From a candidate division NPL-UPA2 bacterium Unc8 (lineage in GTDB: Bacteria > NPL-UPA2): a stretch of DNA of 64,000 nucleotides. The stretch is from the NCBI GenBank assembly GCA_003574845.1, contig NDHY01000001.1, positions 73,043 through 137,042 of the forward strand, given 5' to 3'. Each line of letters opens with the position of its first letter. Position 1 is the first letter of the stretch. Shown piece by piece: positions 1 through 64,000 of this stretch. Under the pieces are notes generated by a model that had not been told where the DNA came from, made no database searches, and saw only the letters and a list, made by a program, of their open reading frames with translations. Both the position numbers and the translations under genes were made by a program.

Positions 1-34
1 GAAATAAAAAACTTAACCAAAGGAGGAACGGACG

Positions 35-421
35 ATGGGCCGAATTGTCTCAAACGTAAGAATTACGAATTTATTTGAACGGGAAGCTGTAATTAGCTGT
101 GATGCTCTTGTTGATACTGGTGCAGCATATATGGTTTTGCCAAAAGCATGGAAGGAGAGAATAGGAAAAATTAACACTGTCCGAGAAATTGATTGTGAAA
201 CCGCCACGCAGGAAATAATACAAGGAGAGGTATGTGGCCCGGTGGAAATTAGAATCGAAGGTTTCAAACCTATTTATAGCGAGGTATTGTTTCTAGATAT
301 GAAGCCTGTTGATGGAGTATATGAACCATTAATTGGATATATAGTTTTAGAACAATCTCAGGCTGCTGTAGATATACTTGGGCATAGACTTGTACATGTC
401 AAAAAAACAGATCTAAAATAA
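35..421 (+). CDS. Retropepsin-like (clan AA) aspartyl protease family protein; probable gene cassette
   Basis: 128 aa with ALVDTGA catalytic motif and C-terminal PLIG motif; RBS AAGGAGG upstream; followed immediately by an attC-like site. Confidence 0.75.
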   Translation: MGRIVSNVRITNLFEREAVISCDALVDTGAAYMVLPKAWKERIGKINTVREIDCETATQEIIQGEVCGPVEIRIEGFKPIYSEVLFLDMKPVDGVYEPLIGYIVLEQSQAAVDILGHRLVHVKKTDLK

Positions 422-427
422 AAACAA

Positions 428-493
428 TGCTAACAAATCACTGCACCCGACCAAAAAGCTGCACTTTTTGGCAGGTGAGTTATAGCGTAATAA
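428..493 (+). mobile_element. Integron attC-like recombination site 1
   Basis: Starts 7 bp after the stop codon with TGCTAAC; ACTGCACC pairs with GGTGAGT leaving one extra G; central CCAAAAAG/CTTTTTGG stem; right core degenerate (GTAATAA); 430-475 identical to 1096-1141. Confidence 0.7.
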
Positions 494-505
494 ATAATTT
501 TAACG

Positions 506-535
506 TTGCAAACCAGATAGTTTAAAGTGTATACT
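506..535 (+). promoter_or_regulatory. Putative sigma70 promoter of the TA cassette
   Basis: TTGCAA-18 bp-TATACT upstream of the antitoxin RBS. Confidence 0.45.
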
Positions 536-564
536 ATAGATGAAAAGCATGAGGTTCTAAGGAG

Positions 565-792
565 GTGATTTTAATGGATAAACATATTTCTGCTGCCGAT
601 CTGCTTGAATTGAGTGTTTCCGAAAGAATACAATTTGTAGAGGATATCTGGGATAGTATTGCGACAATGCCTGAGGCTGTTCATATTACAGAAAAACAAA
701 AGGAAGAACTCAACCGCAGATTAGAAGCATACCATCGTAATCCAAATTTAGGTTCTCCATGGAATGAAGTAAAAGAAAGAATAATATCGTAG
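565..792 (+). CDS. Addiction module antitoxin component (TIGR02574-like)
   Basis: Pattern LSVSERIQFVEDIWDSI...ELNRRLEAY...PWNEVK; upstream of a RelE/ParE toxin. Confidence 0.85.
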   Translation: MILMDKHISAADLLELSVSERIQFVEDIWDSIATMPEAVHITEKQKEELNRRLEAYHRNPNLGSPWNEVKERIIS

Positions 793-1091
793 TGATGAAA
801 CAAAAATTAATTATCCGCCCAGAGGCAGAATCAGACCTCCAAGAAGCATACACATGGTATGAAGACCAAAACAAAGGTCTCGGTGCTGACTTTATCCTAT
901 GTGTTGACGCTGCTCTCTCCTTAATTCAGCGTTCCCCAGAGTTGTATGCTCAGGTACATAAAAATATCCGCAGAGCTTTAATCCGTAAATTTCCCTATGG
1001 AATTTTTTACATAGCTGAAGTTGATAAAATAATTGTACTTGCTGTATTGCACATTAAACGTAATCCCAAACATTGGCAAAAAAGACAATAA
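792..1091 (+). CDS. Type II toxin, RelE/ParE family
   Basis: IRPEAESDLQEAYTWYE...KFPYGIFY...VLAVLH.KRNP motifs; start may be 795. Confidence 0.85.
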   Translation: MMKQKLIIRPEAESDLQEAYTWYEDQNKGLGADFILCVDAALSLIQRSPELYAQVHKNIRRALIRKFPYGIFYIAEVDKIIVLAVLHIKRNPKHWQKRQ

Positions 1092-1093
1092 AC

Positions 1094-1158
1094 ATCTAAC
1101 AAATCACTGCACCCGACCAAAAAGCTGCACTTTTTGGCAGGAATGTTAGAAGTTAGAT
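1094..1158 (+). mobile_element. Integron attC-like recombination site 2
   Basis: ATCTAAC (RYYYAAC) ... GTTAGAT (GTTRRRY), exact reverse complements; 65 bp; begins 3 bp after the toxin stop codon. Confidence 0.75.
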
Positions 1159-1171
1159 AGGAGGAAATAAA

Positions 1172-1957
1172 ATGGAGGATAGAGGTGTTCAACAAAAATC
1201 ACTTGCGGTGTTGATAGATGCTGAGAACGCATCACCCACAATTATTGAGCCGTTGTTCGCAGAAATAGCAAAATACGGAATTGCGAGTGTAAAACACATA
1301 TATGGAGATTGGACTTCTCCTCATTTGAGCGGATGGAAAAAGGTTCTATTGACTTTTGCTATCCATCCAGTTCAACAGTTTCGACATACTACTGGTAAAA
1401 ATGCAACAGATAACGCAATGATTATAGATGCGATGGATCTACTCTATACGGGGAGATTTAATGGATTTTGCATTATATCAAGCGATAGCGACTTTACCAG
1501 GCTTGCGTCTCGAATCAGAGAAGCAGGTGCAACTGTATATGGATTTGGAGAGCAAAAAACACCAGATTCTTTCGTTAATGCTTGCGATAAATTTGTATAC
1601 GTTGAAATCCTCAAGACAAAAGTTGGTGGCAAAAAGGGCACTCCCTCGACAAAAATTGCCAGCAGGTCAAAAAAGGGGGAGACACTTGAAAAGGATGAAA
1701 AATTAGAATCCCTGTTATTTGAGACCATTGACGCTGTAGCTGATGAAGACGGTTGGGCTAATTTGGCTGGAGTAGGTTATAAGATATCAAATCAGTATCC
1801 TTCCTTTGATTCGAGGAACTATGGATATTCAAAATTAAGCTCGCTTATACGGGCGATGGATTTATTTGAGATTGATACCAGACAAGTTGGGCCCGACTTA
1901 AAACAAAAGTCCATTTATATTAGACGCAAGGCGCAGGAAAAAGATAGCGCTCCATAG
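1172..1957 (+). CDS. NYN (LabA/DUF88-like PIN) domain protein with C-terminal OST-HTH/LOTUS domain
   Basis: LIDAEN, YGDW, GKNATD, SSDSDF motifs; C-terminal GWANLAGVG...FDSRNYGYSKLS. Confidence 0.9.
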   Translation: MEDRGVQQKSLAVLIDAENASPTIIEPLFAEIAKYGIASVKHIYGDWTSPHLSGWKKVLLTFAIHPVQQFRHTTGKNATDNAMIIDAMDLLYTGRFNGFCIISSDSDFTRLASRIREAGATVYGFGEQKTPDSFVNACDKFVYVEILKTKVGGKKGTPSTKIASRSKKGETLEKDEKLESLLFETIDAVADEDGWANLAGVGYKISNQYPSFDSRNYGYSKLSSLIRAMDLFEIDTRQVGPDLKQKSIYIRRKAQEKDSAP

Positions 1958-1968
1958 CGGTATATTCC

Positions 1969-2505
1969 ATGATGCATTTACTCCCTGAGGTAGATCAAAA
2001 AGCCGCTTATGAAAGATTCGTATACGAGTCCGGGCGGGCAGCCACTGAAATTGGATTCTGGTTATTTGACTCAAAGAGAGCAGCAAGAGTTAAGGAAAAG
2101 GGACATTGTCATGAAAATTATAACGCTCTTAGTGGAGAAGGGTGTGATGTCCCTCTTAAGCAGGAAGTTTATGATGAAGGTTTTTTTATGGGAAGTGCAG
2201 GCTCAGATCGTTCTAAACTTGAGGCATGGAGAGATGGAAAAAGAATCGTTTTTGCTGAACCTGGAGTGAATATCAGAAATTATGAGATAAAGAAAGATAA
2301 AAATAGTTTCAAAATAAAAGGAAAAGGGGCAACATTATTAAAGATAGGTGAATTTAAGCCTTTTGAAAAGTTAAAGATGAGTGTTGATGAAGTTGAAAAG
2401 ATGACCTGTATCTCAGATGAAAACGGAGCGGTAAATTTTAAAATTAACCTGGAGGAAAAATACGCTAAGGTTTTGATTAGTAGAGTTTATAATGATGACC
2501 CCTAA
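1969..2505 (+). CDS. Hypothetical ORF, possibly chimeric gene fragments
   Basis: 178 aa ORF with no clear RBS; N-terminal ~44 aa resemble an internal alpha/beta-hydrolase segment. Confidence 0.3.
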   Translation: MMHLLPEVDQKAAYERFVYESGRAATEIGFWLFDSKRAARVKEKGHCHENYNALSGEGCDVPLKQEVYDEGFFMGSAGSDRSKLEAWRDGKRIVFAEPGVNIRNYEIKKDKNSFKIKGKGATLLKIGEFKPFEKLKMSVDEVEKMTCISDENGAVNFKINLEEKYAKVLISRVYNDDP

Positions 2506-3670
2506 GCAGCGCATGGTGACCGCCTTCAGGCATGGTGTCCCGGACAGAGTGCCTGTGTCGCCTGATATCTCCAATATGATACCCTGCCGTCTCACCGGTA
2601 AGCCTTTCTGGGACATATATCTTTACCGGGACCCTCCCCTCCAGGTGGCATATGTGGAGGCGGTCAAATATTTTGGTTTTGACGGCTTCTATTTCACTAT
2701 TTTGGGGGGACATGCCGTCGGAAAGGCGCGGGCCGGACCGTGGCTGTACTGGCCCGATTCCTGGAAAACTGTCGAGGAGAGAAAGGAGGAGCGGGCCATC
2801 ATCGTGAGGAAGATGGTCGAGACACCTCTGGGAGCACTTTACTGGGAAAAGCTTTATCGAATTGACGATCCTCCCTGTAACACCCACAGCCCGATAGTCG
2901 ATAGAGAGCAGGACTTTGCAAAAGTGAAGTGGCTTTTGGAAGAGGAATGGCAGTGGGAAAAAAAGTATCATGATTATAGGCTGATTGGTGACCTGTGCTC
3001 ATTCGGTACAGGTACTTATCTTCCCATAGATTGGTGGATGAGCCTGAGAGAAGGAGGAATCTCTCAAATGATCTTTGACTGCATGGATGCTCCCCAGTTC
3101 ATGGAGCAGGTGTTCCGGTTTTACACCGAGCATGAAATAGAACGTCTGAAAGTGCACCTTAGAGCCAAACCTACCCCCGACGTGGTGGGGATTCAGGGTT
3201 CTGCTTCCAGCTTCAGTGTGATTTCTCCCATTATCTTTCGCCAGTACAATTTGCTATTTTTGAAAGAGGTCACCAGGCTGTGCCAGAAAGCGGGGGTGCC
3301 CTCTCACCTCCACGTATGCGGTCGATCGAAGGGCATAGTGGAGATGGTTTATCAGGAGACTGACCTGAATGTAATGGAACCTCTGGAGCGACCTCCCGGA
3401 GGAGACGTAGACCTGAAGGAAGCAAAGAGGAGATTTAAGGATAAACTGGTCCTGAAAGGGAATGTAAACACCTTCCAAACAATGTTTAGGGGCACCCCAA
3501 AAGAGGTAGAAGAGGAGGCATTGAGGTGTATAGAGGCTGCCGCTTCAGGCGGAGGATTTATCTTAGCTACCGGTGACCAATGTCCCAGGGATACACCAGA
3601 TGAGAACATCTTCGCTCTCATCGAAACGGCAAGAAAGTTTGGCAAATATGAAGGTAAGAATAAAATTTAA
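2492..3670 (+). CDS. Uroporphyrinogen decarboxylase (URO-D/MtaA-CmuA) family protein
   Basis: TPKQR...PDRVPV N-terminus; HLHVCG; LKGNV; GGGFILATGDQCPRDTP. Confidence 0.85.
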   Translation: MMTPKQRMVTAFRHGVPDRVPVSPDISNMIPCRLTGKPFWDIYLYRDPPLQVAYVEAVKYFGFDGFYFTILGGHAVGKARAGPWLYWPDSWKTVEERKEERAIIVRKMVETPLGALYWEKLYRIDDPPCNTHSPIVDREQDFAKVKWLLEEEWQWEKKYHDYRLIGDLCSFGTGTYLPIDWWMSLREGGISQMIFDCMDAPQFMEQVFRFYTEHEIERLKVHLRAKPTPDVVGIQGSASSFSVISPIIFRQYNLLFLKEVTRLCQKAGVPSHLHVCGRSKGIVEMVYQETDLNVMEPLERPPGGDVDLKEAKRRFKDKLVLKGNVNTFQTMFRGTPKEVEEEALRCIEAAASGGGFILATGDQCPRDTPDENIFALIETARKFGKYEGKNKI

Positions 3671-4247
3671 AAAGAGCAAGGCAGTAAGGTTTATCTCGCA
3701 TCTCAGTCTTGCCAAAACCCTGAGGCAAGCTGTGTGTCGGGCGGGTCTTCCGATTGCCTATTCTCATGGATTCAATCCCCATCAAAAAATTAGTTTTTGC
3801 CATCCTCTTCCGCTTGGAATGATAAGTGATAGCGAATTTGCCGACCTTGTGTTAACTGAAAAAATCGAAGCTGATGAAGTAAAAAAAAAGCTGAATGAAA
3901 AATTGCCCACAGGGATAGAGATTCTGGAGGCTAAAAGGGTTCCCCTGCAATCAAAATCACTAACTTCCCTTGCTGATACGGCAAGTTACAAAATAATACT
4001 CAGTCAGGAGCAGCTACCCATCAAGACAAAGACATCAAATTCAGCCATAAAAAGCTTGAGCTACGAAGACTCACCAGAACCAACTCTGAATATTATCGTA
4101 AAAATTCCCGGGGTGAAAATAAAAGATGTATTGAGCTCACTTCTTGGGCTTGATGAACAAGGAGTAAAGCTTATTGAAGTAAAGAGAACAGGAATGTTTG
4201 CTCAGAGAAAGGAAGCTCTTATTCCACTGATGGACATTTGCGTTTAA
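3648..4247 (+). CDS. Radical SAM-linked protein (DUF2344/TIGR03936 family)
   Basis: RFISHL...RAGLPIAYSHGFNPH...PLPLG.S..EF motif; start moved to ATG 3648. Confidence 0.85.
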   Translation: MKVRIKFKKSKAVRFISHLSLAKTLRQAVCRAGLPIAYSHGFNPHQKISFCHPLPLGMISDSEFADLVLTEKIEADEVKKKLNEKLPTGIEILEAKRVPLQSKSLTSLADTASYKIILSQEQLPIKTKTSNSAIKSLSYEDSPEPTLNIIVKIPGVKIKDVLSSLLGLDEQGVKLIEVKRTGMFAQRKEALIPLMDICV

Positions 4248-5434
4248 CTTAATTGTTTAAGCATCATCTCAATTCGGTTAAGACCTGAGGTGATATTGCT
4301 CATTGAGGTGGCAAAAGAAAGCCTGATGTGGCCAGGGCTGCCAAAAGCAGAACCGGGAACCACTGCCACCTTTGCTTCGGTAAGGAGCAGTTCTGTTAAT
4401 AAGATAGAATCCATAATCATTTGTCCATTAAAGGTTTTTCCAAATAGTCCTGATACATTAAGGAAAAAGTAAAAAGCCCCGTCAGGCTGGAGACAGGAGA
4501 CGCCATCTATCCCACTCAATCTTTGGACAATATAATCCCTTCTTTTTCTGAACTCAACAACCATTTCTCTCAAAATACTCTGGTCTCCTGAAATAGCCGC
4601 CACTGCTGCCCATTGAGAAATTGAGGAGGGATTAGAGGTGCTGTGGTCCTGCAAACCTGACATTGCCGCAACTATTTCTTTATTTGCGGCAGCGTAACCA
4701 ATTCTCCAGCCTGTCATTGAATAAGACTTGGAAACTCCATTTATCAGGATGGTTAAATTCTTAATTTGAGGACTTAAAGCAGCAATGCTAACATGCTCAG
4801 CGTCATAAATAATTTTCTCATAGATTTCATCGGAGATAATATAAATCCCCTTCTCCATGGCAATGGCAGCAATTGAAGATAGCTCTTCTTTGGAGTAGAC
4901 AGCTCCTGTTGGATTATTTGGGCTATTCAATATCAACGCCTTCGTCTTCCTGGTTATGCTCTCCGAGAATGCCCTGCCCTTAAGCTTAAAACCATTTTCC
5001 TCGCTTGTCTGGACGATTATTGGCGTTGCCCCTGCTAATTTTATCTGTTCCGGGTAACTTACCCAGTAAGGCGCAGGCAAAATGACCTCATCTCCTTCTT
5101 CACATATAGCCTGAATGGCATTGTAGAGGGAATGCTTTGCTCCACAGGAGATGATTATTTCCCCTAACTCATAATTTAGGTCGTTATCTCTAACAAACTT
5201 ATCGCATATTGCTTTCTTCAGTTCTAAGATTCCTGAAGTGGGCGTGTATTTAGTAAATCCCGCATCCATTGCTTTCTTAGCTGCCTGCTTGATGAAGACA
5301 GGAGTATCAAAGTCCGGCTCACCGGCGCCAAACCCAATAACATTAACATTTTTATCTCTCATTGCTTTTGCCTTTGCCGTTATAGCAAGAGTAAGAGATG
5401 GCTTAATGGAAGTAATTTTTTTTGCTAATGACAT
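4244..5434 (-). CDS. aspC: Aspartate aminotransferase, class I PLP enzyme
   Basis: GEPDFDTP, NSPNNPTG, SDEIY, SKSYSMTGWRIG. Confidence 0.9.
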   Translation of the reverse strand: MSLAKKITSIKPSLTLAITAKAKAMRDKNVNVIGFGAGEPDFDTPVFIKQAAKKAMDAGFTKYTPTSGILELKKAICDKFVRDNDLNYELGEIIISCGAKHSLYNAIQAICEEGDEVILPAPYWVSYPEQIKLAGATPIIVQTSEENGFKLKGRAFSESITRKTKALILNSPNNPTGAVYSKEELSSIAAIAMEKGIYIISDEIYEKIIYDAEHVSIAALSPQIKNLTILINGVSKSYSMTGWRIGYAAANKEIVAAMSGLQDHSTSNPSSISQWAAVAAISGDQSILREMVVEFRKRRDYIVQRLSGIDGVSCLQPDGAFYFFLNVSGLFGKTFNGQMIMDSILLTELLLTEAKVAVVPGSAFGSPGHIRLSFATSMSNITSGLNRIEMMLKQLS

Positions 5435-5617
5435 TTTCTACCTGCTCTTTCTATTTTCCAATAATTATACAGCTACATTATCAAGAGAAAGAAGATAATG
5501 TCAAGAAAACCTAAAAAACCTTGACAAAATGTCTGTTTAATCAATAGTATAAGAAGTTGCAATATGCTGAGCATCAGCAAAGAAGGGGTTTTGTGTTGAT
5601 ATTTTGTTGTACTTGTT

Positions 5618-5690
5618 GGGCCGCTAACTCATCAGGTAGAGTACCGGCCTTTTAAGCCGGGTGTGCTGGGTTCGAGCCCCGGGCGGCTCA
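5618..5690 (+). tRNA. tRNA-Lys(TTT)
   Basis: Cloverleaf: GGGCCGC/GCGGCTC acceptor stem, CCGGC-CTTTTAA-GCCGG anticodon arm, GTTCGAG T-loop; CCA not encoded. Confidence 0.95.
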
Positions 5691-5700
5691 TTTTTATTAG

Positions 5701-6348
5701 ATGATAAAAATTGCTCCATCTATCTTATCAGCGGATTTTACCCGACTTGAAGAAGAAGTAAGAAGCATAGAAAGGGCTGGAGCCGACCTCATCCATGTTG
5801 ATGTAATGGATGGGCATTTTGTCCCTAATATCACAGTAGGAGTTCCTATTGTTGCCTCACTTAAGAGAAAGACGAAACTTCCTCTTGATGTTCACCTTAT
5901 GATTGACAATCCCGAGCGTTTTATCACACCATTTGCCAATGCCGGCGCAGACATCATTACCTTTCACATTGAGGCGACCTCAGCTCCTGAGGAAGTGCTT
6001 CGCAAAATAGGAGCATCAAGGATAAGAGGAGGCATTTCCCTCAACCCAGAAACCACCCTGACATCGGTTTTCCCTTTACTTGATAGCATAGATATGGTAC
6101 TAATAATGAGTGTGAATCCCGGTTTTGCAGGACAGAAGTTTATCTCAAATACCATTGGGCGTATAAAACAATTGCGCCAGGTGCTCAGCGAGAAGAAACT
6201 GAATGTAGATATTGAGATAGATGGCGGCATCAATCAGAAAAATGCAAAAGAAGTGATTGCAGCGGGGGCAAATATCCTGGTTGCCGGAACAGCAATCTTT
6301 GGAAAAGCAGAGAGAAAAAGAGCAATAGAATTATTGCGAGGTGGGTGA
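5701..6348 (+). CDS. rpe: Ribulose-phosphate 3-epimerase
   Basis: IAPSILSADF, HVDVMDGHFVPN, MSVNPGF, IDGGI. Confidence 0.97.
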   Translation: MIKIAPSILSADFTRLEEEVRSIERAGADLIHVDVMDGHFVPNITVGVPIVASLKRKTKLPLDVHLMIDNPERFITPFANAGADIITFHIEATSAPEEVLRKIGASRIRGGISLNPETTLTSVFPLLDSIDMVLIMSVNPGFAGQKFISNTIGRIKQLRQVLSEKKLNVDIEIDGGINQKNAKEVIAAGANILVAGTAIFGKAERKRAIELLRGG

Positions 6349-7457
6349 TGAAGATTACATTTCCTCATATGGGAAATCTGGACATTGCCCTTAAAGCAAT
6401 TTTAGAAGGGTTGGGGCAGGAAGTATCCCCTCCACCCCCTATTACTAAAAAGACGCTCAATTTAGGGGTAAAGTACTCTCCGGAATGTGCCTGCCTCCCG
6501 TTTAAAATAAATCTCGGCAATTTTATTGAGTCGCTCAATAATGGGGCTGATACCATACTGATGATTGGTGATGGCGGCAGGGGCTCCTGCAGACTTGGAT
6601 TTTATGGCTGTATTCACATATCAATACTGAAAGAACTTGGCTATGATTTTCAGTTTATTACAGTAAGCAGCCGTACCAAAATCGAGTTTGTAAGCAGACT
6701 TGCCCAACTTGGGAAAAATAAGTCACTACCATCAAAAATCCTGGCTCTCTGTAAATTTTACAAAATGAGATTATGCGAAGAAGTAGAAAGACTTAGTCAC
6801 CATTGCTTGCCATATGAAGTAGAGAAAGGGGCAACAAAAAAAGCATATAAAAAGTCACTTCACAAGATTGATGAGGCGCAAAGCATGACAGAGATTCTCA
6901 GAGCGCGCCGGGATGTAAGGAAAATATTTGGCCAGATTAAAAAAGATTACAGTAGAAAACCGCTACGAGTACTTATCGTAGGGGAAATATATGTTGTCTG
7001 GGAGCCATTCGTCAATCTCAACCTTGAGCAGCGTCTGGGAGAGATGGGAGTTGAGGTTGTGCGCAAATTATGGCTGACCGATAATATCCTTTATCTTGCT
7101 CACTTAGATTTCCTGTGTCATGGAAATAGAAAGGAAGCCTTGCGAGCAGCAAAAAGATACTTGGGTTATAATGTCGGAGCAGAATGTAACATCTCCGTGG
7201 GAGAAGCAATTTTATCAGCGCATGAGGGATATGATGGTGTAATTCATCTTATGCCATTTACATGTATGCCAGAGATCATTGCCTCTCACATTATGCCACA
7301 GGTAAGCCGAGATTATGATGTGCCAATTCTCACTTTTATACTTGATGAGCATAGTGCCGAGGCAGGAATGGTAACACGACTTGAGGCATTCATTGACCTA
7401 TTGTGGCGGAGAAGGTCGCAAAAGCAACATAATTTATTAGGGACAATAGAGAAATAG
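6345..7457 (+). CDS. CoA-activase/2-hydroxyacyl-CoA dehydratase-related protein (DUF2229-like)
   Basis: KITFPHMG, SPECACLPFK, GSCRLG, VGEIY, PFTCMPE, DEHSAEAG..TRLEAF. Confidence 0.75.
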   Translation: MMKITFPHMGNLDIALKAILEGLGQEVSPPPPITKKTLNLGVKYSPECACLPFKINLGNFIESLNNGADTILMIGDGGRGSCRLGFYGCIHISILKELGYDFQFITVSSRTKIEFVSRLAQLGKNKSLPSKILALCKFYKMRLCEEVERLSHHCLPYEVEKGATKKAYKKSLHKIDEAQSMTEILRARRDVRKIFGQIKKDYSRKPLRVLIVGEIYVVWEPFVNLNLEQRLGEMGVEVVRKLWLTDNILYLAHLDFLCHGNRKEALRAAKRYLGYNVGAECNISVGEAILSAHEGYDGVIHLMPFTCMPEIIASHIMPQVSRDYDVPILTFILDEHSAEAGMVTRLEAFIDLLWRRRSQKQHNLLGTIEK

Positions 7458-7497
7458 GGGGGAGAACTATGAATAGAGGGGGGAGAACTATGAATAG
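7456..7497 (+). repeat. 21-bp tandem duplication containing RBS and ATG
   Basis: AGGGGGGAGAACTATGAATAG at 7456-7476 and 7477-7497. Confidence 0.95.
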
Positions 7498-8842
7498 AAT
7501 GAAGGGAAAAGTTGTCTTAATTACCGGAGTAGGTGCGGGCGTAGGACTTATGACTGCACGTGAATTTGGGAAAGCAGGCTCAAGACTCATCCTTGCCGAT
7601 ATTAATGAAGAATCACTTAAAAAGGCTGCCGATAGCCTCAAGCAAAATGGAGTTGAAGTTTATATATATACAGTTGATGTTTCAAATAAAAAGCAAGTTG
7701 AAGCAATGGCAAGCGATGTCATCAAAAAATTTGGCAGGGTAGATGTCTTAATAAACAATGCAGGTATTGGGCACACCGGAGAGTTTATTGCCACAGACTA
7801 CCATACCTGGGAAAGGCTTTACAATGTTAATTTTTGGGGACCGATGTATCATATTTACACATTCCTACCTCATATGGTCAAAAGAGGCGATGGGCACATT
7901 GTTAATGTTTCTACAGGTCAGGCCTATTTTCGGCTACCAACCTGGGGAGTATACGCTACACCAAAATTAGCGCTCGGTGCTTTTTCAGAAATACTCCATT
8001 ATGAACTCAGGGATTTTGGTATTACTGTCACGACTGTATATCCTTTTATGATAAGAAATACAGAATTTTACAAGGATACGAAACTGGCATCCTGGGGATT
8101 GAAAATGTTTATGAAATACCTGCCCTTTTACTCAAGTACACCCGAGGCCGTTGGGAAAAAAATCTATAAAGCAGTAGTAAGAAAGAAGCGCATTGAAGGA
8201 GTTCATTATATCAATTGGATTGGCAAGTACATATATTCCAACATATCGTTTGTGTATGATACAGTCAGCCGAATGTCTTACCAGGTTCTTGGCAGACCAC
8301 CGGAACAACTTGGAGGAAAAAAGAAGAGATGGAGCCGAACTCGAAGATTTGTAACTATGTTAGATGAGCGCCGAGTTGGATTCAAAATTGATGAAATAAT
8401 GACTGGCGAACATGAATTTGAAAAAGGGTTTGGCTCCCCTGGTAAAAAGTTTATGGAGTTTCACGCTACCTGGGGGCCAAAACGCATCTCCGAGTTCCTC
8501 AATCCTAAATCTAACAAATTTTGCATGAGCGAAATGGAGGGAACAGTTACGATTGAGGGACTTTGCACAGATGTTCCCATGAAGGGGACGATGGAATTAA
8601 GCTACTTTAGAGAGCATAAGATTCGTTACATCTTTGACTTCTCAGTAGATGGGGTGAACTACCACTTTGTAGGGGAAAAGGTAAATGTCCATCTCTGGCG
8701 TTTCTGGGCGTTGCCAAAAACACATACCATCTGCTATGGGAAGCTGACCCTTGCGAGTGCCGGCGAACTTGTTTCAAAATCAATCACCCATTTTCGATTC
8801 CGAACATCACTGGCATTTATGAGAAGTTTCCGTTTAGTATAA
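7469..8842 (+). CDS. SDR oxidoreductase with an extra ~160-aa C-terminal domain
   Basis: TGVGAGVG, NNAG, YATPK (YxxxK); alternative start 7490. Confidence 0.85.
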   Translation: MNRGGRTMNRMKGKVVLITGVGAGVGLMTAREFGKAGSRLILADINEESLKKAADSLKQNGVEVYIYTVDVSNKKQVEAMASDVIKKFGRVDVLINNAGIGHTGEFIATDYHTWERLYNVNFWGPMYHIYTFLPHMVKRGDGHIVNVSTGQAYFRLPTWGVYATPKLALGAFSEILHYELRDFGITVTTVYPFMIRNTEFYKDTKLASWGLKMFMKYLPFYSSTPEAVGKKIYKAVVRKKRIEGVHYINWIGKYIYSNISFVYDTVSRMSYQVLGRPPEQLGGKKKRWSRTRRFVTMLDERRVGFKIDEIMTGEHEFEKGFGSPGKKFMEFHATWGPKRISEFLNPKSNKFCMSEMEGTVTIEGLCTDVPMKGTMELSYFREHKIRYIFDFSVDGVNYHFVGEKVNVHLWRFWALPKTHTICYGKLTLASAGELVSKSITHFRFRTSLAFMRSFRLV

Positions 8843-8868
8843 ATAAAACAAGAAAGGAGAATACGGAT

Positions 8869-9357
8869 ATGAATAAGTTGTTATTAGTGGCACTTTTTCT
8901 GCTAATTGGAGCAAAGCTTTGGGCAGGAGAAGAAGTAATTGAAATGAGCGTAGCCACAGTGACCATTGATCCACACACCCGTGCACCTGTGGTGGTCTTG
9001 AGAGGAGAAAAAGAGGCAGTTCTTCCCATTGTGATTGGGACTGCCGAGGCACGTGCTATTGCCCTGGCACTTGATAAAGTAACTGTTCCCCGACCAATGA
9101 CTCACGACCTTTTGAGCTCATTAGTTGAGAAATTAGGGGCAAGAGTATCCAAAATTTTTATTCACGATTTGAGAGATGGGATTTTTTTCGCGCAGGTAAT
9201 CCTTATTAAAAATGGAGAAAGGCTCATTCTTGACTCCCGCCCTTCAGACGCAATTGCTCTTGCTCTGAGGACAGGCTCTCCAATTATCGTGGCAGAAAAA
9301 ATTGTAACAAGAATTACTACACCGGAAGTAGAAGTGAAGGAGAGAATATGGATATGA
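8869..9357 (+). CDS. Bifunctional nuclease family protein (DUF151)
   Basis: LPIVIG..EA.AI, PRPMTHDL, DSRPSDAIALALR. Confidence 0.9.
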   Translation: MNKLLLVALFLLIGAKLWAGEEVIEMSVATVTIDPHTRAPVVVLRGEKEAVLPIVIGTAEARAIALALDKVTVPRPMTHDLLSSLVEKLGARVSKIFIHDLRDGIFFAQVILIKNGERLILDSRPSDAIALALRTGSPIIVAEKIVTRITTPEVEVKERIWI

Positions 9358-10616
9358 AGCGCATATTCCCGAAGGATTTCCTATGGGGCTCCTCGGCCGC
9401 TGCCCATCAGGTGGAGGGAAATAACTACAACGACTGGTCAGTGTGGGAGAAGAAAAATGCAGCCCACCTTGCAAAGACGGCGCAAAAACGATGGAATGAT
9501 GATCTGCGAATGAAAGGGACGAATATAGCCTTGCCGGAAGAGGCATTTGACCCTTCTAACTATATCTCAGGCGATGCGACAGACCACTACAACCGCTTTC
9601 GTGAGGATTTTGACATTGCAAAATCACTCGGGCATAACGCCCATCGCTTTGGAATCGATTGGGCGCGCATTGAGCCAGAAGAAGGAAAATTTAATGAAAA
9701 GGAAATTGCCCACTATCGTAAAGTGATCTCCGCTTTGAGAGAGCGGGGGATAGAGCCAATGGTCTGCCTGTCTCACTGGACGCTGCCGATATGGGTAGCC
9801 GAGACAGGGGGAATAGTAAGCAGCAAATTTCCTGATTATTTTGCCCGATATGTGCGTAGAATAGTAGAAGAATATAAGGATTCTGTAACACTGTGGATAA
9901 CCTTCAATGAACCAACGGTGCCAATCCTTGCCGGGTACATAGCAGGAGTGTTCCCCCCCCAGAGAAAAAATCCCCTCCTATCTTTACGTGTATACAAAGT
10001 CCTTGCCGCTGCCCATCGCATGGCATATGGAATTATTCATGAGCTCTCACCAGATGCACAGGTAGGATTTGCACCGGCGTTAATATATTTGGAGCCATAC
10101 AGCAGGTCTCCCTTAGATAAAATAGCTTGCAATTTTGCAGATTACTGGGTGAACAAACATTTTCTGAAGTTGACTGGCGGTACTAATGACTACCTTGCTA
10201 TCCAGTATTACGACCATTTAAAAATAAAGTTTCCTGCATCAGTAAAAAGTGAAGCTGAGAAAGTCTCTGATATGGGCTCGGAATTGCATCAGGAAGGACT
10301 ATATTACTGGTTAATGCGGCTTAAAAAGTATAATTTGCCAATCTACATCACCGAAAATGGTATTGCAGATGCTAAGGATAAATACAGAACAGAATTTATT
10401 AAAGATGCAGTTCACTATATGAAAAAGGCGCTTCGGGAAGGCGCAGACCTCCGCGGATATTTTCACTGGTCGCTTACAGACAACTTTGAATGGAATAAAG
10501 GGTTCTGGCCAAGATTCGGTCTCGTAGAGATAGATTATAAAACCAAAGAGCGAAGGATTCGCAAGAGTGCGCAAATCTACAAGGATATTATTTTGAAGGA
10601 GAGAGGAGAAGAGTGA
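9348..10616 (+). CDS. Glycoside hydrolase family 1 (beta-glucosidase-like)
   Basis: FPKDFLWG, TFNEP (acid/base), ITENG (nucleophile), WSLTDNFEW. Confidence 0.95.
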   Translation: MDMKRIFPKDFLWGSSAAAHQVEGNNYNDWSVWEKKNAAHLAKTAQKRWNDDLRMKGTNIALPEEAFDPSNYISGDATDHYNRFREDFDIAKSLGHNAHRFGIDWARIEPEEGKFNEKEIAHYRKVISALRERGIEPMVCLSHWTLPIWVAETGGIVSSKFPDYFARYVRRIVEEYKDSVTLWITFNEPTVPILAGYIAGVFPPQRKNPLLSLRVYKVLAAAHRMAYGIIHELSPDAQVGFAPALIYLEPYSRSPLDKIACNFADYWVNKHFLKLTGGTNDYLAIQYYDHLKIKFPASVKSEAEKVSDMGSELHQEGLYYWLMRLKKYNLPIYITENGIADAKDKYRTEFIKDAVHYMKKALREGADLRGYFHWSLTDNFEWNKGFWPRFGLVEIDYKTKERRIRKSAQIYKDIILKERGEE

Positions 10617-10868
10617 AGGATATTTACAAAAAAAAGTAGTATCCTGAAAAGCTTTTATGAAGCACTGTTACAAAAGACGGAAAATTTGCCACTCTCCCCA
10701 ATTGAAATAAAGGACTTTGATAAGGACATAGAGAGAATTCTTGATAGACTTCCATTTCTTTTTCGCCTTTCTCTTTTGCTTCTTGAGATATCTCCTCTTT
10801 TTTTCTTTATTCCTCCTAGGTGTAAATCCTCAAATAACGATAATGGCCTTTGCCTTAAGATGTGCTGA
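10613..10868 (+). pseudogene. Probable degenerate gene remnant
   Basis: GTG overlaps the GH1 stop; frame is broken at an A8 run; a protein-like frame (ILKSFYEALL...LLLLEISPLFF) ends shortly before a repeat mosaic. Confidence 0.3.
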
Positions 10869-10920
10869 GTATATCTCAAGGCTTCGGACTTTTAATTCTA
10901 CACCTGATTACACCAACTAG

Positions 10921-11232
10921 TGGCAAAGGCACAAAGGCACAAAGTGCGAAACTCTAAATACGAAACTCGAAACTCGAAACAAAATCAAAAGTCAAAATTA
11001 CAATGCAAAGGCACAAAGTTCACAGTTCACAGTTTACAGTTTACAGTTCAGGATTCTGACTTCTGGCTTCTGACTTCTGACTTCTGGCTTCTGACTCTCA
11101 TTCACCATTGACCATTGACCATTGACTATTGACCAATTTTTCTTGACATGATAGAAATTAAATGATAAAAATAAAGGCACAGAGTGGCAAAGGCACAAGA
11201 GCTGATAGCTGAAAGCTGAAGGCTGAAGGCTA
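10921..11232. repeat. Modular 7/8-bp tandem-repeat mosaic A
   Basis: Consecutive blocks of GGCACAAA, CGAAACT, TTYACAG, TTCTGRC, CCATTGA and GCTGA(A/T)(A/G) units. Confidence 0.9.
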
Positions 11233-11243
11233 ATAGGAAGCCC

Positions 11244-11456
11244 CTACTCCATTACTGCTACAACATCTCCCTCTGAAACTGACATACCTTCTGTAACTCT
11301 GATCTCCGTTATCTTTCCGCTTTTTGGCGCCTCAATCGGAATTTCCATTTTCATAGACTCTAATATTACAATAGTGTCTCCTTCACATATGTCAGCACCA
11401 TCACAGTGTGCAATTATCTTACATACTGTACCTGCAATAGGGGATTTTACTTCCAT
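11244..11456 (-). CDS. Stand-alone biotin/lipoyl carrier protein
   Basis: 70 aa; LESMKMEIPI biotinylation motif. Confidence 0.9.
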   Translation of the reverse strand: MEVKSPIAGTVCKIIAHCDGADICEGDTIVILESMKMEIPIEAPKSGKITEIRVTEGMSVSEGDVVAVME

Positions 11457-11526
11457 TGTTGCCCTCTCTATCCTTCAATAAGAAGGCATCACAAAAGTGC
11501 CGCCCTTTTTCGTGAGAACCCAGTCT

Positions 11527-12051
11527 TCAATCCACTATACCTGACAGCCAGTTTTTTTCTTGAACATTATTTCTTATAGTTATTTCCGTCGGGTATATAT
11601 CAAATATTATCTCCTCAGGCTTAAACCAGAGCTTGATCTCGCGTTCTGCCTCTTCCTCATTTTCTGAGGCGTGAATTACATTTTCATACAATCCATTCGT
11701 GGTTATCCTGCCATAAGCTCCTCTGATAGAAGTTGGCTCTGCCTCCTCCGGATTTGTCGAACCGGCCAGTAGCCGCACTTTTCTAATAGCATCTTTACCA
11801 TAATATACCATTGCCAGCACCTTTTTTCTATTATGGAGTTCGCCCATAAGATACTTCAGAAGCTCTTCAAAGAATGGCTTATCCTGCATATGCCGATAGT
11901 GTTCAGCAGCAAGTTCACGAGAAACTCTCATTACTCTGGCTGCAGCTATCTCCAGCTTCATCTCTGAAAGCCTGGTGAGTATATTTCCCGTAAGAGACTT
12001 CTTAAGCCCGTCTGGTTTGATGATGACAAGAGTTGCCTGATTAATATTCAA
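11527..12051 (-). CDS. ndk: Nucleoside diphosphate kinase
   Basis: TLVIIKPDG, GSTNP, SIRG, NVIHAS. Confidence 0.92.
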   Translation of the reverse strand: MNINQATLVIIKPDGLKKSLTGNILTRLSEMKLEIAAARVMRVSRELAAEHYRHMQDKPFFEELLKYLMGELHNRKKVLAMVYYGKDAIRKVRLLAGSTNPEEAEPTSIRGAYGRITTNGLYENVIHASENEEEAEREIKLWFKPEEIIFDIYPTEITIRNNVQEKNWLSGIVD

Positions 12052-12571
12052 TTCCCTCTCTCCCTTCTATGTTCTCATCAAAAGGATGTTTTATTTTTTT
12101 AATTTCACTTACTAAATCCGCCCTCTTGATTACCTCATCCCCAGCCCCGCGCCCTGTCAGAATAAGCTCTAATTTTTCCGGCTTAGAATCTAATATTTCC
12201 ACAATCTCTTCCTCTTTTAAAAAGCCATCGCGCAATGAAATGTTTATCTCATCCAATATCAGAATGTCATACTTATCCTGCCGATACACATCCTTTTTTA
12301 TAAACTCCAGCCCCTTGAGGCATTCCCTGCGAACTTCTTTGGTGCCCACATCTTTACAAAATGGATGCTCTTTGCTAAAACCAAAAACATCAACGCCAAG
12401 TCTCTGCAGATTTTTCACCTCTCCATACCCCCACACATCAGGGTCTTTGTGAAAATAGATATAGCACACTTTTAAATTATGAGCCCTCGCCCGACATGCC
12501 AGCCCAACAGCAGCAGTTGTCTTGCCTTTGCCATCTCCAGTATAGACCTGAATTAGACCCATTCTTCTCAT
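12041..12571 (-). CDS. cobO: Cob(I)alamin adenosyltransferase CobO/BtuR
   Basis: YTGDGKGKTTAA, ILDEI, LILTGR, KHPF...GIEY. Confidence 0.92.
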   Translation of the reverse strand: MRRMGLIQVYTGDGKGKTTAAVGLACRARAHNLKVCYIYFHKDPDVWGYGEVKNLQRLGVDVFGFSKEHPFCKDVGTKEVRRECLKGLEFIKKDVYRQDKYDILILDEINISLRDGFLKEEEIVEILDSKPEKLELILTGRGAGDEVIKRADLVSEIKKIKHPFDENIEGREGIEY

Positions 12572-12592
12572 CTTTCTCTTCGCTTCACTTTA

Positions 12593-13708
12593 TCAACAAG
12601 CGAGCCCTAACGATTTGCCTATTGTCCCACCACCAAGCACAGTATCTCCATTGTAGAAGACTATTGCCTGCCCCGGGGTAATTGCCATCTGCGGCTCTTT
12701 GAACTTTACATAGACTTTTTCTTCATCCAGGGGAGTTATTTCTGCTTCAGCCTCCTTATACCGGTATCTTATCTTAGCCTTTACCATGATGGGCTGCTTT
12801 AGACTGGCTATAGCTATCCAGTTCAATCCAGAGGCGATAAGCCCATTTCCATATACCTTCTGTTTGCTGCCCACCACAATGGCATTTTTTTCTCGGTCAA
12901 TGGCGGTTACATATAATGGCTCTTTGGCTGATATCCCCAGCCCCTTGCGCTGACCCACGGTATAAAACAGGATTCCCCGGTGCCTGCCCAATAGACTCCC
13001 TTGCTCATTCAGTATTGCTCCTGGCTTTACTGCCTGTGGGATGTGCTCTTCAAGGAACTTAGGGTAATCGTCATCAGGGATAAAGCAAATCTCCTGACTT
13101 TCCGGCTTATCTGCCACCGGAAGCCCCAGGTCTCTGGCTATTTCCCTCACCCTCTGTTTAGTAAAACCCCCTATGGGCAGTAGTGTATGTTTTATTTGCT
13201 CCTGAGTCAATGGATAGAGCACATAGGACTGGTCTTTGCTGTGGTCAATCCCTTTTTTGAGAAGGTGTCTTCCTTTGGCTTCATCCCTCTCTATCCTGGC
13301 GTAGTGCCCGGTAGCCACGAAATCAGCCCCCAGCTCCTTAGCTCTCTTAAGCAGGGTATCAAACTTAATATATTGGTTGCACCTGATACAAGGATTTGGT
13401 GTCCTCCCCAGGCTATACTCTCGACAAAAATCGGCGATAACCTTTTGGGCAAAGACGTCTCTGAAATTCATCACGTAGTGTGGAATGCCAAGCTTATAGG
13501 CTACCCTTCTGGCATCGTCTATGGCGCTGAGCCCGCAACAGCCACCAAACCTATCTCCTTCATAGGGCTGCTTATCCGAGGGCCAGATTTGCATGGTGAC
13601 ACCAATCATCTGATGGCCCTCTTGCTTAAGAATGGCGGCGGCAACTGAGGAATCCACCCCGCCACTCATCGCCACCACTACTTTCACTTTATCTCTTTTC
13701 CTTCTCAT
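12593..13708 (-). CDS. mnmA: tRNA 2-thiouridylase
   Basis: AMSGGVDS, TPNPCIRCN, ATGHYA, KDQSY, ESQEICF, TPGQ. Confidence 0.96.
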   Translation of the reverse strand: MRRKRDKVKVVVAMSGGVDSSVAAAILKQEGHQMIGVTMQIWPSDKQPYEGDRFGGCCGLSAIDDARRVAYKLGIPHYVMNFRDVFAQKVIADFCREYSLGRTPNPCIRCNQYIKFDTLLKRAKELGADFVATGHYARIERDEAKGRHLLKKGIDHSKDQSYVLYPLTQEQIKHTLLPIGGFTKQRVREIARDLGLPVADKPESQEICFIPDDDYPKFLEEHIPQAVKPGAILNEQGSLLGRHRGILFYTVGQRKGLGISAKEPLYVTAIDREKNAIVVGSKQKVYGNGLIASGLNWIAIASLKQPIMVKAKIRYRYKEAEAEITPLDEEKVYVKFKEPQMAITPGQAIVFYNGDTVLGGGTIGKSLGLAC

Positions 13709-13751
13709 CCACTTCCATTCCGCAAACCGAGTCTTTTGCCATTTTATTCAT
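13689..13751 (-). pseudogene. YHS-domain remnant
   Basis: Translates to MNKMAKDSVCGMEVDEKEKR* with an AAGGAG RBS; matches the YHS N-terminus (MAKDPVCGMEV) then stops within the mnmA 5' end. Confidence 0.6.
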
Positions 13752-13787
13752 CTCCTTTTTTAGCCTCATCAGGCCAGGTCTTACCTA

Positions 13788-13814
13788 AGGGGTCATATCA
13801 AAGATACGACCCCT
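13788..13814. repeat. REP-like palindrome/hairpin
   Basis: AGGGGTCATATC-AAA-GATACGACCCCT, 12-bp stem with one mismatch (G-U on the minus strand). Confidence 0.5.
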
Positions 13815-13869
13815 AACGACCAGGAGCTAACAGCTCTTATCTTAGTTTCGGCTGCCCGGGTCTTCGTTT

Positions 13870-14028
13870 CTAAAGCTCCCTACTTAACATCTTCTGCTTC
13901 AGAGCTTCCCATTCGCTCTTCGTCAAGACACAGATATTGTCCTTCTCTCCTATCTCAACACGCTCATCGCTTATCTTGACTACCGGACAGCACGATGACT
14001 CTGGCTTACATAGACTTACAATCTTCAT
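13870..14028 (-). CDS. Small Cys-containing hypothetical protein (52 aa, absent from the ORF track)
   Basis: MKIVSLCKPESSCCPVVKISDERVEIGEKDNICVLTKSEWEALKQKMLSREL; strong RBS AAGGAGGT. Confidence 0.7.
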   Translation of the reverse strand: MKIVSLCKPESSCCPVVKISDERVEIGEKDNICVLTKSEWEALKQKMLSREL

Positions 14029-14092
14029 CCTTTATTACCTCCTTTCTCTGCTAAATTTTAATTAAAAGGTATAAACATCGCTCGGAAACTTA

Positions 14093-15004
14093 TTAATCGC
14101 CTCCTATATTATAGATTATAGAAAAGCAATAGCCCAGTGCCAAAGCGGTAATACAAATGACCACCAGATAGGTAAGCAGGGTCTTACCGCCGAATTCCTT
14201 CCTTAAAACCAGAATAGTCCCCCAACTGGTAACTGGTCCCACCAGCAACAGCACCATCCCAGCACCGATATTCATTCCTTGTGATATAAAAGCATCTACT
14301 AAAGGAACGCTACCGGTGGCGCAGATATATATCAAAAGACCAAAGATGAGGCTGAATACATACCCAAAGTCAGTACTAAGATAATGCCCAATGAATTTTC
14401 CCACCGGGGCTACTGCTTCTACCAGAGCAGCCAGAATTAGTCCCAAAAGTAGCCACAGCCCTATCCTTTTCGGCATCTCGAGGAAGGCATGCTTAAACAC
14501 AGCTATCGCCTTATCCCTTTTTTCCCCAGCTACATATTTTTCGGCTCTGTTTTCATCAGTTGCTATCTCAGCCTTTGGCTGAACAGAAATTTTAGGTTTG
14601 ATTACAGAGTTGCCAATGATACCCATAATAATGCCCATCAGGATAACAGCCAAGAATTCAAAGACAGCAAACTTTAAGCCGAGGAGGCGCAATGTCACCA
14701 AGAAAGCAATTACAGAAGTAGCCGGAACAGCAACCAAGAAGGCTAAAACTGGTCCTATTTTAATCCCTTTGTGATAAAGACTTATAGCTACCGGGAGAAC
14801 ACCGAAGCAGCAAATTGGCATGATTGCCCCGGCAACACTACAGTAAAGAATTGGCTTTACCCCCTTGCCACCGAGGTGCCTCTCTACCCACCGGCTGGGG
14901 ACAAATTCATGGATTAGTCCACTCAAGAAGAAACCTATCGCCAGGAAGGGCAATAGTTCAATAAGATAATCCTTAAATACAATGAAGAAATGGGCTATCA
15001 CCAC
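14093..15004 (-). CDS. Permease, DUF318/ArsP family
   Basis: Multiple TM segments; PICCFGVLP and YICATGSVP motifs. Confidence 0.85.
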   Translation of the reverse strand: MVIAHFFIVFKDYLIELLPFLAIGFFLSGLIHEFVPSRWVERHLGGKGVKPILYCSVAGAIMPICCFGVLPVAISLYHKGIKIGPVLAFLVAVPATSVIAFLVTLRLLGLKFAVFEFLAVILMGIIMGIIGNSVIKPKISVQPKAEIATDENRAEKYVAGEKRDKAIAVFKHAFLEMPKRIGLWLLLGLILAALVEAVAPVGKFIGHYLSTDFGYVFSLIFGLLIYICATGSVPLVDAFISQGMNIGAGMVLLLVGPVTSWGTILVLRKEFGGKTLLTYLVVICITALALGYCFSIIYNIGGD

Positions 15005-15098
15005 TCACCCTTTCACCTCTTAAGAGGTATATTTCTCAAGAGCATCGTAAAAAGCCCTCCAGAAGGGGTCAACTATAGGTTGCTCGAGTTTCCCTTTT

Positions 15099-15887
15099 CT
15101 ACCAGGATAATTCCTTCATTAAAAATTTTGTATGCCATGGACAAAACTCATATCCACTCTCAAGTTGCGCAAAGATAAGTTCCTCTTGCCAGTGAGCATT
15201 ATATAACCGGCAACCTTTATCTTCACAAAAGGGAGCACCGGTTAAAAAATAGAAAACCGCCTGCATTGCATATCCTTTGATAACCCCGGCCAGTCGCTCA
15301 TCCTCGTAATCAATGAAACGCCCCTTGAATCCATCTTTAAGTTTCGTTAGGTCTTTCCCAAATCTCTCATATTGTTGCTTAAGAAGATAATATTCCCTTG
15401 GTTTTGCCGGCGCCTCTACGAGCCCTGTCGTTGAGATAATGGAAGGGATACCGTATACACTCGTTCTTAGGTGATATCTCCTGTCGCTGTCATCCCAGGT
15501 AGCAAATAGACGATTGGTGAAGAATATGTGAACAAACTCTATGCTACGCTCCTCTCTTGATATAATCTCACAGAAGACCCGCTGCAAATGAAATCCATCG
15601 TATAGGATGCCAAAAGACTTTGTTTTACCTAAAATTCTCCTTTTTTCATACTCTATCTCACCATAGAGAGGTTCCTGTCCTGACAGTATTTTTTGGCTTA
15701 CCTCTTGAATTTTGGCGCCGGCAATTTTTCTGGCGTAATCTGAAACCTTATCATGGGAGAGATTGAAAACAAAGGGATTTCCTCTTACCTCAATTTTAAC
15801 TTCTCCCATTTTCTGGGCTAAATATCGGGCAATTTCCTCAATATCTAATTCTTTGGCAGTGCCCTCGTCATAGAGAATAATCTCCAT
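15099..15887 (-). CDS. Putative metallopeptidase-like hypothetical protein (DUF6775-like)
   Basis: ISTTGLVEAPAKP and C-terminal FCEDKGCRLYNAHWQEE...FCPWH Cys/His cluster. Confidence 0.55.
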   Translation of the reverse strand: MEIILYDEGTAKELDIEEIARYLAQKMGEVKIEVRGNPFVFNLSHDKVSDYARKIAGAKIQEVSQKILSGQEPLYGEIEYEKRRILGKTKSFGILYDGFHLQRVFCEIISREERSIEFVHIFFTNRLFATWDDSDRRYHLRTSVYGIPSIISTTGLVEAPAKPREYYLLKQQYERFGKDLTKLKDGFKGRFIDYEDERLAGVIKGYAMQAVFYFLTGAPFCEDKGCRLYNAHWQEELIFAQLESGYEFCPWHTKFLMKELSW

Positions 15888-15896
15888 TTCTGAACT

Positions 15897-16676
15897 CTAT
15901 GTTAGTTTCTCCAAAGCAATTTCAGCTGCCTTCTCCCCTGATAGAAGCATCCCCCCGAAGGTTGGCCCCATCCTGGGTAATCCGTAGGTTGTTGATACTG
16001 CCATGCCGGTGACAATTAGGCCCGGATGAACCTCACCAGTATGCTCCATGATGAGGTCTTCCGACCTCTCTACCCACATGGCACCAAAGCCTTTTGTTTT
16101 AATCAGTCCTCTTTCTTCCAGTTTTTTCACTACCTGGGCATCATGCCCGGTAGCATCGATTACTATTGTCGCTTCGATGGCTACAGGGTCAACACAGGTT
16201 ATCTCTCGTGGCAATGCCGTAACCGGTGTCCAGTTAATTACCACTCCAAACACGCGCCCATCTCCTTTCAAGACCAGATCCTCAAAGATTGTCATATTGG
16301 CAAATTTAACGCCACTATCACAGGCTGAAGCAATAAGTTTTGAGCAGGCATGAGGTCCATCAGCAACGAGTAAACCTTTGCTAGCCACTTTGTACGGGAT
16401 GCCAAGCTCATCTAAGACTCTCTCCCCCGGATGTCTCACGGTTACCTTATTCATCAAGTAACCCCCAATCCAGAATCCGCCGCCAAGATAGTTGTTTCGT
16501 TCAACTATAAAAACCTTCTTCCCGGCTCTAGCTAAGTTGCGACCAGCCATTAACCCGCTAGGACCGCCGCCAACAATGATACAATCGCTTTCTACATAGT
16601 CATCAAACTGCTTAGCAAACTCAGCGACTATAGCCCGAGTCACATCCTTTTCTCCTACCGGACTGAACTTCTCCAT
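15897..16676 (-). CDS. thi4: Thiazole synthase Thi4, Cys type
   Basis: [41 protein letters not shown]; start at ATG 16676 after GGAGG. Confidence 0.93.
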
Positions 16677-16755
16677 TTTTAGCCCTCCTTGCAATCAGGT
16701 GTTAGATTTCAGATTATGAGGAATATTATCACTAAGTATAGTTCTTATCAAGAGT

Positions 16756-16871
16756 TTTCAGCCTTCAGTAGTCAGTAGTCAGCAGTCTTCAGCTTTGTGC
16801 CTTTGTGCCTCTGTGCCTCTCTAACAGCTTTCAGCTCTTCAACTGTGAACCTTGAACCTTGAACCGTGAAT
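16756..16871. repeat. Repeat mosaic B (reverse orientation)
   Basis: TTTCAGC, AGTAGTC, CTTTGTGC/CTCTGTGC x3, TGAACCT units. Confidence 0.85.
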
Positions 16872-16872
16872 C

Positions 16873-16902
16873 TTGACAGGTTGTCATTTACTTCTTTATA
16901 AT
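16873..16902 (+). promoter_or_regulatory. Sigma70 promoter of the larE-gatAB operon
   Basis: TTGACA-18 bp-TATAAT, 15 bp upstream of ATG 16918. Confidence 0.7.
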
Positions 16903-16917
16903 TGGTTAGTAATAGAG

Positions 16918-17724
16918 ATGGATAAATTAAAGAGGTTAAGTAAAATTATCGGGGAGATGAAGAGCGTCCTCATTGCTTATTCGGGAGGAGTGGATTCTAC
17001 GCTACTTCTCAGGGTTGCCTCAGACGTACTTGGAGAAAAAGTCCTTGCCGTGACTGCTCGTTCTGCTCTTTACCCTCAAGAAGAACACCGTGAGACAAAA
17101 AGAATTACTGCTATGCTTGAGGTAAGACAGATTATAATCAGGCAAGATGAGCTAAAAATTAAAGAAATTAGGACCAATGTGCCGCAGCGCTGTTATTACT
17201 GCAAGAGAGAGCTTTTCTCAACACTGGTAAGATTAGCCAGGAAGGAAGGGCTCTCCAATATTGCCGATGGGACAAATCTTGATGATTTAGATGACTTTAG
17301 GCCTGGAATGAAGGCAGCTTATGAATATGACATCAGAAGTCCACTGCGAGAGGCAGAACTAACTAAAAGGGACATCAGGCGGCTCTCTCGCAAATTAAAT
17401 CTCCCTACTGCGGATAAGCCTCCTATGGCATGTCTTGCCTCCCGCTTCCCTTATGGAGAAGAAATTACCCAGAAGAAACTGAAGATGGTAGAGAAGGGAG
17501 AAGAATTTTTGCGAGACCTCCTCAAAGCAAAGCAGGCGGTGCGGGTGAGACACCATGATAATAATATCGCTCGCATTGAGGTTACTGGAGAAGAGATATT
17601 CCGACTTTTCAATGAAGAAGCAAGAAATAAAGTAGTGAAAGAATTTAGGAAGCTTGGTTACAATTACGTTAACCTTGACTTGGAGGGGTATCGCAGCGGA
17701 AGCATGAACGAGGTAATATTGTGA
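16918..17724 (+). CDS. larE: LarE-family ATP-dependent sulfur transferase (TIGR00268)
   Basis: AYSGGVDS, RCYYCK, DGTN.DD...RPG, ACLASRFPYG, DLEGYRSGSMN. Confidence 0.9.
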   Translation: MDKLKRLSKIIGEMKSVLIAYSGGVDSTLLLRVASDVLGEKVLAVTARSALYPQEEHRETKRITAMLEVRQIIIRQDELKIKEIRTNVPQRCYYCKRELFSTLVRLARKEGLSNIADGTNLDDLDDFRPGMKAAYEYDIRSPLREAELTKRDIRRLSRKLNLPTADKPPMACLASRFPYGEEITQKKLKMVEKGEEFLRDLLKAKQAVRVRHHDNNIARIEVTGEEIFRLFNEEARNKVVKEFRKLGYNYVNLDLEGYRSGSMNEVIL

Positions 17725-18752
17725 GGAAGAGAAAAGCAATAGCCCTCCTCTCAGGTGGGCTGGACAGCACGCTGGCAGTCCGAATTGTTCAAGACCAGGG
17801 AATAGAGCTGGAAGCAGTGAACTTCCTGACTCCTTTCTGCACCTGCACTTCCCGCAACAGTTGCCAGCTTGCTTGTCGGCAAGCAGCAGAAACAATGAAC
17901 ATCCCTCTAAAAGTAATTAATGTCTTTTCAGAGTATTTAGACATTGTCAGACACCCAGAGCATGGCTATGGAAAAAATATGAATCCCTGTATTGACTGTC
18001 GCATTTTTATGTTCAGGAGAGCAAAGGACTATATGGAAGAGCGTGGAGCGTCTTTCCTCGTTACTGGAGAGGTGCTCGGGGAACGACCGATGTCCCAGCG
18101 CAGGGAGTCTATGGAAACAATTGACCGTGATACGGGGTTAGGAGGCCTTATCCTGCGGCCTCTCTCGGCACAGCTTTTGCCACCCACCATTCCTGAGAAA
18201 AATGGATGGATAGAGAGGGACAGGCTTCTTTCTATCAGCGGCCGTTCCCGTAAGCCACAGATGAAGTTAGCAGAAAAATTTGGCATTAATGATTATCCCT
18301 GTCCAGCGGGAGGGTGTCTTCTCACAGACGGCAATTTCGCCTCTCGCCTGAGAGATATCTTCAGGCATAGTACAGATATTTCGCTTAATGATATTAACCT
18401 GTTGAAATCAGGAAGGCACTTTCGTCTCTCTAATAGAGGGAAAATCGTTGTCGGAAGAAATGAGGAGGAAAATGAGCAGATTTTCTCTCTTGCCAGTGAA
18501 GGTGACCTTTGCTTTAAGATGATTGATTCTCTCGGTCCGCTTACTATTGCCAGGGGTGTGTTGGATGATGCGGATACCTTAATTGCTGCTTCTATCACGG
18601 CTCGCTATGGCAAGGAGAAAGAGAAGGAAAGGGTAAAGATTGCCTGCCTGAGAGTCAAGGAGTCGAGAGATAGAGAGTCAATAATCAAGAGCCAGAAGGT
18701 TTTGAGTGTTACTCCGCTCACGGATGAGGAAATAGAGCCTCTCCGGATTTAG
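17721..18752 (+). CDS. ThiI/MnmA-like PP-loop sulfurtransferase (DUF814-associated type)
   Basis: LSGGLDS, NPCIDCR, TGEVLGERPMSQ, PAGGCLLT, GRHFR. Confidence 0.8.
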   Translation: MRKRKAIALLSGGLDSTLAVRIVQDQGIELEAVNFLTPFCTCTSRNSCQLACRQAAETMNIPLKVINVFSEYLDIVRHPEHGYGKNMNPCIDCRIFMFRRAKDYMEERGASFLVTGEVLGERPMSQRRESMETIDRDTGLGGLILRPLSAQLLPPTIPEKNGWIERDRLLSISGRSRKPQMKLAEKFGINDYPCPAGGCLLTDGNFASRLRDIFRHSTDISLNDINLLKSGRHFRLSNRGKIVVGRNEEENEQIFSLASEGDLCFKMIDSLGPLTIARGVLDDADTLIAASITARYGKEKEKERVKIACLRVKESRDRESIIKSQKVLSVTPLTDEEIEPLRI

Positions 18753-18764
18753 AAGGAAGATTTT

Positions 18765-20207
18765 ATGGAACTCGCAGAACTCGCGGCACATGAGATACAT
18801 TGCCTTCTTAAAAAGAAGGAAGTAAGCGTAGTTGAGGTCGTTGATGCAGTCCTAACCCGCATAGATGAAGTAGATGACAATATCGGTGCGTTCATAACGG
18901 TCAACGGGGAGGGGGCGCAGCGAGAAGCATTGAGGATAGACCAGGAAATAAGTCGTGGCAGAGAAATTCTTCCATTGACAGGTATTCCTGTTGCCATTAA
19001 GGATTTAATCTGCATTAAGGGGATGAAGACAACCTGTGCTTCCCGAATATTGAATAATTTTTATTCTCCTTACGATGCGACGGTCATTGAGAAGCTGCGC
19101 GAAGCCGGGACAATATTTATCGGTAAAACGAATATGGATGAGTTTGCGATGGGCTCTTCCACTGAGAATTCTTGCTTTGGCATAACGCGCAATCCTCTGA
19201 ATCCTGATACCGTTCCGGGTGGCTCAAGCGGAGGCTCGGCGGCAGCAGTGGCTGCCGGAGAGGCGATTATAGCTCTTGGTTCTGATACCGGGGGTTCAAT
19301 TCGTCAGCCGGCAGCGTTCTGTGGTGTCGTAGGGTTGGTGCCAACTTATGGGCTTGTTTCGCGCTTCGGGCTGGTGGCTTTTGCTTCGTCATTAGACCAG
19401 ATTGGACCGATTACCCGCGATGTGAGAGATTGTGCTCTTCTTATGAATCTCATCTGTGGGTATGACCCCCGGGACAGCACCTCGGCAGCGACAAACATTC
19501 CTGATTATACTGACTCTCTCTTAAATGATGTGCGGGAAGTAAAAATTGGCATTCCGAAGCAATACTTTGGAGAAGAAGTGGATGAGGAAGTAGCTGAAGC
19601 CATGAGAGAGGCGATGGCACTTTTTAAGAGGCATGGAGCGAAGATAGAGAATGTCTCGCTTCCTAATACTGAATATGCTATCGCAACTTATTATCTTATT
19701 GCCACTGCTGAGGCAAGTTCCAATCTTGCTCGTTATGATGGAGTGGGCTACGGGCAAAGAGAAAAGAGCGATAATATATTGGAGATGTATGAGAAAACGA
19801 GGGAAGCGGGATTTGGAGATGAGGTAAAGCGCCGCATAATGTTAGGAACTTATGTCCTCTCTGCTGGATATTATGAGACCTATTACCTCAAAGCGCAACA
19901 GGCAAGGGCTCTTATCAGGGATGATTTCGAAAAAGCATTTCAAAAGTTTGACTGCCTGCTTGCTCCTGTCTCTCCCACAACGGCGTTCAAGGTAGGAGAA
20001 AAAACAGACGACCCCTTAAAGATGTATCTTTCCGACATATTTACGATTCCTGTAAATCTCGCCGGATTGCCGGCAATATCTATCCCCTGTGGGTTTAACA
20101 GCCTCGGGAGCGCAATTGGTCTTCAACTTATCGCTAAGCCATTCAATGAAGAAATGCTGTTGCGCGTTGCTTACACCTTTGAGGAGAATACCAAAATGAG
20201 TAGGTAG
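18765..20207 (+). CDS. gatA: Glu/Asp-tRNA amidotransferase subunit A
   Basis: GKTNMDEFAMGSS, PGGSSGGS, GSDTGGSIRQPA, SSNLARYDG. Confidence 0.97.
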   Translation: MELAELAAHEIHCLLKKKEVSVVEVVDAVLTRIDEVDDNIGAFITVNGEGAQREALRIDQEISRGREILPLTGIPVAIKDLICIKGMKTTCASRILNNFYSPYDATVIEKLREAGTIFIGKTNMDEFAMGSSTENSCFGITRNPLNPDTVPGGSSGGSAAAVAAGEAIIALGSDTGGSIRQPAAFCGVVGLVPTYGLVSRFGLVAFASSLDQIGPITRDVRDCALLMNLICGYDPRDSTSAATNIPDYTDSLLNDVREVKIGIPKQYFGEEVDEEVAEAMREAMALFKRHGAKIENVSLPNTEYAIATYYLIATAEASSNLARYDGVGYGQREKSDNILEMYEKTREAGFGDEVKRRIMLGTYVLSAGYYETYYLKAQQARALIRDDFEKAFQKFDCLLAPVSPTTAFKVGEKTDDPLKMYLSDIFTIPVNLAGLPAISIPCGFNSLGSAIGLQLIAKPFNEEMLLRVAYTFEENTKMSR

Positions 20208-20250
20208 TGAGTAGAGGGTAGTGGGTGGGTCTAAGAGGTTAGGTAGGTGA
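20199..20250. repeat. Degenerate purine-rich heptamer tract C
   Basis: AGTAGGT/AGTGAGT/AGTGGGT-type units between gatA and gatB. Confidence 0.55.
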
Positions 20251-20263
20251 CAGGAGAAATGTT

Positions 20264-21712
20264 TTGTATCAGACGGTAATTGGATTGGAAGTTCATGCTG
20301 AATTATCCTTGGATACCAAGATTTTTTGCGGGTGCAGCACTAAATTTGGTCAGGAGCCAAACTCTCAGACTTGCCCAATTTGTCTTGGCTTGCCCGGAGC
20401 ACTGCCTGTTCTTAACGAAGAAGCCGTGAAATATATAATCAAAATAGGACTTGCTTTAGGCTGCAGAATTTTGCCCGAGGCGCGGTTTGACCGCAAGAAT
20501 TATTATTACCCTGACCTTCCTAAAAATTATCAGATATCGCAAAACTATCTCCCCTTTGCTGTGGATGGCTACCTTGAGCTACCTCCGAGCCAGAAGAAGG
20601 GGACCCCCATAAAGGTTGGCATTGACAACGTTCACCTGGAAGAGGATACAGGAAAAAATATTCATAGTGAAAGTGGAGGGAGGGAGGGCTATAGCCTTGT
20701 TGATTTCAATCGGGCGGGGATACCGCTTGTGGAAATTGTTACCCGCCCCGACATGCATAGCTTGGAGGATACAGAAAGTTTTATGGTATCCTTGAGAAAT
20801 ATTTTGCTTTATTTAGGGGTTTCCAATTGCAAGATGGAAGAAGGAGCATTGAGATTTGAAGCCAGCGTGTCTATTCGTCCTGATGAAGCCTCATCGCTTA
20901 ATGCAAGAGTTGAAATAAAAAACCTTAATTCTTTCAAGTCTGTATTGCGCTCTCTCCAGTATGAGATAGAAAGGCAGAGAAGATTACTTAGTGGTGGCGA
21001 GATAGTCAGTGGAGAAACCCGACTCTGGGATGAGAAAGAGGGTAAAACTCTAACAATGCGCGTCAAAGAGAGCTCACCGGACTACCGCTACTTCCCTGAA
21101 CCTGATTTACCACCGGTTGTCATTAAGCCCCAATGGATAAAGACGATAAGAGCGGCTATGCCCGAGCTTCCCGCTGAGCGTTTAAGGAGATTCGTTAAGA
21201 AATATCACCTCCCCCCATATGATGCAATTATTCTTACTTCAAGCAAGTCACTGGCTGACTTCTATGAAGAAGTGGTAGAGGGCTTTCCTGATGGGAAGCA
21301 TGTATCCAACTGGATAATGGGAGAGGTTTTGGAGAAATTGAAAGAGAGGAAAATAGGGATTGAGGAGTCATCTCTTACTCCTGCATCCTTATCAGAGCTT
21401 CTTAATCTTATAAAATGCGGCACAATCAGCGGGAAAATGGCAAGAGAGGTATTTGCCGAGATGTTTGCTACCGGGAAGGGAGCCGGGGAAATAGTAAAAG
21501 AAAGAGGACTGGCGCAAATCAGTGACACAAGGAAGATAAAGGAGACGATTGATTTGATATTGAAAAAGAATCCCGCTGCCATCTCTGACTTTCAGACAGG
21601 AAAGAAAAAAGTCATTGCCTATCTCACCGGACAAGTAATGAAAGAAACCAAAGGAGCGGCAAATCCACAACTGGTAAATGAGTTATTGCAGGAAGCCCTC
21701 CAACAACAATAG
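20264..21712 (+). CDS. gatB: Glu/Asp-tRNA amidotransferase subunit B
   Basis: IGLEVH, RKNYYYPDLPK, DFNRAG.PL.EIV, DYRYFPEPDL. Confidence 0.97.
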   Translation: MYQTVIGLEVHAELSLDTKIFCGCSTKFGQEPNSQTCPICLGLPGALPVLNEEAVKYIIKIGLALGCRILPEARFDRKNYYYPDLPKNYQISQNYLPFAVDGYLELPPSQKKGTPIKVGIDNVHLEEDTGKNIHSESGGREGYSLVDFNRAGIPLVEIVTRPDMHSLEDTESFMVSLRNILLYLGVSNCKMEEGALRFEASVSIRPDEASSLNARVEIKNLNSFKSVLRSLQYEIERQRRLLSGGEIVSGETRLWDEKEGKTLTMRVKESSPDYRYFPEPDLPPVVIKPQWIKTIRAAMPELPAERLRRFVKKYHLPPYDAIILTSSKSLADFYEEVVEGFPDGKHVSNWIMGEVLEKLKERKIGIEESSLTPASLSELLNLIKCGTISGKMAREVFAEMFATGKGAGEIVKERGLAQISDTRKIKETIDLILKKNPAAISDFQTGKKKVIAYLTGQVMKETKGAANPQLVNELLQEALQQQ

Positions 21713-21795
21713 AGCGGATAGCTTGACATTATTATCAATTTACCCTATTTTTATCTATTATCTACATCATAATCATAGAGAAGCTGGGAAATTAT

Positions 21796-22611
21796 ATGGA
21801 TAATTACTATTGGGAGAGAAGTTACTCTCAAACTGGAAGCCCGCTCACCAGAGCAGTAAAGATGCTGCTTATTGCCAATGGGGTAGTCTTCTTATTTCAA
21901 ATTCTGCTTCGCGGTCAACTGATTGCAATTTTTGGGCTGGTTCCCGCATCTTTATTTGCAGGGGAGAGACTCTGGCAGCCATTTACCTATATGTTCCTTC
22001 ACGGAGGAATGTGGCATATTTTAATCAATATGTTTATTCTCTGGATGTTTGGACGGGATCTGGAACGGGAATTTGGAGAGAAGTTTTTTCTGCGATACTA
22101 CTTCGTTACCGGGGTAGGAGCAGGCTTAATTTATTCGGTGTTTTTCATCCGCTCTGAGATTCCAGTGATTGGCGCCTCAGGAGCAATATTCGGACTCCTG
22201 ATTGCCTTTGCTCTCATATTTCCGGAACGACCAATCACTCTACTTATCTTCTTCGTCCTGCCATTAACGCTAAAGGCAAAGCATCTGGTAATACTTTTAG
22301 GCATAATAACGCTTCTTGCCCTGCCAACCAGAGATGGAATTGCCCATCTTGCTCATCTGGGTGGGATGGTTGTGGGATTTCTCTACCTTAAAGCACGAAA
22401 AATGAGTTATCATCAGGAGTTTCCCTGGTCACGCGCCTTCCGAGTCAGGCATAGTCAGGAGACAATCAGGCGTCAGGGAAAAAAAACAGACGAGCTAAAC
22501 GCCGAAATAGACTCAATACTGGATAAAATCTCCAGAGAAGGGATGAGTAGTCTCACATGGAGAGAGAGAAGAATACTTCAAAAAAGCAAGAGGAGCCAAA
22601 ATGATTATTGA
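21796..22611 (+). CDS. Rhomboid intramembrane serine protease
   Basis: WQPFTYMFLH, HILINM, GASG, AHLGG; C-terminal D.ILDKIS..G...L domain. Confidence 0.93.
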   Translation: MDNYYWERSYSQTGSPLTRAVKMLLIANGVVFLFQILLRGQLIAIFGLVPASLFAGERLWQPFTYMFLHGGMWHILINMFILWMFGRDLEREFGEKFFLRYYFVTGVGAGLIYSVFFIRSEIPVIGASGAIFGLLIAFALIFPERPITLLIFFVLPLTLKAKHLVILLGIITLLALPTRDGIAHLAHLGGMVVGFLYLKARKMSYHQEFPWSRAFRVRHSQETIRRQGKKTDELNAEIDSILDKISREGMSSLTWRERRILQKSKRSQNDY

Positions 22612-23185
22612 ATCGCTCACCGTCGGATTCTTTGAAACAAACTGCTACATATTAGGGAAGAGGGAAACAGGAGATGCAGCTATCATTGACCCTGGAGACG
22701 AAGAAGCAAGAATACTAAAGAGAATAGAAGAGCAGGGGCTAAACCCTTTATGCATCATTAATACCCATGGCCATGTTGATCACATTGGCGCCACCCGAAG
22801 CCTCGCGGAAAGACTGAAAAATATCAAAGTATACATTCATGAAGCCGACGCTCAAATGCTCATCGGTCTGGAGACTGACGCGCTCTTCTTTCTTAAAGAT
22901 GGAGACAGCATAGCCGCTGGAGGCCTCCGCTTTAAGATAATTCATACCCCCGGGCATACCCCTGGAGGAATTTCATTGCTCATCAATGGACATCTTTTCT
23001 CCGGCGATTCACTCTTTTGTGGCTCAATTGGCCGCACTGACCTCCCGGGAGGGTCAACGAAGCAATTGCTCCGCGGCCTGAAAGAAAAAATTCTCACCCT
23101 CCCCGGTAAAACAATCGTTCATCCAGGGCATGGGCCAGCATCAACTATTGAAGATGAAAAATTAAGCAACCCTTTTCTTTCCTGA
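22601..23185 (+). CDS. MBL-fold metallo-hydrolase (glyoxalase II-like)
   Basis: [23 protein letters not shown]. Confidence 0.92.
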
Positions 23186-23196
23186 TTGAGGGTTAT

Positions 23197-24471
23197 ATGG
23201 CAGAGATTATTAAAGTTTGGGCGAGAGAGATTCTTGACTCACGCGGAAATCCAACGATTGAGGCAGAAGTAACCCTTGCCGGAGGAGCAGTTGGGCGAGC
23301 CTCAGTTCCTTCAGGGGCATCTACCGGAATATATGAAGCAGTGGAGTTAAGAGATGAAGATAGCCCCCGCTACCGTGGCAAAGGAGTCAAGCAAGCAGTA
23401 AAAAATGTCAATGAAATTATTTTCCCGGAGATTAAAGGAAAGGACGCTTCAGAGCAGAAGAAAATAGATTACCTGATGATTGCCCTTGATGACACAGATA
23501 ACAAGTCCAACTTAGGAGCAAATGCAATATTGGCCGTTTCTCTTGCTGTTGCCAAAGCAGAGGCTGCATTTGAATGCAAACCTCTCTATCGCTATCTAAA
23601 CCAGGGGGAGGTAATGAAACTTCCCCTGCCGCTTTTAAACATCGTTAATGGCGGAATGCATGCTGACAACAATGTTGACTTTCAGGAATTTATGATTGTC
23701 CCTGTTGGGGCGCCAACCTTCAAAGAAGCATTGCGGATGGGAGCAGAGATATTTCACAGTGTCGGCGCATGCCTTAGGAAGAAGGAATACTCAACTGCCG
23801 TAGGAGATGAAGGAGGATTTGCTCCTAATCTCAGCTCGAACATTGAGGCTATTTCAATAATTTTAGAAGCAACGGAGATGGCTAACTACCGACCGGGACA
23901 GGATATATTCATTGCCCTTGACCCGGCGGCAAGCTCTTTTTATCAATCAGGGAAATATATTTTAGGAAAAGAAGAGAAAATTTCAGGGGAGATGATCAGC
24001 TTCTATGCTGAACTGATATCTCAGTATCCAGTCATCTCTATTGAAGATGGACTGGCAGAAGACGACTGGGATGGCTGGAAGGAGATGACCCGACAATTAG
24101 GAGATTCTATTCAAATTGTCGGAGATGACCTCTTTGTTACCAACGGCAGGCGGCTTCGGCAAGGAATAGAGAAAAAAGTAGCTAATTCTATTCTAATTAA
24201 GGTAAATCAAATTGGAACTCTCACTGAAACGTTTGAGACAATGAAGATAGCGCGGGAGGCAGGCTACAGTGCCATCATATCGCACCGCTCAGGGGAAACA
24301 GAAGATACTACTATATCGGATATTGCTGTGGCAACAGGCTGTGGTCAGATAAAGTCCGGCTCCCTCTGTCGCACAGACCGGGTAGCAAAGTATAATCAGC
24401 TCTTAAGGATAGAAGAGGAATTAGGAGAGGAGGCGATTTTCAACGGGAAGGAAATTCTCCAGAGATTATGA
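23197..24471 (+). CDS. eno: Enolase
   Basis: [30 protein letters not shown]. Confidence 0.98.
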
Positions 24472-24726
24472 GAAAGTATATCATTATAGCAAGTATTATT
24501 ATCATTTGCGGAGCACTCCTATCCTACCAGCCTTATTCGGAGGTGAGAAGATTCAGAAAGAAGATAACAGAATTGGAGAAAGAAATTGCTATGCTAAGGG
24601 AGACAAACGAGAGTCTTCGCTCCGAGATAAAAGCATTAAAAGAGGACCCATTTTATATTGAAAAGATAGCCAGAGACCACCTGGGCTTGACTAAACCAGG
24701 TGAGATCATATATCATATCAGAAGAT

Positions 24727-24728
<2 letters not shown>
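24468..24728 (+). CDS. ftsB: Septum formation initiator FtsB/DivIC
   Basis: TM segment, coiled coil, IEKIAR..LGL.KPGE; downstream of eno. Confidence 0.85.
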
Positions 24729-24800
<72 letters not shown>

Positions 24801-24831
24801 TTATTTTACCCGAACGAAGTAAGGGTTGTAT

Positions 24832-24905
24832 GGGGCTGTGGTCGAGCGGTTTAAGATTCCTGACTGTCGATCAGGAGGTCGCGGGTTCAAATCCCGTCAG
24901 CCCCG
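24832..24905 (+). tRNA. tRNA-Asp(GTC)
   Basis: GGGGCTG/CAGCCCC acceptor stem, CCTGA-CTGTCGA-TCAGG anticodon arm, G discriminator. Confidence 0.93.
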
Positions 24906-25840
24906 CTCGTTACTTTTCCACGCAGTTCACTTTCATCAACTAACCTTTTCACATACAGCTGCTCGCGCTTGATTAGCTCAATTCTCTTCAGCTTTTTGAA
25001 CATCTTTTTGAGTGGCACATAATTTGCGTCAAACATAACGGTTATTGTCGGCCTTAATGGGAAGTTTTTATCAATACCTACTACTCTGCCGATCTCTCCG
25101 GTATTGAGTTGAACCCAGCTCCCAACAGGATAGAGGTCAAGGCACCTTACCAGCGCCTTTATGATGTCCTGTTCAAATAAGCTTTCACCCCTTTCTATGA
25201 TTTCCTTCATTGCCTGCGAGTGCGGAACTTTCTCGCGATATAGCCTGGGATGCGTCATCGCTTCATACGCATCCACCAGCCCTACTATTCTGGCGTATTC
25301 ATTTATATCGCCATTTTTAATACCCCTTGGGTAACCGCTCCCATTCATTCTCTCATGCTGCTGATGCGCTATGTGAATGACAACTAGCTCAATTTGATAG
25401 CTTTTATCTAAAATCTCAGCTCCATAGACTGGATGCTTCTTAACCTCTTCGTATTCCTCTTTAGTTAAGTTCTCTCTTTTTTCAATAAGCGGCAGAACTC
25501 TTGCCATTCCAATATCATGAAGAAAAGCACCCACTCCCAACCTGACCAGCCCGGATTTATTATATCCCAATTCCAGACCTACTCTAACCGAAAGAATAGC
25601 CACATTTGTCAGATGACACCAGAGATAATTCTTTGGTGAAAATCTATTGGTGAGGTTAATTAACTCCCTGTCTTCTATCATCAGTCTATCCACCATTCTC
25701 CCTATCAACTCTGATATTTTCCTGCCATCAATCGGCTTCCGGAGCATTCCCTGATTCAATATCTCTTTTGCCAGTTTTACTGCCTCTTCATACAACCGCT
25801 GTGTCTTTTCTTTAAAAGATTCTAAGATGATTGCAGTCAT
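24887..25840 (-). CDS. HD-GYP domain protein (putative c-di-GMP phosphodiesterase)
   Basis: LHDIG, HPVYG, HERMNGSGYPRG, YPVGS.V.LNTGE. Confidence 0.88.
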   Translation of the reverse strand: MTAIILESFKEKTQRLYEEAVKLAKEILNQGMLRKPIDGRKISELIGRMVDRLMIEDRELINLTNRFSPKNYLWCHLTNVAILSVRVGLELGYNKSGLVRLGVGAFLHDIGMARVLPLIEKRENLTKEEYEEVKKHPVYGAEILDKSYQIELVVIHIAHQQHERMNGSGYPRGIKNGDINEYARIVGLVDAYEAMTHPRLYREKVPHSQAMKEIIERGESLFEQDIIKALVRCLDLYPVGSWVQLNTGEIGRVVGIDKNFPLRPTITVMFDANYVPLKKMFKKLKRIELIKREQLYVKRLVDESELRGKVTSGADGI

Positions 25841-25845
25841 TACAC

Positions 25846-26679
25846 TTACTCCTGAGCGCCACTCAACTTGCTCCCTTTGAGCTCTTCTATCATTTCCTTT
25901 GCTATTTCTTCATTTATTTGAGTAACCTTCCTTCCAGCCCCGAGAAGCAAACTTATGTCGCAAATATTGTTTATTTCTCTTGGAATACCGCCAGAGCCGG
26001 TATAAATTAGATTGCAGGCTACATCTGTAAATAGTTCTCTCCCTGCTCCTGCTACTTTACACCGATGATGGATATAGCCTTTGGTTTCTTCTTGATTGAG
26101 AGCGCTCAGATGATATTTTATAGAGAGCCTCTGCTCAAATTGCCTGAGCCTCTTCATCTTTTCCCCAAGCTCAGGCTGCCCAGCTAAAAGCAGGGTCAAA
26201 AGAAAGCCTTCACCCATCTGAAGATTCAGCAGCAATCTCAACTCTTCAAACACTTCTTCCTTCCCTATCGCCTGCGCTTCATCAATGATGACTACAACAT
26301 GCCTGTCTTCTTCTATGTTTTTATGCAATACATCATTCAGGCTGCGGAGAAGCTCGGCTTTTTTCATTTCCACAGGGATAGAACGACCCAACTGATAAAT
26401 AATCTCACCTAATAGCTCCAGTTGCGGGATAGCGGGATTAATTATTAATACCGTCCTGTAGTTATCTACTTGCTTCTCCAGCCTATTCATAATTTCTTTA
26501 ACCAGGACGGTTTTCCCGCTGCCATATTCACCGGTGAGCATAGCCGCTCCTTTTTTCTCTTCAACTGCGTAAAGCATCCTCATCAGAGCCTCATCGTGCT
26601 TCTTGGAGTGATAGAGAAAATGAGAATCCGCTACATTCTCAAACGGCTTTTCCTTTAGCTTCCAATATCCTTCATACAT
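25846..26679 (-). CDS. ExeA/GspA-like AAA ATPase
   Basis: MYEGYWKLKEKPF, GEYGSGKT, IIDEAQ, LAGQPEL, GIPREIN. Confidence 0.9.
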   Translation of the reverse strand: MYEGYWKLKEKPFENVADSHFLYHSKKHDEALMRMLYAVEEKKGAAMLTGEYGSGKTVLVKEIMNRLEKQVDNYRTVLIINPAIPQLELLGEIIYQLGRSIPVEMKKAELLRSLNDVLHKNIEEDRHVVVIIDEAQAIGKEEVFEELRLLLNLQMGEGFLLTLLLAGQPELGEKMKRLRQFEQRLSIKYHLSALNQEETKGYIHHRCKVAGAGRELFTDVACNLIYTGSGGIPREINNICDISLLLGAGRKVTQINEEIAKEMIEELKGSKLSGAQE

Positions 26680-26815
26680 GTTTCTGCTTATATCATTTTG
26701 TTACAACAAAGTGCAAGTTAAAAGTTAAAAGTTTGTGCTTTTTTTACTTGACGGGTCAGGAAAATGATGCTAAAAGTTTTACTCAAACCTGAGTCTAAAA
26801 ATTAGAGTTTCTGCC

Positions 26816-29287
26816 GTGTTAAAATTTTTATTTATTATAATAGCCTTTCTGTTAATTGGCGCTGGAAGCGCTTATGGTGGATATATAGAGCACTTTAAGC
26901 AGGGGAGTGAGCATTTTTACGAAGGGCGGTTTAGGCAGGCAGTAGCGGAATTTGAAGAATCACTGCGACTCAACCCCCTTCTTGACAAGATAGACACCCA
27001 GCTTGCCCGTGAGGCAATGAAATATCTTGAGGCAATCGCCCTTGAGGAGGAACACCTTGCCGAGGAAATAGAAAGACTGAGGGCAGAGCGAATATCAAGA
27101 TATGTGGCTAAAGAAAAAATCGCAGCCCTTGAGCTTGAAGAAAGGATAAGGCTCGGGATTGAAGAAAAAGAAAGAATAAGGCGGCTTATTGAAGAAGAGG
27201 AAGCAAGAGAAAGGCTTCGCCGAAAAGAAGCGCAGAGAAGAGAGCTTGAGAGGCCAAAATTGGAAATTGACGCCGGGACTTCCCTGAGCCACATTGTTCT
27301 TTTTAACCTTGATTTTGAGCGTGGCAGTTTCCCCGGCCACGACCCCGCGCCAGATAGAGGTCATCATGAGGTAGCTCTCCCCTTCACTGATGAGCATTTC
27401 ACGATGCAGGATACTTCACTTGGCTTTACTCTTATGCCCTTAGAGGAGCTTTCTTTTACTTTTGATATGAGACAGAGTAGAACCTGGGGCTCACCTTACT
27501 GGGAAGCGCCAACTCCTATGAGAGACATTATGCGTACCACTGTTGACCAGTTTTTCCCCTTCATAATTTTGCCCCGCTCAGATCTTGTTATTGACCTTCC
27601 TTGGCCACTTCCGGTGTGGAGAGGTGTGGTCTTCCATGGTCACCAAAGTTACAAAGATATACGCCATCCCGTTACACCCCCTAAAGCTGAAGACTGGATA
27701 ATGGTGAATGGCTGGTTCCTTGTTGAACGGAAAGTTCTTCTCACTGCCATAAGGCCAATGATAGTTGGTGAGGCAACTCCTGCGCTGGTTGACGGGCTTG
27801 GCCTTAAAGAACCCACCGACCCGGGCGTGCCGGATACTCTGTGGAGGGATATAGAGTTAGCCTATCTTGAAGCAGACTTCTTAGGTTTTGAGGCAAAAGT
27901 TGGCCGCCAGCGGCTTCTCATGGGGCTGCCTGTTGATGTGGATGAAGTTACCGAGCTCATTGGCATAGGAGTTGTTGAGGATTTAATTGGAATGGTTGTC
28001 GGACATGCCGATGCCATAGATTTGAGCGTGCGGACGCTGCCGATAATGGGGCTCGTCTCACCGCGGGTCAGGGGTTTCGGGATGAAGTTAGATGACGCTG
28101 ACCCGGGGATTTGCCGAATAAGAAGCGACCATACTTACGCCGGAACAAGCCTTGGCATTGAACTCTCTGTTGAAGGGATAATGGATATGTTAGGCTTTGA
28201 GCTCGGAGAGCTTGAGCTTCCTGAGGAGATTACTGTCCTTGAGGCTGCCCGGCACCGTCGGCGCGACAAAGACCTCCGCGATGAGGTCCAATCCGATATC
28301 CTGCGGCTCCCAATTGCAGTCTATGTTTGCCAGAGCGGAAGAGTGGGAGTCTGGAAGACTGCCCCTGACCCGGTAACAGGTAAGACCAAACCGTGGAAGC
28401 ACTATAAAGATGGACCAAGACATTGGGTGAGGTCAAAAGAAGTCGGAGGTCATGGCTGGATAGGAATTCTTCCAATAGCAATCCCCGGGGACCGTATGCC
28501 TTTCTTTGCCGCCATCCACAAGTATCGCAGCGGGGATGACCCTGCAACCCCGAATATCTCCGAAGAATTTGACCCGCTGCCACATGATATGCTCTTTATG
28601 CCGTTGGACCCGGCCGCTCTCCTGCCCGGGGGGCTGCCAATAGCACTTCCGGAGGGATTTGACATTGGGACCAATATGAGATACCAGCTCTACGCTGCCG
28701 GCTTCAGGCCAAGTGAGGAGTTGACGCTAATAGGGCTTTATGCTGAGTTAGACCGTGCCAGGCTAATGCCAAGTAATAATACCGCTCTGGATAGAGCCAG
28801 AGGCTGGATAGGAGGCACAGATAAGGACTTCCTGCAGGTGGCAGGGCTCGCCTCTATCTTCACCTGGAGGGATATTGGTTTTACCCTTGCAGGGCTCGGA
28901 ATTCGTCCGGAGGACTCTCTCTATGATGCAATGCAGGATATGGCTGATGAGGTTCACCTTGCCGGATTATGGAAGCCAGGTCGCCCACTGCCCGAGCCAC
29001 TGGTGAGAAGTAAAAAATGGATGCGAATGCTTATCGGGATGATTACAATGGCTCCCACCGAGCATACCTCACTTGTAATAGGCGGCGCATGGATTGACCC
29101 TCGTGACCATCTTCTTAATCTTGCCAATGCATTCCTTTATATTGATATAGAAGAGCATATTAAAAGGAAGCTTGGGGGATTCGGTCGTGTAGTTTCAGTT
29201 ACTATGGACCCGGTAGAGAGGTTTGCCGAGCCATTTATGGATGATGCGGCAATGGCTTTTTTCATACGGCTTGCCGTTCACTTTTAA
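26816..29287 (+). CDS. Secreted hypothetical protein: TPR-like segment, charged coiled coil, putative outer-membrane beta-barrel
   Basis: Signal peptide; TPR-like AVAEFEESLRLNP; E/R-rich helix; KVGRQ and SGDDP...FDPL motifs reminiscent of alginate-export porins; terminal Phe. Confidence 0.55.
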   Translation: MLKFLFIIIAFLLIGAGSAYGGYIEHFKQGSEHFYEGRFRQAVAEFEESLRLNPLLDKIDTQLAREAMKYLEAIALEEEHLAEEIERLRAERISRYVAKEKIAALELEERIRLGIEEKERIRRLIEEEEARERLRRKEAQRRELERPKLEIDAGTSLSHIVLFNLDFERGSFPGHDPAPDRGHHEVALPFTDEHFTMQDTSLGFTLMPLEELSFTFDMRQSRTWGSPYWEAPTPMRDIMRTTVDQFFPFIILPRSDLVIDLPWPLPVWRGVVFHGHQSYKDIRHPVTPPKAEDWIMVNGWFLVERKVLLTAIRPMIVGEATPALVDGLGLKEPTDPGVPDTLWRDIELAYLEADFLGFEAKVGRQRLLMGLPVDVDEVTELIGIGVVEDLIGMVVGHADAIDLSVRTLPIMGLVSPRVRGFGMKLDDADPGICRIRSDHTYAGTSLGIELSVEGIMDMLGFELGELELPEEITVLEAARHRRRDKDLRDEVQSDILRLPIAVYVCQSGRVGVWKTAPDPVTGKTKPWKHYKDGPRHWVRSKEVGGHGWIGILPIAIPGDRMPFFAAIHKYRSGDDPATPNISEEFDPLPHDMLFMPLDPAALLPGGLPIALPEGFDIGTNMRYQLYAAGFRPSEELTLIGLYAELDRARLMPSNNTALDRARGWIGGTDKDFLQVAGLASIFTWRDIGFTLAGLGIRPEDSLYDAMQDMADEVHLAGLWKPGRPLPEPLVRSKKWMRMLIGMITMAPTEHTSLVIGGAWIDPRDHLLNLANAFLYIDIEEHIKRKLGGFGRVVSVTMDPVERFAEPFMDDAAMAFFIRLAVHF

Positions 29288-29288
29288 A

Positions 29289-29906
29289 ATGAAAATAAAC
29301 GAGATATTCAGGAGTATTCAGGGAGAGTCCACATATCAGGGGCTGCCATGCACTTTTATCCGATTTACAGGGTGCAATCTGAGGTGTGCCTGGTGTGACA
29401 CCGCCTATGCCTACGAAGCCGGAGTGAACTGGACAGCTCATGAAGTTCTCCTGAAAGTAAGGGAGTTGGGATGCTCATTAGTGGAGATAACAGGCGGAGA
29501 ACCTCTACTGCAGGAAGAAGTTCACGAGCTGAGCGCCGGGCTTTTGGAGGAGGGCTATCAGGTGCTCCTTGAGACAAATGGGACCAGAGACATCGGCGAG
29601 ATTGACCCCCGCGTGGTTAAAATTATGGATATCAAATGCCCTGATAGTAAGATGTCAGAAGAGATGCGTTGGGAAAATCTAACAAAGCTGACAGCTCGGG
29701 ATGAGGTCAAACTTGTAATTAGCACCCGGAGGGACTATGAATGGGCAAAATCCGTCATCACCCAGGAGGGGCTGAATGGAAATGTCGTACTTATGTCTCC
29801 TGCTTTCGGGAGACTCTCGCCACAAGCACTGGCGGGATGGCTTCTAAATGATGAATTAGATGTTCGGCTCCAGCCCCAGCTTCATAAATACTTCTCTTTA
29901 CCTTAA
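29289..29906 (+). CDS. queE: 7-carboxy-7-deazaguanine synthase (radical SAM)
   Basis: EIFRSIQGE, GCNLRCAWCDT, TGGEP, ETNG, PQLHK; start moved to 29289. Confidence 0.9.
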   Translation: MKINEIFRSIQGESTYQGLPCTFIRFTGCNLRCAWCDTAYAYEAGVNWTAHEVLLKVRELGCSLVEITGGEPLLQEEVHELSAGLLEEGYQVLLETNGTRDIGEIDPRVVKIMDIKCPDSKMSEEMRWENLTKLTARDEVKLVISTRRDYEWAKSVITQEGLNGNVVLMSPAFGRLSPQALAGWLLNDELDVRLQPQLHKYFSLP

Positions 29907-29925
29907 ATTAAAAAAGGAGGGGACA

Positions 29926-30030
29926 GTGGCAAGGAAAATGGAAAAGGTCCGCCATGAGACCAAGAAAAAGGCAAAGCTCTCACCCAAAGAGAAAAAATTA
30001 AAGAAAAGGATAAAGAAAGCGAAAATATGA
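29926..30030 (+). CDS. Lys-rich small protein (34 aa, absent from the ORF track)
   Basis: [37 protein letters not shown] start after AAGGAGG; stop 1 nt before the next ATG. Confidence 0.6.
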
Positions 30031-30031
30031 A

Positions 30032-30580
30032 ATGATTCCACAAAAGCTCTTTCTTACCAAGGGGGTGGGCAAACACCAGGAACGTCTGCAGTCATTTGAG
30101 GCAGCACTCAGAACAGCGGGCATTGCCGCCCACAATCTGGTGCGGGTCTCCAGCATACTTCCCCCCGGATGCCGGATTATTTCCCAGGAAAAAGGAAAAA
30201 AGCTTCTTTCCCCGGGGCAAATAATATATGCAGTCATTAGTGAACAGAGCACAAATGAGCCGCACCGTCTTCTTGCAGCTTCTATCGGAGTAGCCGTTCC
30301 CACTGAAAAAGCTCAACACGGATATCTTTCTGAATATCACTCTTTCGGGCAAACAGCAAGAGCTGTTGGAGATTACGCCGAGGATCTGGCGGCAACGATG
30401 CTTGCCTCTACCTTAGGAATACCTTTTGATATTGACAAAGCCTGGGATGAGCGCAAGCAAATTTACAAGATGTACAACCAGATTGTCCGAACCACAAACA
30501 TAACTCAATCAGCAGTTGGTAACTCCAAAGGACTGTGGACAACGGTTATTGCCGCCGCCGTATTTATTCCTCCTTCTTAA
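30032..30580 (+). CDS. pdaD: Pyruvoyl-dependent arginine decarboxylase
   Basis: [21 protein letters not shown] self-cleavage motif, GYLSEYH. Confidence 0.88.
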
Positions 30581-30605
30581 AATTACTCCTTCTTAAAAGG
30601 AAGCA

Positions 30606-31656
30606 ATGAGATTTGCGCTAACTGAAGAACAAAAAGGAATTAAAAAGGTGGCAAGAGAACTTGCCGAAGAGGAGTTTCCAAGAACATGGGAGGAACATTA
30701 CGACAAGAGAGCGTTTCCAGAGAAAATCTGGAAGAAGGCATGCGAGTTAGGGCTGACAGGGGTAACCGTGTCAGAGCGCTATGGCGGCTCGGAATTAGGT
30801 ATACTGGATGAGATACTGATAATTGAGGAGTTTCAAAGAATAAATCCAAGAATAGCTACATTTATAAACTTTGCAACCTACGGGAATCAGATAATAGAGA
30901 AGTTTGGAACTGAAGAGCAAAAAGAAGCATACCTGCCCCCCATTGTAAAGGGGGAGAAGACCCTTAGCTCTACACTCTTCAGCGAAGAAATTGACCCCCC
31001 CTGAAGCAAAAGTTCGCGGAGATGAGTTTAAAATAAAGGGAAAGGTAAGAGTTGAAGATGGAGCCATTTTCACAGAAGAAGTTACTGATTCTACCAACTT
31101 TAAACTGCCGTCTAATTTATTGATTCTATGTAATAATAACACCGGAAGCGGCAAGGATATAATACTGGTTGAAACTACTAAATCTATAGAAGTTAAAGAC
31201 GTAACATTTGGAACAAAGGCTCCACCTATAATTGAAATTTCATTTAATAATACAAAAGCACCGCTGGAGAATCTCATAGGGGAAAAAGGGAAAGGGCTAA
31301 GGTATGCAGCCTTCTTTCTAAATATAGCAAGTGTAGAGATTGCCGCTCAGGCAATCGGATGTGCCCAATGTGCTCTTGAAACTTCCCTGTATTTTATCAA
31401 TGAGAGAAAAAAGGCAGAGAAAAAAACATGGCAATATCAGGAGACCTCTTACAAGATTGCAGAAATAGCAGCTGAGATTGAGGCGGCAAGGCTTCTCTTG
31501 TATAAAGCAGGCTGGGCGATTGATGAGGGAGCACCAGATTCAAAGTTGACTGCAATGGCAAGGTGGAAGGCAGGTAATCTCGCAACAATGGCTGTGGATG
31601 AGGCACATGATTTACCGACTTCTAACAAAAACCTTGCCGGGGAACTCTTTAATTAA
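30606..31656 (+). pseudogene. Acyl-CoA dehydrogenase, frameshifted (C7 run, CCC-TGA at 30995-31004) and C-terminally truncated
   Basis: ORF 30606-31004 is an ACAD N-domain (FGTEEQKEAYLP); ORF 30991-31656 is middle/C-domain in the +1 frame; ends after AVDEA without the HGGxG motif, overlapping dprA. Confidence 0.75.
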
Positions 31657-32742
31657 CTTCTTGATTTGAAGCGTTGTTAGTGTGGAGGAGACCTTGCTTG
31701 CTGAGAAGCCGCTTTCTGCAATAATGGTATCTATATCCTTGGCATCTGATAGGAGCTCATAGAGCCTTTTTTCATCGCCCCCTAAAGCGGGTGTCAGTTT
31801 TCCTGAGGCACTGCTTTTTAGCTCCTTTGTTCCTCCTTCAATCTGCTGGAGATTTCTGAGCAGTGGCTCAAGTTCTTCAACGATGCTATCACTCGTAGTA
31901 GCTATTTTTGCCCCCTGCTGGATGAGATTGTTCGTTCCCCAGCTAATCGGGGAGTCAACCCTGCCGGGTATGGCAAAGACCTCTTTCCCCTGTTCTAAGG
32001 CGCGGTCAACAGTAATGAGTGCCCCGCTGCGCCTGGCCGCTTCAACCACAACAACCCCCAATGAGAGCCCGCTGATAATCCGATTTCTTCTCGGAAAGTT
32101 TCCACGTTCTGGTGGGGTGAGCATAGGAAATTCAGAGATGACTGCTCCACTCATGGCGATGTCATCAGCCAATGCCTCATTCTCTGCAGGATAGATTATG
32201 CCAAGCCCATTTCCAAGTACGGCGATTGTGCGACCACCGCTGGAGAGCGCCCCTTTGTGAGCAGCAGAGTCTATTCCTCTTGCCATTCCGCTAATAATAG
32301 TTAATCCATTTGCTCCCAATTCTCTTCCTAACTTCTCAGCGGTCATCTTTCCATAAATAGATGGACGGCGGCTGCCAACAATGGCAACGGCTGCTAAGTC
32401 TTTGGGAAGAAGCTCTCCTTTAACATAGAGAACCAGAGGAGGGTCAAAAATTTTTGACAGATAGCTCGGATAGCCGCTGTCTTCAATAGTTAGCACCTTG
32501 ATGTTTCCTTTTGCTATTAGCTCAAGCTCTTTCTCTATATTTATCTCTTCCCTCCAGGCCACTATTTTCCGGGCAAGCGTGTCTCCAATCTCTGAGACTT
32601 CTCTCAACCTACGCTCAGATGCATTCAGTATCGCCTCTGGATTGCCAAAACTTTTCAGCAGCTCTCTTCCCCGCCGTGGGCCCAGTCCTGAAATGGCATT
32701 TAATGCCAGCCAGTATTTCATTTCAAGTGCTTTAGGGGTCAT
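31612..32742 (-). CDS. dprA: DNA-processing protein DprA
   Basis: AIVGSR, SGMARGID, FPRRNRIISGLS, SGALIT. Confidence 0.96.
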   Translation of the reverse strand: MTPKALEMKYWLALNAISGLGPRRGRELLKSFGNPEAILNASERRLREVSEIGDTLARKIVAWREEINIEKELELIAKGNIKVLTIEDSGYPSYLSKIFDPPLVLYVKGELLPKDLAAVAIVGSRRPSIYGKMTAEKLGRELGANGLTIISGMARGIDSAAHKGALSSGGRTIAVLGNGLGIIYPAENEALADDIAMSGAVISEFPMLTPPERGNFPRRNRIISGLSLGVVVVEAARRSGALITVDRALEQGKEVFAIPGRVDSPISWGTNNLIQQGAKIATTSDSIVEELEPLLRNLQQIEGGTKELKSSASGKLTPALGGDEKRLYELLSDAKDIDTIIAESGFSASKVSSTLTTLQIKKLIKEFPGKVFVRSR

Positions 32743-32743
32743 A

Positions 32744-33277
32744 TTAAAATAAGTCTAACTGGGAATCTTTTATGAATTGGTAGCGCTTGAGAAGTCGCAG
32801 CAACTGAAGGAGGTCAGAGTTGACATAGTTTTGATTTGACTTTACTTTACCAATAATGTAGTTGAGCATCGTGGCAAATTCAATTATATGGTCAACTCCT
32901 TTGCTGCTCAATAGCTCAATGCTTTTTCCCCTCATCTCTCCAGGAGCAGGAATGGAGGAAAGAACAAGTATCTTTTTAAAGTCTCCTCCGCCAAAAAACT
33001 TTCCCGCCACTGCAAGCGCCTCCGGCTGCACAAAATCAAATATTTCAGGGGAACGGCTAAACCGGGAAGGGAAAAATTTGTCGGTATGCCATCCTTTTAC
33101 ATTGATGGTTGCCCGCTCAATGGCAGGAATATCCGCCGAGCATAAGATAAAGTCCAGCCGGGAATCGGCCTTAGCAGGCTTGGGTCTGAAAACAAAAAAA
33201 TGTTCATTAAGTTGCGTTAAAAACCCGTGGAGCTCAAAGTAGATTCTCGTCAGTTCCCGATTTACGTTTGAGTTCAT
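32744..33277 (-). CDS. Conserved hypothetical protein
   Basis: 177 aa, tightly packed between aroK and dprA; YFELHGF and VKGWHT motifs. Confidence 0.6.
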   Translation of the reverse strand: MNSNVNRELTRIYFELHGFLTQLNEHFFVFRPKPAKADSRLDFILCSADIPAIERATINVKGWHTDKFFPSRFSRSPEIFDFVQPEALAVAGKFFGGGDFKKILVLSSIPAPGEMRGKSIELLSSKGVDHIIEFATMLNYIIGKVKSNQNYVNSDLLQLLRLLKRYQFIKDSQLDLF

Positions 33278-33783
33278 TTTATCTCTTCAGCTATCTTTTT
33301 TATCTCCGTTACTACCTCACCTATGGTCAATTGAGAGGTGTCAATCATTACCTCAGCCCGGGCATAAAGAGGAGCACGGAAGTGAAGCAGTTCCTTAATT
33401 GTCTCCAATGGATAAGGAGTGTCAAGAAGAGGGCGATTTTTTTCCGCCTTTGTTCTTGCCATAATTACTTCAGGGCTGGCGCTCAGACAGATAAGCACCC
33501 CATTTTTTCTTAAGTTTTCTATATTCTCTTCCCGAAGAACGATTCCGCCTCCAGTGGCAATAACCATATTTTCATATTTTGAAACTTCTTTTGCTTTCTC
33601 TGCCTCCAACCGGCGAAAATGCTCCTCGCCAAAATTAAAAAATATCTCGCTGATAGAGGTGCCGCTCTCTTTTTCAATTAATTCATCAACATCCAGGAAA
33701 TCCCTTTGCAATTCCTCAGCAAGCCTTTTCCCTGCCGCAGTCTTTCCCGTCCCCATAAAGCCTAACAAAATGATATTCTTCAT
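33274..33783 (-). CDS. aroK: Shikimate kinase
   Basis: GFMGTGKT, ATGGG, RPLL, RAPLY. Confidence 0.96.
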   Translation of the reverse strand: MKNIILLGFMGTGKTAAGKRLAEELQRDFLDVDELIEKESGTSISEIFFNFGEEHFRRLEAEKAKEVSKYENMVIATGGGIVLREENIENLRKNGVLICLSASPEVIMARTKAEKNRPLLDTPYPLETIKELLHFRAPLYARAEVMIDTSQLTIGEVVTEIKKIAEEIK

Positions 33784-34904
33784 AATTCTCTTATGTAGTC
33801 CTGATAGCTGACATAATTTCTTTTCATTTCCCCTAATGCATCACCACCAAATTTATCCTGCATCGCTCTGGCTATCTCTATGGCAATTACTGCCTCTCCT
33901 ACTACTGAGGCTGCCGGCACAGCACAAACATCCGCTCTTTCTTTTGTGGCAGTAACTGTTTTCTTTGTGATAATATCAACCGTTTTCAGCGGAGTCTGCA
34001 ACGTAGGGATTGGCTTCATCGCTGCGCGGATGATAATTTGCTCTCCATTGGTTACTCCTCCCTCTATTCCGCCAGCATTATTTGTCTTACGGTAAAAACT
34101 ATGCTTGTTGTAAAATATCTCATCATGCACCTTTGACCCCACTTTACGCGCTGCATCAAATCCCAGTCCAATTTCCACCCCTTTAATTGCCTGGATACTC
34201 ATCACTGCCTGAGAAAGACGCCCGTCAAGTCGGCGATCCCAGTGGGCATAGCTCCCAAGCCCAATTGGAACTCCCCTCACAATTATCTCAAATACTCCTC
34301 CCAGGGAATCCCCTTTTGCTGCTGCCTTGTCTATCTCCGCAATCATCAATTCCTCAGCAGCCGGGTCAATGCAGGAAAGCAACGCTCTTTTTTGCGCTTC
34401 AATAATTTTTTCCGGTGTTACTTTAGCGGCACGAGCCCTCACCCCTCCAATACTGATGACATGACTGAGCACGCTGATGCCAAACTCTCTCAGTAAAGTC
34501 TTTGCCAGAGCACCAACGGCGGTGCGAGCAGCCGTCTCTCGGGCACTGGCGCGTTCACTAACGTTTCGCAGGTCAGCTTCTCCATATTTAATTGCCCCTG
34601 AAAGGTCAGCATGTCCCGGCCTTGGCGCCGTTATCTTCTCTTCCTCTTTCCAGTTTTTCCAATCCTTGTTGGAAATAATGATGGTAATAGGGCTTCCCGT
34701 TGTCTTTCCACCTCTCGTGCCAGAGAGGACTTTTGCACTGTCCTTTTCTATCTTCATTCTCCTGCTGCGGCCATAACCGCCTTGACGGCGATGAAGCTCC
34801 GTGTCTATGTCTCCTTCGTTGAGTTCTATCCCTGAAGGGAAACTATCAACTATCGTGATAAGAGCTTCCCCATGCGATTCCCCTGCCGTCAGGTAACGTA
34901 TCAT
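33780..34904 (-). CDS. aroC: Chorismate synthase
   Basis: TAGESHG, RPGHAD, ERASARET, MKPIPT; start moved to 34904. Confidence 0.97.
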   Translation of the reverse strand: MIRYLTAGESHGEALITIVDSFPSGIELNEGDIDTELHRRQGGYGRSRRMKIEKDSAKVLSGTRGGKTTGSPITIIISNKDWKNWKEEEKITAPRPGHADLSGAIKYGEADLRNVSERASARETAARTAVGALAKTLLREFGISVLSHVISIGGVRARAAKVTPEKIIEAQKRALLSCIDPAAEELMIAEIDKAAAKGDSLGGVFEIIVRGVPIGLGSYAHWDRRLDGRLSQAVMSIQAIKGVEIGLGFDAARKVGSKVHDEIFYNKHSFYRKTNNAGGIEGGVTNGEQIIIRAAMKPIPTLQTPLKTVDIITKKTVTATKERADVCAVPAASVVGEAVIAIEIARAMQDKFGGDALGEMKRNYVSYQDYIREL

Positions 34905-34906
34905 TG

Positions 34907-35728
34907 TCAGGAGCCTCCCCTCAATAAATGTCGTATGTACCATTCAATTATTGCCTTCCCCCAGAAAACCGAAAAAACCGCTCCAAGAGCCAGATATGGC
35001 CCGTAGGGGAGATAGCTCTCGCCTTTCCTTATTTTTGCTATTATCCCTACGACTGAGCCTGCAAATGCAGACAAAAATATTGTTAATGCTGTCAGCTGCC
35101 ATCCTAAAAAAGCACCAATCATTGCCAGGAGCTTTACATCCCCACCGCCCATTACCTCCTTTTTGGCAATTTTTCTTCCAATTACTCCGGTGAGATAGAG
35201 AAAAAATCCGCCGACGAATGCTCCAAATACAGATGAGAAAAAACCGGATAGGCGAGTAGCAGAAACTGCTGAGAAATGGAGGATTTCCCGTTGTATCTCA
35301 GGATGGAGAGTGCTCAGGACAATGCCAAGAATTATTCCGGGGAGGGTAACTACATCCGGTATAATCCAGTGGTCAAAGTCAATAAATGTGATAAGTATAA
35401 GTCCTGATACGAGTGGCAGATAGATAAAAAACTCCGGAGAGACCCCAAGTTTTAAAAAGAGGGAAAGAAAAATACCTGCCGTTAAGAATTCAACCAGGAA
35501 GTAGCGAGACGAGATAATACCCTGACAGTGGCGACACCTTCTTCTCAGCATGATAAACGAGATGAAGGGAATGTTGTCATACCAGGCAATGTGCTTACTG
35601 CAGTGCTGGCAACGAGAGCCCGGGGTGAGAATTGATTCCTCACGGGGAAGACGATAGATGCAAACATTAAGAAAACTCCCCACGACAGAACCAAAAATAA
35701 AGGAAGCAACACCAATAAATATAGTCAT
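34907..35728 (-). CDS. pilD: Prepilin peptidase/N-methyltransferase
   Basis: GSFLNVCIYRLP, two CxxC, MGGGDVKL, PYGPYL. Confidence 0.95.
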   Translation of the reverse strand: MTIFIGVASFIFGSVVGSFLNVCIYRLPREESILTPGSRCQHCSKHIAWYDNIPFISFIMLRRRCRHCQGIISSRYFLVEFLTAGIFLSLFLKLGVSPEFFIYLPLVSGLILITFIDFDHWIIPDVVTLPGIILGIVLSTLHPEIQREILHFSAVSATRLSGFFSSVFGAFVGGFFLYLTGVIGRKIAKKEVMGGGDVKLLAMIGAFLGWQLTALTIFLSAFAGSVVGIIAKIRKGESYLPYGPYLALGAVFSVFWGKAIIEWYIRHLLRGGS

Positions 35729-36606
35729 CTCTCTCTACTGTTGACTGTTGACTGTTGACTGTTGATTACTTCTTCGGCTGCCTTTCTCATCGCATCAAGA
35801 GGAGCCTCCTTCCCCGTCCAGAGCTCAAACGATAGCGCTCCCTGGTGAATGAGCATTCCGAGTCCCCCAACCACTGAGCAGCCTCTTTCTCGTGATGCCT
35901 GCATTAGTCTTGTCTCTTGCGGATTATAGACAAGGTCAAAGACCAGCGTCCGGGGTAGGAGCCATTCTGGATCGATGAGTAGCTTATCTCCTGCATTCAT
36001 GCCTACAGGCGTAGCATTAATTAGAATATCTGCTTTACCAACATTAAATTTAATCTTATCCCAGGAAATTACCCCGACACGGAGCTGAGGAATATTCCTT
36101 CCTATATCAGCAGCCAACCTCTTTGCCCGCGGAGCAATTTTATCAAAAATTATGAGCTCCCCTGCCCCCTCAAGTCCTGATTGCACCGCTACTGCTCTTC
36201 CAGCGCCACCAGCGCCGAGAATAACAATTCTCCTTCCCTGAATGTCAATTTTCCCCTCTTCTTTGAGAGCTTGCACAAACCCTTTTCCGTCAGTATTATA
36301 TCCAATGAGCTTTCCTGATCTTATGGCTACTGTGTTGACTGCTCCAATGCGTCTTGCTTCTTCAGAGACCTCATCAAGGCAGGCAATAACAGTCTCTTTA
36401 TGAGGAATGGTAACATTGAGCCCGATGATACCCAGAGAGCTAAGCCCGGCGACGGCTCGCCCTAAATTCTCTGGCCGCACCGCAAGTGGTAGATAGGCAC
36501 AGTCCAGTCCTAATGCGGCGAATGCGGCATTGTGAATCGCCGGCGATGCAGTATGTTCAATGGGAAAACCAATCACCCCGAATATTTTTGTCGTTCCCTT
36601 AATCAT
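35725..36606 (-). CDS. aroE: Shikimate dehydrogenase
   Basis: SPAIHN, NVTIPHK, GAVNT, GAGGA, NATPVGM; C-terminal tail encoded by a repeat. Confidence 0.96.
   Translation of the reverse strand: MIKGTTKIFGVIGFPIEHTASPAIHNAAFAALGLDCAYLPLAVRPENLGRAVAGLSSLGIIGLNVTIPHKETVIACLDEVSEEARRIGAVNTVAIRSGKLIGYNTDGKGFVQALKEEGKIDIQGRRIVILGAGGAGRAVAVQSGLEGAGELIIFDKIAPRAKRLAADIGRNIPQLRVGVISWDKIKFNVGKADILINATPVGMNAGDKLLIDPEWLLPRTLVFDLVYNPQETRLMQASRERGCSVVGGLGMLIHQGALSFELWTGKEAPLDAMRKAAEEVINSQQSTVNSRER
35737..35764. repeat. (ACTGTTG)x4 inside the aroE 3' end
   Basis: Four perfect heptamers encoding the NSQQSTVNS tail. Confidence 0.9.
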
Positions 36607-36623
36607 CTTGATTGCTTATTATA

Positions 36624-36652
36624 AGTATAGATAATGTTTTCTTTATTGTCAA
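36624..36652 (-). promoter_or_regulatory. Sigma70 promoter of the aroE operon
   Basis: TTGACA-17 bp-TATACT on the minus strand. Confidence 0.7.
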
Positions 36653-36747
36653 ATAAATGTAGTTATGGAAGTTAGGAGGAAGCGATCTAACTTACTTATT
36701 TGACAGCACCTATTTTCTTGTAGTAAACTAAATCATCAGTAAATAAT

Positions 36748-37010
36748 AAAGGCACAGAGGCACAAAGAAAATCAAAAATCAAAAGTCAAAATTACAATGC
36801 AAAATTCAAAATTAGAAATTGGGCCTACCCGTCATTCCCGCGAACGCGGGAATCCAGAGTAGCCCAGCCCTTTATGGGCGTAGTATATTAGGTGTTAGGT
36901 CTTGGGTGTTAGGCGGTGCGACCCCGATTTGCATCGGGGCATGTTTATCGCACATTGTTTCTGAAGGCTGAATGCTGATAGCTGATAGCTATTTAGGGTT
37001 TAGGGTTTAT
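36748..37010. repeat. Repeat mosaic E with embedded palindromes
   Basis: GGCACAGA/GGCACAAA, TCAAAA(A/G), GTTAGGT, GCTGATA, TTTAGGG units; ATTCCC-N8-GGGAAT (36834-36853); GTAG-led hairpin (36859-36879); CCCCGAT-TTGC-ATCGGGG (36922-36939). Confidence 0.85.
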
Positions 37011-37025
37011 AATTTATTGTAAAGA

Positions 37026-37712
37026 ATGAGAATAGATATTCTGACACTGTTCCCGGAGATGTTTGCCGGCCCTCTTGACTGCTCTATCATTGGAAAAGCA
37101 AGAGAAAAAGGCTGCGTGAATATTAATATTCACAATCTGCGGGATTTTTCTTCTGATGAGCGTCACAGAAAGGTAGATGACCGCCCCTACGGCGGTGGGC
37201 CGGGGATGGTAATAAAGCCTGAGCCAATATATAAGGCAATAGCTTCTATTGATAGCCATTCGGAGGGTTGTATTATTTTGATGTCACCGCAAGGGGAGAG
37301 GTTTAATCAGGAAAAAGCAAGGAAGCTCATAAAGAGAAAACATCTAATCCTTATCTGTGGTCGCTACGAAGGAATTGATGAACGGGTGCGGGAAAACTTA
37401 GTAGATGAGGAAATCTCTGTCGGAGATTATGTTGTTAGCGGAGGGGAGTTGCCGGCAATGATTGTTGTTGATGCGATAACTCGCCTTCTTCCAGGGGTTG
37501 TGGGCAGGGAAGAGTCAGTAAAAAAAGATTCCTTTTCTGAAGGAATGTTGGACTATCCCACCTACACCCGCCCTGCAATTTACCGGGGGATGGAAATACC
37601 TTCCGTCCTTCTTTCCGGAAACCATCTCCGGATTGAGAAATGGAGAAGAGAAGAGGCTTTGAGGCGGACTATCCTGCGAAGACCGGACATAATTAAGAAG
37701 GACCGAAAATGA
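37026..37712 (+). CDS. trmD: tRNA (guanine-N1)-methyltransferase
   Basis: [31 protein letters not shown]. Confidence 0.97.
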
Positions 37713-38080
37713 AAAACGTGAAAGAAAGCTTCAGGGTTGGAGACATAGTTAGGATAAAGACAACTGTAGTTGAGGGAGATAAAAAGAGAGCGCAAACATT
37801 TGAAGGAATTGTTATTCGACTTCGTGGCAGAGGTTTGAGTGAAACCTTTACTACAAGACGCATCTCCTATGGAACCGGGGTTGAGAGAATATTTCCACTG
37901 CATTCTCCATTACTTGAGAGCATCAAAGTCGTAGAATCCAAGAAGGTGCGTCAGGGGAGGCCTTATTATTTGAGAGACCTCTCAGGAAAAGCAGCGCGCC
38001 TGAAGCATCGCCAGCCAGGAAAAAAAGATGAAGGATCTGGCAGAGGAAAGAAAAAGACTGCGAAGAATGTCGACGAATGA
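37709..38080 (+). CDS. rplS: 50S ribosomal protein L19
   Basis: [27 protein letters not shown]. Confidence 0.95.
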
Positions 38081-38663
38081 GGAGAGACTGCGCACTGAAG
38101 GCGCAACCCTCATTGCCGGCATAGATGAAGTCGGGCGCGGAGCATTAGCCGGACCTGTGGTAGCTGCTGCCGTGGTGCTCCCGGAAGAGCCCTTCATTGA
38201 TGGAGTTCGTGACTCCAAAAAACTCTCCCCTATCAGGAGAGAGGAAATCTTTGCTGTAATTTACGGCATAGCCATTTCCATAGGAGTGGGAGTCATTGAT
38301 GCTAAGGTAATAGATAAGATAAATATACTTCAGGCAACGTACCTGGCGATGCGCCAGGCAGTTTCCCGATTAAGCTTCACACCTGACTATCTTCTCATTG
38401 ATGGATTCCCGGTGCCGGAAGTTGAGGTGCCTCAGCTTCCACTTCTTAAAGGAGATTCCAGGAGTATCTCCATTGCAGCAGCCTCCATCATTGCCAAAGT
38501 TACCAGGGACAGAATTATGATTGAAGAAGGAAGTGCTCATCCGTATTATGGATTTCTCAGGCATAAGGGATACGGAACAAAAGAGCATTACAGGGCTATT
38601 GCCAAATATGGCCCATGTTCTATCCATCGTCAGTCATTTAATTTATTCTTGCATGATGGCTAA
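38028..38663 (+). CDS. rnhB: Ribonuclease HII
   Basis: [31 protein letters not shown]. Confidence 0.96.
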
Positions 38664-39009
38664 TAAACCTCTTGGTGAGTGGGGAGAAAGGGTCGCATTG
38701 CGATTTCTAAGGAGAAGAAAATATCAAATACTTGAGAAAAATTTTTCTTCCCCTCTGGGAGAGATAGACATAATTGGCAAAAAAGACAGAACCATCTGTT
38801 TCATTGAAGTAAAAACGCGGTCTTCCAGCGATTATGGCCCCCCAGAGGTGGCCATCACGCAGCAAAAACAGGATAAACTGAGAAAAGTTGCCCTTAGCTA
38901 TCTGAAGATGAAGAGGCTGGAGGAGAATTGTCGCTTTGATGTTGTATCTATACTCACTAACACCAGAGGATGTACAGAAAACATTAAATTGATTGAAGAT
39001 GCATTCTAA
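38653..39009 (+). CDS. yraN: YraN family endonuclease-like protein
   Basis: GEWGE, GEIDII, FIEVKTR, RFDVV; start moved to 38653/38656. Confidence 0.92.
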   Translation: MMANKPLGEWGERVALRFLRRRKYQILEKNFSSPLGEIDIIGKKDRTICFIEVKTRSSSDYGPPEVAITQQKQDKLRKVALSYLKMKRLEENCRFDVVSILTNTRGCTENIKLIEDAF

Positions 39010-39010
39010 G

Positions 39011-39150
39011 AAGGCACAAAGGCACAGAGGCACAAAGAAGCCTAAACTCTAAATACGAAACTCGAAACTCGAAACAAACTCAAAACTCAAATGACCGAAA
39101 TTCAAGACGTAGTTTAGGGTTTAGGGTTTAGGATTTAGGGTTTAGAATTT
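39011..39150. repeat. Repeat mosaic F
   Basis: GGCACA(A/G)A x3, CGAAACT block, then five TTTAGGG-type units at 39113-39147. Confidence 0.9.
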
Positions 39151-39165
39151 ATTTAAGAGGGAGGG

Positions 39166-39462
39166 ATGGGAATGAAAGCTGAACGAGAGACGGTGGAGGT
39201 TATTGCATTTGTGCCCGGGTACAGGATTAATGGGATAATTCATCTTCCTGTTGGAGGAAGAATTTCAGATCTTGTTAACATCAAGGAAAAGCGATTTGTT
39301 GCCATTACAAAAGCCAGCATCTACTCTGAGGGAACCGGAAGACTTTCCTACAAGTCAGAGTTTATCAACTTAAACAGAGATTACATAATACTTATTTTCC
39401 CGGCCTCAGGTGCCAGTAATACACAAAGTGGCCTCCAGAGCAATTATAAAATTTCACTCTAA
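39166..39462 (+). CDS. Small conserved hypothetical protein (DUF6812-like)
   Basis: RING.IHLP..GRISDLVN...F+A+T.A pattern; GGAGG RBS. Confidence 0.6.
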   Translation: MGMKAERETVEVIAFVPGYRINGIIHLPVGGRISDLVNIKEKRFVAITKASIYSEGTGRLSYKSEFINLNRDYIILIFPASGASNTQSGLQSNYKISL

Positions 39463-39550
39463 TTAAGGATGAAGATTTCTCACCCTTTTCCAATGGGGGA
39501 AGCGCTACACATCCTTAAGCTCCCACGGCGAAATGTGGTGATAAGGAAAG

Positions 39551-40066
39551 TCAGAGAGGCTTTTGAGCGATAAAAAATCCACCATGTCGCTTGAAATGAG
39601 CTACAAGCCCTCCATCCCTCAGGATGCTCATCATTATTTCCGGCAGCTGCTTCACTACAATTTCATGTGAACGATGCCACAGAACTCCTTTTTCCAGGCA
39701 CAGTTTTATTGCATCACCATTCTCTATTTCACCGGTATTACATTCAGCCAGCGGCAGTCCAATGTTAATGGAGTTGCGGCGAAAAATTCTGTCAAAGGAT
39801 TTTGCGACTACTCCGTTAATTCCGGCATACTTTATTGCTATAGAAGCCTCTTCTCTGGAAGAACCGCAACCAAAATTTTCGCCGGCAACAATAAAATTCC
39901 CCGCACTCCTCTTGCGGAAATCCGGATCTATATCTTCCATGCAATGTTGCGCTAATACATTGGGGTCCGTCAGCGCAAACTTGTAGCGTCCGGAGATAAT
40001 ATAATCTGTGCTAATGTCATCGTCAATGCTGAATTTTAATGCTCTACCTTTTAATATCATAAACAA
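39551..40066 (-). CDS. leuD: 3-isopropylmalate dehydratase/homoaconitase small subunit (short type)
   Basis: DDISTDYII, AGENFGCGSSRE, GGL; no large subunit adjacent. Confidence 0.85.
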   Translation of the reverse strand: MFMILKGRALKFSIDDDISTDYIISGRYKFALTDPNVLAQHCMEDIDPDFRKRSAGNFIVAGENFGCGSSREEASIAIKYAGINGVVAKSFDRIFRRNSINIGLPLAECNTGEIENGDAIKLCLEKGVLWHRSHEIVVKQLPEIMMSILRDGGLVAHFKRHGGFFIAQKPL

Positions 40067-40078
40067 GCTATCCCCTTT

Positions 40079-40269
40079 CCCACCACCTACCTACCACTTA
40101 CCTATCTATTATTACATATATCTGCAAGAAATATCTATTAAAATCTTCTTTTTTTCTTGACAGCTCTGGCGAGGGGATGTATAAGCCATTTCACACTCCG
40201 AGTCTGAATGCTTAAGTTCCGAGAAATAGAATCACAGACTACTCACTACTTACTACCTGCTACTTACTC
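40079..40269. repeat. Degenerate CTAC-rich heptamer tracts G flanking the moaA promoter region
   Basis: CTACCAC/CTACTCA/CTACTTA-type units at 40079-40108 and 40237-40269. Confidence 0.6.
40157..40185 (+). promoter_or_regulatory. Putative sigma70 promoter of the moa operon
   Basis: TTGACA-17 bp-TATAAG. Confidence 0.5.
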
Positions 40270-40299
40270 ATCTTAATGATAAATAGTGTATGGTAAATA

Positions 40300-41247
40300 A
40301 TGATTGATTACTTGCGTGTTTCAGTTACTGACAGATGTAATCTGAGGTGTATTCATTGTCATCCTCTTGGCGGGAAGAAATTCCTTGCCCCTGAGGAGAT
40401 ACTGAGATATGAAGAGATAGTAGATGCCGTGAGCATCCTATCCCTAAAAGGAGTAAGAAGAGTAAGACTAACCGGGGGTGAGCCACTGGTAAGAATTGGA
40501 ATTGAAAACCTTGTGCGGATGCTTAAAAGAATCAATTCTTTATCCGAGATAACTTTAACTACCAACGGCGTCGCCTTAGGAGAAAAGGCAAAAATCCTTA
40601 AAGAAGCAGGGCTAAACAGAGTTAACATAAGCCTTAACACACTTAAAAGAGAGAGATATATAGAGCTAACAGGCAGGGACGCCCTTCAGTCCGTCTTGAA
40701 CTCTATATTTGAGGCATTATCAGTGGGCCTCAAGCCAGTGAAAATAAACACAGTTTTGTTTAAGGGAATAAATGAAGACGAAATAATTGATTTTGTGAAG
40801 TTAACCATTGACCATGATGTATCTACGCGATTTATTGAGTATTTCCCCACAGCCATGGAATTTTCAGCACTTGAGAAGAAGAGAATTCTCAATAATGTTA
40901 TCAAAGACTTAATTGAGAAACGGTTTGATAGGCTCCTACCTGCTGATGACACAGTAAGTGCTGGCCCGGCAGTGAGTTACCGACTGCCTGATGCCAGAGG
41001 ACAAATAGACTTCATAAGTCCGATTAGTGAAAATTTTTGTGACAGGTGTAATCGGCTTAGATTGAGCGCTGAAGGAAAGTTGTATCCCTGCCTTTTCTCA
41101 CCGCCCGATATTGACATCAAGAGTGCTTTGCGTAACGGCTCCAGAGAAGAATTAGAAAGGTTGATAGATGAGCTCATACTAAAAAAGGCTGAGCATAATG
41201 AGCCTAAAGGGCGAGGCGAGTTCATAATGAGCGATATCGGAGGATAA
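40300..41247 (+). CDS. moaA: GTP 3',8-cyclase
   Basis: YLRVSVTDRCNLRCIHC, LTGGEP, FCDRCNRLRL, C-terminal IGG. Confidence 0.96.
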   Translation: MIDYLRVSVTDRCNLRCIHCHPLGGKKFLAPEEILRYEEIVDAVSILSLKGVRRVRLTGGEPLVRIGIENLVRMLKRINSLSEITLTTNGVALGEKAKILKEAGLNRVNISLNTLKRERYIELTGRDALQSVLNSIFEALSVGLKPVKINTVLFKGINEDEIIDFVKLTIDHDVSTRFIEYFPTAMEFSALEKKRILNNVIKDLIEKRFDRLLPADDTVSAGPAVSYRLPDARGQIDFISPISENFCDRCNRLRLSAEGKLYPCLFSPPDIDIKSALRNGSREELERLIDELILKKAEHNEPKGRGEFIMSDIGG

Positions 41248-41699
41248 TGAAGAAAAAGAAGGAATTAATGAATGGTATGATTGATGTGAGCGGCAAAGAA
41301 TTAACCAAGAGAATTGCCATATCTCAGGCTATGATTAAACTCGGCCCCTCCACTCTCAATCTGATAAAAAATGGCGAGATATTAAAAGGAGATGTGTTAG
41401 AGCAGGCAAGAGTAGCGGGAATAATGGCAGCAAAAAAGACCCCTGCAATTATCCCTCTCTGCCATCCATTATGGCTCTCTCAGATTAAGATATCCTTTTC
41501 TTTTCTTGATGATGGAATCTCCATTACCTCTCAGGTATCTGCAATCGAAAGAACAGGCGTAGAGATGGAGTCTCTCCTTGCCTGTGCAATCTCAGCCCTT
41601 ACCATTTATGACATGTGCAAGATGTATGATAAGACCATTGAAATCACCGATATTAAGTTATTAGAGAAGAAAAAATCCTCACACGGAGGGCGCCCGTAA
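41247..41699 (+). CDS. moaC: Cyclic pyranopterin monophosphate synthase
   Basis: MIDVS.K, KGDV, IPLCHP, TGVEME, IYDMCK. Confidence 0.95.
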   Translation: MKKKKELMNGMIDVSGKELTKRIAISQAMIKLGPSTLNLIKNGEILKGDVLEQARVAGIMAAKKTPAIIPLCHPLWLSQIKISFSFLDDGISITSQVSAIERTGVEMESLLACAISALTIYDMCKMYDKTIEITDIKLLEKKKSSHGGRP

Positions 41700-41704
41700 T
41701 TAAA

Positions 41705-42970
41705 ATGCTTGAACTTGAAGAGGCTACTCTAAGGATACTCGGCAGAATTAGGAAGCGAAGCGCTAAAACAGTAGCATTGGAAGAGGCTTTGGGGTTTGTT
41801 CTTGCCGAGGATATCGTTGCCCCATTTGACATGCCCCCATTTAACAAATCAGCTATGGATGGCTATGCAGTTTCCTCAACCGACATCGACTCCCCTCCTG
41901 TCAGGTTGCGTTGCACAGGAGAGGTCCCGGCAGGCAGCTACTCTAAATTTGCAATAAAGAAGGGGGAATGCGTAAAGATTATGACAGGCTCTCCAATTCC
42001 AGAAGGAGCAGACAGTGTAGTAATGGTAGAAGTCACAAAGTCGGTAAGCAGTCGGCAGTCGGCAGTCGGCAGTCGGCAGTCGGCAGTCAGAAGAGGCGGA
42101 CGGCGGGTTGTGGATTATGAGCAGATAGAGGTCTCGAAGCGAGTTAAAGAAGGAGAGAATGTATGTTTTAGAGGAGAGGAGATAAAAAATGGAGCCCTTG
42201 TTCTTCAGAAGGGGACCCTCATTAGAGCAGTTGAAGTTTCCGTCGCAGCTTCACTGGGAAAAGCAAGAATTAAAGTATATGAGGCGCCAAAGATTGCTGT
42301 CCTGACTACGGGTAGTGAGATAGTTGAGCCTGGCAGGAGAGTCGGTTACGGAAAAATTTACAATTCAAACGCGCATCTCATCCGCTCACTACTCTCATCT
42401 ATGAACTTAAAAGGGGAGTATCTTGGAATAGCCCGAGACGATGAAAAGCATCTCACCCTTAGAATAAAAGCAGGGTTGAAGTATGAAGTTCTTATCATCT
42501 CGGGGGGCGTCTCTCAGGGAGATTACGACCTTGTCCCTCGCATACTAAAAAAATGCCAGGTGAGAGAGGTGTTTCATAAGGTATCAATAAAACCAGGCAA
42601 GCCTTTCCTGTTTGGTGTCAGGGGCAGAACGCTCGTTTTTGGGGTTCCCGGCAACCCGGTTTCCACATACCTGAGCTTTCTGGTACTGATCAGACCTGCT
42701 CTAAATAAAATGATGGGCAAAGACGCATCTTGCAGCATTTGCAAAGGAATACTAATGAGTGATTTTCATGGAAGAGGAGGGCGAAAACGCTTTTTGCCTG
42801 TGTCCACGAGGATGAGAGGTAATATAAGGGAAGTCTTCCCGGTAACAACATATCATGGTTCAGCCGACATGGCTGCCCTCGTCAGGGCAGATAGCTTTAT
42901 GATTGTGGAGAGAGAACTCTTGTCCTTAAAGAAAGGCTCTGAAGTAGATATTTTGGCTTTTTCTGAATAG
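41705..42970 (+). CDS. moeA: Molybdopterin molybdotransferase with an in-frame repeat insertion
   Basis: PPFNKSAMDGYA, IMTG, SGGVSQGDYD, KPGKP, PGNPVS. Confidence 0.95.
   Translation: MLELEEATLRILGRIRKRSAKTVALEEALGFVLAEDIVAPFDMPPFNKSAMDGYAVSSTDIDSPPVRLRCTGEVPAGSYSKFAIKKGECVKIMTGSPIPEGADSVVMVEVTKSVSSRQSAVGSRQSAVRRGGRRVVDYEQIEVSKRVKEGENVCFRGEEIKNGALVLQKGTLIRAVEVSVAASLGKARIKVYEAPKIAVLTTGSEIVEPGRRVGYGKIYNSNAHLIRSLLSSMNLKGEYLGIARDDEKHLTLRIKAGLKYEVLIISGGVSQGDYDLVPRILKKCQVREVFHKVSIKPGKPFLFGVRGRTLVFGVPGNPVSTYLSFLVLIRPALNKMMGKDASCSICKGILMSDFHGRGGRKRFLPVSTRMRGNIREVFPVTTYHGSADMAALVRADSFMIVERELLSLKKGSEVDILAFSE
42048..42089. repeat. (GCAGTCG)x5 + GCAGTCA within moeA
   Basis: Six heptamers = 42 bp, frame preserved, within SSRQSAVGSRQSAVRR. 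Confidence 0.95.
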
Positions 42971-42987
42971 GGAGGAGGATTCCTAAT

Positions 42988-43263
42988 ATGACGCGTGATG
43001 ATATGGCAGTTAATCTTTCAAAAGAAGTGGGATTGCGTCGCAGGGAAGCGCGCATAATTATTGACCGTATATTTGAAGATATATCCGGGTGTCTGGGGAG
43101 AGGAGAGAGTGTCACATTGCGAGGGTTTGGCACTTTCAGTGTGAGGCGACAAAAGGCGCGCCTGGGGAGAAATCCAAGAAAACCCGAAATTGAAGTCCAT
43201 ATCCCGGAAAGAAAAGTTGTCCATTTTAAGGCTGGAGGAAAACTAAGCGGGATGGTGAAATAA
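42988..43263 (+). CDS. HU/IHF family DNA-binding protein
   Basis: LRGFGTF, ARLGRNP, IPER.V..FKAG. Confidence 0.93.
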   Translation: MTRDDMAVNLSKEVGLRRREARIIIDRIFEDISGCLGRGESVTLRGFGTFSVRRQKARLGRNPRKPEIEVHIPERKVVHFKAGGKLSGMVK

Positions 43264-43271
43264 TAATCTAA

Positions 43272-44564
43272 ATGAGCAGACTTTCTTTCAAGGAAATACG
43301 CGGAACGGAAGACATTCTCCCTGAAAAGATAGGCGTCTGGAGAAGGATGGAGAATGCTGCCCGAGAGGTATTTGACCTCTACTGCTATGAGGAACTGCGG
43401 ACGCCAATTTTAGAAGAGACAGGACTTTTCATAAGCGGAGTTGGCGAGACCTCGGATATTGTAACCAAGCAGATGTTCAGCCTTGCTGACAGAAAAGGAA
43501 GAAGCCTTACTCTGCGCCCGGAGGGGACAGCTCCAATAATCAGGGCGTATCTAAAACACAGAATCTATAAGAATCCTATTGCTAAGATTTTCTACATGGG
43601 GCCATTTTTTCGCTCAGAGCGTCCCCAGGCAGGAAGGGAAAGACAGTTTCATCAGATTGGAGCAGAGGCAATCGGCTGCGATAATCCTTCTATGGATGCT
43701 GAAGTTATTTCACTCCTGATACATCTCCTAAATAAATTTGGTATCACGGGCGGGCGGTTAGAGCTAAACAGCGTTGGCTGCTCCCTCTGCCAGGGTCCCT
43801 ACAAAGAAAAGCTCAGGGAATACTTTGCCGGGGAAGAAACCCCCTTATGTCCGGATTGTCAGAGGAGACTAAACAAAAACCCCTTGCGAGTGTTAGATTG
43901 TAAACGACCGGAGTGCCAGTCGCTGATAGTAGATGCACCGCCTCTCCCTGACTACCTATGCAACTCTTGCTCAGAACATTTCCAGAAAGTTCAGGCTATT
44001 CTTAAATCACTTAGCATATCTTATCATCTCCATCCATACCTGGTAAGAGGATTAGATTATTATACGCGCACTGCATTTGAGATAACCCATCCAGCCCTGG
44101 GGTCACAAAATGCCGTAGCTGCCGGCGGAAGATTTGATAATCTCGTAGAAAAAATGGGAGGTGAGCTAACACCCGCTGTTGGCTTTGCTCTTGGAATGGA
44201 GAGAATAATTCTTATTCAGGAAAAAGAAAAGGTCACTGCTCCTTTAGAAACTCGCCTCTCTGTCTATCTGGCTCCACAGGGCAAGGAAGCTTTTCAGGAG
44301 ATGGTAAATCTATTGAAAGAGCTCCGGCAAAACGGGATAAAAAGCGAACTGGACTATGAAGGAAAAAGATTAAAGAATCAGCTCCGCCTTGCCAACAAGC
44401 TCAATGCTCAATATGTCGCTATTTTAGGAGAGGAGGAACTGAGGAGAAAAACTATAACTCTTAAAAACATGGATACAGGGAAACAAGAAGAGCTGCCCAT
44501 TGATTTATCAGATTGCCTAAATTTTATAAGCAAGGTGCTACACCTGATACCACCCCACATCTAA
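43272..44564 (+). CDS. hisS: Histidine--tRNA ligase
   Basis: RGTED, LRPEGTA, ERPQAGR.RQFHQ, VRGLDYY, GFALGMER. Confidence 0.97.
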   Translation: MSRLSFKEIRGTEDILPEKIGVWRRMENAAREVFDLYCYEELRTPILEETGLFISGVGETSDIVTKQMFSLADRKGRSLTLRPEGTAPIIRAYLKHRIYKNPIAKIFYMGPFFRSERPQAGRERQFHQIGAEAIGCDNPSMDAEVISLLIHLLNKFGITGGRLELNSVGCSLCQGPYKEKLREYFAGEETPLCPDCQRRLNKNPLRVLDCKRPECQSLIVDAPPLPDYLCNSCSEHFQKVQAILKSLSISYHLHPYLVRGLDYYTRTAFEITHPALGSQNAVAAGGRFDNLVEKMGGELTPAVGFALGMERIILIQEKEKVTAPLETRLSVYLAPQGKEAFQEMVNLLKELRQNGIKSELDYEGKRLKNQLRLANKLNAQYVAILGEEELRRKTITLKNMDTGKQEELPIDLSDCLNFISKVLHLIPPHI

Positions 44565-44569
44565 ATAGC

Positions 44570-44784
44570 GCACCAGAGCACCAGAACACCAATTTCCAAT
44601 TTCTAATTTCTAATTTTCAATTAATTTCCAATTTCCAATTTCATCTCTCTCTACTCTCTACTCTCTACTAAATAGCTATCAGCTATCAGCATTCAGCCTT
44701 CCAATTTTCAATTTTCAATTTCAAGCCCTGAACCCTGAGCCCTGAACCCTGAGCCCTGAGCCCTTTGTGCCTCTGTGCCTTTGT
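44570..44784. repeat. Repeat mosaic I, overlapping the der 3' end
   Basis: GCACCAGA, AATTTC(C/T), CTCTCTA, TATCAGC, CCCTGA(A/G), CT(C/T)TGTGC blocks. Confidence 0.9.
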
Positions 44785-46108
44785 ACATAACGACTCTTAT
44801 TGGCGTTCCTTCAAAACCAAACGCCCTCCGAAGCCTGTTAGAGAGATAAGAGAGGTAAGAGTTGCTCAAGAATTGTGGATGATTGGCAAATAGCCTAAAA
44901 GTCGGCGGCTTCACTCCTACCTGGCGAATGTATTTTATTTTTATTGGCTTTACCGGAGAAGAGGGCGGTGGATGTTCTTTTTTTATCTGGCCAAACAGAG
45001 CATCCAGAATGCCTCTTTCAACTCTTGTGTTCTGAGCACTGGAGACCAGACGGATAAGATTAATTACTTCAAACACCCCTTCTCCGGTAATGGAAGAGGT
45101 GAAAATAATCGGGGCAAAGCGAAGAAAGTGGAGCTTTTTTCTTATCATCATCTCATGGTTTCTTTGTACATTGCTGCTCAATTTTTTTTTCTTGACCAGG
45201 TCCCATTTATTAGCTACGAGAATGCACCCTCTCCCCTTTTGGCACACATAGCTTCCAATATGAGCATCCTGCGTTGTCGCTCCGCTGGTGATGTCAATCA
45301 AAAGAAGTGAAATATCAGATCTTTCAATGCTCTTTCTTGCCCACAAACCGCTGTAACTCTCAATGCCCTTTTTTACCCTGGCTCGTGACCTCATTCCTGC
45401 GGTGTCAACAAAGGTAAACTCTTCATCTTCTACACGAAAGAATGTGTCAACGGCATCATGCGTCGTTCCCGGCTTATCATCAACGATGAGCCTTTCTTCC
45501 CCAAGAAGTTTATTAATAAAAGAAGATTTGCCGACATTGGGCCTCCCAACTACGGAGACTATTATCGGCTTCCGTGTTTCAATATCATCAACTGCCGATA
45601 AAGATAAAAAGGTACTAATGTGCTCTAAAAGCTGGTTGATATTAAGTCCATGCTCCGCTGAGATACAGAGTAGTTCCCTCAGCCCAAGACTATAAAAGTC
45701 AGAAACTTTCTCTTCTAATTTTCTGCTGTCAATTTTGTTGACAACGAGAATAATCGGCACACTTGCCTTTCGTAATACCTCTTCAACATCTTCATCGGCC
45801 GGGACCAGTCCCTCTCTCCCATCAACAAGGAAGAGAATTAAGTTCGCCTCCTCAATTGCCACTCCTGCCTGTTTTCTGACAAGTGAGGAGATGTTATTAG
45901 AGGAAGCATCCAGAATGAGCCCTCCGGTATCAACAAGAGAAAACTTTCCTTTCTTCCATGCCACCTCTCCATAAATTCTGTCTCTGGTTGCGCCTGGCTC
46001 AGAAGTAATGATGGCCCTTCTCCTGCCAATAATGCGATTGAAAAGAGTGGACTTGCCTACATTTGGCCTCCCTACAATAGCGACCAATGGCAAGGTTTTT
46101 GATTTCAT
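44708..46108 (-). CDS. der: Ribosome biogenesis GTPase Der (EngA)
   Basis: Two GRPNVGKS G-domains, DTGG/DTAG, NKID/NKWD, GFEGTPI; start 46108 or 46132. Confidence 0.96.
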   Translation of the reverse strand: MKSKTLPLVAIVGRPNVGKSTLFNRIIGRRRAIITSEPGATRDRIYGEVAWKKGKFSLVDTGGLILDASSNNISSLVRKQAGVAIEEANLILFLVDGREGLVPADEDVEEVLRKASVPIILVVNKIDSRKLEEKVSDFYSLGLRELLCISAEHGLNINQLLEHISTFLSLSAVDDIETRKPIIVSVVGRPNVGKSSFINKLLGEERLIVDDKPGTTHDAVDTFFRVEDEEFTFVDTAGMRSRARVKKGIESYSGLWARKSIERSDISLLLIDITSGATTQDAHIGSYVCQKGRGCILVANKWDLVKKKKLSSNVQRNHEMMIRKKLHFLRFAPIIFTSSITGEGVFEVINLIRLVSSAQNTRVERGILDALFGQIKKEHPPPSSPVKPIKIKYIRQVGVKPPTFRLFANHPQFLSNSYLSYLSNRLRRAFGFEGTPIRVVMYKGTEAQRAQGSGFRAQGSGLEIEN

Positions 46109-46300
46109 GATTTCGGATTTCGGATTTTTCATTCTTTGTGCCTTTTTTATATCACAGGCAAGCAATCAATGGCAATATAGAAATTAGTGCGTAAACCCCT
46201 TTCGTTAGAGATTTATCTCTAAGCGGGGTAAATTTATCATTGCGACTGAAAGAAATGTTTGATATAATTCTTTTTCTGAATTATTGATTGAAATATTGAA

Positions 46301-46990
46301 ATGATTAAAGATAATCTTTGCGTGGTGATGGAGGCAATCACCCGGGCTGCAGAGAAAGTGGGCCGTCGGGGTGAGGATGTTGAGCTCGTAGCGGTCACCA
46401 AGATGGTAGATGCCGCCAGGATTAATGAAGCAATTGAGGCCGGAGTCAGAGCAATTGGAGAGAATCGGGTTCAGGAAGCAGCGACCAAGTATAACATTGT
46501 TGTGGATGGAGTCAGGTGGCATTTCATAGGGCATCTTCAAAGGAATAAGGCGAAGAGGGCAGCAGGGATTTTTAGCCTTATTCATTCGCTTGATTCTATT
46601 TCGCTCTCACAGGAAATTAATCGCCACGCTGTTGCGCTGGGGAAGCAAGTAGAAGCACTTGTAGAGGTAAACATTTCTGGAGAGGAGACAAGGTTTGGTC
46701 TTCGCCCTGAAGAATTAATAGGGTTCCTGAAAGAAGCCTCAGTTCTCAAAAATCTGCGTATCAGTGGGTTGATGACAATGTCTCCTTTTACTGATGAACC
46801 GGAGAGTTCCCGTGCTTACTTCCGCGAGCTACGTCTCCTCAGCGAGGAGGTAGCATCTCACAATATTGAGAATATAGAGATGAAGTATCTCTCAATGGGG
46901 ATGAGCCAGGATTTTGAGACAGCTATTGAAGAAGGAGCGAACATGGTAAGAGTAGGGACGGCAATTTTTGGCAGTCGCCCCCCTGCATAG
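46301..46990 (+). CDS. yggS: PLP homeostasis protein
   Basis: VAVTK, GENRVQE, WHFIGHLQRNK, LSMGMS, VRVGTAIFG. Confidence 0.96.
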   Translation: MIKDNLCVVMEAITRAAEKVGRRGEDVELVAVTKMVDAARINEAIEAGVRAIGENRVQEAATKYNIVVDGVRWHFIGHLQRNKAKRAAGIFSLIHSLDSISLSQEINRHAVALGKQVEALVEVNISGEETRFGLRPEELIGFLKEASVLKNLRISGLMTMSPFTDEPESSRAYFRELRLLSEEVASHNIENIEMKYLSMGMSQDFETAIEEGANMVRVGTAIFGSRPPA

Positions 46991-47018
46991 GCAGCACAGT
47001 TCTTGAGAGAAGTAAATT

Positions 47019-47834
47019 ATGTTAAAGGGTAAAAAAATTGGAATAATTGGTGTTGGGAACATTGGCTCTGCTATTATTAGAGGGATTTTAGGGACAGCAG
47101 GAAGGATTCCCCCGAAAAATATTATCGTCAACGATATTGACAAAAAAAAATCACGGGCTATAAGCCGTGAATTATCAGTTATTAGTGTTGCCGATAATAT
47201 AGAATTAGGCAGGCAGGCAGGCATTATAATTCTTGCTGCTAAACCGCACGATATAGAAGAGATACTAAAAGATATAGCGGACTTGCAATCGGGAAAATTG
47301 ATTATCTGCATTGCTGCCGGAATAAAAACGAGCTACATTGAAAAAATGCTACCCGGGCAGGTGGCGGTAGTGAGAGCGATGCCTAATATGCCCGCCCTAA
47401 TCGGGGAAGGAATGACTGCCATCTCTGCCGGTAGATTTGCCGGTGAGGAAGAATTGCAACTTACTGAAGCAATCTTCTCTGCCATGGGAGAGACCGTCAG
47501 AATAAGTGAGGATTTGATGGATACTGCTACTGCCGTAAGTGGAAGTGGTCCCGCATATTTCTTTCTGATGATGGAGGCGCTTATTGAGGCAGGAATTGCC
47601 GGCGGGCTTTCTCCGCAAGTGGCACATCGGCTGGTGATACAGACGGCTTATGGAGCAGCGAAGATGACAAAAGAGTCAGAAAAAGAGCTTTTCCTCCTGC
47701 GAGAGGAAGTAACCTCACCAGGAGGAACCACAGAGGCTGGAGTTGCTATTTTAGAAAAGAAGAGATTTAAGGACATACTGACCGAAGCAGTAGCAGCAGG
47801 AGCTGCAAGATCTAAGAAATTGAGCAGGAAATGA
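47019..47834 (+). CDS. proC: Pyrroline-5-carboxylate reductase
   Basis: GVGNIG, RAMPN, SGSGPAY, VTSPGGTT. Confidence 0.96.
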   Translation: MLKGKKIGIIGVGNIGSAIIRGILGTAGRIPPKNIIVNDIDKKKSRAISRELSVISVADNIELGRQAGIIILAAKPHDIEEILKDIADLQSGKLIICIAAGIKTSYIEKMLPGQVAVVRAMPNMPALIGEGMTAISAGRFAGEEELQLTEAIFSAMGETVRISEDLMDTATAVSGSGPAYFFLMMEALIEAGIAGGLSPQVAHRLVIQTAYGAAKMTKESEKELFLLREEVTSPGGTTEAGVAILEKKRFKDILTEAVAAGAARSKKLSRK

Positions 47835-48685
47835 GCAAAATTGGGATTATTGGAGGAACGGGGCTTTATGAGATGGAGTCTTTTCATAACAAAGAATGGA
47901 TTGAGCTGGAAACTCCATTTGGCAAGCCCTCTGATAGCTATCTAAGAGGAAAATTAGGAGAAAAAGAGGTACTTTTTCTTCCCCGTCACGGAAGAGGACA
48001 CACCATTCTTCCCGGCGAACTTAATTATCGGGCAAACATCTATGGTTTCAAAAAATTAGGCGTAGAACGACTCATTGCAGTAAGTGCGGTGGGCAGCCTG
48101 AAGAAAAAGCTGCAGCCACTGGATATCTTTCTTCCTGACCAGTTTTTTAATCGCACCAGCCGGGCAGATACGTTCTTTGGAGAAGGGATTGCCGCTCACA
48201 TTAGTTTTGCCGACCCGATTTGCCCCTACCTTATTGAAATTCTTGCTCAAGCGGCAAGGAAAATGAAGGCAAGGGTGCACAAAGGCGGGACATATGTTAA
48301 TATTGAAGGACCGGCATTTTCTACCAGAGCTGAATCAGGGCTCTATCGGCAGTGGGGAATGGACATTATTGGAATGACGAGTATGGTAGAGGCAAAGTTA
48401 GCGCGGGAAGCGGAGATGTGCTATGCCAATATGGCAATGATTACTGATTATGACTGCTGGCATGGAGAAAGCGTAACCGTTGACATTATTATTGAAAATC
48501 TGAAAAAAAATACAAACATGTCAATGCGTACTCTCAGGAGAGCTGTTGAGCTTATTGATGTCGGTGATGAGCGGAGTTGCTTTTGTCGCAGTGCCCTCAA
48601 AGATGCTATTGTTACTGACCGGGAGAAAATCTCTCCGGAGGTGATTGAGCGACTTGGCCCTCTTGTGAAGAATTACCTCAAATAA
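47831..48685 (+). CDS. mtnP: S-methyl-5'-thioadenosine phosphorylase
   Basis: GIIGGTG, PRHG, NYRANI, EGPAFSTRAES, TDYDCW. Confidence 0.93.
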   Translation: MSKIGIIGGTGLYEMESFHNKEWIELETPFGKPSDSYLRGKLGEKEVLFLPRHGRGHTILPGELNYRANIYGFKKLGVERLIAVSAVGSLKKKLQPLDIFLPDQFFNRTSRADTFFGEGIAAHISFADPICPYLIEILAQAARKMKARVHKGGTYVNIEGPAFSTRAESGLYRQWGMDIIGMTSMVEAKLAREAEMCYANMAMITDYDCWHGESVTVDIIIENLKKNTNMSMRTLRRAVELIDVGDERSCFCRSALKDAIVTDREKISPEVIERLGPLVKNYLK

Positions 48686-48736
48686 AGGCACAGAGGCACA
48701 AGAGCTGATAGCTGATAGCTGAAGGCTGTGGGCTGT
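48685..48736. repeat. Repeat mosaic J
   Basis: Starts at the mtnP stop: GGCACAGA-GGCACAAGA-GCTGATA x2-GCTGAAG. Confidence 0.85.
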
Positions 48737-48766
48737 TAGAAGGTTTGAATTTAAAAAAGGAAAAAT

Positions 48767-51580
48767 ATGAAATCGGATTATCGTCAGACACTTAATCTGC
48801 CGCGGACTAAGTTCCCCATGAAAGCATCTCTCGTTGGAAAAGAGCCGGAGATGTTGAAGTTCTGGGAGGAAAATCGTATCTATGAGGCGCTCAGAAAAAA
48901 AATGGCTGGAAGTCCAAAGTGCATCCTCCATGATGGTCCTCCCTATGCAAATGGCGACATTCACATTGGAACAACTCTCAATAAAATTCTTAAAGACATC
49001 ATTATCAAGTTCAAATCGCTCAGCGGTTATGATAGCCCTTATCTCCCCGGCTGGGATTGTCATGGTCTTCCAATTGAGCATGAGGTAATGAAGCAGATAA
49101 AGGACTCTAACCCGGACAAACTGCGAATCAGAAAGGAATGTCGTGCCTATGCTCAAAAATTTATTGGAATTCAGCGGGAACAGTTTCAAAGGCTGGGCAT
49201 CTTTGGAAAATGGGACCGCCCCTATCTGACGATGGCGCCGGCCTATGAGGCAAAAGTTGTTGCTACATTCGGAAGGTTGGTAGAAAAAGGGCTCATCTAC
49301 CGGGCATTTAAGCCGGTTTACTGGTGCATTCGCTGTCAGACTGCTCTTGCTGAGGCTGAGGTTGAATACGCCAATTACAGGTCGCTTTCAATATATGTCA
49401 AATTCTCTCTCTCTGATAGTCCGTTACTTTCATCTCTTCCGACCAGTATTCTCATCTGGACAACAACTGCGTGGACGCTGCCTGCTAACTTAGCAGTAGC
49501 AGTGCATCCTGAATATGAATATGCAGTCGTGGAAGTATCTTCAAACGGGAAGAAAGAGGCCTTGATTATGGTGGCAGATATGGTTGATGAGGTAATGAAA
49601 AGGGTGGGTGTCACTAATTATAGAGTTGTAAAGATTACCTCCGGCAAAGAATTGACAGAATTAAAATATTCTCACCCCCTGAGGAAGAAAGAATGCCCTA
49701 TTATACTCGGTAAAGAGGTCGTTAAAGATGAAGGAACAGGCTGCGTTCACATTGCTCCGGGACATGGAGAAGCAGATTATGAATTAGGATTGAAGCATAA
49801 CCTTGACATTTTTGCTCCTGTAGATAGCAATGGGGTTTTTACTAAGGATGCCGGGGAATTTGCAGGGAAGAAAATCTTCGCTGACAGCGGATTAATCATA
49901 GATAAACTACATTGCAATGACTCTCTTCTCCATAGTGGTTTCCTTACTCATTCTTATCCCCACTGCTGGCGCTGCAGAGAGCCGGTAATCTTTCGGGCTA
50001 CTGAACAGTGGTTTATCTCAATGGATAATAACAATCTTCGGGAACTTGCTCTTAAAGAGATTGAAGGTGTAACATGGATTCCCGAGTGGGGGCGGGTGAG
50101 AATAGGAAATATGATTGCTACGCGACCTGATTGGTGCATATCTCGCCAGCGTGTCTGGGGAGTTCCCATACCAGTGTTTTACTGTCGGAAATGCAGAAAG
50201 GCACTGCTAAATGTTAGGACAATAAATTCTATTGCTGCTCTATTTGAGAGGGAAGGAAGCGATAGCTGGTTCAGGATGAAAGAGAAAGATATCCTGCCAC
50301 CAGGAACAAGTTGCCCTGCCTGTGGCGGTGAAGAATTTGAGAAGGAGACGGATATCCTGGACGTGTGGTTTGAATCAGGAGTAAGTCATCAGGCAGTCAT
50401 TAAAGAAGAGGAAATCCTTTCATACCCTGCCGACCTTTATCTTGAAGGGAGTGACCAGCATCGCGGGTGGTTTCAATCCTCGCTTTTGACTGCGGTCGGG
50501 ATAGGAGAAGGCGCTCCTTATCATGCTGTTCTTACCCATGGGTTCGTAGTTGATGGAAAGGGTAAAAAAATGTCTAAATCTATTGGCAATCTCACCCCGG
50601 CAACGGATGCAGTGGAGAAATTTGGAGCTGATGTTATCAGGCTATGGGTAGCATCCGAAGACTATCGGGGAGACATTGCCTTCTCTGAGGAAATTCTCTC
50701 ACGGATGCAGGAAGCTTATCGCCGCATCAGAAATAGTTGCCGCTACATTCTTGGAAATATCTATGATTTTGACCCTGCAAAAGACAAGGTTGCAGCTAAC
50801 GACCTGCTGGAAATAGACAGGTGGGTTCTTAGCCAGCTTGCGAATTTGCTGAAAAAAGCAAAAACAGCCTATGACTCTTTCAGGTTTCATCGCATTTACC
50901 ATGATCTTCACAATTTCTGTTCGGTTACTCTTGGCTCCTTCTATTTTGATGTGGTCAGAGACCGGCTCTACATTCTTCCACCTTCCTCCACGGAGCGTCG
51001 CTCAGCCCAGACAGTCCTGCACGAAATTCTTTTGGCAATGGTAAAGATTATGGCCCCCATTCTTTCCTTTACCGCTGAGGAGGTCTGGCAGCACCTGCGA
51101 GGAGAAGAGAAGAGTATTTTTCTCACATCCTGGCCAGAGTTTGATGAGGACCGCATAAGCGATGTTCTGGATAAAAAATGGAGCAAACTTATCAAGATAA
51201 GAGAAGAGGTGTATCGGGTTCTTGAGAGACGCCGTCAGGATGGAATGATAGGCAGCTTTCTTGAATCAAACGTTACTATTTTCTCATCAGGCAGGCTCGC
51301 CTCCTTCCTGATGGAATACGAATCGGAACTTGCAACAATCTTTATTGTATCTGGAGTTACCCTTATTGATATAACGGGAGAAGAGATGCCGTGCGAGGTG
51401 ACTGTTGCCGCCAATATTAAAGAAATGGGGATAAAAGCTTCAAGGGCAAAAGGAAGAAAATGTGCTCGCTGCTGGGCCTACAGCGAGACGGTGGAGGAGA
51501 GTAAAGACCATCTGGCTACCATATGCGAACGTTGTGTTAAGATAATCTATGCTAATGGTCAAGATACGGAGGTAATTTAG
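48767..51580 (+). CDS. ileS: Isoleucine--tRNA ligase
   Basis: HDGPPYANG, GWDCHGLPIE, WCISRQR.WG, KMSKS, C-terminal Zn finger. Confidence 0.98.
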   Translation: MKSDYRQTLNLPRTKFPMKASLVGKEPEMLKFWEENRIYEALRKKMAGSPKCILHDGPPYANGDIHIGTTLNKILKDIIIKFKSLSGYDSPYLPGWDCHGLPIEHEVMKQIKDSNPDKLRIRKECRAYAQKFIGIQREQFQRLGIFGKWDRPYLTMAPAYEAKVVATFGRLVEKGLIYRAFKPVYWCIRCQTALAEAEVEYANYRSLSIYVKFSLSDSPLLSSLPTSILIWTTTAWTLPANLAVAVHPEYEYAVVEVSSNGKKEALIMVADMVDEVMKRVGVTNYRVVKITSGKELTELKYSHPLRKKECPIILGKEVVKDEGTGCVHIAPGHGEADYELGLKHNLDIFAPVDSNGVFTKDAGEFAGKKIFADSGLIIDKLHCNDSLLHSGFLTHSYPHCWRCREPVIFRATEQWFISMDNNNLRELALKEIEGVTWIPEWGRVRIGNMIATRPDWCISRQRVWGVPIPVFYCRKCRKALLNVRTINSIAALFEREGSDSWFRMKEKDILPPGTSCPACGGEEFEKETDILDVWFESGVSHQAVIKEEEILSYPADLYLEGSDQHRGWFQSSLLTAVGIGEGAPYHAVLTHGFVVDGKGKKMSKSIGNLTPATDAVEKFGADVIRLWVASEDYRGDIAFSEEILSRMQEAYRRIRNSCRYILGNIYDFDPAKDKVAANDLLEIDRWVLSQLANLLKKAKTAYDSFRFHRIYHDLHNFCSVTLGSFYFDVVRDRLYILPPSSTERRSAQTVLHEILLAMVKIMAPILSFTAEEVWQHLRGEEKSIFLTSWPEFDEDRISDVLDKKWSKLIKIREEVYRVLERRRQDGMIGSFLESNVTIFSSGRLASFLMEYESELATIFIVSGVTLIDITGEEMPCEVTVAANIKEMGIKASRAKGRKCARCWAYSETVEESKDHLATICERCVKIIYANGQDTEVI

Positions 51581-51967
51581 ATGAATAAAATAGCGCAAAA
51601 AAAAATCAGGCAGCGGCTCGAAAAAGAACGGGAAAGCCTTATTTCTGAGATCAGCCGTTTAGAGAAAGATTGTCTGTATAAATCTCAGCGTGAAGCTTCA
51701 GGGGACCTCTCCGGATACTCCTTTCATATGGCCGATACAGGAACGGACAATTTTACTCGCGATTTTAATCTTGAATTAGCCACCATTGAGCAAAAGATTC
51801 TCTATGAGGTAGAGAGAGCTCTGGAGCGGCTGGATGAGGGGAAATTCGGCATCTGCCAGCAATGTAAGAAAAAAATAAACCATCAGCGGTTAGATGCCAT
51901 TCCTTATGCAAGGATGTGCATAAACTGTGAAGAGAAAAAGACATCTCATAAAGATCAAAATGCCTGA
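51581..51967 (+). CDS. TraR/DksA family C4 zinc-finger regulator
   Basis: HMADTGTD, CQQC, RLDAIPYA, CINC. Confidence 0.9.
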   Translation: MNKIAQKKIRQRLEKERESLISEISRLEKDCLYKSQREASGDLSGYSFHMADTGTDNFTRDFNLELATIEQKILYEVERALERLDEGKFGICQQCKKKINHQRLDAIPYARMCINCEEKKTSHKDQNA

Positions 51968-52442
51968 AAAAAGGCAAATATTTAATGCGTTCTACACAGC
52001 ACCTGCCTTCCTCATAGCAGGGCTGATTGTTTTTGTTGACCAATTTTCCAAATACTTTGTCAGAGAGCTAATTTGTCGAGACATTCCAATTCTCCTTATT
52101 GAAGACATATTTTACTTCACCTACATCCAAAACCCGGGAGCAGCTTTCGGGCTCCTCCGCTACCAAACAGGGCTCCTGATTGGCACCTCTCTGTTGACAA
52201 TAGCTGTATTGGTTTTGATTAGCCTTAGAGTTTCTCGCAAAGAACATTCCTCCCAAATTGCACTCGGCTTTATCATAGGAGGTGCCATAGGAAACCTCAT
52301 TGATCGGGTATCTTTTGGTCATGTCATTGACTTCCTTGATCTTGGCTTTCGGGAGCATCGCTGGCCAGTATTTAATGTTGCCGATATTGCCATTACAGTT
52401 GGCAGTGCAATTATCATCTGGAAGCTACTTAAAAAGGAATAG
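51960..52442 (+). CDS. lspA: Lipoprotein signal peptidase
   Basis: DQFSK, NPGAAFG, GGAIGNLIDR, VIDF, FNVAD. Confidence 0.96.
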   Translation: MPEKRQIFNAFYTAPAFLIAGLIVFVDQFSKYFVRELICRDIPILLIEDIFYFTYIQNPGAAFGLLRYQTGLLIGTSLLTIAVLVLISLRVSRKEHSSQIALGFIIGGAIGNLIDRVSFGHVIDFLDLGFREHRWPVFNVADIAITVGSAIIIWKLLKKE

Positions 52443-52448
52443 AGAAAA

Positions 52449-53105
52449 TTGTATCCTGTTATTTTCCGCCTTGGCCCATTGACAGTTCACTCCTATGGAG
52501 TAATGCTTGCTATAGCATTCCTCATTGGACTTTTCCTTTCCATCCGCCGGGCAAAGGCGGAAAACATTGCCCCCTCAATAGTTGTCAATCTTTCGGTCAT
52601 TATTCTTATCTCAGGTCTCATTGGTGCAAGGATTTTCTTCATCCTCATCAATCTGGAATACTTTCTTTCCCATCCGTCCGAGATAATTATGCTGCATAGA
52701 GGCGGGCTTGCCTTTTTTGGCGGGCTTGCCTTAGCATCTCTTAGTGGGTTTCTTTACCTCAGAAAAGTCGGCCCGAATCCATGGAAAATAGTTGACCTCA
52801 TCATTCCCTACGTTGTTCTCGGGGAATCCATCGTAAGAATTGGTTGCTTTTTGAATGGCTGCTGTTATGGCACCCCCACTGACCTCCCATGGGCAGTCTC
52901 TTTCCCCCCATTAAGTGCAGCATACGCCCACTTCGGTTCGACACCTCTCCATCCTGCGCAACTCTATCAGGCAGCTGCCAATTTTGTTATATTCCTGCTA
53001 TTGCTCAGGTCCCGCAGGAGGTATGACGGAGAGATATTCCTTATATATCTCTTGCTTTATGCCCTATCACGGTTCTTTATTGGGTTCTTGCGAGGGGGAG
53101 GATGA
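52449..53105 (+). CDS. lgt: Prolipoprotein diacylglyceryl transferase, apparently C-terminally shortened
   Basis: SYG, GARI, RIGCFLNGCCYG, HPAQLY; only 218 aa. Confidence 0.88.
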   Translation: MYPVIFRLGPLTVHSYGVMLAIAFLIGLFLSIRRAKAENIAPSIVVNLSVIILISGLIGARIFFILINLEYFLSHPSEIIMLHRGGLAFFGGLALASLSGFLYLRKVGPNPWKIVDLIIPYVVLGESIVRIGCFLNGCCYGTPTDLPWAVSFPPLSAAYAHFGSTPLHPAQLYQAAANFVIFLLLLRSRRRYDGEIFLIYLLLYALSRFFIGFLRGGG

Positions 53106-53136
53106 AAAGCAAGTAATGGTAGCAAGTAATGGTGGC

Positions 53137-53165
53137 TTGACTTTTGCTAAGCTTGCTGTTATAAT
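53137..53165 (+). promoter_or_regulatory. Sigma70 promoter with extended -10
   Basis: TTGACT-17 bp-TATAAT with TG at the extended position. Confidence 0.65.
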
Positions 53166-53269
53166 CTCAACGCTTAGGAAATTCAAAAAGAGCGGGTAGT
53201 AGATAGTAGGTAGTGGGTAGGGCTGAAGTGAGGGTGAGCTTAACGAAGAACACAAACAGTGTGGGAGTA

Positions 53270-54397
53270 ATGAGAACTAACGTAATTAAAACATTGATAG
53301 TTGTCTTTTTCCTTTCTTTTGGCGCTCTTTCTCTTTTTAGATACTGGCAGGAGCAGGTTAGGGAGAAGGCGGCATCGGATTTTGCCATTGCCCGCATGCA
53401 CTATCAGGAGCGAAGGTACGTTGAGGCGGCTCAAGGGTTTCGCAAGGTCATAGAATCCCACCCGGGAAGCAGAGAAGCCATTGGCTCTTTATACGGTCTC
53501 GGGCTCAGTCTCATCCAATTAGGAGATTATGAAGAAGCAATTTACTATTTCCAGAGACTCAAAAATGAGTTTCCTGCCAGTGATTATCTCGACAAAGCCC
53601 TTTATCGCTGGGGACGGGTAGAGGAAGAGCGAGGAAACCCTGAAGAAAGCTTTAACCTTTACGAGAGCATTACAAGAGACATCCCTGCTTCTGCACTCTA
53701 CCCCAATGCGCTTGTGGGCATGGGAAGGATAAGCGAATTGAGGGGGCACTGGAAGAAGGCAAGGAGTTACTTCCAAAAGGTAATGGATAACTTCCCGCAA
53801 ACCGAGGCATCTACTGAAGCAAAAAGAAGATTGGGAGAGCTCAACATCAAGTTACTTACTTCCCCGATAATGACGGAGCATTATATTATCTATGAAGTGG
53901 CCCCGGGAGACACCCTCAACGCCATCGCCAGGAGATTTAATACAACAGTAGAGCTGATAATGAAAAAAAATGAGTTAAAAACCCCTTCCATTAAACCGCT
54001 ACAGAGACTGAAAATTCTGCAGGGAAATCTCCATATCGTTGTTAATGTATCAAAAAACACCCTCACGCTTTATCTCGATGAGGAGTTCATCATCTCATAT
54101 CCTGTGGCAACGGGCGCGCCTCTTACCCCCACGCCGCTAGGGGAATTCGTAATCATTAATAAATTGATAGAGCCGATGTGGAGAGGACTATCACACAACG
54201 ACCCCGGCAACATTCTCGGGACAAGGTGGCTGGGACTAAACAAGTCGGGGTATGGAATTCACGGAACAACACTACCTGAGACAATTGGAGCCCCTGTAAC
54301 ATTAGGATGTATTCGGATGTTCAATAAAGATGTGGAAAAACTATTTGACCTCATTCCTGTTGGAACTGCTGTCAAGATTATAAAAAATGAGCACTAA
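53270..54397 (+). CDS. TPR-LysM-YkuD L,D-transpeptidase family protein
   Basis: N-terminal TM/signal, 4-5 TPR-like repeats, YEVAPGDTL (LysM), GIHGT...TLGCIRM (YkuD). Confidence 0.9.
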   Translation: MRTNVIKTLIVVFFLSFGALSLFRYWQEQVREKAASDFAIARMHYQERRYVEAAQGFRKVIESHPGSREAIGSLYGLGLSLIQLGDYEEAIYYFQRLKNEFPASDYLDKALYRWGRVEEERGNPEESFNLYESITRDIPASALYPNALVGMGRISELRGHWKKARSYFQKVMDNFPQTEASTEAKRRLGELNIKLLTSPIMTEHYIIYEVAPGDTLNAIARRFNTTVELIMKKNELKTPSIKPLQRLKILQGNLHIVVNVSKNTLTLYLDEEFIISYPVATGAPLTPTPLGEFVIINKLIEPMWRGLSHNDPGNILGTRWLGLNKSGYGIHGTTLPETIGAPVTLGCIRMFNKDVEKLFDLIPVGTAVKIIKNEH

Positions 54398-55394
54398 CCA
54401 CTTAGATTTTGAACTGCCAATTATCGAGTTAGAAAAAAAGATTGAGGAATTGCGCAGATTTACTTCTAATAGCAGGATGGACCTCTGCCGAGAAGTTGAA
54501 GCGCTGGAGAAAAAGGCAGAAAGACTAAAGAGGGAGATTTTTACTAACCTCGCCCCCAGGCAGAGAGTTCAGCTGGCGCGCCACCCTCAGCGCCCTCATA
54601 CTCTTGATTACATAAATCTAATTATGGATGGCTTTTATGAACTTCACGGGGATAGAATGTTCTCTGATGACAGAGCCATTGTCGGAGGTCTGTGTAAATT
54701 TAATGACGAGACAGTTCTGGTCATTGGTCACCAGAAAGGAAGTAACATCCAGGAAAACATTGAGAGAAATTTTGGCATGCCCCACCCCGAAGGATATCGC
54801 AAAGCCTTAAGACTGATGAGGTTAGCTGAAAAATTCAATTTTCCCGTAATCACGCTTATTGACACTCCAGGAGCTTATCCAGGAATCGGGGCTGAGGAGA
54901 GGGGCCAGGCAGAAGCGATTGCCAGAAATTTAATGGAGATGTCCACGCTAAAGACATCCCTTATAAGCCTGGTCATTGGCGAAGGAGGAAGTGGTGGGGC
55001 ACTGGGAATAGGAGTTGCTGATAGGACTCTAATGTTAGAGAATGCAATATACTCGGTAATCTCTCCCGAAGGATGTGCCGCCATCCTCTGGCGTGATAAA
55101 AGGAAGGCAGGAGAGGCAGCTGATGCACTTTGCCTCACCGCGCAAGACATTATAAAATTAAGAATTATCGACGAGGTCGTGCCTGAGCCATTGGGCGGAG
55201 CACACAAGAATCATGAGCAAGTAGCGACTCTTGTTGCGGAGAGCCTGAAGAGAAACCTCTCGGAGCTAAAATCCTTTTCCATAAAGGAGATTGTCAGGAG
55301 AAGGTTTGAGAAGCACCGCCACATAGGAGAATTCCTTGAGTTGAGAGAGGAGGCTATCTCAGTCAGGGGAACCGAGGACGGGGATGAGAAATAA
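54387..55394 (+). CDS. accA: Acetyl-CoA carboxylase carboxyltransferase alpha subunit
   Basis: LDFELPI, ARHPQRP, PEGYRKA, DTPGAYPG, GEGGSGGA. Confidence 0.97.
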   Translation: MSTNHLDFELPIIELEKKIEELRRFTSNSRMDLCREVEALEKKAERLKREIFTNLAPRQRVQLARHPQRPHTLDYINLIMDGFYELHGDRMFSDDRAIVGGLCKFNDETVLVIGHQKGSNIQENIERNFGMPHPEGYRKALRLMRLAEKFNFPVITLIDTPGAYPGIGAEERGQAEAIARNLMEMSTLKTSLISLVIGEGGSGGALGIGVADRTLMLENAIYSVISPEGCAAILWRDKRKAGEAADALCLTAQDIIKLRIIDEVVPEPLGGAHKNHEQVATLVAESLKRNLSELKSFSIKEIVRRRFEKHRHIGEFLELREEAISVRGTEDGDEK

Positions 55395-57072
55395 GCCGCG
55401 AGGGTTGGCAGAGATTCTGCTCACAGAGGGGCTGATTGAGGCGGAGGCATTAAGAGAGGCTCTCAAAGAAGAGAAGAGAACAAAAGAAACACTACACCAG
55501 ATTCTTACCAGAAATGGCACTGTTTCTCCTGAGAACCTCTGCAAGGCACTCTCGCTCCAGTTTAACCTGAAGATTGTCAGTCTCTCCACAATTAAGGTCG
55601 AAGAAGGAATCATCAGCCAAATTCCACAGAGCATGGCAAGAAGACACAAGATGTTTCCTATAGAGAAGAAAGACAACACAATTACAGTTGCTATTTCAGA
55701 GCCCGGGAGCCTTCCAGCACTTGATAACCTGAGAGTGCTCCTGGGATGCGAGATTGAGCCAGCTCTCACCACCGAGAAAGAGATAAATACTGCGCTGGAT
55801 AATTATTACGGAAGCGACAGGGACCTCGCCCAGGTGACAATCGAGAAATCCGAAGACGAGGAATACGCTGATGCCATCGATACCACAGCCGTTGAGGGAG
55901 AGGATACGCCAGTAATCAGATTGGTTGGGCTCATCCTCATGGAGGCGCTCCGCAAGAGAGCCAGCGACATCCACCTGGAGCCACTTAAAGACCGCTTTCG
56001 GGTAAGATACCGCATTGACGGAATCTGTCAGGAGGTTCTTGGGCCACCTAAAGAACTCCAGGGGCTAATAATCTCCAGAATAAAGATTATGGCAGGTATA
56101 AACATTGCGGAGAAGCGGCTTCCCCAGGATGGAAGGATAAGAATTAAGCTCCTCGAAAAAGAGATAGACCTTCGTGTTTCCACGCTTCCAGGGCTTCACG
56201 GCGAAAGCGTTGTTATGAGAATACTTGACAAGGCAACCCTTCTCATTGACCTGAGAAAGTTAGGTTTCTCTGTCCAGGATCAAAGAAAGCTTGAGTCTCT
56301 CATTACCCTGCCCCACGGGATTCTCCTCGTTACCGGGCCGACTGGCTCGGGGAAGACAACGACGCTCTATGCTGTCCTGAATCGCATAAATCAGCCCGAT
56401 AGAAAGTTAATTACCGTTGAAGAGCCTGTTGAATACCAGCTCTCCGGGATAAATCAGTCACAAGTCAGACCAGAGATCGACCTGACATTCGCCAAGATAT
56501 TGCGTGAGATACTCAGACAGGCACCTGATATCATAATGGTTGGCGAGATCCGCGACGCCGAGACAGCACAAATTGCAGTTAGCGCTGCCCTGACCGGGCA
56601 CCTTATCTTCTCCACGCTCCACACTAACGATGCCCCGGGAGCAATGACCAGGCTAATTAACATGGGAATTACTCCTTTTCTGGTTGCCTCTTCCGTTCAG
56701 GGGATTATAGCCCAGAGGCTGATGCGGAAAATCTGCTCTAACTGTAGCGAGCCCTACACACCTGCCCCCCATGAGTTAATGGAAATTGGGCTTTCTCTGG
56801 ATGATATCTCAAACCAGGAGTTTTTTCGTGGCCGTGGTTGTCATAGGTGCAATCAGAGCGGTTACCATGGAAGGATTGCTATCTTTGAAATGCTGCCAGT
56901 AACCGATGAAATCAGAAACCTCGTCATCCGTAATGCCCCCAGCACGGAGATAAAACAAAAAGCACGAGAGCTTGGAATGAAAACGTTAAGGGAGGATGGC
57001 TGGGAAAAAGTATTTTCAGGGATAACAACTACAACCGAAGTAGCCAGAGTAACAGGAAGCGACATAGAATAA
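55384..57072 (+). CDS. pilB: Type IV pilus/T2SS assembly ATPase PilB/GspE, copy 1
   Basis: ASDIHLEP, PQDGR, GPTGSGKTTT, STLHTND, tetracysteine motif. Confidence 0.9.
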   Translation: MRNKPRGLAEILLTEGLIEAEALREALKEEKRTKETLHQILTRNGTVSPENLCKALSLQFNLKIVSLSTIKVEEGIISQIPQSMARRHKMFPIEKKDNTITVAISEPGSLPALDNLRVLLGCEIEPALTTEKEINTALDNYYGSDRDLAQVTIEKSEDEEYADAIDTTAVEGEDTPVIRLVGLILMEALRKRASDIHLEPLKDRFRVRYRIDGICQEVLGPPKELQGLIISRIKIMAGINIAEKRLPQDGRIRIKLLEKEIDLRVSTLPGLHGESVVMRILDKATLLIDLRKLGFSVQDQRKLESLITLPHGILLVTGPTGSGKTTTLYAVLNRINQPDRKLITVEEPVEYQLSGINQSQVRPEIDLTFAKILREILRQAPDIIMVGEIRDAETAQIAVSAALTGHLIFSTLHTNDAPGAMTRLINMGITPFLVASSVQGIIAQRLMRKICSNCSEPYTPAPHELMEIGLSLDDISNQEFFRGRGCHRCNQSGYHGRIAIFEMLPVTDEIRNLVIRNAPSTEIKQKARELGMKTLREDGWEKVFSGITTTTEVARVTGSDIE

Positions 57073-57101
57073 ATATCTGATTTTAAAAAGAGGGTTATCT
57101 T

Positions 57102-58172
57102 ATGGAAATGGATAAGCTATTAAGTATTACAGTGGAGAAGAGGGCATCTGACCTGCATCTTTCCGTTGGGAGGCCGCCAGTCCTCCGAACTGATGGAAGG
57201 CTCGTTGACCTTGACTTCAATTCACTGACACCAGATGATACCATTTCTCTTATGAAGTCAATTACATCTGCTGCACAACAGGAGAAACTTCAGGGCAAGG
57301 GAGGAGTTGAGTTTGGATTTGCCTTTGGAGAGGCGGCGCGCTTTAGGGTGAGCATCTTCAGGGAAAGGGGCCGCCTGGGTCTGGCGCTCAGGCTTATTCC
57401 ATCTCAACTCCTGACATTTGAGCAAATCGGGCTTCCTCCAACTACGATAAAGGAGTTGCTGCAAAAACCACGCGGGCTAATCCTTGTTACCGGGCCGACT
57501 GGCTCGGGGAAGACAACAACATTGGCAACAATGATTGACTTTATCAATCAGGAGACAGGTCGCCACATAATAACCATTGAGGACCCAATTGAATACTACC
57601 ATGAGCACCGAAAGTCACTCATCGTGCAGCGAGAGGTAGGAGTTGACGTTCCTTCCTTTTCCGAAGCGGTTATAAGAGCCTTAAGACAGGACCCGGATAT
57701 AATCTTCATCGGCGAGATGAGAGAGATAGCAACGATGGAGGCAGCAATTACCGCCGCTGAGACCGGGCACCTGGTCTTCTCTACCCTGCATACAACGGGC
57801 GCTGCAAAAACCGTTGACAGAATCATTGATGCCTTCCCAACTACCCAGCAGGAACAGATAAGGCTCCAGGTCTCCGGCTCCATCTTAGCGGTAATCTCCC
57901 AGGCCCTTCTCCCAAAAACAGGAGGAGGAAGAATCGCCGCCTTTGAGATAATGGTTTCCACCCCGGCGATCCAGAACCTCATCCGGGAAAAAAAGACATA
58001 CAATATTGTCTCTGCAATAGAGACAGGGCGGAAATATGGCATGCGATTACTGGACCAGCACCTCTTAGAGCTTCACCAGAGGGGGCTGATTCGCCAGGAG
58101 GATATGATGGGTGTGTGTTCTGACCTCACCTCAATCAGGACAAAACTTGATGCCATCACAAGGAAAAGATAG
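57102..58172 (+). CDS. pilT: Pilus retraction ATPase
   Basis: ASDLHL, GPTGSGKT, LRQDPD, AAETGHLV, AIQNLIRE. Confidence 0.95.
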   Translation: MEMDKLLSITVEKRASDLHLSVGRPPVLRTDGRLVDLDFNSLTPDDTISLMKSITSAAQQEKLQGKGGVEFGFAFGEAARFRVSIFRERGRLGLALRLIPSQLLTFEQIGLPPTTIKELLQKPRGLILVTGPTGSGKTTTLATMIDFINQETGRHIITIEDPIEYYHEHRKSLIVQREVGVDVPSFSEAVIRALRQDPDIIFIGEMREIATMEAAITAAETGHLVFSTLHTTGAAKTVDRIIDAFPTTQQEQIRLQVSGSILAVISQALLPKTGGGRIAAFEIMVSTPAIQNLIREKKTYNIVSAIETGRKYGMRLLDQHLLELHQRGLIRQEDMMGVCSDLTSIRTKLDAITRKR

Positions 58173-58174
58173 TG

Positions 58175-58245
58175 CAGAGAGAGGCATAGAGGCACAAGAG
58201 CTGAAAGCTGAAAGCTATTTAGTAGAGAGTAGAGAGAGGCACAAA
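58175..58245. repeat. Repeat mosaic L
   Basis: GGCACAAGA-GCTGAAA x2-GCTATTTAG-TAGAGAG x2-GGCACAAAG between pilT and pilB copy 2. Confidence 0.85.
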
Positions 58246-58247
58246 GT

Positions 58248-59801
58248 ATGATAAAAACACATGAGGAGAAGAGAGGGAGAAAGGAAGATGCGCTACCCAT
58301 TAAAGTGAGCGAGATTGAGATAAATCCAGAGGTTATCACCAGGATCTCTCCATCAATAGCAAGAATTTATACGATCATGCCGATGAGCTTTGCTCGCAAC
58401 ACCCTAACCATAGCCACCGCCAATCCGCACAATATCCGCCTTCTTGATGACCTGCGATTTATGTTAAATGTTGAGATAGAAGCAGTTCCCAGCACAGAAG
58501 ATGAGATTAAAAGAGCAATTGAAAGGTATTATGGACCAGAGGGAGCCTCCGCCGCCGACTTGCTTGCCCAGATAGAGCAAGGTGGAAAGGTAACCGTCAG
58601 AGAAGAAGTTATAGACATTGAGGAGCTTCAACAGCTTGCCAAGAAGGCCTCTACTGCCAGGCTGCTCAATTTAATCTTAGGACGGGCAATAAAGGAGAGA
58701 GCAAGTGATATTCATTTTGAGCCGTTCGAGGACCAGTTCAGGGTCCGATATCGGATTGATGGAGCGCTCTATGACACAGCTCCTCCACCGAAGCACCTTG
58801 GTGCGGGGATTTCCTCAAGACTTAAAGTGATCGCCGGGATGGACATTGCCGAGCGCCGAATCCCACAGAGCGGCAGAATCGAGGTAAAGATAGGAGGAAG
58901 AAACGTTGACCTGCGAGTTTCAACCCTCCCAACTGTTTTCGGGGAGAGCATCGTGTTGAGAGTGCTGGACCGCTCCATTGTGATGTTATCGCTGGATCAA
59001 CTTGGGATGCTTCCTAATGATCTTAAAACGTTCAGACAGCTTATTCAAAAGCCAAATGGGATTCTCCTCGTTACCGGGCCAACAGGATGCGGAAAGACCA
59101 CAACTCTCTACTCTGCCCTTGCCTCCCTTGATAGCGATACCACTAAAATCATTACAACAGAGGACCCGGTTGAGTATGACATTCCAGGAATTGTGCAGGT
59201 TCACATAAGAGAACAGATAGGGCTGACTTTTGCCACTTGTCTCAGACATATTCTCCGGCAGGATCCCGACACAGTCCTTGTCGGAGAGATGCGCGATCTG
59301 GAGACAGTGCAAATTTCGATTCAAGCCTCGCTCACCGGGCACCTTGTGCTCAGCACTCTACACACAAGCGATGCCGCAACAACTATAATAAGACTCCTTG
59401 ACATGGGCATTGAGCCCTTTCTGATTGCCTCTACCTTAGAGGCAATAATTGCCCAGAGACTTGTGCGAACAATCTGCCAGAATTGCAAGGAGCCCTACCG
59501 GCCGGACGAAGAGGAGCTACGGTCAATCAGGCTGACGGCAGAGGAGGTGAGAGAAAGAACTTTTTACCGGGGAAAGGGATGCGGCCTCTGTAATAACACC
59601 GGCTATAAAGGAAGAACAGGAATCTTTGAGCTTCTCATTCCCAATGACAACGTCAAGGTTCTTATTATGAAGAGGGCATCAGCAGGGGACATTCGCGATG
59701 AGACAACAAGGCAGGAGCTAAAAACAATAAGAGAAGATGGATTAGAGAAAATATACCAGGGAATTACCACCATTGAAGAGGTAAGGAGGGAAATAATTTA
59801 A
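58248..59801 (+). CDS. pilB: PilB/GspE ATPase, copy 2 (short N-terminus)
   Basis: ASDIHFEP, GPTGCGKTTT, LRQDPD, tetracysteine motif. Confidence 0.9.
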   Translation: MIKTHEEKRGRKEDALPIKVSEIEINPEVITRISPSIARIYTIMPMSFARNTLTIATANPHNIRLLDDLRFMLNVEIEAVPSTEDEIKRAIERYYGPEGASAADLLAQIEQGGKVTVREEVIDIEELQQLAKKASTARLLNLILGRAIKERASDIHFEPFEDQFRVRYRIDGALYDTAPPPKHLGAGISSRLKVIAGMDIAERRIPQSGRIEVKIGGRNVDLRVSTLPTVFGESIVLRVLDRSIVMLSLDQLGMLPNDLKTFRQLIQKPNGILLVTGPTGCGKTTTLYSALASLDSDTTKIITTEDPVEYDIPGIVQVHIREQIGLTFATCLRHILRQDPDTVLVGEMRDLETVQISIQASLTGHLVLSTLHTSDAATTIIRLLDMGIEPFLIASTLEAIIAQRLVRTICQNCKEPYRPDEEELRSIRLTAEEVRERTFYRGKGCGLCNNTGYKGRTGIFELLIPNDNVKVLIMKRASAGDIRDETTRQELKTIREDGLEKIYQGITTIEEVRREII

Positions 59802-59806
59802 GAAAG

Positions 59807-61054
59807 ATGCCAATCTTTAATTACGTAGCAACGGATGCAGGTGGCAAAGAGACGAAAGGAGTTATAGACGCAGAGACAGAGGTCATGGCTCTCTCCAGAA
59901 TCCGAGAAATGTCTCTCTTTCCTCTGCAACTGACGAAACAAGCAGCTGCTGCTCCTGGTGCTCAGGACAAGAAGGGAGGGATTCTTGGAGGGCAAATTAA
60001 GATACCTTTTCTCTCAAGCCGCGTCTCAGGGAAAGAACTTACACCATTTACAAGACAACTTGCTACCCTGATTAATGCAGGACTTCCTCTGATAAGGAGT
60101 CTTAGTGTCCTTATGAATCAGATGAAGCCATCGGCGCTAAAGGATATCGTAATGGGCATTATAGTCGATGTAGAAAGCGGAAGCAGCTTTGGCGATGCTC
60201 TAATAAAATACCCGAAGGTGTTTTCAAAAGTGTTTATTGGCATGGTAAAAGCAGGAGAGGCGGGCGGAGTATTAGATAAGTCGCTGGAGCGCCTGGCAGA
60301 GTTTGCCGAGAAAAGCGCCGCTTTAAGGGGAAAAATAAAAACAGCGATGACCTATCCAATCATAGTTGTCGTCGTAATTGTTGGTATCATGGCAGTAATA
60401 TTTCGATTTGTTATCCCGACATTTGAGGAAATGTTTGCCGACATGGAGATGGCGCTTCCTGCCCCAACGCGGATTTTAATAGAAACAAGCACATTTATTA
60501 GAGAGCAGGCTTTTCTTGTCCCACTCACTCCTATAGCGCTTATCGCTCTTTATTCTCTGATTCAGAAAACAAAGGGTGGCGGGTTAGCCATTGACAAGGG
60601 CAAGCTGCGGATTCCGCTTATGGGACCACTTATCCGAAAAATTGCCGTGGCAAGATTTAGCAGAACATTAGGAACATTGGTTACCAGTGGAGTTCCCATT
60701 CTCCAGGCACTTGATACCGCCAGGGAGACAGCGGGAAACCTTGTAATATCCGGAGCAATTAAAACTGCTCATGACAGTGTAAAGGCAGGAGAGACGCTTG
60801 CGGCCCCTTTTGAGGCCAGCAACGTTTTTCCCCCTCTCGTAAGTAGCATGATCAGCGTTGGTGAAGAAACAGGAAATCTTGATGAAATGCTTCTAAAGGT
60901 CGCCGATACCTATGACGAAGAGGTAGATAGAGCCGTGGAAGCGCTCTCCGCATCACTTGAGCCAATAATGCTTGTATTTATGGGGATAATTGTTGGTTTT
61001 ATCGTTATCTCTCTCTTTGTCCCCCTCATCCAGATGGCAATGGCAATAGCATGA
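59807..61054 (+). CDS. pilC: Type IV pilus platform protein PilC/GspF
   Basis: FTRQLATL..AG, AGEAGG.L, VGEETG.L, LEP. Confidence 0.93.
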   Translation: MPIFNYVATDAGGKETKGVIDAETEVMALSRIREMSLFPLQLTKQAAAAPGAQDKKGGILGGQIKIPFLSSRVSGKELTPFTRQLATLINAGLPLIRSLSVLMNQMKPSALKDIVMGIIVDVESGSSFGDALIKYPKVFSKVFIGMVKAGEAGGVLDKSLERLAEFAEKSAALRGKIKTAMTYPIIVVVVIVGIMAVIFRFVIPTFEEMFADMEMALPAPTRILIETSTFIREQAFLVPLTPIALIALYSLIQKTKGGGLAIDKGKLRIPLMGPLIRKIAVARFSRTLGTLVTSGVPILQALDTARETAGNLVISGAIKTAHDSVKAGETLAAPFEASNVFPPLVSSMISVGEETGNLDEMLLKVADTYDEEVDRAVEALSASLEPIMLVFMGIIVGFIVISLFVPLIQMAMAIA

Positions 61055-62445
61055 GACTAAGGCACATGTCCATGGAGGAGCAGAGAATCCTTCTTGTTGA
61101 TGACGAAGAAAACATGAGGAAGAGCCTGGGGGCACTCCTCAGGAGAGAAGGGTATCGTGTTGAGACCGCCTCCACCGGAGGTGAGGCCACCCGGTTGGCA
61201 GCAAAGCGCTCCTTCGCCCTGCTTGTGATTGACCTTAAATTAGGAGAAATGGATGGAATAGAGACATACCTCCGCATAAAAAAAGGAAGTCCCCGCACAC
61301 TGGCGATTATCATAACCGGTCATGCCAGTATGGAGAGCGCAATTGAGGCAATTCGCGCCGGGGCATATGACTATTTAGTAAAACCGTTCCGCTTTGAGGA
61401 GATGCTCCTAACAGTAAAAAGAGCGCTGGATTACCAGCAAGTCCGAGAGGAAAATGTCTATCTCCATCGGGAACTAAAAGGAAAGTTCTGGCTCGGTAAT
61501 GTCATTGGAAAAAGCATCCAGATGGAGAAGGTATTCCAGGTAGTGAAAAAGGTGGCAGATTCAGATGTAACTGTGCTTCTGCGAGGCGAGAGTGGAACCG
61601 GCAAGGAACTCATTGCCCGAGCAATCCATTACAGTGGCCCGCGGCGAGAAAAAAGATTTATTGCCATAAGCTGCGGGGTGATTTCCGAAACCCTCCTTGA
61701 ATCAGAACTTTTTGGATACGAGAAAGGAGCTTTCACCGGAGCAGTAACAAGGAAAAAGGGGTTCTTTGAGGTAGCCGATGGGGGAACCGTTCTTCTTGAT
61801 GAAATTGGTGACCTCTCTCCTGCCACCCAGATGAAGCTGCTACGAGTCTTGCAGGAAAGGGAATTTCAGCGGGTTGGAGGTACAGAGACCATAGCTGTAG
61901 ATGTCCGAATAATCAGTGCCACCAACAAGGACTTAGAAAAAGAGGTCAGGGAGCAACGTTTCCGGGAAGACCTGTATTATCGAATCAATGTCATTCCCAT
62001 TACTCTGCCACCACTGCGGGAAAGGAAAGGAGACATTCCTCTCCTCATTGAGAATTTTTTGGCAAAATACCGGGGGAAAGAGAGGGAAATAAAAATTTCT
62101 GCCGAAGCAAAAGAGCTGCTCATGAATTACCATTGGCCCGGTAATGTGCGGGAATTAGAGAATGTCATTGAGGGAGCAATTGCTCTAAGCTCCGGAAGCA
62201 TCATTTCCGCCAAAGATATTGCTCTCAATATGGGTCCAGCGACTACAAGAGAAACGGCAATAGCTGTCAACGAAAGGTTAACGCTGAAAGAGGCAAAGGA
62301 AAAGCTTGAGGAGAAATTTATAAAGAAGGCGCTGGAGAAAGCCCGTGGAAACGTGGCACAGATTGGGAGAGAACTCGGGCTAAGTCGCAGGCACCTATAT
62401 GAGAGAATGGACCACTACGGCATTAACCCGGGAGCATATAAATGA
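61051..62445 (+). CDS. Sigma54-dependent response regulator (NtrC/PilR-like)
   Basis: REC domain, GESGTGKE, GAFTGA, WPGNVREL, C-terminal HTH. Confidence 0.95.
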   Translation: MRLRHMSMEEQRILLVDDEENMRKSLGALLRREGYRVETASTGGEATRLAAKRSFALLVIDLKLGEMDGIETYLRIKKGSPRTLAIIITGHASMESAIEAIRAGAYDYLVKPFRFEEMLLTVKRALDYQQVREENVYLHRELKGKFWLGNVIGKSIQMEKVFQVVKKVADSDVTVLLRGESGTGKELIARAIHYSGPRREKRFIAISCGVISETLLESELFGYEKGAFTGAVTRKKGFFEVADGGTVLLDEIGDLSPATQMKLLRVLQEREFQRVGGTETIAVDVRIISATNKDLEKEVREQRFREDLYYRINVIPITLPPLRERKGDIPLLIENFLAKYRGKEREIKISAEAKELLMNYHWPGNVRELENVIEGAIALSSGSIISAKDIALNMGPATTRETAIAVNERLTLKEAKEKLEEKFIKKALEKARGNVAQIGRELGLSRRHLYERMDHYGINPGAYK

Positions 62446-63551
62446 AGCGTTCATGGTTTTTGTGGGACGTAGCATACCTGGCGATTTTGGGCTTGCTTAT
62501 GGTTCTTTTTATCCTCGGCGCTGTTGCAGTACTCCGATGGGAAGGGCAGCAGCAAATGGCAATTATAGGCGGAATATTCTTCGTCCTGGGATACTTAAGC
62601 CACCCCTACCTCTCCCGATCGATTTGGAGCCCGCTGGCAAAACTAATGCGGGAGAGCCGGGGAAGAGACAATAGTCAGCGCGCGCTACCGCAGGAGCTAA
62701 TAGAGGATTTACGCCTCTCCCGGCTGGAGGTGAAGCGCTGGTCAGAAGAGTTAGAAAAAAGAGTAGAAGAGAGAACAAGAAAGATAATTGCTCTCCGGAG
62801 GAAATTGATTCACTTTGAGAAGATGGCCTCATTGGGTGGGATGGCAGCAGGGGTAGCACACGAGATAAGAAACCCTCTTGGAATTATCGGCATTGCTGCC
62901 GGGTACCTGAATAGTTCAATAAGCGCTAACAATGACTCCCTGAGTAAGAGTGAGGTGGCAGTCTTAAGAGAACAGGTTGCAATCATTGAAGAGGAGGTTG
63001 AAAGAATGAGAAGAACCACCGACAACCTTCTCTCCTTCTCCCGATTTTCTCTGGAAGGAGTGCCAGAACCAATTCACATCAACGATGTAATAGATGAGTC
63101 CATTGCTTATCTGCAGGATACTACTCTGCAAGGGATAGAGTTGCTCCGGGACCTTGACCGCACTCTTCCTCCAGTAAGGATTGACCGGGACCAGTTACGT
63201 CAGGTGTTTTTAAACATTATCCAGAATGCTTCCCAGGCAATGTTAGATGGAGGGACAATAGAAATCCACTCTAAGAGGGGAGAGAAGCGCTCAATGGTTG
63301 AGGTCTCCTTTCGAGACACTGGCTGCGGAATCCCTTCAGGGGACCTGAAAAGAATATTTGACCCGTTTTGGACGACGAAGAGCGCCGGGAGGAAAGGGTT
63401 CGGCCTGGGACTGGCAATTTCGCACAACATTATCCGCAAGAACAGAGGAGATATCAGTGTAAAGAGTGTCCTCGGGGAGGGAACAACCTTTACAATCAAG
63501 CTCCCGATAACGGAAAATGGTAAAGAAAGGCACAAAGGCACAAAGTTATGA
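62442..63551 (+). CDS. Sensor histidine kinase (NtrB/PilS-like)
   Basis: Two TM segments, AHEIRNPL, N box, DTGCG, FDPF, GLGL. Confidence 0.93.
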   Translation: MKRSWFLWDVAYLAILGLLMVLFILGAVAVLRWEGQQQMAIIGGIFFVLGYLSHPYLSRSIWSPLAKLMRESRGRDNSQRALPQELIEDLRLSRLEVKRWSEELEKRVEERTRKIIALRRKLIHFEKMASLGGMAAGVAHEIRNPLGIIGIAAGYLNSSISANNDSLSKSEVAVLREQVAIIEEEVERMRRTTDNLLSFSRFSLEGVPEPIHINDVIDESIAYLQDTTLQGIELLRDLDRTLPPVRIDRDQLRQVFLNIIQNASQAMLDGGTIEIHSKRGEKRSMVEVSFRDTGCGIPSGDLKRIFDPFWTTKSAGRKGFGLGLAISHNIIRKNRGDISVKSVLGEGTTFTIKLPITENGKERHKGTKL

Positions 63552-63561
63552 TAAAATAAAG

Positions 63562-63687
63562 GTAAGTATTCAGTGAACACGTTATTCTTGGTAGCCGCAG
63601 GCTTCAGCCTGCGCCGAAGTAACGCAACCTAAAGGTTGCGGCTACCTTCAAACCTGCTTTTATACCACGTCTTTACTGAATATTTAC
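63562..63687. mobile_element. 126-bp MITE-like element
   Basis: 21-bp imperfect TIRs (63562-63582 / 63667-63687, 18/21 match) flanked by direct repeat AAATAAAG (63554-63561, 63688-63695). Confidence 0.8.
63590..63646. repeat. GTAG-family REP doublet (REPIN-like)
   Basis: GGTAGCCGCAGGCTTCAGCCTGCG and inverted CGCAACCTAAAGGTTGCGGCTACC, each GTAG plus a palindrome. Confidence 0.8.
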
Positions 63688-63738
63688 AAATAAAGACACA
63701 GACACCTTAAAAACTAAGTCAATAAAGGAATTAATGAT

Positions 63739-64000
63739 ATGTTGAGAGGTTCGGTTGGACTGGACATTGGTGCCAATGCAATAAAAATAGTAGAACTTAG
63801 GAAAGTCGGCGAAAAGGTTCAACTGATAAAGGCAGGGATGGTAGGGATTCCCGACGATTCATCCAGGCAAAAAGACATTCTCTCCAATCTTCTAAGAGAC
63901 TTCAAGGGAAGAGGGAAAGCATTCTCAGTCGCTGTCCCCGGGCAATCTGCCTATATCCGCTATGTAGACCTCCCTCCGCTGGATACTTCTCGCCTTGAGC
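63739..64000 (+). CDS. pilM: Type IV pilus assembly protein PilM (partial, runs off the window)
   Basis: MLRGSVGLDIGANAIKIVEL...VAVPGQSAYIRYVDLP; open to the window end. Confidence 0.88.
   Translation, partial: MLRGSVGLDIGANAIKIVELRKVGEKVQLIKAGMVGIPDDSSRQKDILSNLLRDFKGRGKAFSVAVPGQSAYIRYVDLPPLDTSRLE

Follow-up and report, generated by a model that had tools for sequence, protein, structure and literature searches.

The window analysed here, a 64,000-nucleotide stretch of contig NDHY01000001.1 from a candidate division NPL-UPA2 bacterium, raises the question of what produced the short-repeat mosaics dispersed along it (Table 1). An earlier note, made from the letters of the window, had described about 14 such loci as blocks of different 7- and 8-base units joined in different orders, and had read them as footprints of an uncharacterised insertion/excision system; as a whole, this interpretation is partly supported by comparison with the complete assembly (G000; 996 kb, 24 contigs, ~95% complete), its sister species (G001; ~90% identity in genes), other genomes of the phylum and cyanobacterial plasmids. 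On balance, the mosaics are probably the tandem-repeat arms of small insertable cassettes whose genes have been lost, the arms having since been copied and having drifted.

The dispersed mosaics themselves are real and are a property of the whole genome. A TRF scan of G000 returned 398 period-7 and 126 period-8 rows, whereas a first-order Markov shuffle of it gave 27 and 28 (15-fold and 4.5-fold enrichment, respectively). These rows collapse to 334 mosaics totalling 16.9 kb, 12.7 kb of which lies outside ORFs (ORF calls being crude), and comprise 195 unit classes; a mosaic is present in 168 of the 431 gaps of at least 30 bp. Period-7/8 arrays were called at 13 of the 14 loci named in the earlier note; at 40079 a period-7 array is present at 40238-40256, but TRF calls period 11 instead at 40082-40104. 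The period-7/8 arrays of G000 form only 6 inverted pairs and 12 direct pairs, and the mosaics are mostly stacks of arrays running one way. The octamer GGCACARA is also abundant in five further genomes of the phylum, whose YraN identity is only ~46-56% (reversed-pattern control, 0), with 74 octamer dimers in one of them, G004.

Table 1. Repeat mosaics and arrays of the window, with the corresponding sites in relatives where compared.
Position	Strand	Content	Context and comparison
10921-11236		GGCACAAA octamers (10924-10944); CGAAACT array (10947-10983) holding the 35-bp shared block; degenerate 29-bp AAAATCA block (10981-11009); AGTTCAC, TTCTGAC and CATTGAC arrays; promoter-like TTGACA-N17-TAAAAA (~11136-11170); second octamers (11173-11198); GCTGAWA array (11200-11236)	
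16756-16876		TCAGTAG array; CTTTGTGCC octamers (reverse orientation); TGAACCT array	Divergent gap, thiazole synthase gene (-) / larE (+)
20199-20226	+	Short degenerate AGTGGGT array, 4 copies, 76% matches	Gap separating two + strand ORFs
35737-35765	-	(ACTGTTG)x4.1, CAACAGT on the gene strand	Within last codons of shikimate dehydrogenase ORF, outside its family match (which covers residues 2-284 of 293)
36748-37012	+	Dispersed modules: octamers; AAAATCA/AAATGCA block (~20 copies genome-wide); GTCATTCC...GGAATC hairpin; GGTGTTA units; hairpin module, core 36922-36939 (12 copies genome-wide); GCTGAWA and TTTAGGG arrays	Slot between conserved promoter and trmD, holding rpsP in G001-G004
39011-39151	+	Octamers x3.4; CGAAAC block common to 10949-10996; TTTAGGG/TTTAGGA array	Starts 2 nt past yraN stop (39009); last array stops short of next gene (39166)
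40079-40256		ACCACCTACCT array (40082-40104); ACTACTC array (40238-40256)	Conserved promoter between arrays; two other assemblies break or diverge at 40103
42048-42088	+	(GCAGTCG)x5.9, 42 nt	In frame in moeA, within MoeA_N match; other heptamers (CCAATCA/CCAATTA) at this site in G001
44570-44784	-	GCACCAGA octamers; in der sense, AAATTGG, TAGAGAG, GCTGAWA, GAAAATT and TCAGGGC arrays; GGCACARA octamers	Fills convergent hisS/der gap; GCACCAGA octamers adjoin hisS stop; GGCACARA octamers extend into tail of der ORF
46109-46143		(GATTTCG)x2.7 and one CTTTGTGCC unit	Upstream of der; CTGGTGCA octamers instead in G001
48684-48740	+	Octamers; GCTGATA/GCTGAAG units as far as ileS leader	Octamers overlap mtnP stop (48685); G001 contigs terminate either side of mtnP/ileS gap
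53108-53220	+	13-mer x2 (53108-53133); GGTAGTA array (53195-53220)	Promoter between, conserved in G001; both arrays missing there
58175-58259	+	GGCAYARA units; GCTGAAA; TAGAGAG; GGCACAAAG-T-ATGATAAAAACA (58248-58259)	Past pilT stop (58172); 58248-58259 equals the octamer arm/start-codon-region junction of a PF05635 pseudogene in G001 (L159)
63526-63688	+	Octamers; ATGATAAAA (63548); 128-bp dispersed repeat (63561-63688)	Octamers are last codons of histidine kinase ORF; gap after its stop 205 bp in G000 versus compact 58 bp in G001 (G000-specific insertion)

Modules are shared between these loci as the earlier note had reported. Its blocks of 35 bp (10949-10983 and 39044-39078) and 29 bp (10981-11009 and 36775-36803) are exact, as is its 33-bp inverted block (36963-36995 and the reverse complement of 44669-44701; 33-34 bp); an inverted pair between the 44570 and 58175 mosaics also exists, not as 24 bp but as 37 nt at 95% (44654-44690 and 58200-58236). 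Copying between loci is general in G000: distant copies exist for 262 exact blocks that are non-periodic and at least 25 bp long, 14 of them in the window, and 188 of the 262 lie no more than 60 bp from a mosaic. Window positions 40103-51237, with four mosaics including those at 44570 and 48685, are reproduced by a contig from another assembly (L036; 11.1 kb, 99.86% identical), so the blocks there are not private misassemblies. Within mosaics the two assemblies differ by one 7-bp unit, a slippage event, and one A/G unit variant. Besides the copying of blocks between distant loci, slippage and in-place unit drift are thus directly seen; the moeA array, which occupies one site in the two species while its units drift, fits evolution in place without exchange.

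Several mosaics had been said to begin within a few bases of a stop codon, and those following yraN, mtnP and pilT do so (Table 1); genome-wide, about half of co-oriented GGCAYARA arrays begin 5-15 nt past the end of the upstream gene. In co-directional gaps, 185 arrays have their purine-rich strand in the sense orientation versus 47 that do not, and octamer arrays are sense in 23 and antisense in 3, with no significant polarity and no orientation rule in the convergent or divergent gaps of G000. Such polarity would be expected if the arms entered with co-oriented cassettes; it could instead reflect replication direction or selection on transcripts.

Genes that could have occupied such cassettes are found in relatives. 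The earlier note had suggested that heptamer flanks often surround four-helix-bundle genes and had seen no such gene in the window; neither a PF05635 four-helix-bundle gene nor a GxxExxY gene was found anywhere in the ~95% complete G000. Of 13 genomes of the phylum, three have PF05635 matches (six in G001, five in G002 and two in G008), and TIGR04256 scores above cut-off in 2 of 13 (G006 and G002), with several fragments in addition. Inverted arrays of 7-10-base units bracket 12 of 17 cassette genes or fragments, versus 1 of 15 control ORFs taken from the same loci (inverted-repeat score of at least 13; an eighteenth locus, with too short a flank, was left out). The suggested association holds in this lineage, and extends to GxxExxY genes of relatives, which have inverted tandem-unit flanks as well; the GGCACAGAG-like flanks proposed for GxxExxY genes were not found at any of the six GxxExxY loci examined, a PF05635 pseudogene being flanked instead. 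The GGCACARA octamer of the window itself stands on either side of this pseudogene (L159, in G001): GGCACAAAGGCACAAAGGGACAGAG is followed by ATGATAAAAACATATAGAGATTTA, where the gene begins (MIKTYRDL), and TGTGCCTTTGTGCC lies downstream in inverted form. The junction of octamer and ATGATAAAA has four copies in G000, two of them in the window, and the AAAATCA/AAATGCA block of the window has at least 20 matches in G001, one of which immediately precedes a PF05635 gene. The unit families of the window (the GGCACARA octamer, the AAAATCA/AAATGCA block and the CGAAAC block) make up arms of elements in G001, and a BLAST comparison of G001 cassettes with G000 matched only their arms; no cassette-gene remnant longer than ~13 nt was found there, all tblastn matches lying within ordinary genes.

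Comparison of orthologous gaps showed array-bounded elements present or absent at matching sites. Seven insertions in G001, either cassettes or gene-less arms, stand where the gaps of G000 are compact and array-free (L150, 502 bp versus 14 bp; L153, 529 bp versus 0; two at L159; one at C324; two at C62). Since G000 is array-free at all seven, the arrays would arrive with the elements. The C324 copy, in which both arms remain together with roughly 12 codons from the start and 3 from the end of an L153-type gene, is a gene-less derivative, an internally deleted cassette. The seven sites show that whole elements were gained or lost; no excision footprint was found at any of them in G000. The earlier description of the window's mosaics as stacked empty sites is not supported for G000: its mosaics are mostly one-directional with only six inverted pairs, so no two-armed empty sites are recognisable and the two-armed relics to be expected are rare.

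The same architecture was found in finished cyanobacterial plasmids, where a search matched 25 records and eight four-helix-bundle genes were examined. Heptamer arrays directly flank seven of the eight, and seven of the eight are co-oriented with both neighbours. Along 50 kb of one Nostoc plasmid period-7 arrays occupy only 6 of 42 gaps: two of these adjoin the gene, one on each side, and another three are gene-less inverted pairs. Arms of this kind accompany cassette genes in cyanobacteria as well as in the relatives of G000.

A full cassette would comprise a gene for a ~120-aa four-helix-bundle (PF05635) protein or a GxxExxY nuclease-like protein, with an array of 7-10-base units at one end and its inverted copy at the other, and would insert after the stop of one host gene and before the start of the next, usually in host-gene orientation. 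The gene may then be lost by internal deletion while gene-less arms persist or spread, and G000 would retain arms only. Arms would alter by replication slippage, with gain or loss of units, and by point mutation spreading through the array; blocks of ~25-130 bp would be copied between loci, for which template switching or recombination among arrays with units in common is the likeliest route, and this would account for the same modules standing in different orders at different loci. Under this scheme the arrays of G000 descend from cassettes, and copying of arms presumably requires no cassette-encoded protein and proceeds by host recombination. Neither a candidate insertion/excision enzyme nor a target-site duplication was found, and this cassette design was not found in the literature searched.

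If the arrays were instead autonomous simple-sequence satellites, arising in place under weak selection through polymerase slippage that favours 7-nt units, and alike at different loci owing to a few favoured units and occasional gene conversion, the cassettes of relatives would merely sit in gaps already carrying arrays. This account is unlikely; it draws on the one-unit indel between near-identical assemblies, unit drift at the fixed moeA site in two species, the many unit classes and few inverted partners, and the reported prevalence of heptanucleotide repeats, which according to PMC4679880 (citing Mrazek et al. 2007) outnumber other long simple repeats in several phyla and have been explained by polymerase contacts. 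Against it stand the non-periodic blocks whose idiosyncratic variants are identical at distant loci, the abundance of one octamer in five further genomes of the phylum (reversed-pattern control, 0), the inverted flanks of cassette loci, and the seven G000 sites at which arrays are missing where G001 holds an element. Somewhat less probable still is selection on function in cis, where the arrays could, for example, serve operon transcripts as unstructured, purine-rich spacers or as tracts bound by protein, and the octamer could be a 3'-end signal. The sense-strand bias, the spacing of octamer arrays from stop codons and the conservation of the octamer across families of the phylum agree with such a role, and a role in translation has been proposed for TAACTGA repeats (PMC4679880). 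The inverted octamer pairs of relatives, 60-160 bp apart and followed by T-runs, could likewise be terminators, as with REP/BIME elements. However, 263 of the 431 gaps carry no array, convergent and divergent gaps follow no orientation rule, and orthologous gaps of G000 and G001 keep their promoters while their arrays are wholly different or absent, which is unexpected for conserved signals.

It is improbable that the arms are REPIN-like elements mobilised by RAYT-like Y1 transposases (IS200/IS605 type) encoded in the genome. PF01797 matches number six in the 1-Mb G000 and seven in G001, the elements lie outside genes, and relatives have gene-less inverted pairs; but the six Y1 transposase-like genes have flanking palindromes of their own, with an octamer within 450 bp of only one of the six, the units are direct tandem repeats and not palindromes, and G004, rich in octamer dimers, has a single Y1 match. 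Least credible is that metagenome assembly across short repeats created the mosaics and their shared blocks, even though contigs of other assemblies stop precisely at mosaics (at 40103 for L036 and L037; at the mtnP/ileS gap for G001) and the mosaic at 36.7 kb is wholly multi-copy and located where an essential gene is expected: L036 reproduces four mosaics, the blocks are shorter than typical reads, and the finished plasmids of cyanobacteria show the same arrangement.

The mosaics of G000 resemble several known repeat families. The short tandemly repeated repetitive (STRR) heptamers of heterocystous cyanobacteria are, like the arrays of G000, scattered head-to-tail arrays that lie mainly between genes and show many variants of the unit; the (ACTGTTG)n of the window is presumably the reverse complement of an STRR unit, and the TCAGGAG/TCAGAAT arrays of the cyanobacterial plasmids resemble the TTCTGAC arrays of the window. 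The present organism, however, is not a cyanobacterium as far as the analysis shows, and an 8-base unit dominates in it, and to our knowledge the description of STRR contains no link of arrays to gene cassettes. Small dispersed repeats (SDR) embedded in the heptamer arrays of Nostoc punctiforme were reportedly inferred to be mobile by Elhai and colleagues in 2008, and are, like the modules described here, very small repeated sequences within tandem heptamer repeats. REP, BIME and REPIN elements form extragenic short-repeat mosaics, often just past stops, with non-autonomous hairpin doublets and RAYT transposases; G000 shares the location, the hairpin doublets and the Y1 family, but differs in its directly repeated, non-palindromic units and in Y1 genes without flanking arrays.

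A close parallel to the cassettes is found in the intervening sequences (IVS) of 23S rRNA genes in Coxiella and Leptospira, which, where they contain an ORF, encode an S23p/PF05635 four-helix-bundle protein and are termed a selfish element in PMC4990558. IVS and cassettes are alike in size (~0.4-0.5 kb), in terminal inverted repeats that form a stem round a PF05635 ORF, in a sporadic distribution suggesting horizontal spread, and in their unexplained origin and mobility (PMC4990558). IVS lie in rRNA helices, whereas the elements described here sit between protein-coding genes, have arms made of tandem arrays of 7-10-base units and, in G000, consist of arms only; canonical RNase III, the cutter of IVS stems, is missing where synteny would place it, in G000 as in G001. 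Intergenic direct repeats of the unit TAACTGA, known from Beggiatoaceae, cyanobacteria and Bacteroidetes, are suspected of horizontal spread with 'no mechanism evident', and the terms 'four helix', 'S23' and 'intervening sequence' have no occurrence in the accessible text of that report (PMC4679880). They have one dominant unit and lie near start codons; they share with the arrays of G000 that they are heptamer direct repeats concentrated at gene boundaries in distant phyla, now and then with copies in frame within ORFs (PMC4679880).

Short tandem arrays are abundant throughout the genome that carries the window (G000; 996 kb in 24 contigs, 45% G+C, 94.7% complete and 0.2% contaminated). TRF returned 398 period-7 and 126 period-8 rows genome-wide, whereas a first-order Markov shuffle yielded 27 and 28, respectively; when merged, these rows form 334 mosaics (stacks of different 7- or 8-base arrays) that total 16.9 kb, 12.7 kb of it outside crude ORF calls, and among the 431 gaps that span 30 bp or more, 168 contain a mosaic. 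The units fall into 195 classes, of which the most frequent is the octamer AAAGGCAC/ACAGAGGC, i.e., GGCACARA. Within the window (C1:73043–137042; public runs that contain the stretch are labelled groundwater metagenome, and metatranscriptome runs with it exist as well), the mosaics neighbor ordinary housekeeping genes, namely those for a GH1 glycosidase, a GspE/PilB-type ATPase and a histidine kinase, and ndk, aroE, trmD, yraN, moaA/moaC/moeA, hisS, der, mtnP, ileS, and pilT. The earlier note had named 14 period-7/-8 loci here, and TRF recovers such arrays at 13 of them; at 40079 the array it reports has period 11, and one of period 7 lies at 40238. The exact blocks quoted in that note are all present in the window sequence, and arrays do adjoin the stop codons of yraN, mtnP, and pilT; the inverted pair described as 24 bp is a genuine inverted match whose real size is 37 nt at 95%. 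An Rfam search of the window returned three tRNAs and no other families, with nothing credible at 36600–37100 and no match for the dispersed modules described below.

Copying between loci, proposed from the window, extends over the whole genome: in G000, 262 non-periodic blocks of 25 bp or more recur exactly at distant sites, and 188 of these blocks lie no more than 60 bp from a mosaic. A recurrent 29-bp block of the window is part of a degenerate AAAATCA/AAATGCA module of ~50 bp with ~20 copies, and an inverted 33-bp block is the tail of a module of ~80 bp with a GC-rich hairpin, whose 18-nt core occurs in 12 exact copies. The hairpin module usually has ACCATTG-type arrays before it and GCTGAAA arrays after it, and 8 of the 12 copies lie 36–120 nt upstream of co-oriented, functionally unrelated genes (epimerase-like, dnaE, trmD, ABC ATPase, ribD, purF, purB, and xerC-like). 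A contig of another assembly (L036) matches window positions 40103–51237 at 99.86% identity; within the mosaics it has two differences, an additional AATTTCT-type unit at 44597 and an A/G variant of the octamer at 44773. Slippage is thus seen directly, and the match speaks against a misassembly of those loci that is private to G000. Another such contig (L037) agrees with the window at 99.7% identity from 40103 on, and upstream of that point a reverse-oriented octamer run replaces the array and upstream gene of the window. Both contigs begin or diverge exactly at 40103, where strains may differ by a rearrangement or the assembly may branch.

Among 31 genomes searched, G000 has 114 copies of the dimer GGCACARAGGCACA and its sister species of the same genus (G001) has 27; three members of a second family in the order have 66, 74, and 25, one genome from another family of the phylum has 22, and the remainder have 0–1; a reversed control pattern was absent from every one of the 31. 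In the octamer-bearing relatives the arrays are often inverted pairs, 60–160 bp apart. Genes for PF05635 four-helix-bundle proteins were found in 3 of 13 genomes of the phylum (six matches in G001, five in G002, and two in G008), and GxxExxY genes or fragments (TIGR04256) in G006 and G002. Tandem 7–10-base units lie upstream of these genes, and the inverted complement of the units lies downstream; an inverted-repeat score of at least 13 was obtained for the flanks of 12 of 17 cassette loci and for 1 of 15 control ORFs of the same loci, one further locus having been left out because its flank was too short. The unit differs by cassette lineage and the complementarity of the two arms is kept. 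The sister species also has, at L124 (contig C286) and L127 (contig C134), a gene-less element of ~170 bp with GATTACAC-type inverted arms upstream of two promoters, and arms of this type bracket an intact GxxExxY gene of G006 (L160, contig C194).

Similar arrangements are found on cyanobacterial plasmids. The four-helix-bundle protein of G002 matches 25 plasmid records, mainly from Nostoc, Calothrix, Trichormus, and other cyanobacteria, and of eight such genes examined seven are directly flanked by heptamer arrays (e.g., TCAGGAG/TCAGAAT, GGTGACA, AGCTAAA), several have a short inverted array copy downstream, and seven are co-oriented with both neighbors. Two lie with their arrays between cas6 and cas4, in Anabaena sp. 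90 (L174) and Pseudanabaena galeata (L176), and their units differ. Over the first 50 kb of a Nostoc punctiforme plasmid, period-7 arrays occupy 6 of 42 gaps, two bordering a four-helix-bundle gene and three others being gene-less inverted pairs. Nostoc punctiforme and Nostoc PCC 7120 are laboratory strains with cassettes of this sort on their plasmids. The association of heptamer arrays with four-helix-bundle genes proposed in the earlier note is therefore borne out both in the relatives and on these plasmids; the companion association, of octamers with GxxExxY genes, was not borne out at the six GxxExxY loci examined, none of which GGCACARA surrounds.

G000 itself has the arms and lacks the genes. 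The absence of four-helix-bundle and GxxExxY genes, first remarked for the window, extends to the entire genome: a PF05635 profile search gave no matches, TIGR04256 gave a single sub-threshold match (18.8 bits, inside a 1016-aa ORF) and no credible gene, and tblastn with 14 cassette proteins gave chance matches inside ordinary genes only. Several G000 repeat families are nevertheless those of gene-bearing cassettes in G001. At L159 of the sister species, the GGCACARA octamer forms an arm beside a decayed PF05635 gene and leads into ATGATAAAAACATATAGAGATTTA, which reads MIK.YRDL, the usual start of that family, with inverted octamers ~400 bp downstream; the same octamer-ATGATAAAA(ACA) junction occurs in G000, where octamer plus ATGATAAAA is present in four copies, two of them in the window (58248 and 63548), each ending after 9–13 nt. 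Likewise, the AAAATCA/AAATGCA block of G000 is an arm of G001 L153 and of the element on contig C324, and its CGAAAC block is an arm of the hairpin on contig C62.

Orthologous gaps of the two species, whose genes are about 85–92% identical, differ by the presence or absence of whole elements, with seven insertions in G001, all opposite compact, array-free gaps in G000, and one in G000. The element on C324 retains both arms together with roughly 12 codons from the start and 3 from the end of an L153-type gene, which identifies it as an internally deleted cassette at a locus other than L153. After the histidine kinase stop, the 58 bp of G001 contrast with 205 bp in G000, comprising octamers, ATGATAAAA, and a dispersed repeat of 128 bp; in other orthologous gaps the promoters are kept and the arrays differ. 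A MITE (transposase-dependent miniature element) pairs terminal inverted repeats with a target-site duplication; the G001 elements have inverted arms, and no duplication was seen by eye at the junctions of L150, L153, and L159, three sites at which boundaries inside repeats are ambiguous. Filled and empty alleles in the sense of whole elements are thus real, and the notion of stacked empty sites is not supported for G000, in that no G000 site was seen to carry a scar opposite a filled G001 allele.

Coordinates of elements, modules, and genes discussed in the text (plain numbers are window positions; C1 to C20 are contigs of G000)
Feature	Location	Description
L150 insertion	G001	502 bp in G001 vs. 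14 bp in G000; directly past TAA stop
L153 insertion	G001	529 bp in G001 vs. 0 bp in G000
L159 insertions	G001	two: cassette; separate gene-less inverted array pair
C324 insertion	G001	between gene ending at 57072 and pilT
C62 insertions	G001	two
Hairpin module	36913–36960 (core 36922–36939), and 11 other G000 places	GGTGCGA-CCCCGAT-TTGC-ATCGGGG-...-TCGCAC
Dispersed repeat	63561–63688	128 bp exact, GC-rich hairpin, directly after octamer/ATGATAAAA relic
moeA array	42048–42088	42 nt, in frame, translated SRQSAVGSRQSAV..., inside MoeA_N match 3–185
Array-derived ORF end, der	44708–44786	last codons and stop
Array-derived ORF end, histidine kinase	63526–63551	last codons and stop
Array-derived ORF end, aroE	35725–35765	last codons and stop
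First ATG of GspE-type ORF	58248	ATGATAAAAACA relic
Y1 (IS200/IS605-type) transposase-like gene	C1:2481–3218	
Y1 (IS200/IS605-type) transposase-like gene	C1:8852–9301	
Y1 (IS200/IS605-type) transposase-like gene	C12:65779–66633	
Y1 (IS200/IS605-type) transposase-like gene	C12:164008–164949	
Y1 (IS200/IS605-type) transposase-like gene	C18:97172–98095	
Y1 (IS200/IS605-type) transposase-like gene	C20:38057–38722	

Descent of the G000 mosaics from PF05635/GxxExxY cassettes like those of the sister species is the best reading, and one that we hold to be slightly more likely than not, because G000 and the G001 cassettes have arm families in common, stop/start junctions gain and lose whole elements, and cassettes decay until arms without a gene remain. 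On this reading the mosaics would be the orphaned arms of gene cassettes akin to rRNA intervening sequences (IVS), still slipping, drifting, and being copied. The mobile-cassette idea of the earlier note was right in kind and is unproven in detail: only six inverted pairs of period-7/-8 arrays lie within 600 bp of each other in G000, so the two-arm build of a cassette is not general there, and no cassette-gene relic beyond ~13 nt was found by tblastn, a junction search, or comparison of G001 cassettes with G000. G000 has no cassette genes and yet shows exact blocks at multiple loci and an arm insertion specific to its lineage, which suggests that arm copying needs no cassette protein in cis; we favor a route in which arms would be copied by recombination or template switching between arrays.

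Other origins were weighed against descent from cassettes. Six Y1-like genes (PF01797) in a 1-Mb genome, several of 220–315 aa with a C-terminal extension, might point to a RAYT/REPIN system, in which the unit is palindromic and the RAYT gene is repeat-flanked; in G000, by contrast, the units are direct tandem, the Y1 genes lack array flanks and have their own short palindromes or repeats, a single one of the six has an octamer within 450 bp, and over 13 genomes the numbers of Y1 genes and octamers are uncorrelated. CRISPR repeats are 24–48 nt long and alternate with unique spacers, whereas the periods here are 7–8 nt without spacers. An origin of the tandem units by reverse transcription was rejected with zero PF00078 matches in G000. 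Processing of the arm stems by RNase III would recall rRNA intervening sequences, and it cannot be essential in the genus: TIGR02191 finds no canonical RNase III in G000, the genes that border rnc in G002 abut in G000 (C23 ~18633–18654, L180) and in G001, where the stretch is 91% identical, and yet G001 has cassettes. The only RNase III-domain ORF of G001 (152 aa) is on a contig with a nucleotidyltransferase/HEPN-like pair, unrelated to the rnc site. Two promoter readings were also discarded. A sigma-54 promoter in the octamer disagrees in spacing, on inspection, with the consensus, and an extended −10 box for ATGATAAAA beside the octamers was replaced by the start of a PF05635 gene after the cassette flanks of relatives had been compared.

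To our knowledge, the dispersed heptamer arrays of cyanobacteria and several other phyla have been catalogued with no accepted origin. G000 shares with these STRR, or long simple-sequence heptamer repeats, its dispersed, mostly intergenic, and above-chance head-to-tail 7-nt arrays. TAACTGA repeats are described as intergenic and cross-phylum with no evident mechanism of spread; a term search of that paper gave no mention of four-helix-bundle genes, and for an overall excess of heptanucleotide repeats its Introduction refers to Mrazek et al., 2007 (PMC4679880). The closest described relatives of the cassettes are ORF-bearing 23S rRNA intervening sequences, in which an S23p (PF05635) ORF sits in a stem of terminal inverted repeats; they are called selfish, and their origin and mobility are left unexplained (PMC4990558). 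Those sequences lie in a 23S helix and are cut out by RNase III, whereas the elements described here lie between or inside protein-coding genes, and canonical rnc is absent from its syntenic site in G000 and G001. Titles and opening abstract lines of the literature on GxxExxY, TIGR02436, PF05635, and "23S rRNA-intervening sequence protein" hold nothing on repeat flanks, and no link of heptamer arrays to PF05635/GxxExxY genes was found in the literature searched; a prior description may exist.

A wider and more tentative proposal, to which we give roughly one chance in three, is that bacterial heptamer/octamer satellites, including cyanobacterial STRR, are arms or relics of one widespread, undescribed class of selfish cassettes akin to rRNA intervening sequences, and that the arms in G000 spread on after gene loss, moved in trans by host replication or recombination. 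If so, G000 would show arms spreading between loci after the loss of every cassette gene, and the movement would be the work of host functions rather than of a cassette-encoded enzyme. A tie between arrays and cassettes would turn a descriptive puzzle into a testable one, with a defined build (inverted arrays on both sides of a gene, insertion at stop/start junctions, and decay that leaves the arms without the gene), and would offer a lead on the function of the PF05635 and GxxExxY families. G000 is an informative extreme: in ~1 Mb it has hundreds of arms and no cassette gene, yet blocks are shared exactly among several loci and one or more arm insertions are specific to its lineage. Metagenome assemblies also break at these arms, and ORF ends are lengthened or newly formed by them (der, the kinase, aroE, and the gspE start), so annotation of such genomes must allow for them.

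In gaps between co-directional genes, the arrays tend to follow the direction of the genes. Of 56 GGCAYARA arrays in G000, 13 are inside crude ORFs; those in co-directional gaps are sense in 23 cases vs. antisense in 3, and about half of them begin 5–15 nt past the upstream stop. Of all period-7/-8 arrays in co-directional gaps, 185 have their purine-rich strand as sense and 47 have it as antisense. Background intergenic and coding DNA likewise carries more purines on the sense strand, so the bias may reflect cassette orientation, replication direction, or selection on transcripts. A strong sense-strand excess of G over C confounds the use of GC skew here. Convergent and divergent gaps gave no significant polarity rule, and hence do not separate transcription from replication as its cause.

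Arrays also enter coding sequence. At the same codon of moeA as the G000 array, G001 has a longer CCAATCA/CCAATTA array whose first unit is CAGTCGC, and the pair fits in-place unit drift. Gene ends and starts called by ORF rules beside mosaics are unreliable, since arrays supply ORF ends and the ATGATAAAAACA relic supplies a first ATG. The slot of rpsP (ribosomal protein S16) is a repeat mosaic in G000 (window 36728–37021). The gene was not found anywhere in G000 (PF00886; tblastn with the G001 S16), is near trmD/yraN in G001–G004, and in G001 lies directly between a conserved promoter and trmD; the G000 mosaic is within ~4 bp of the length of the G001 segment. Public data hold homologues 84–92% identical to the G001 S16, none linkable to G000; either the gene has truly been lost or has moved, or the assembly went wrong through multi-copy modules. 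At the mosaic-rich hisS gap, synteny is broken: the sister species has an antitoxin/toxin-like pair after hisS (L001 4300–4682) instead of der.
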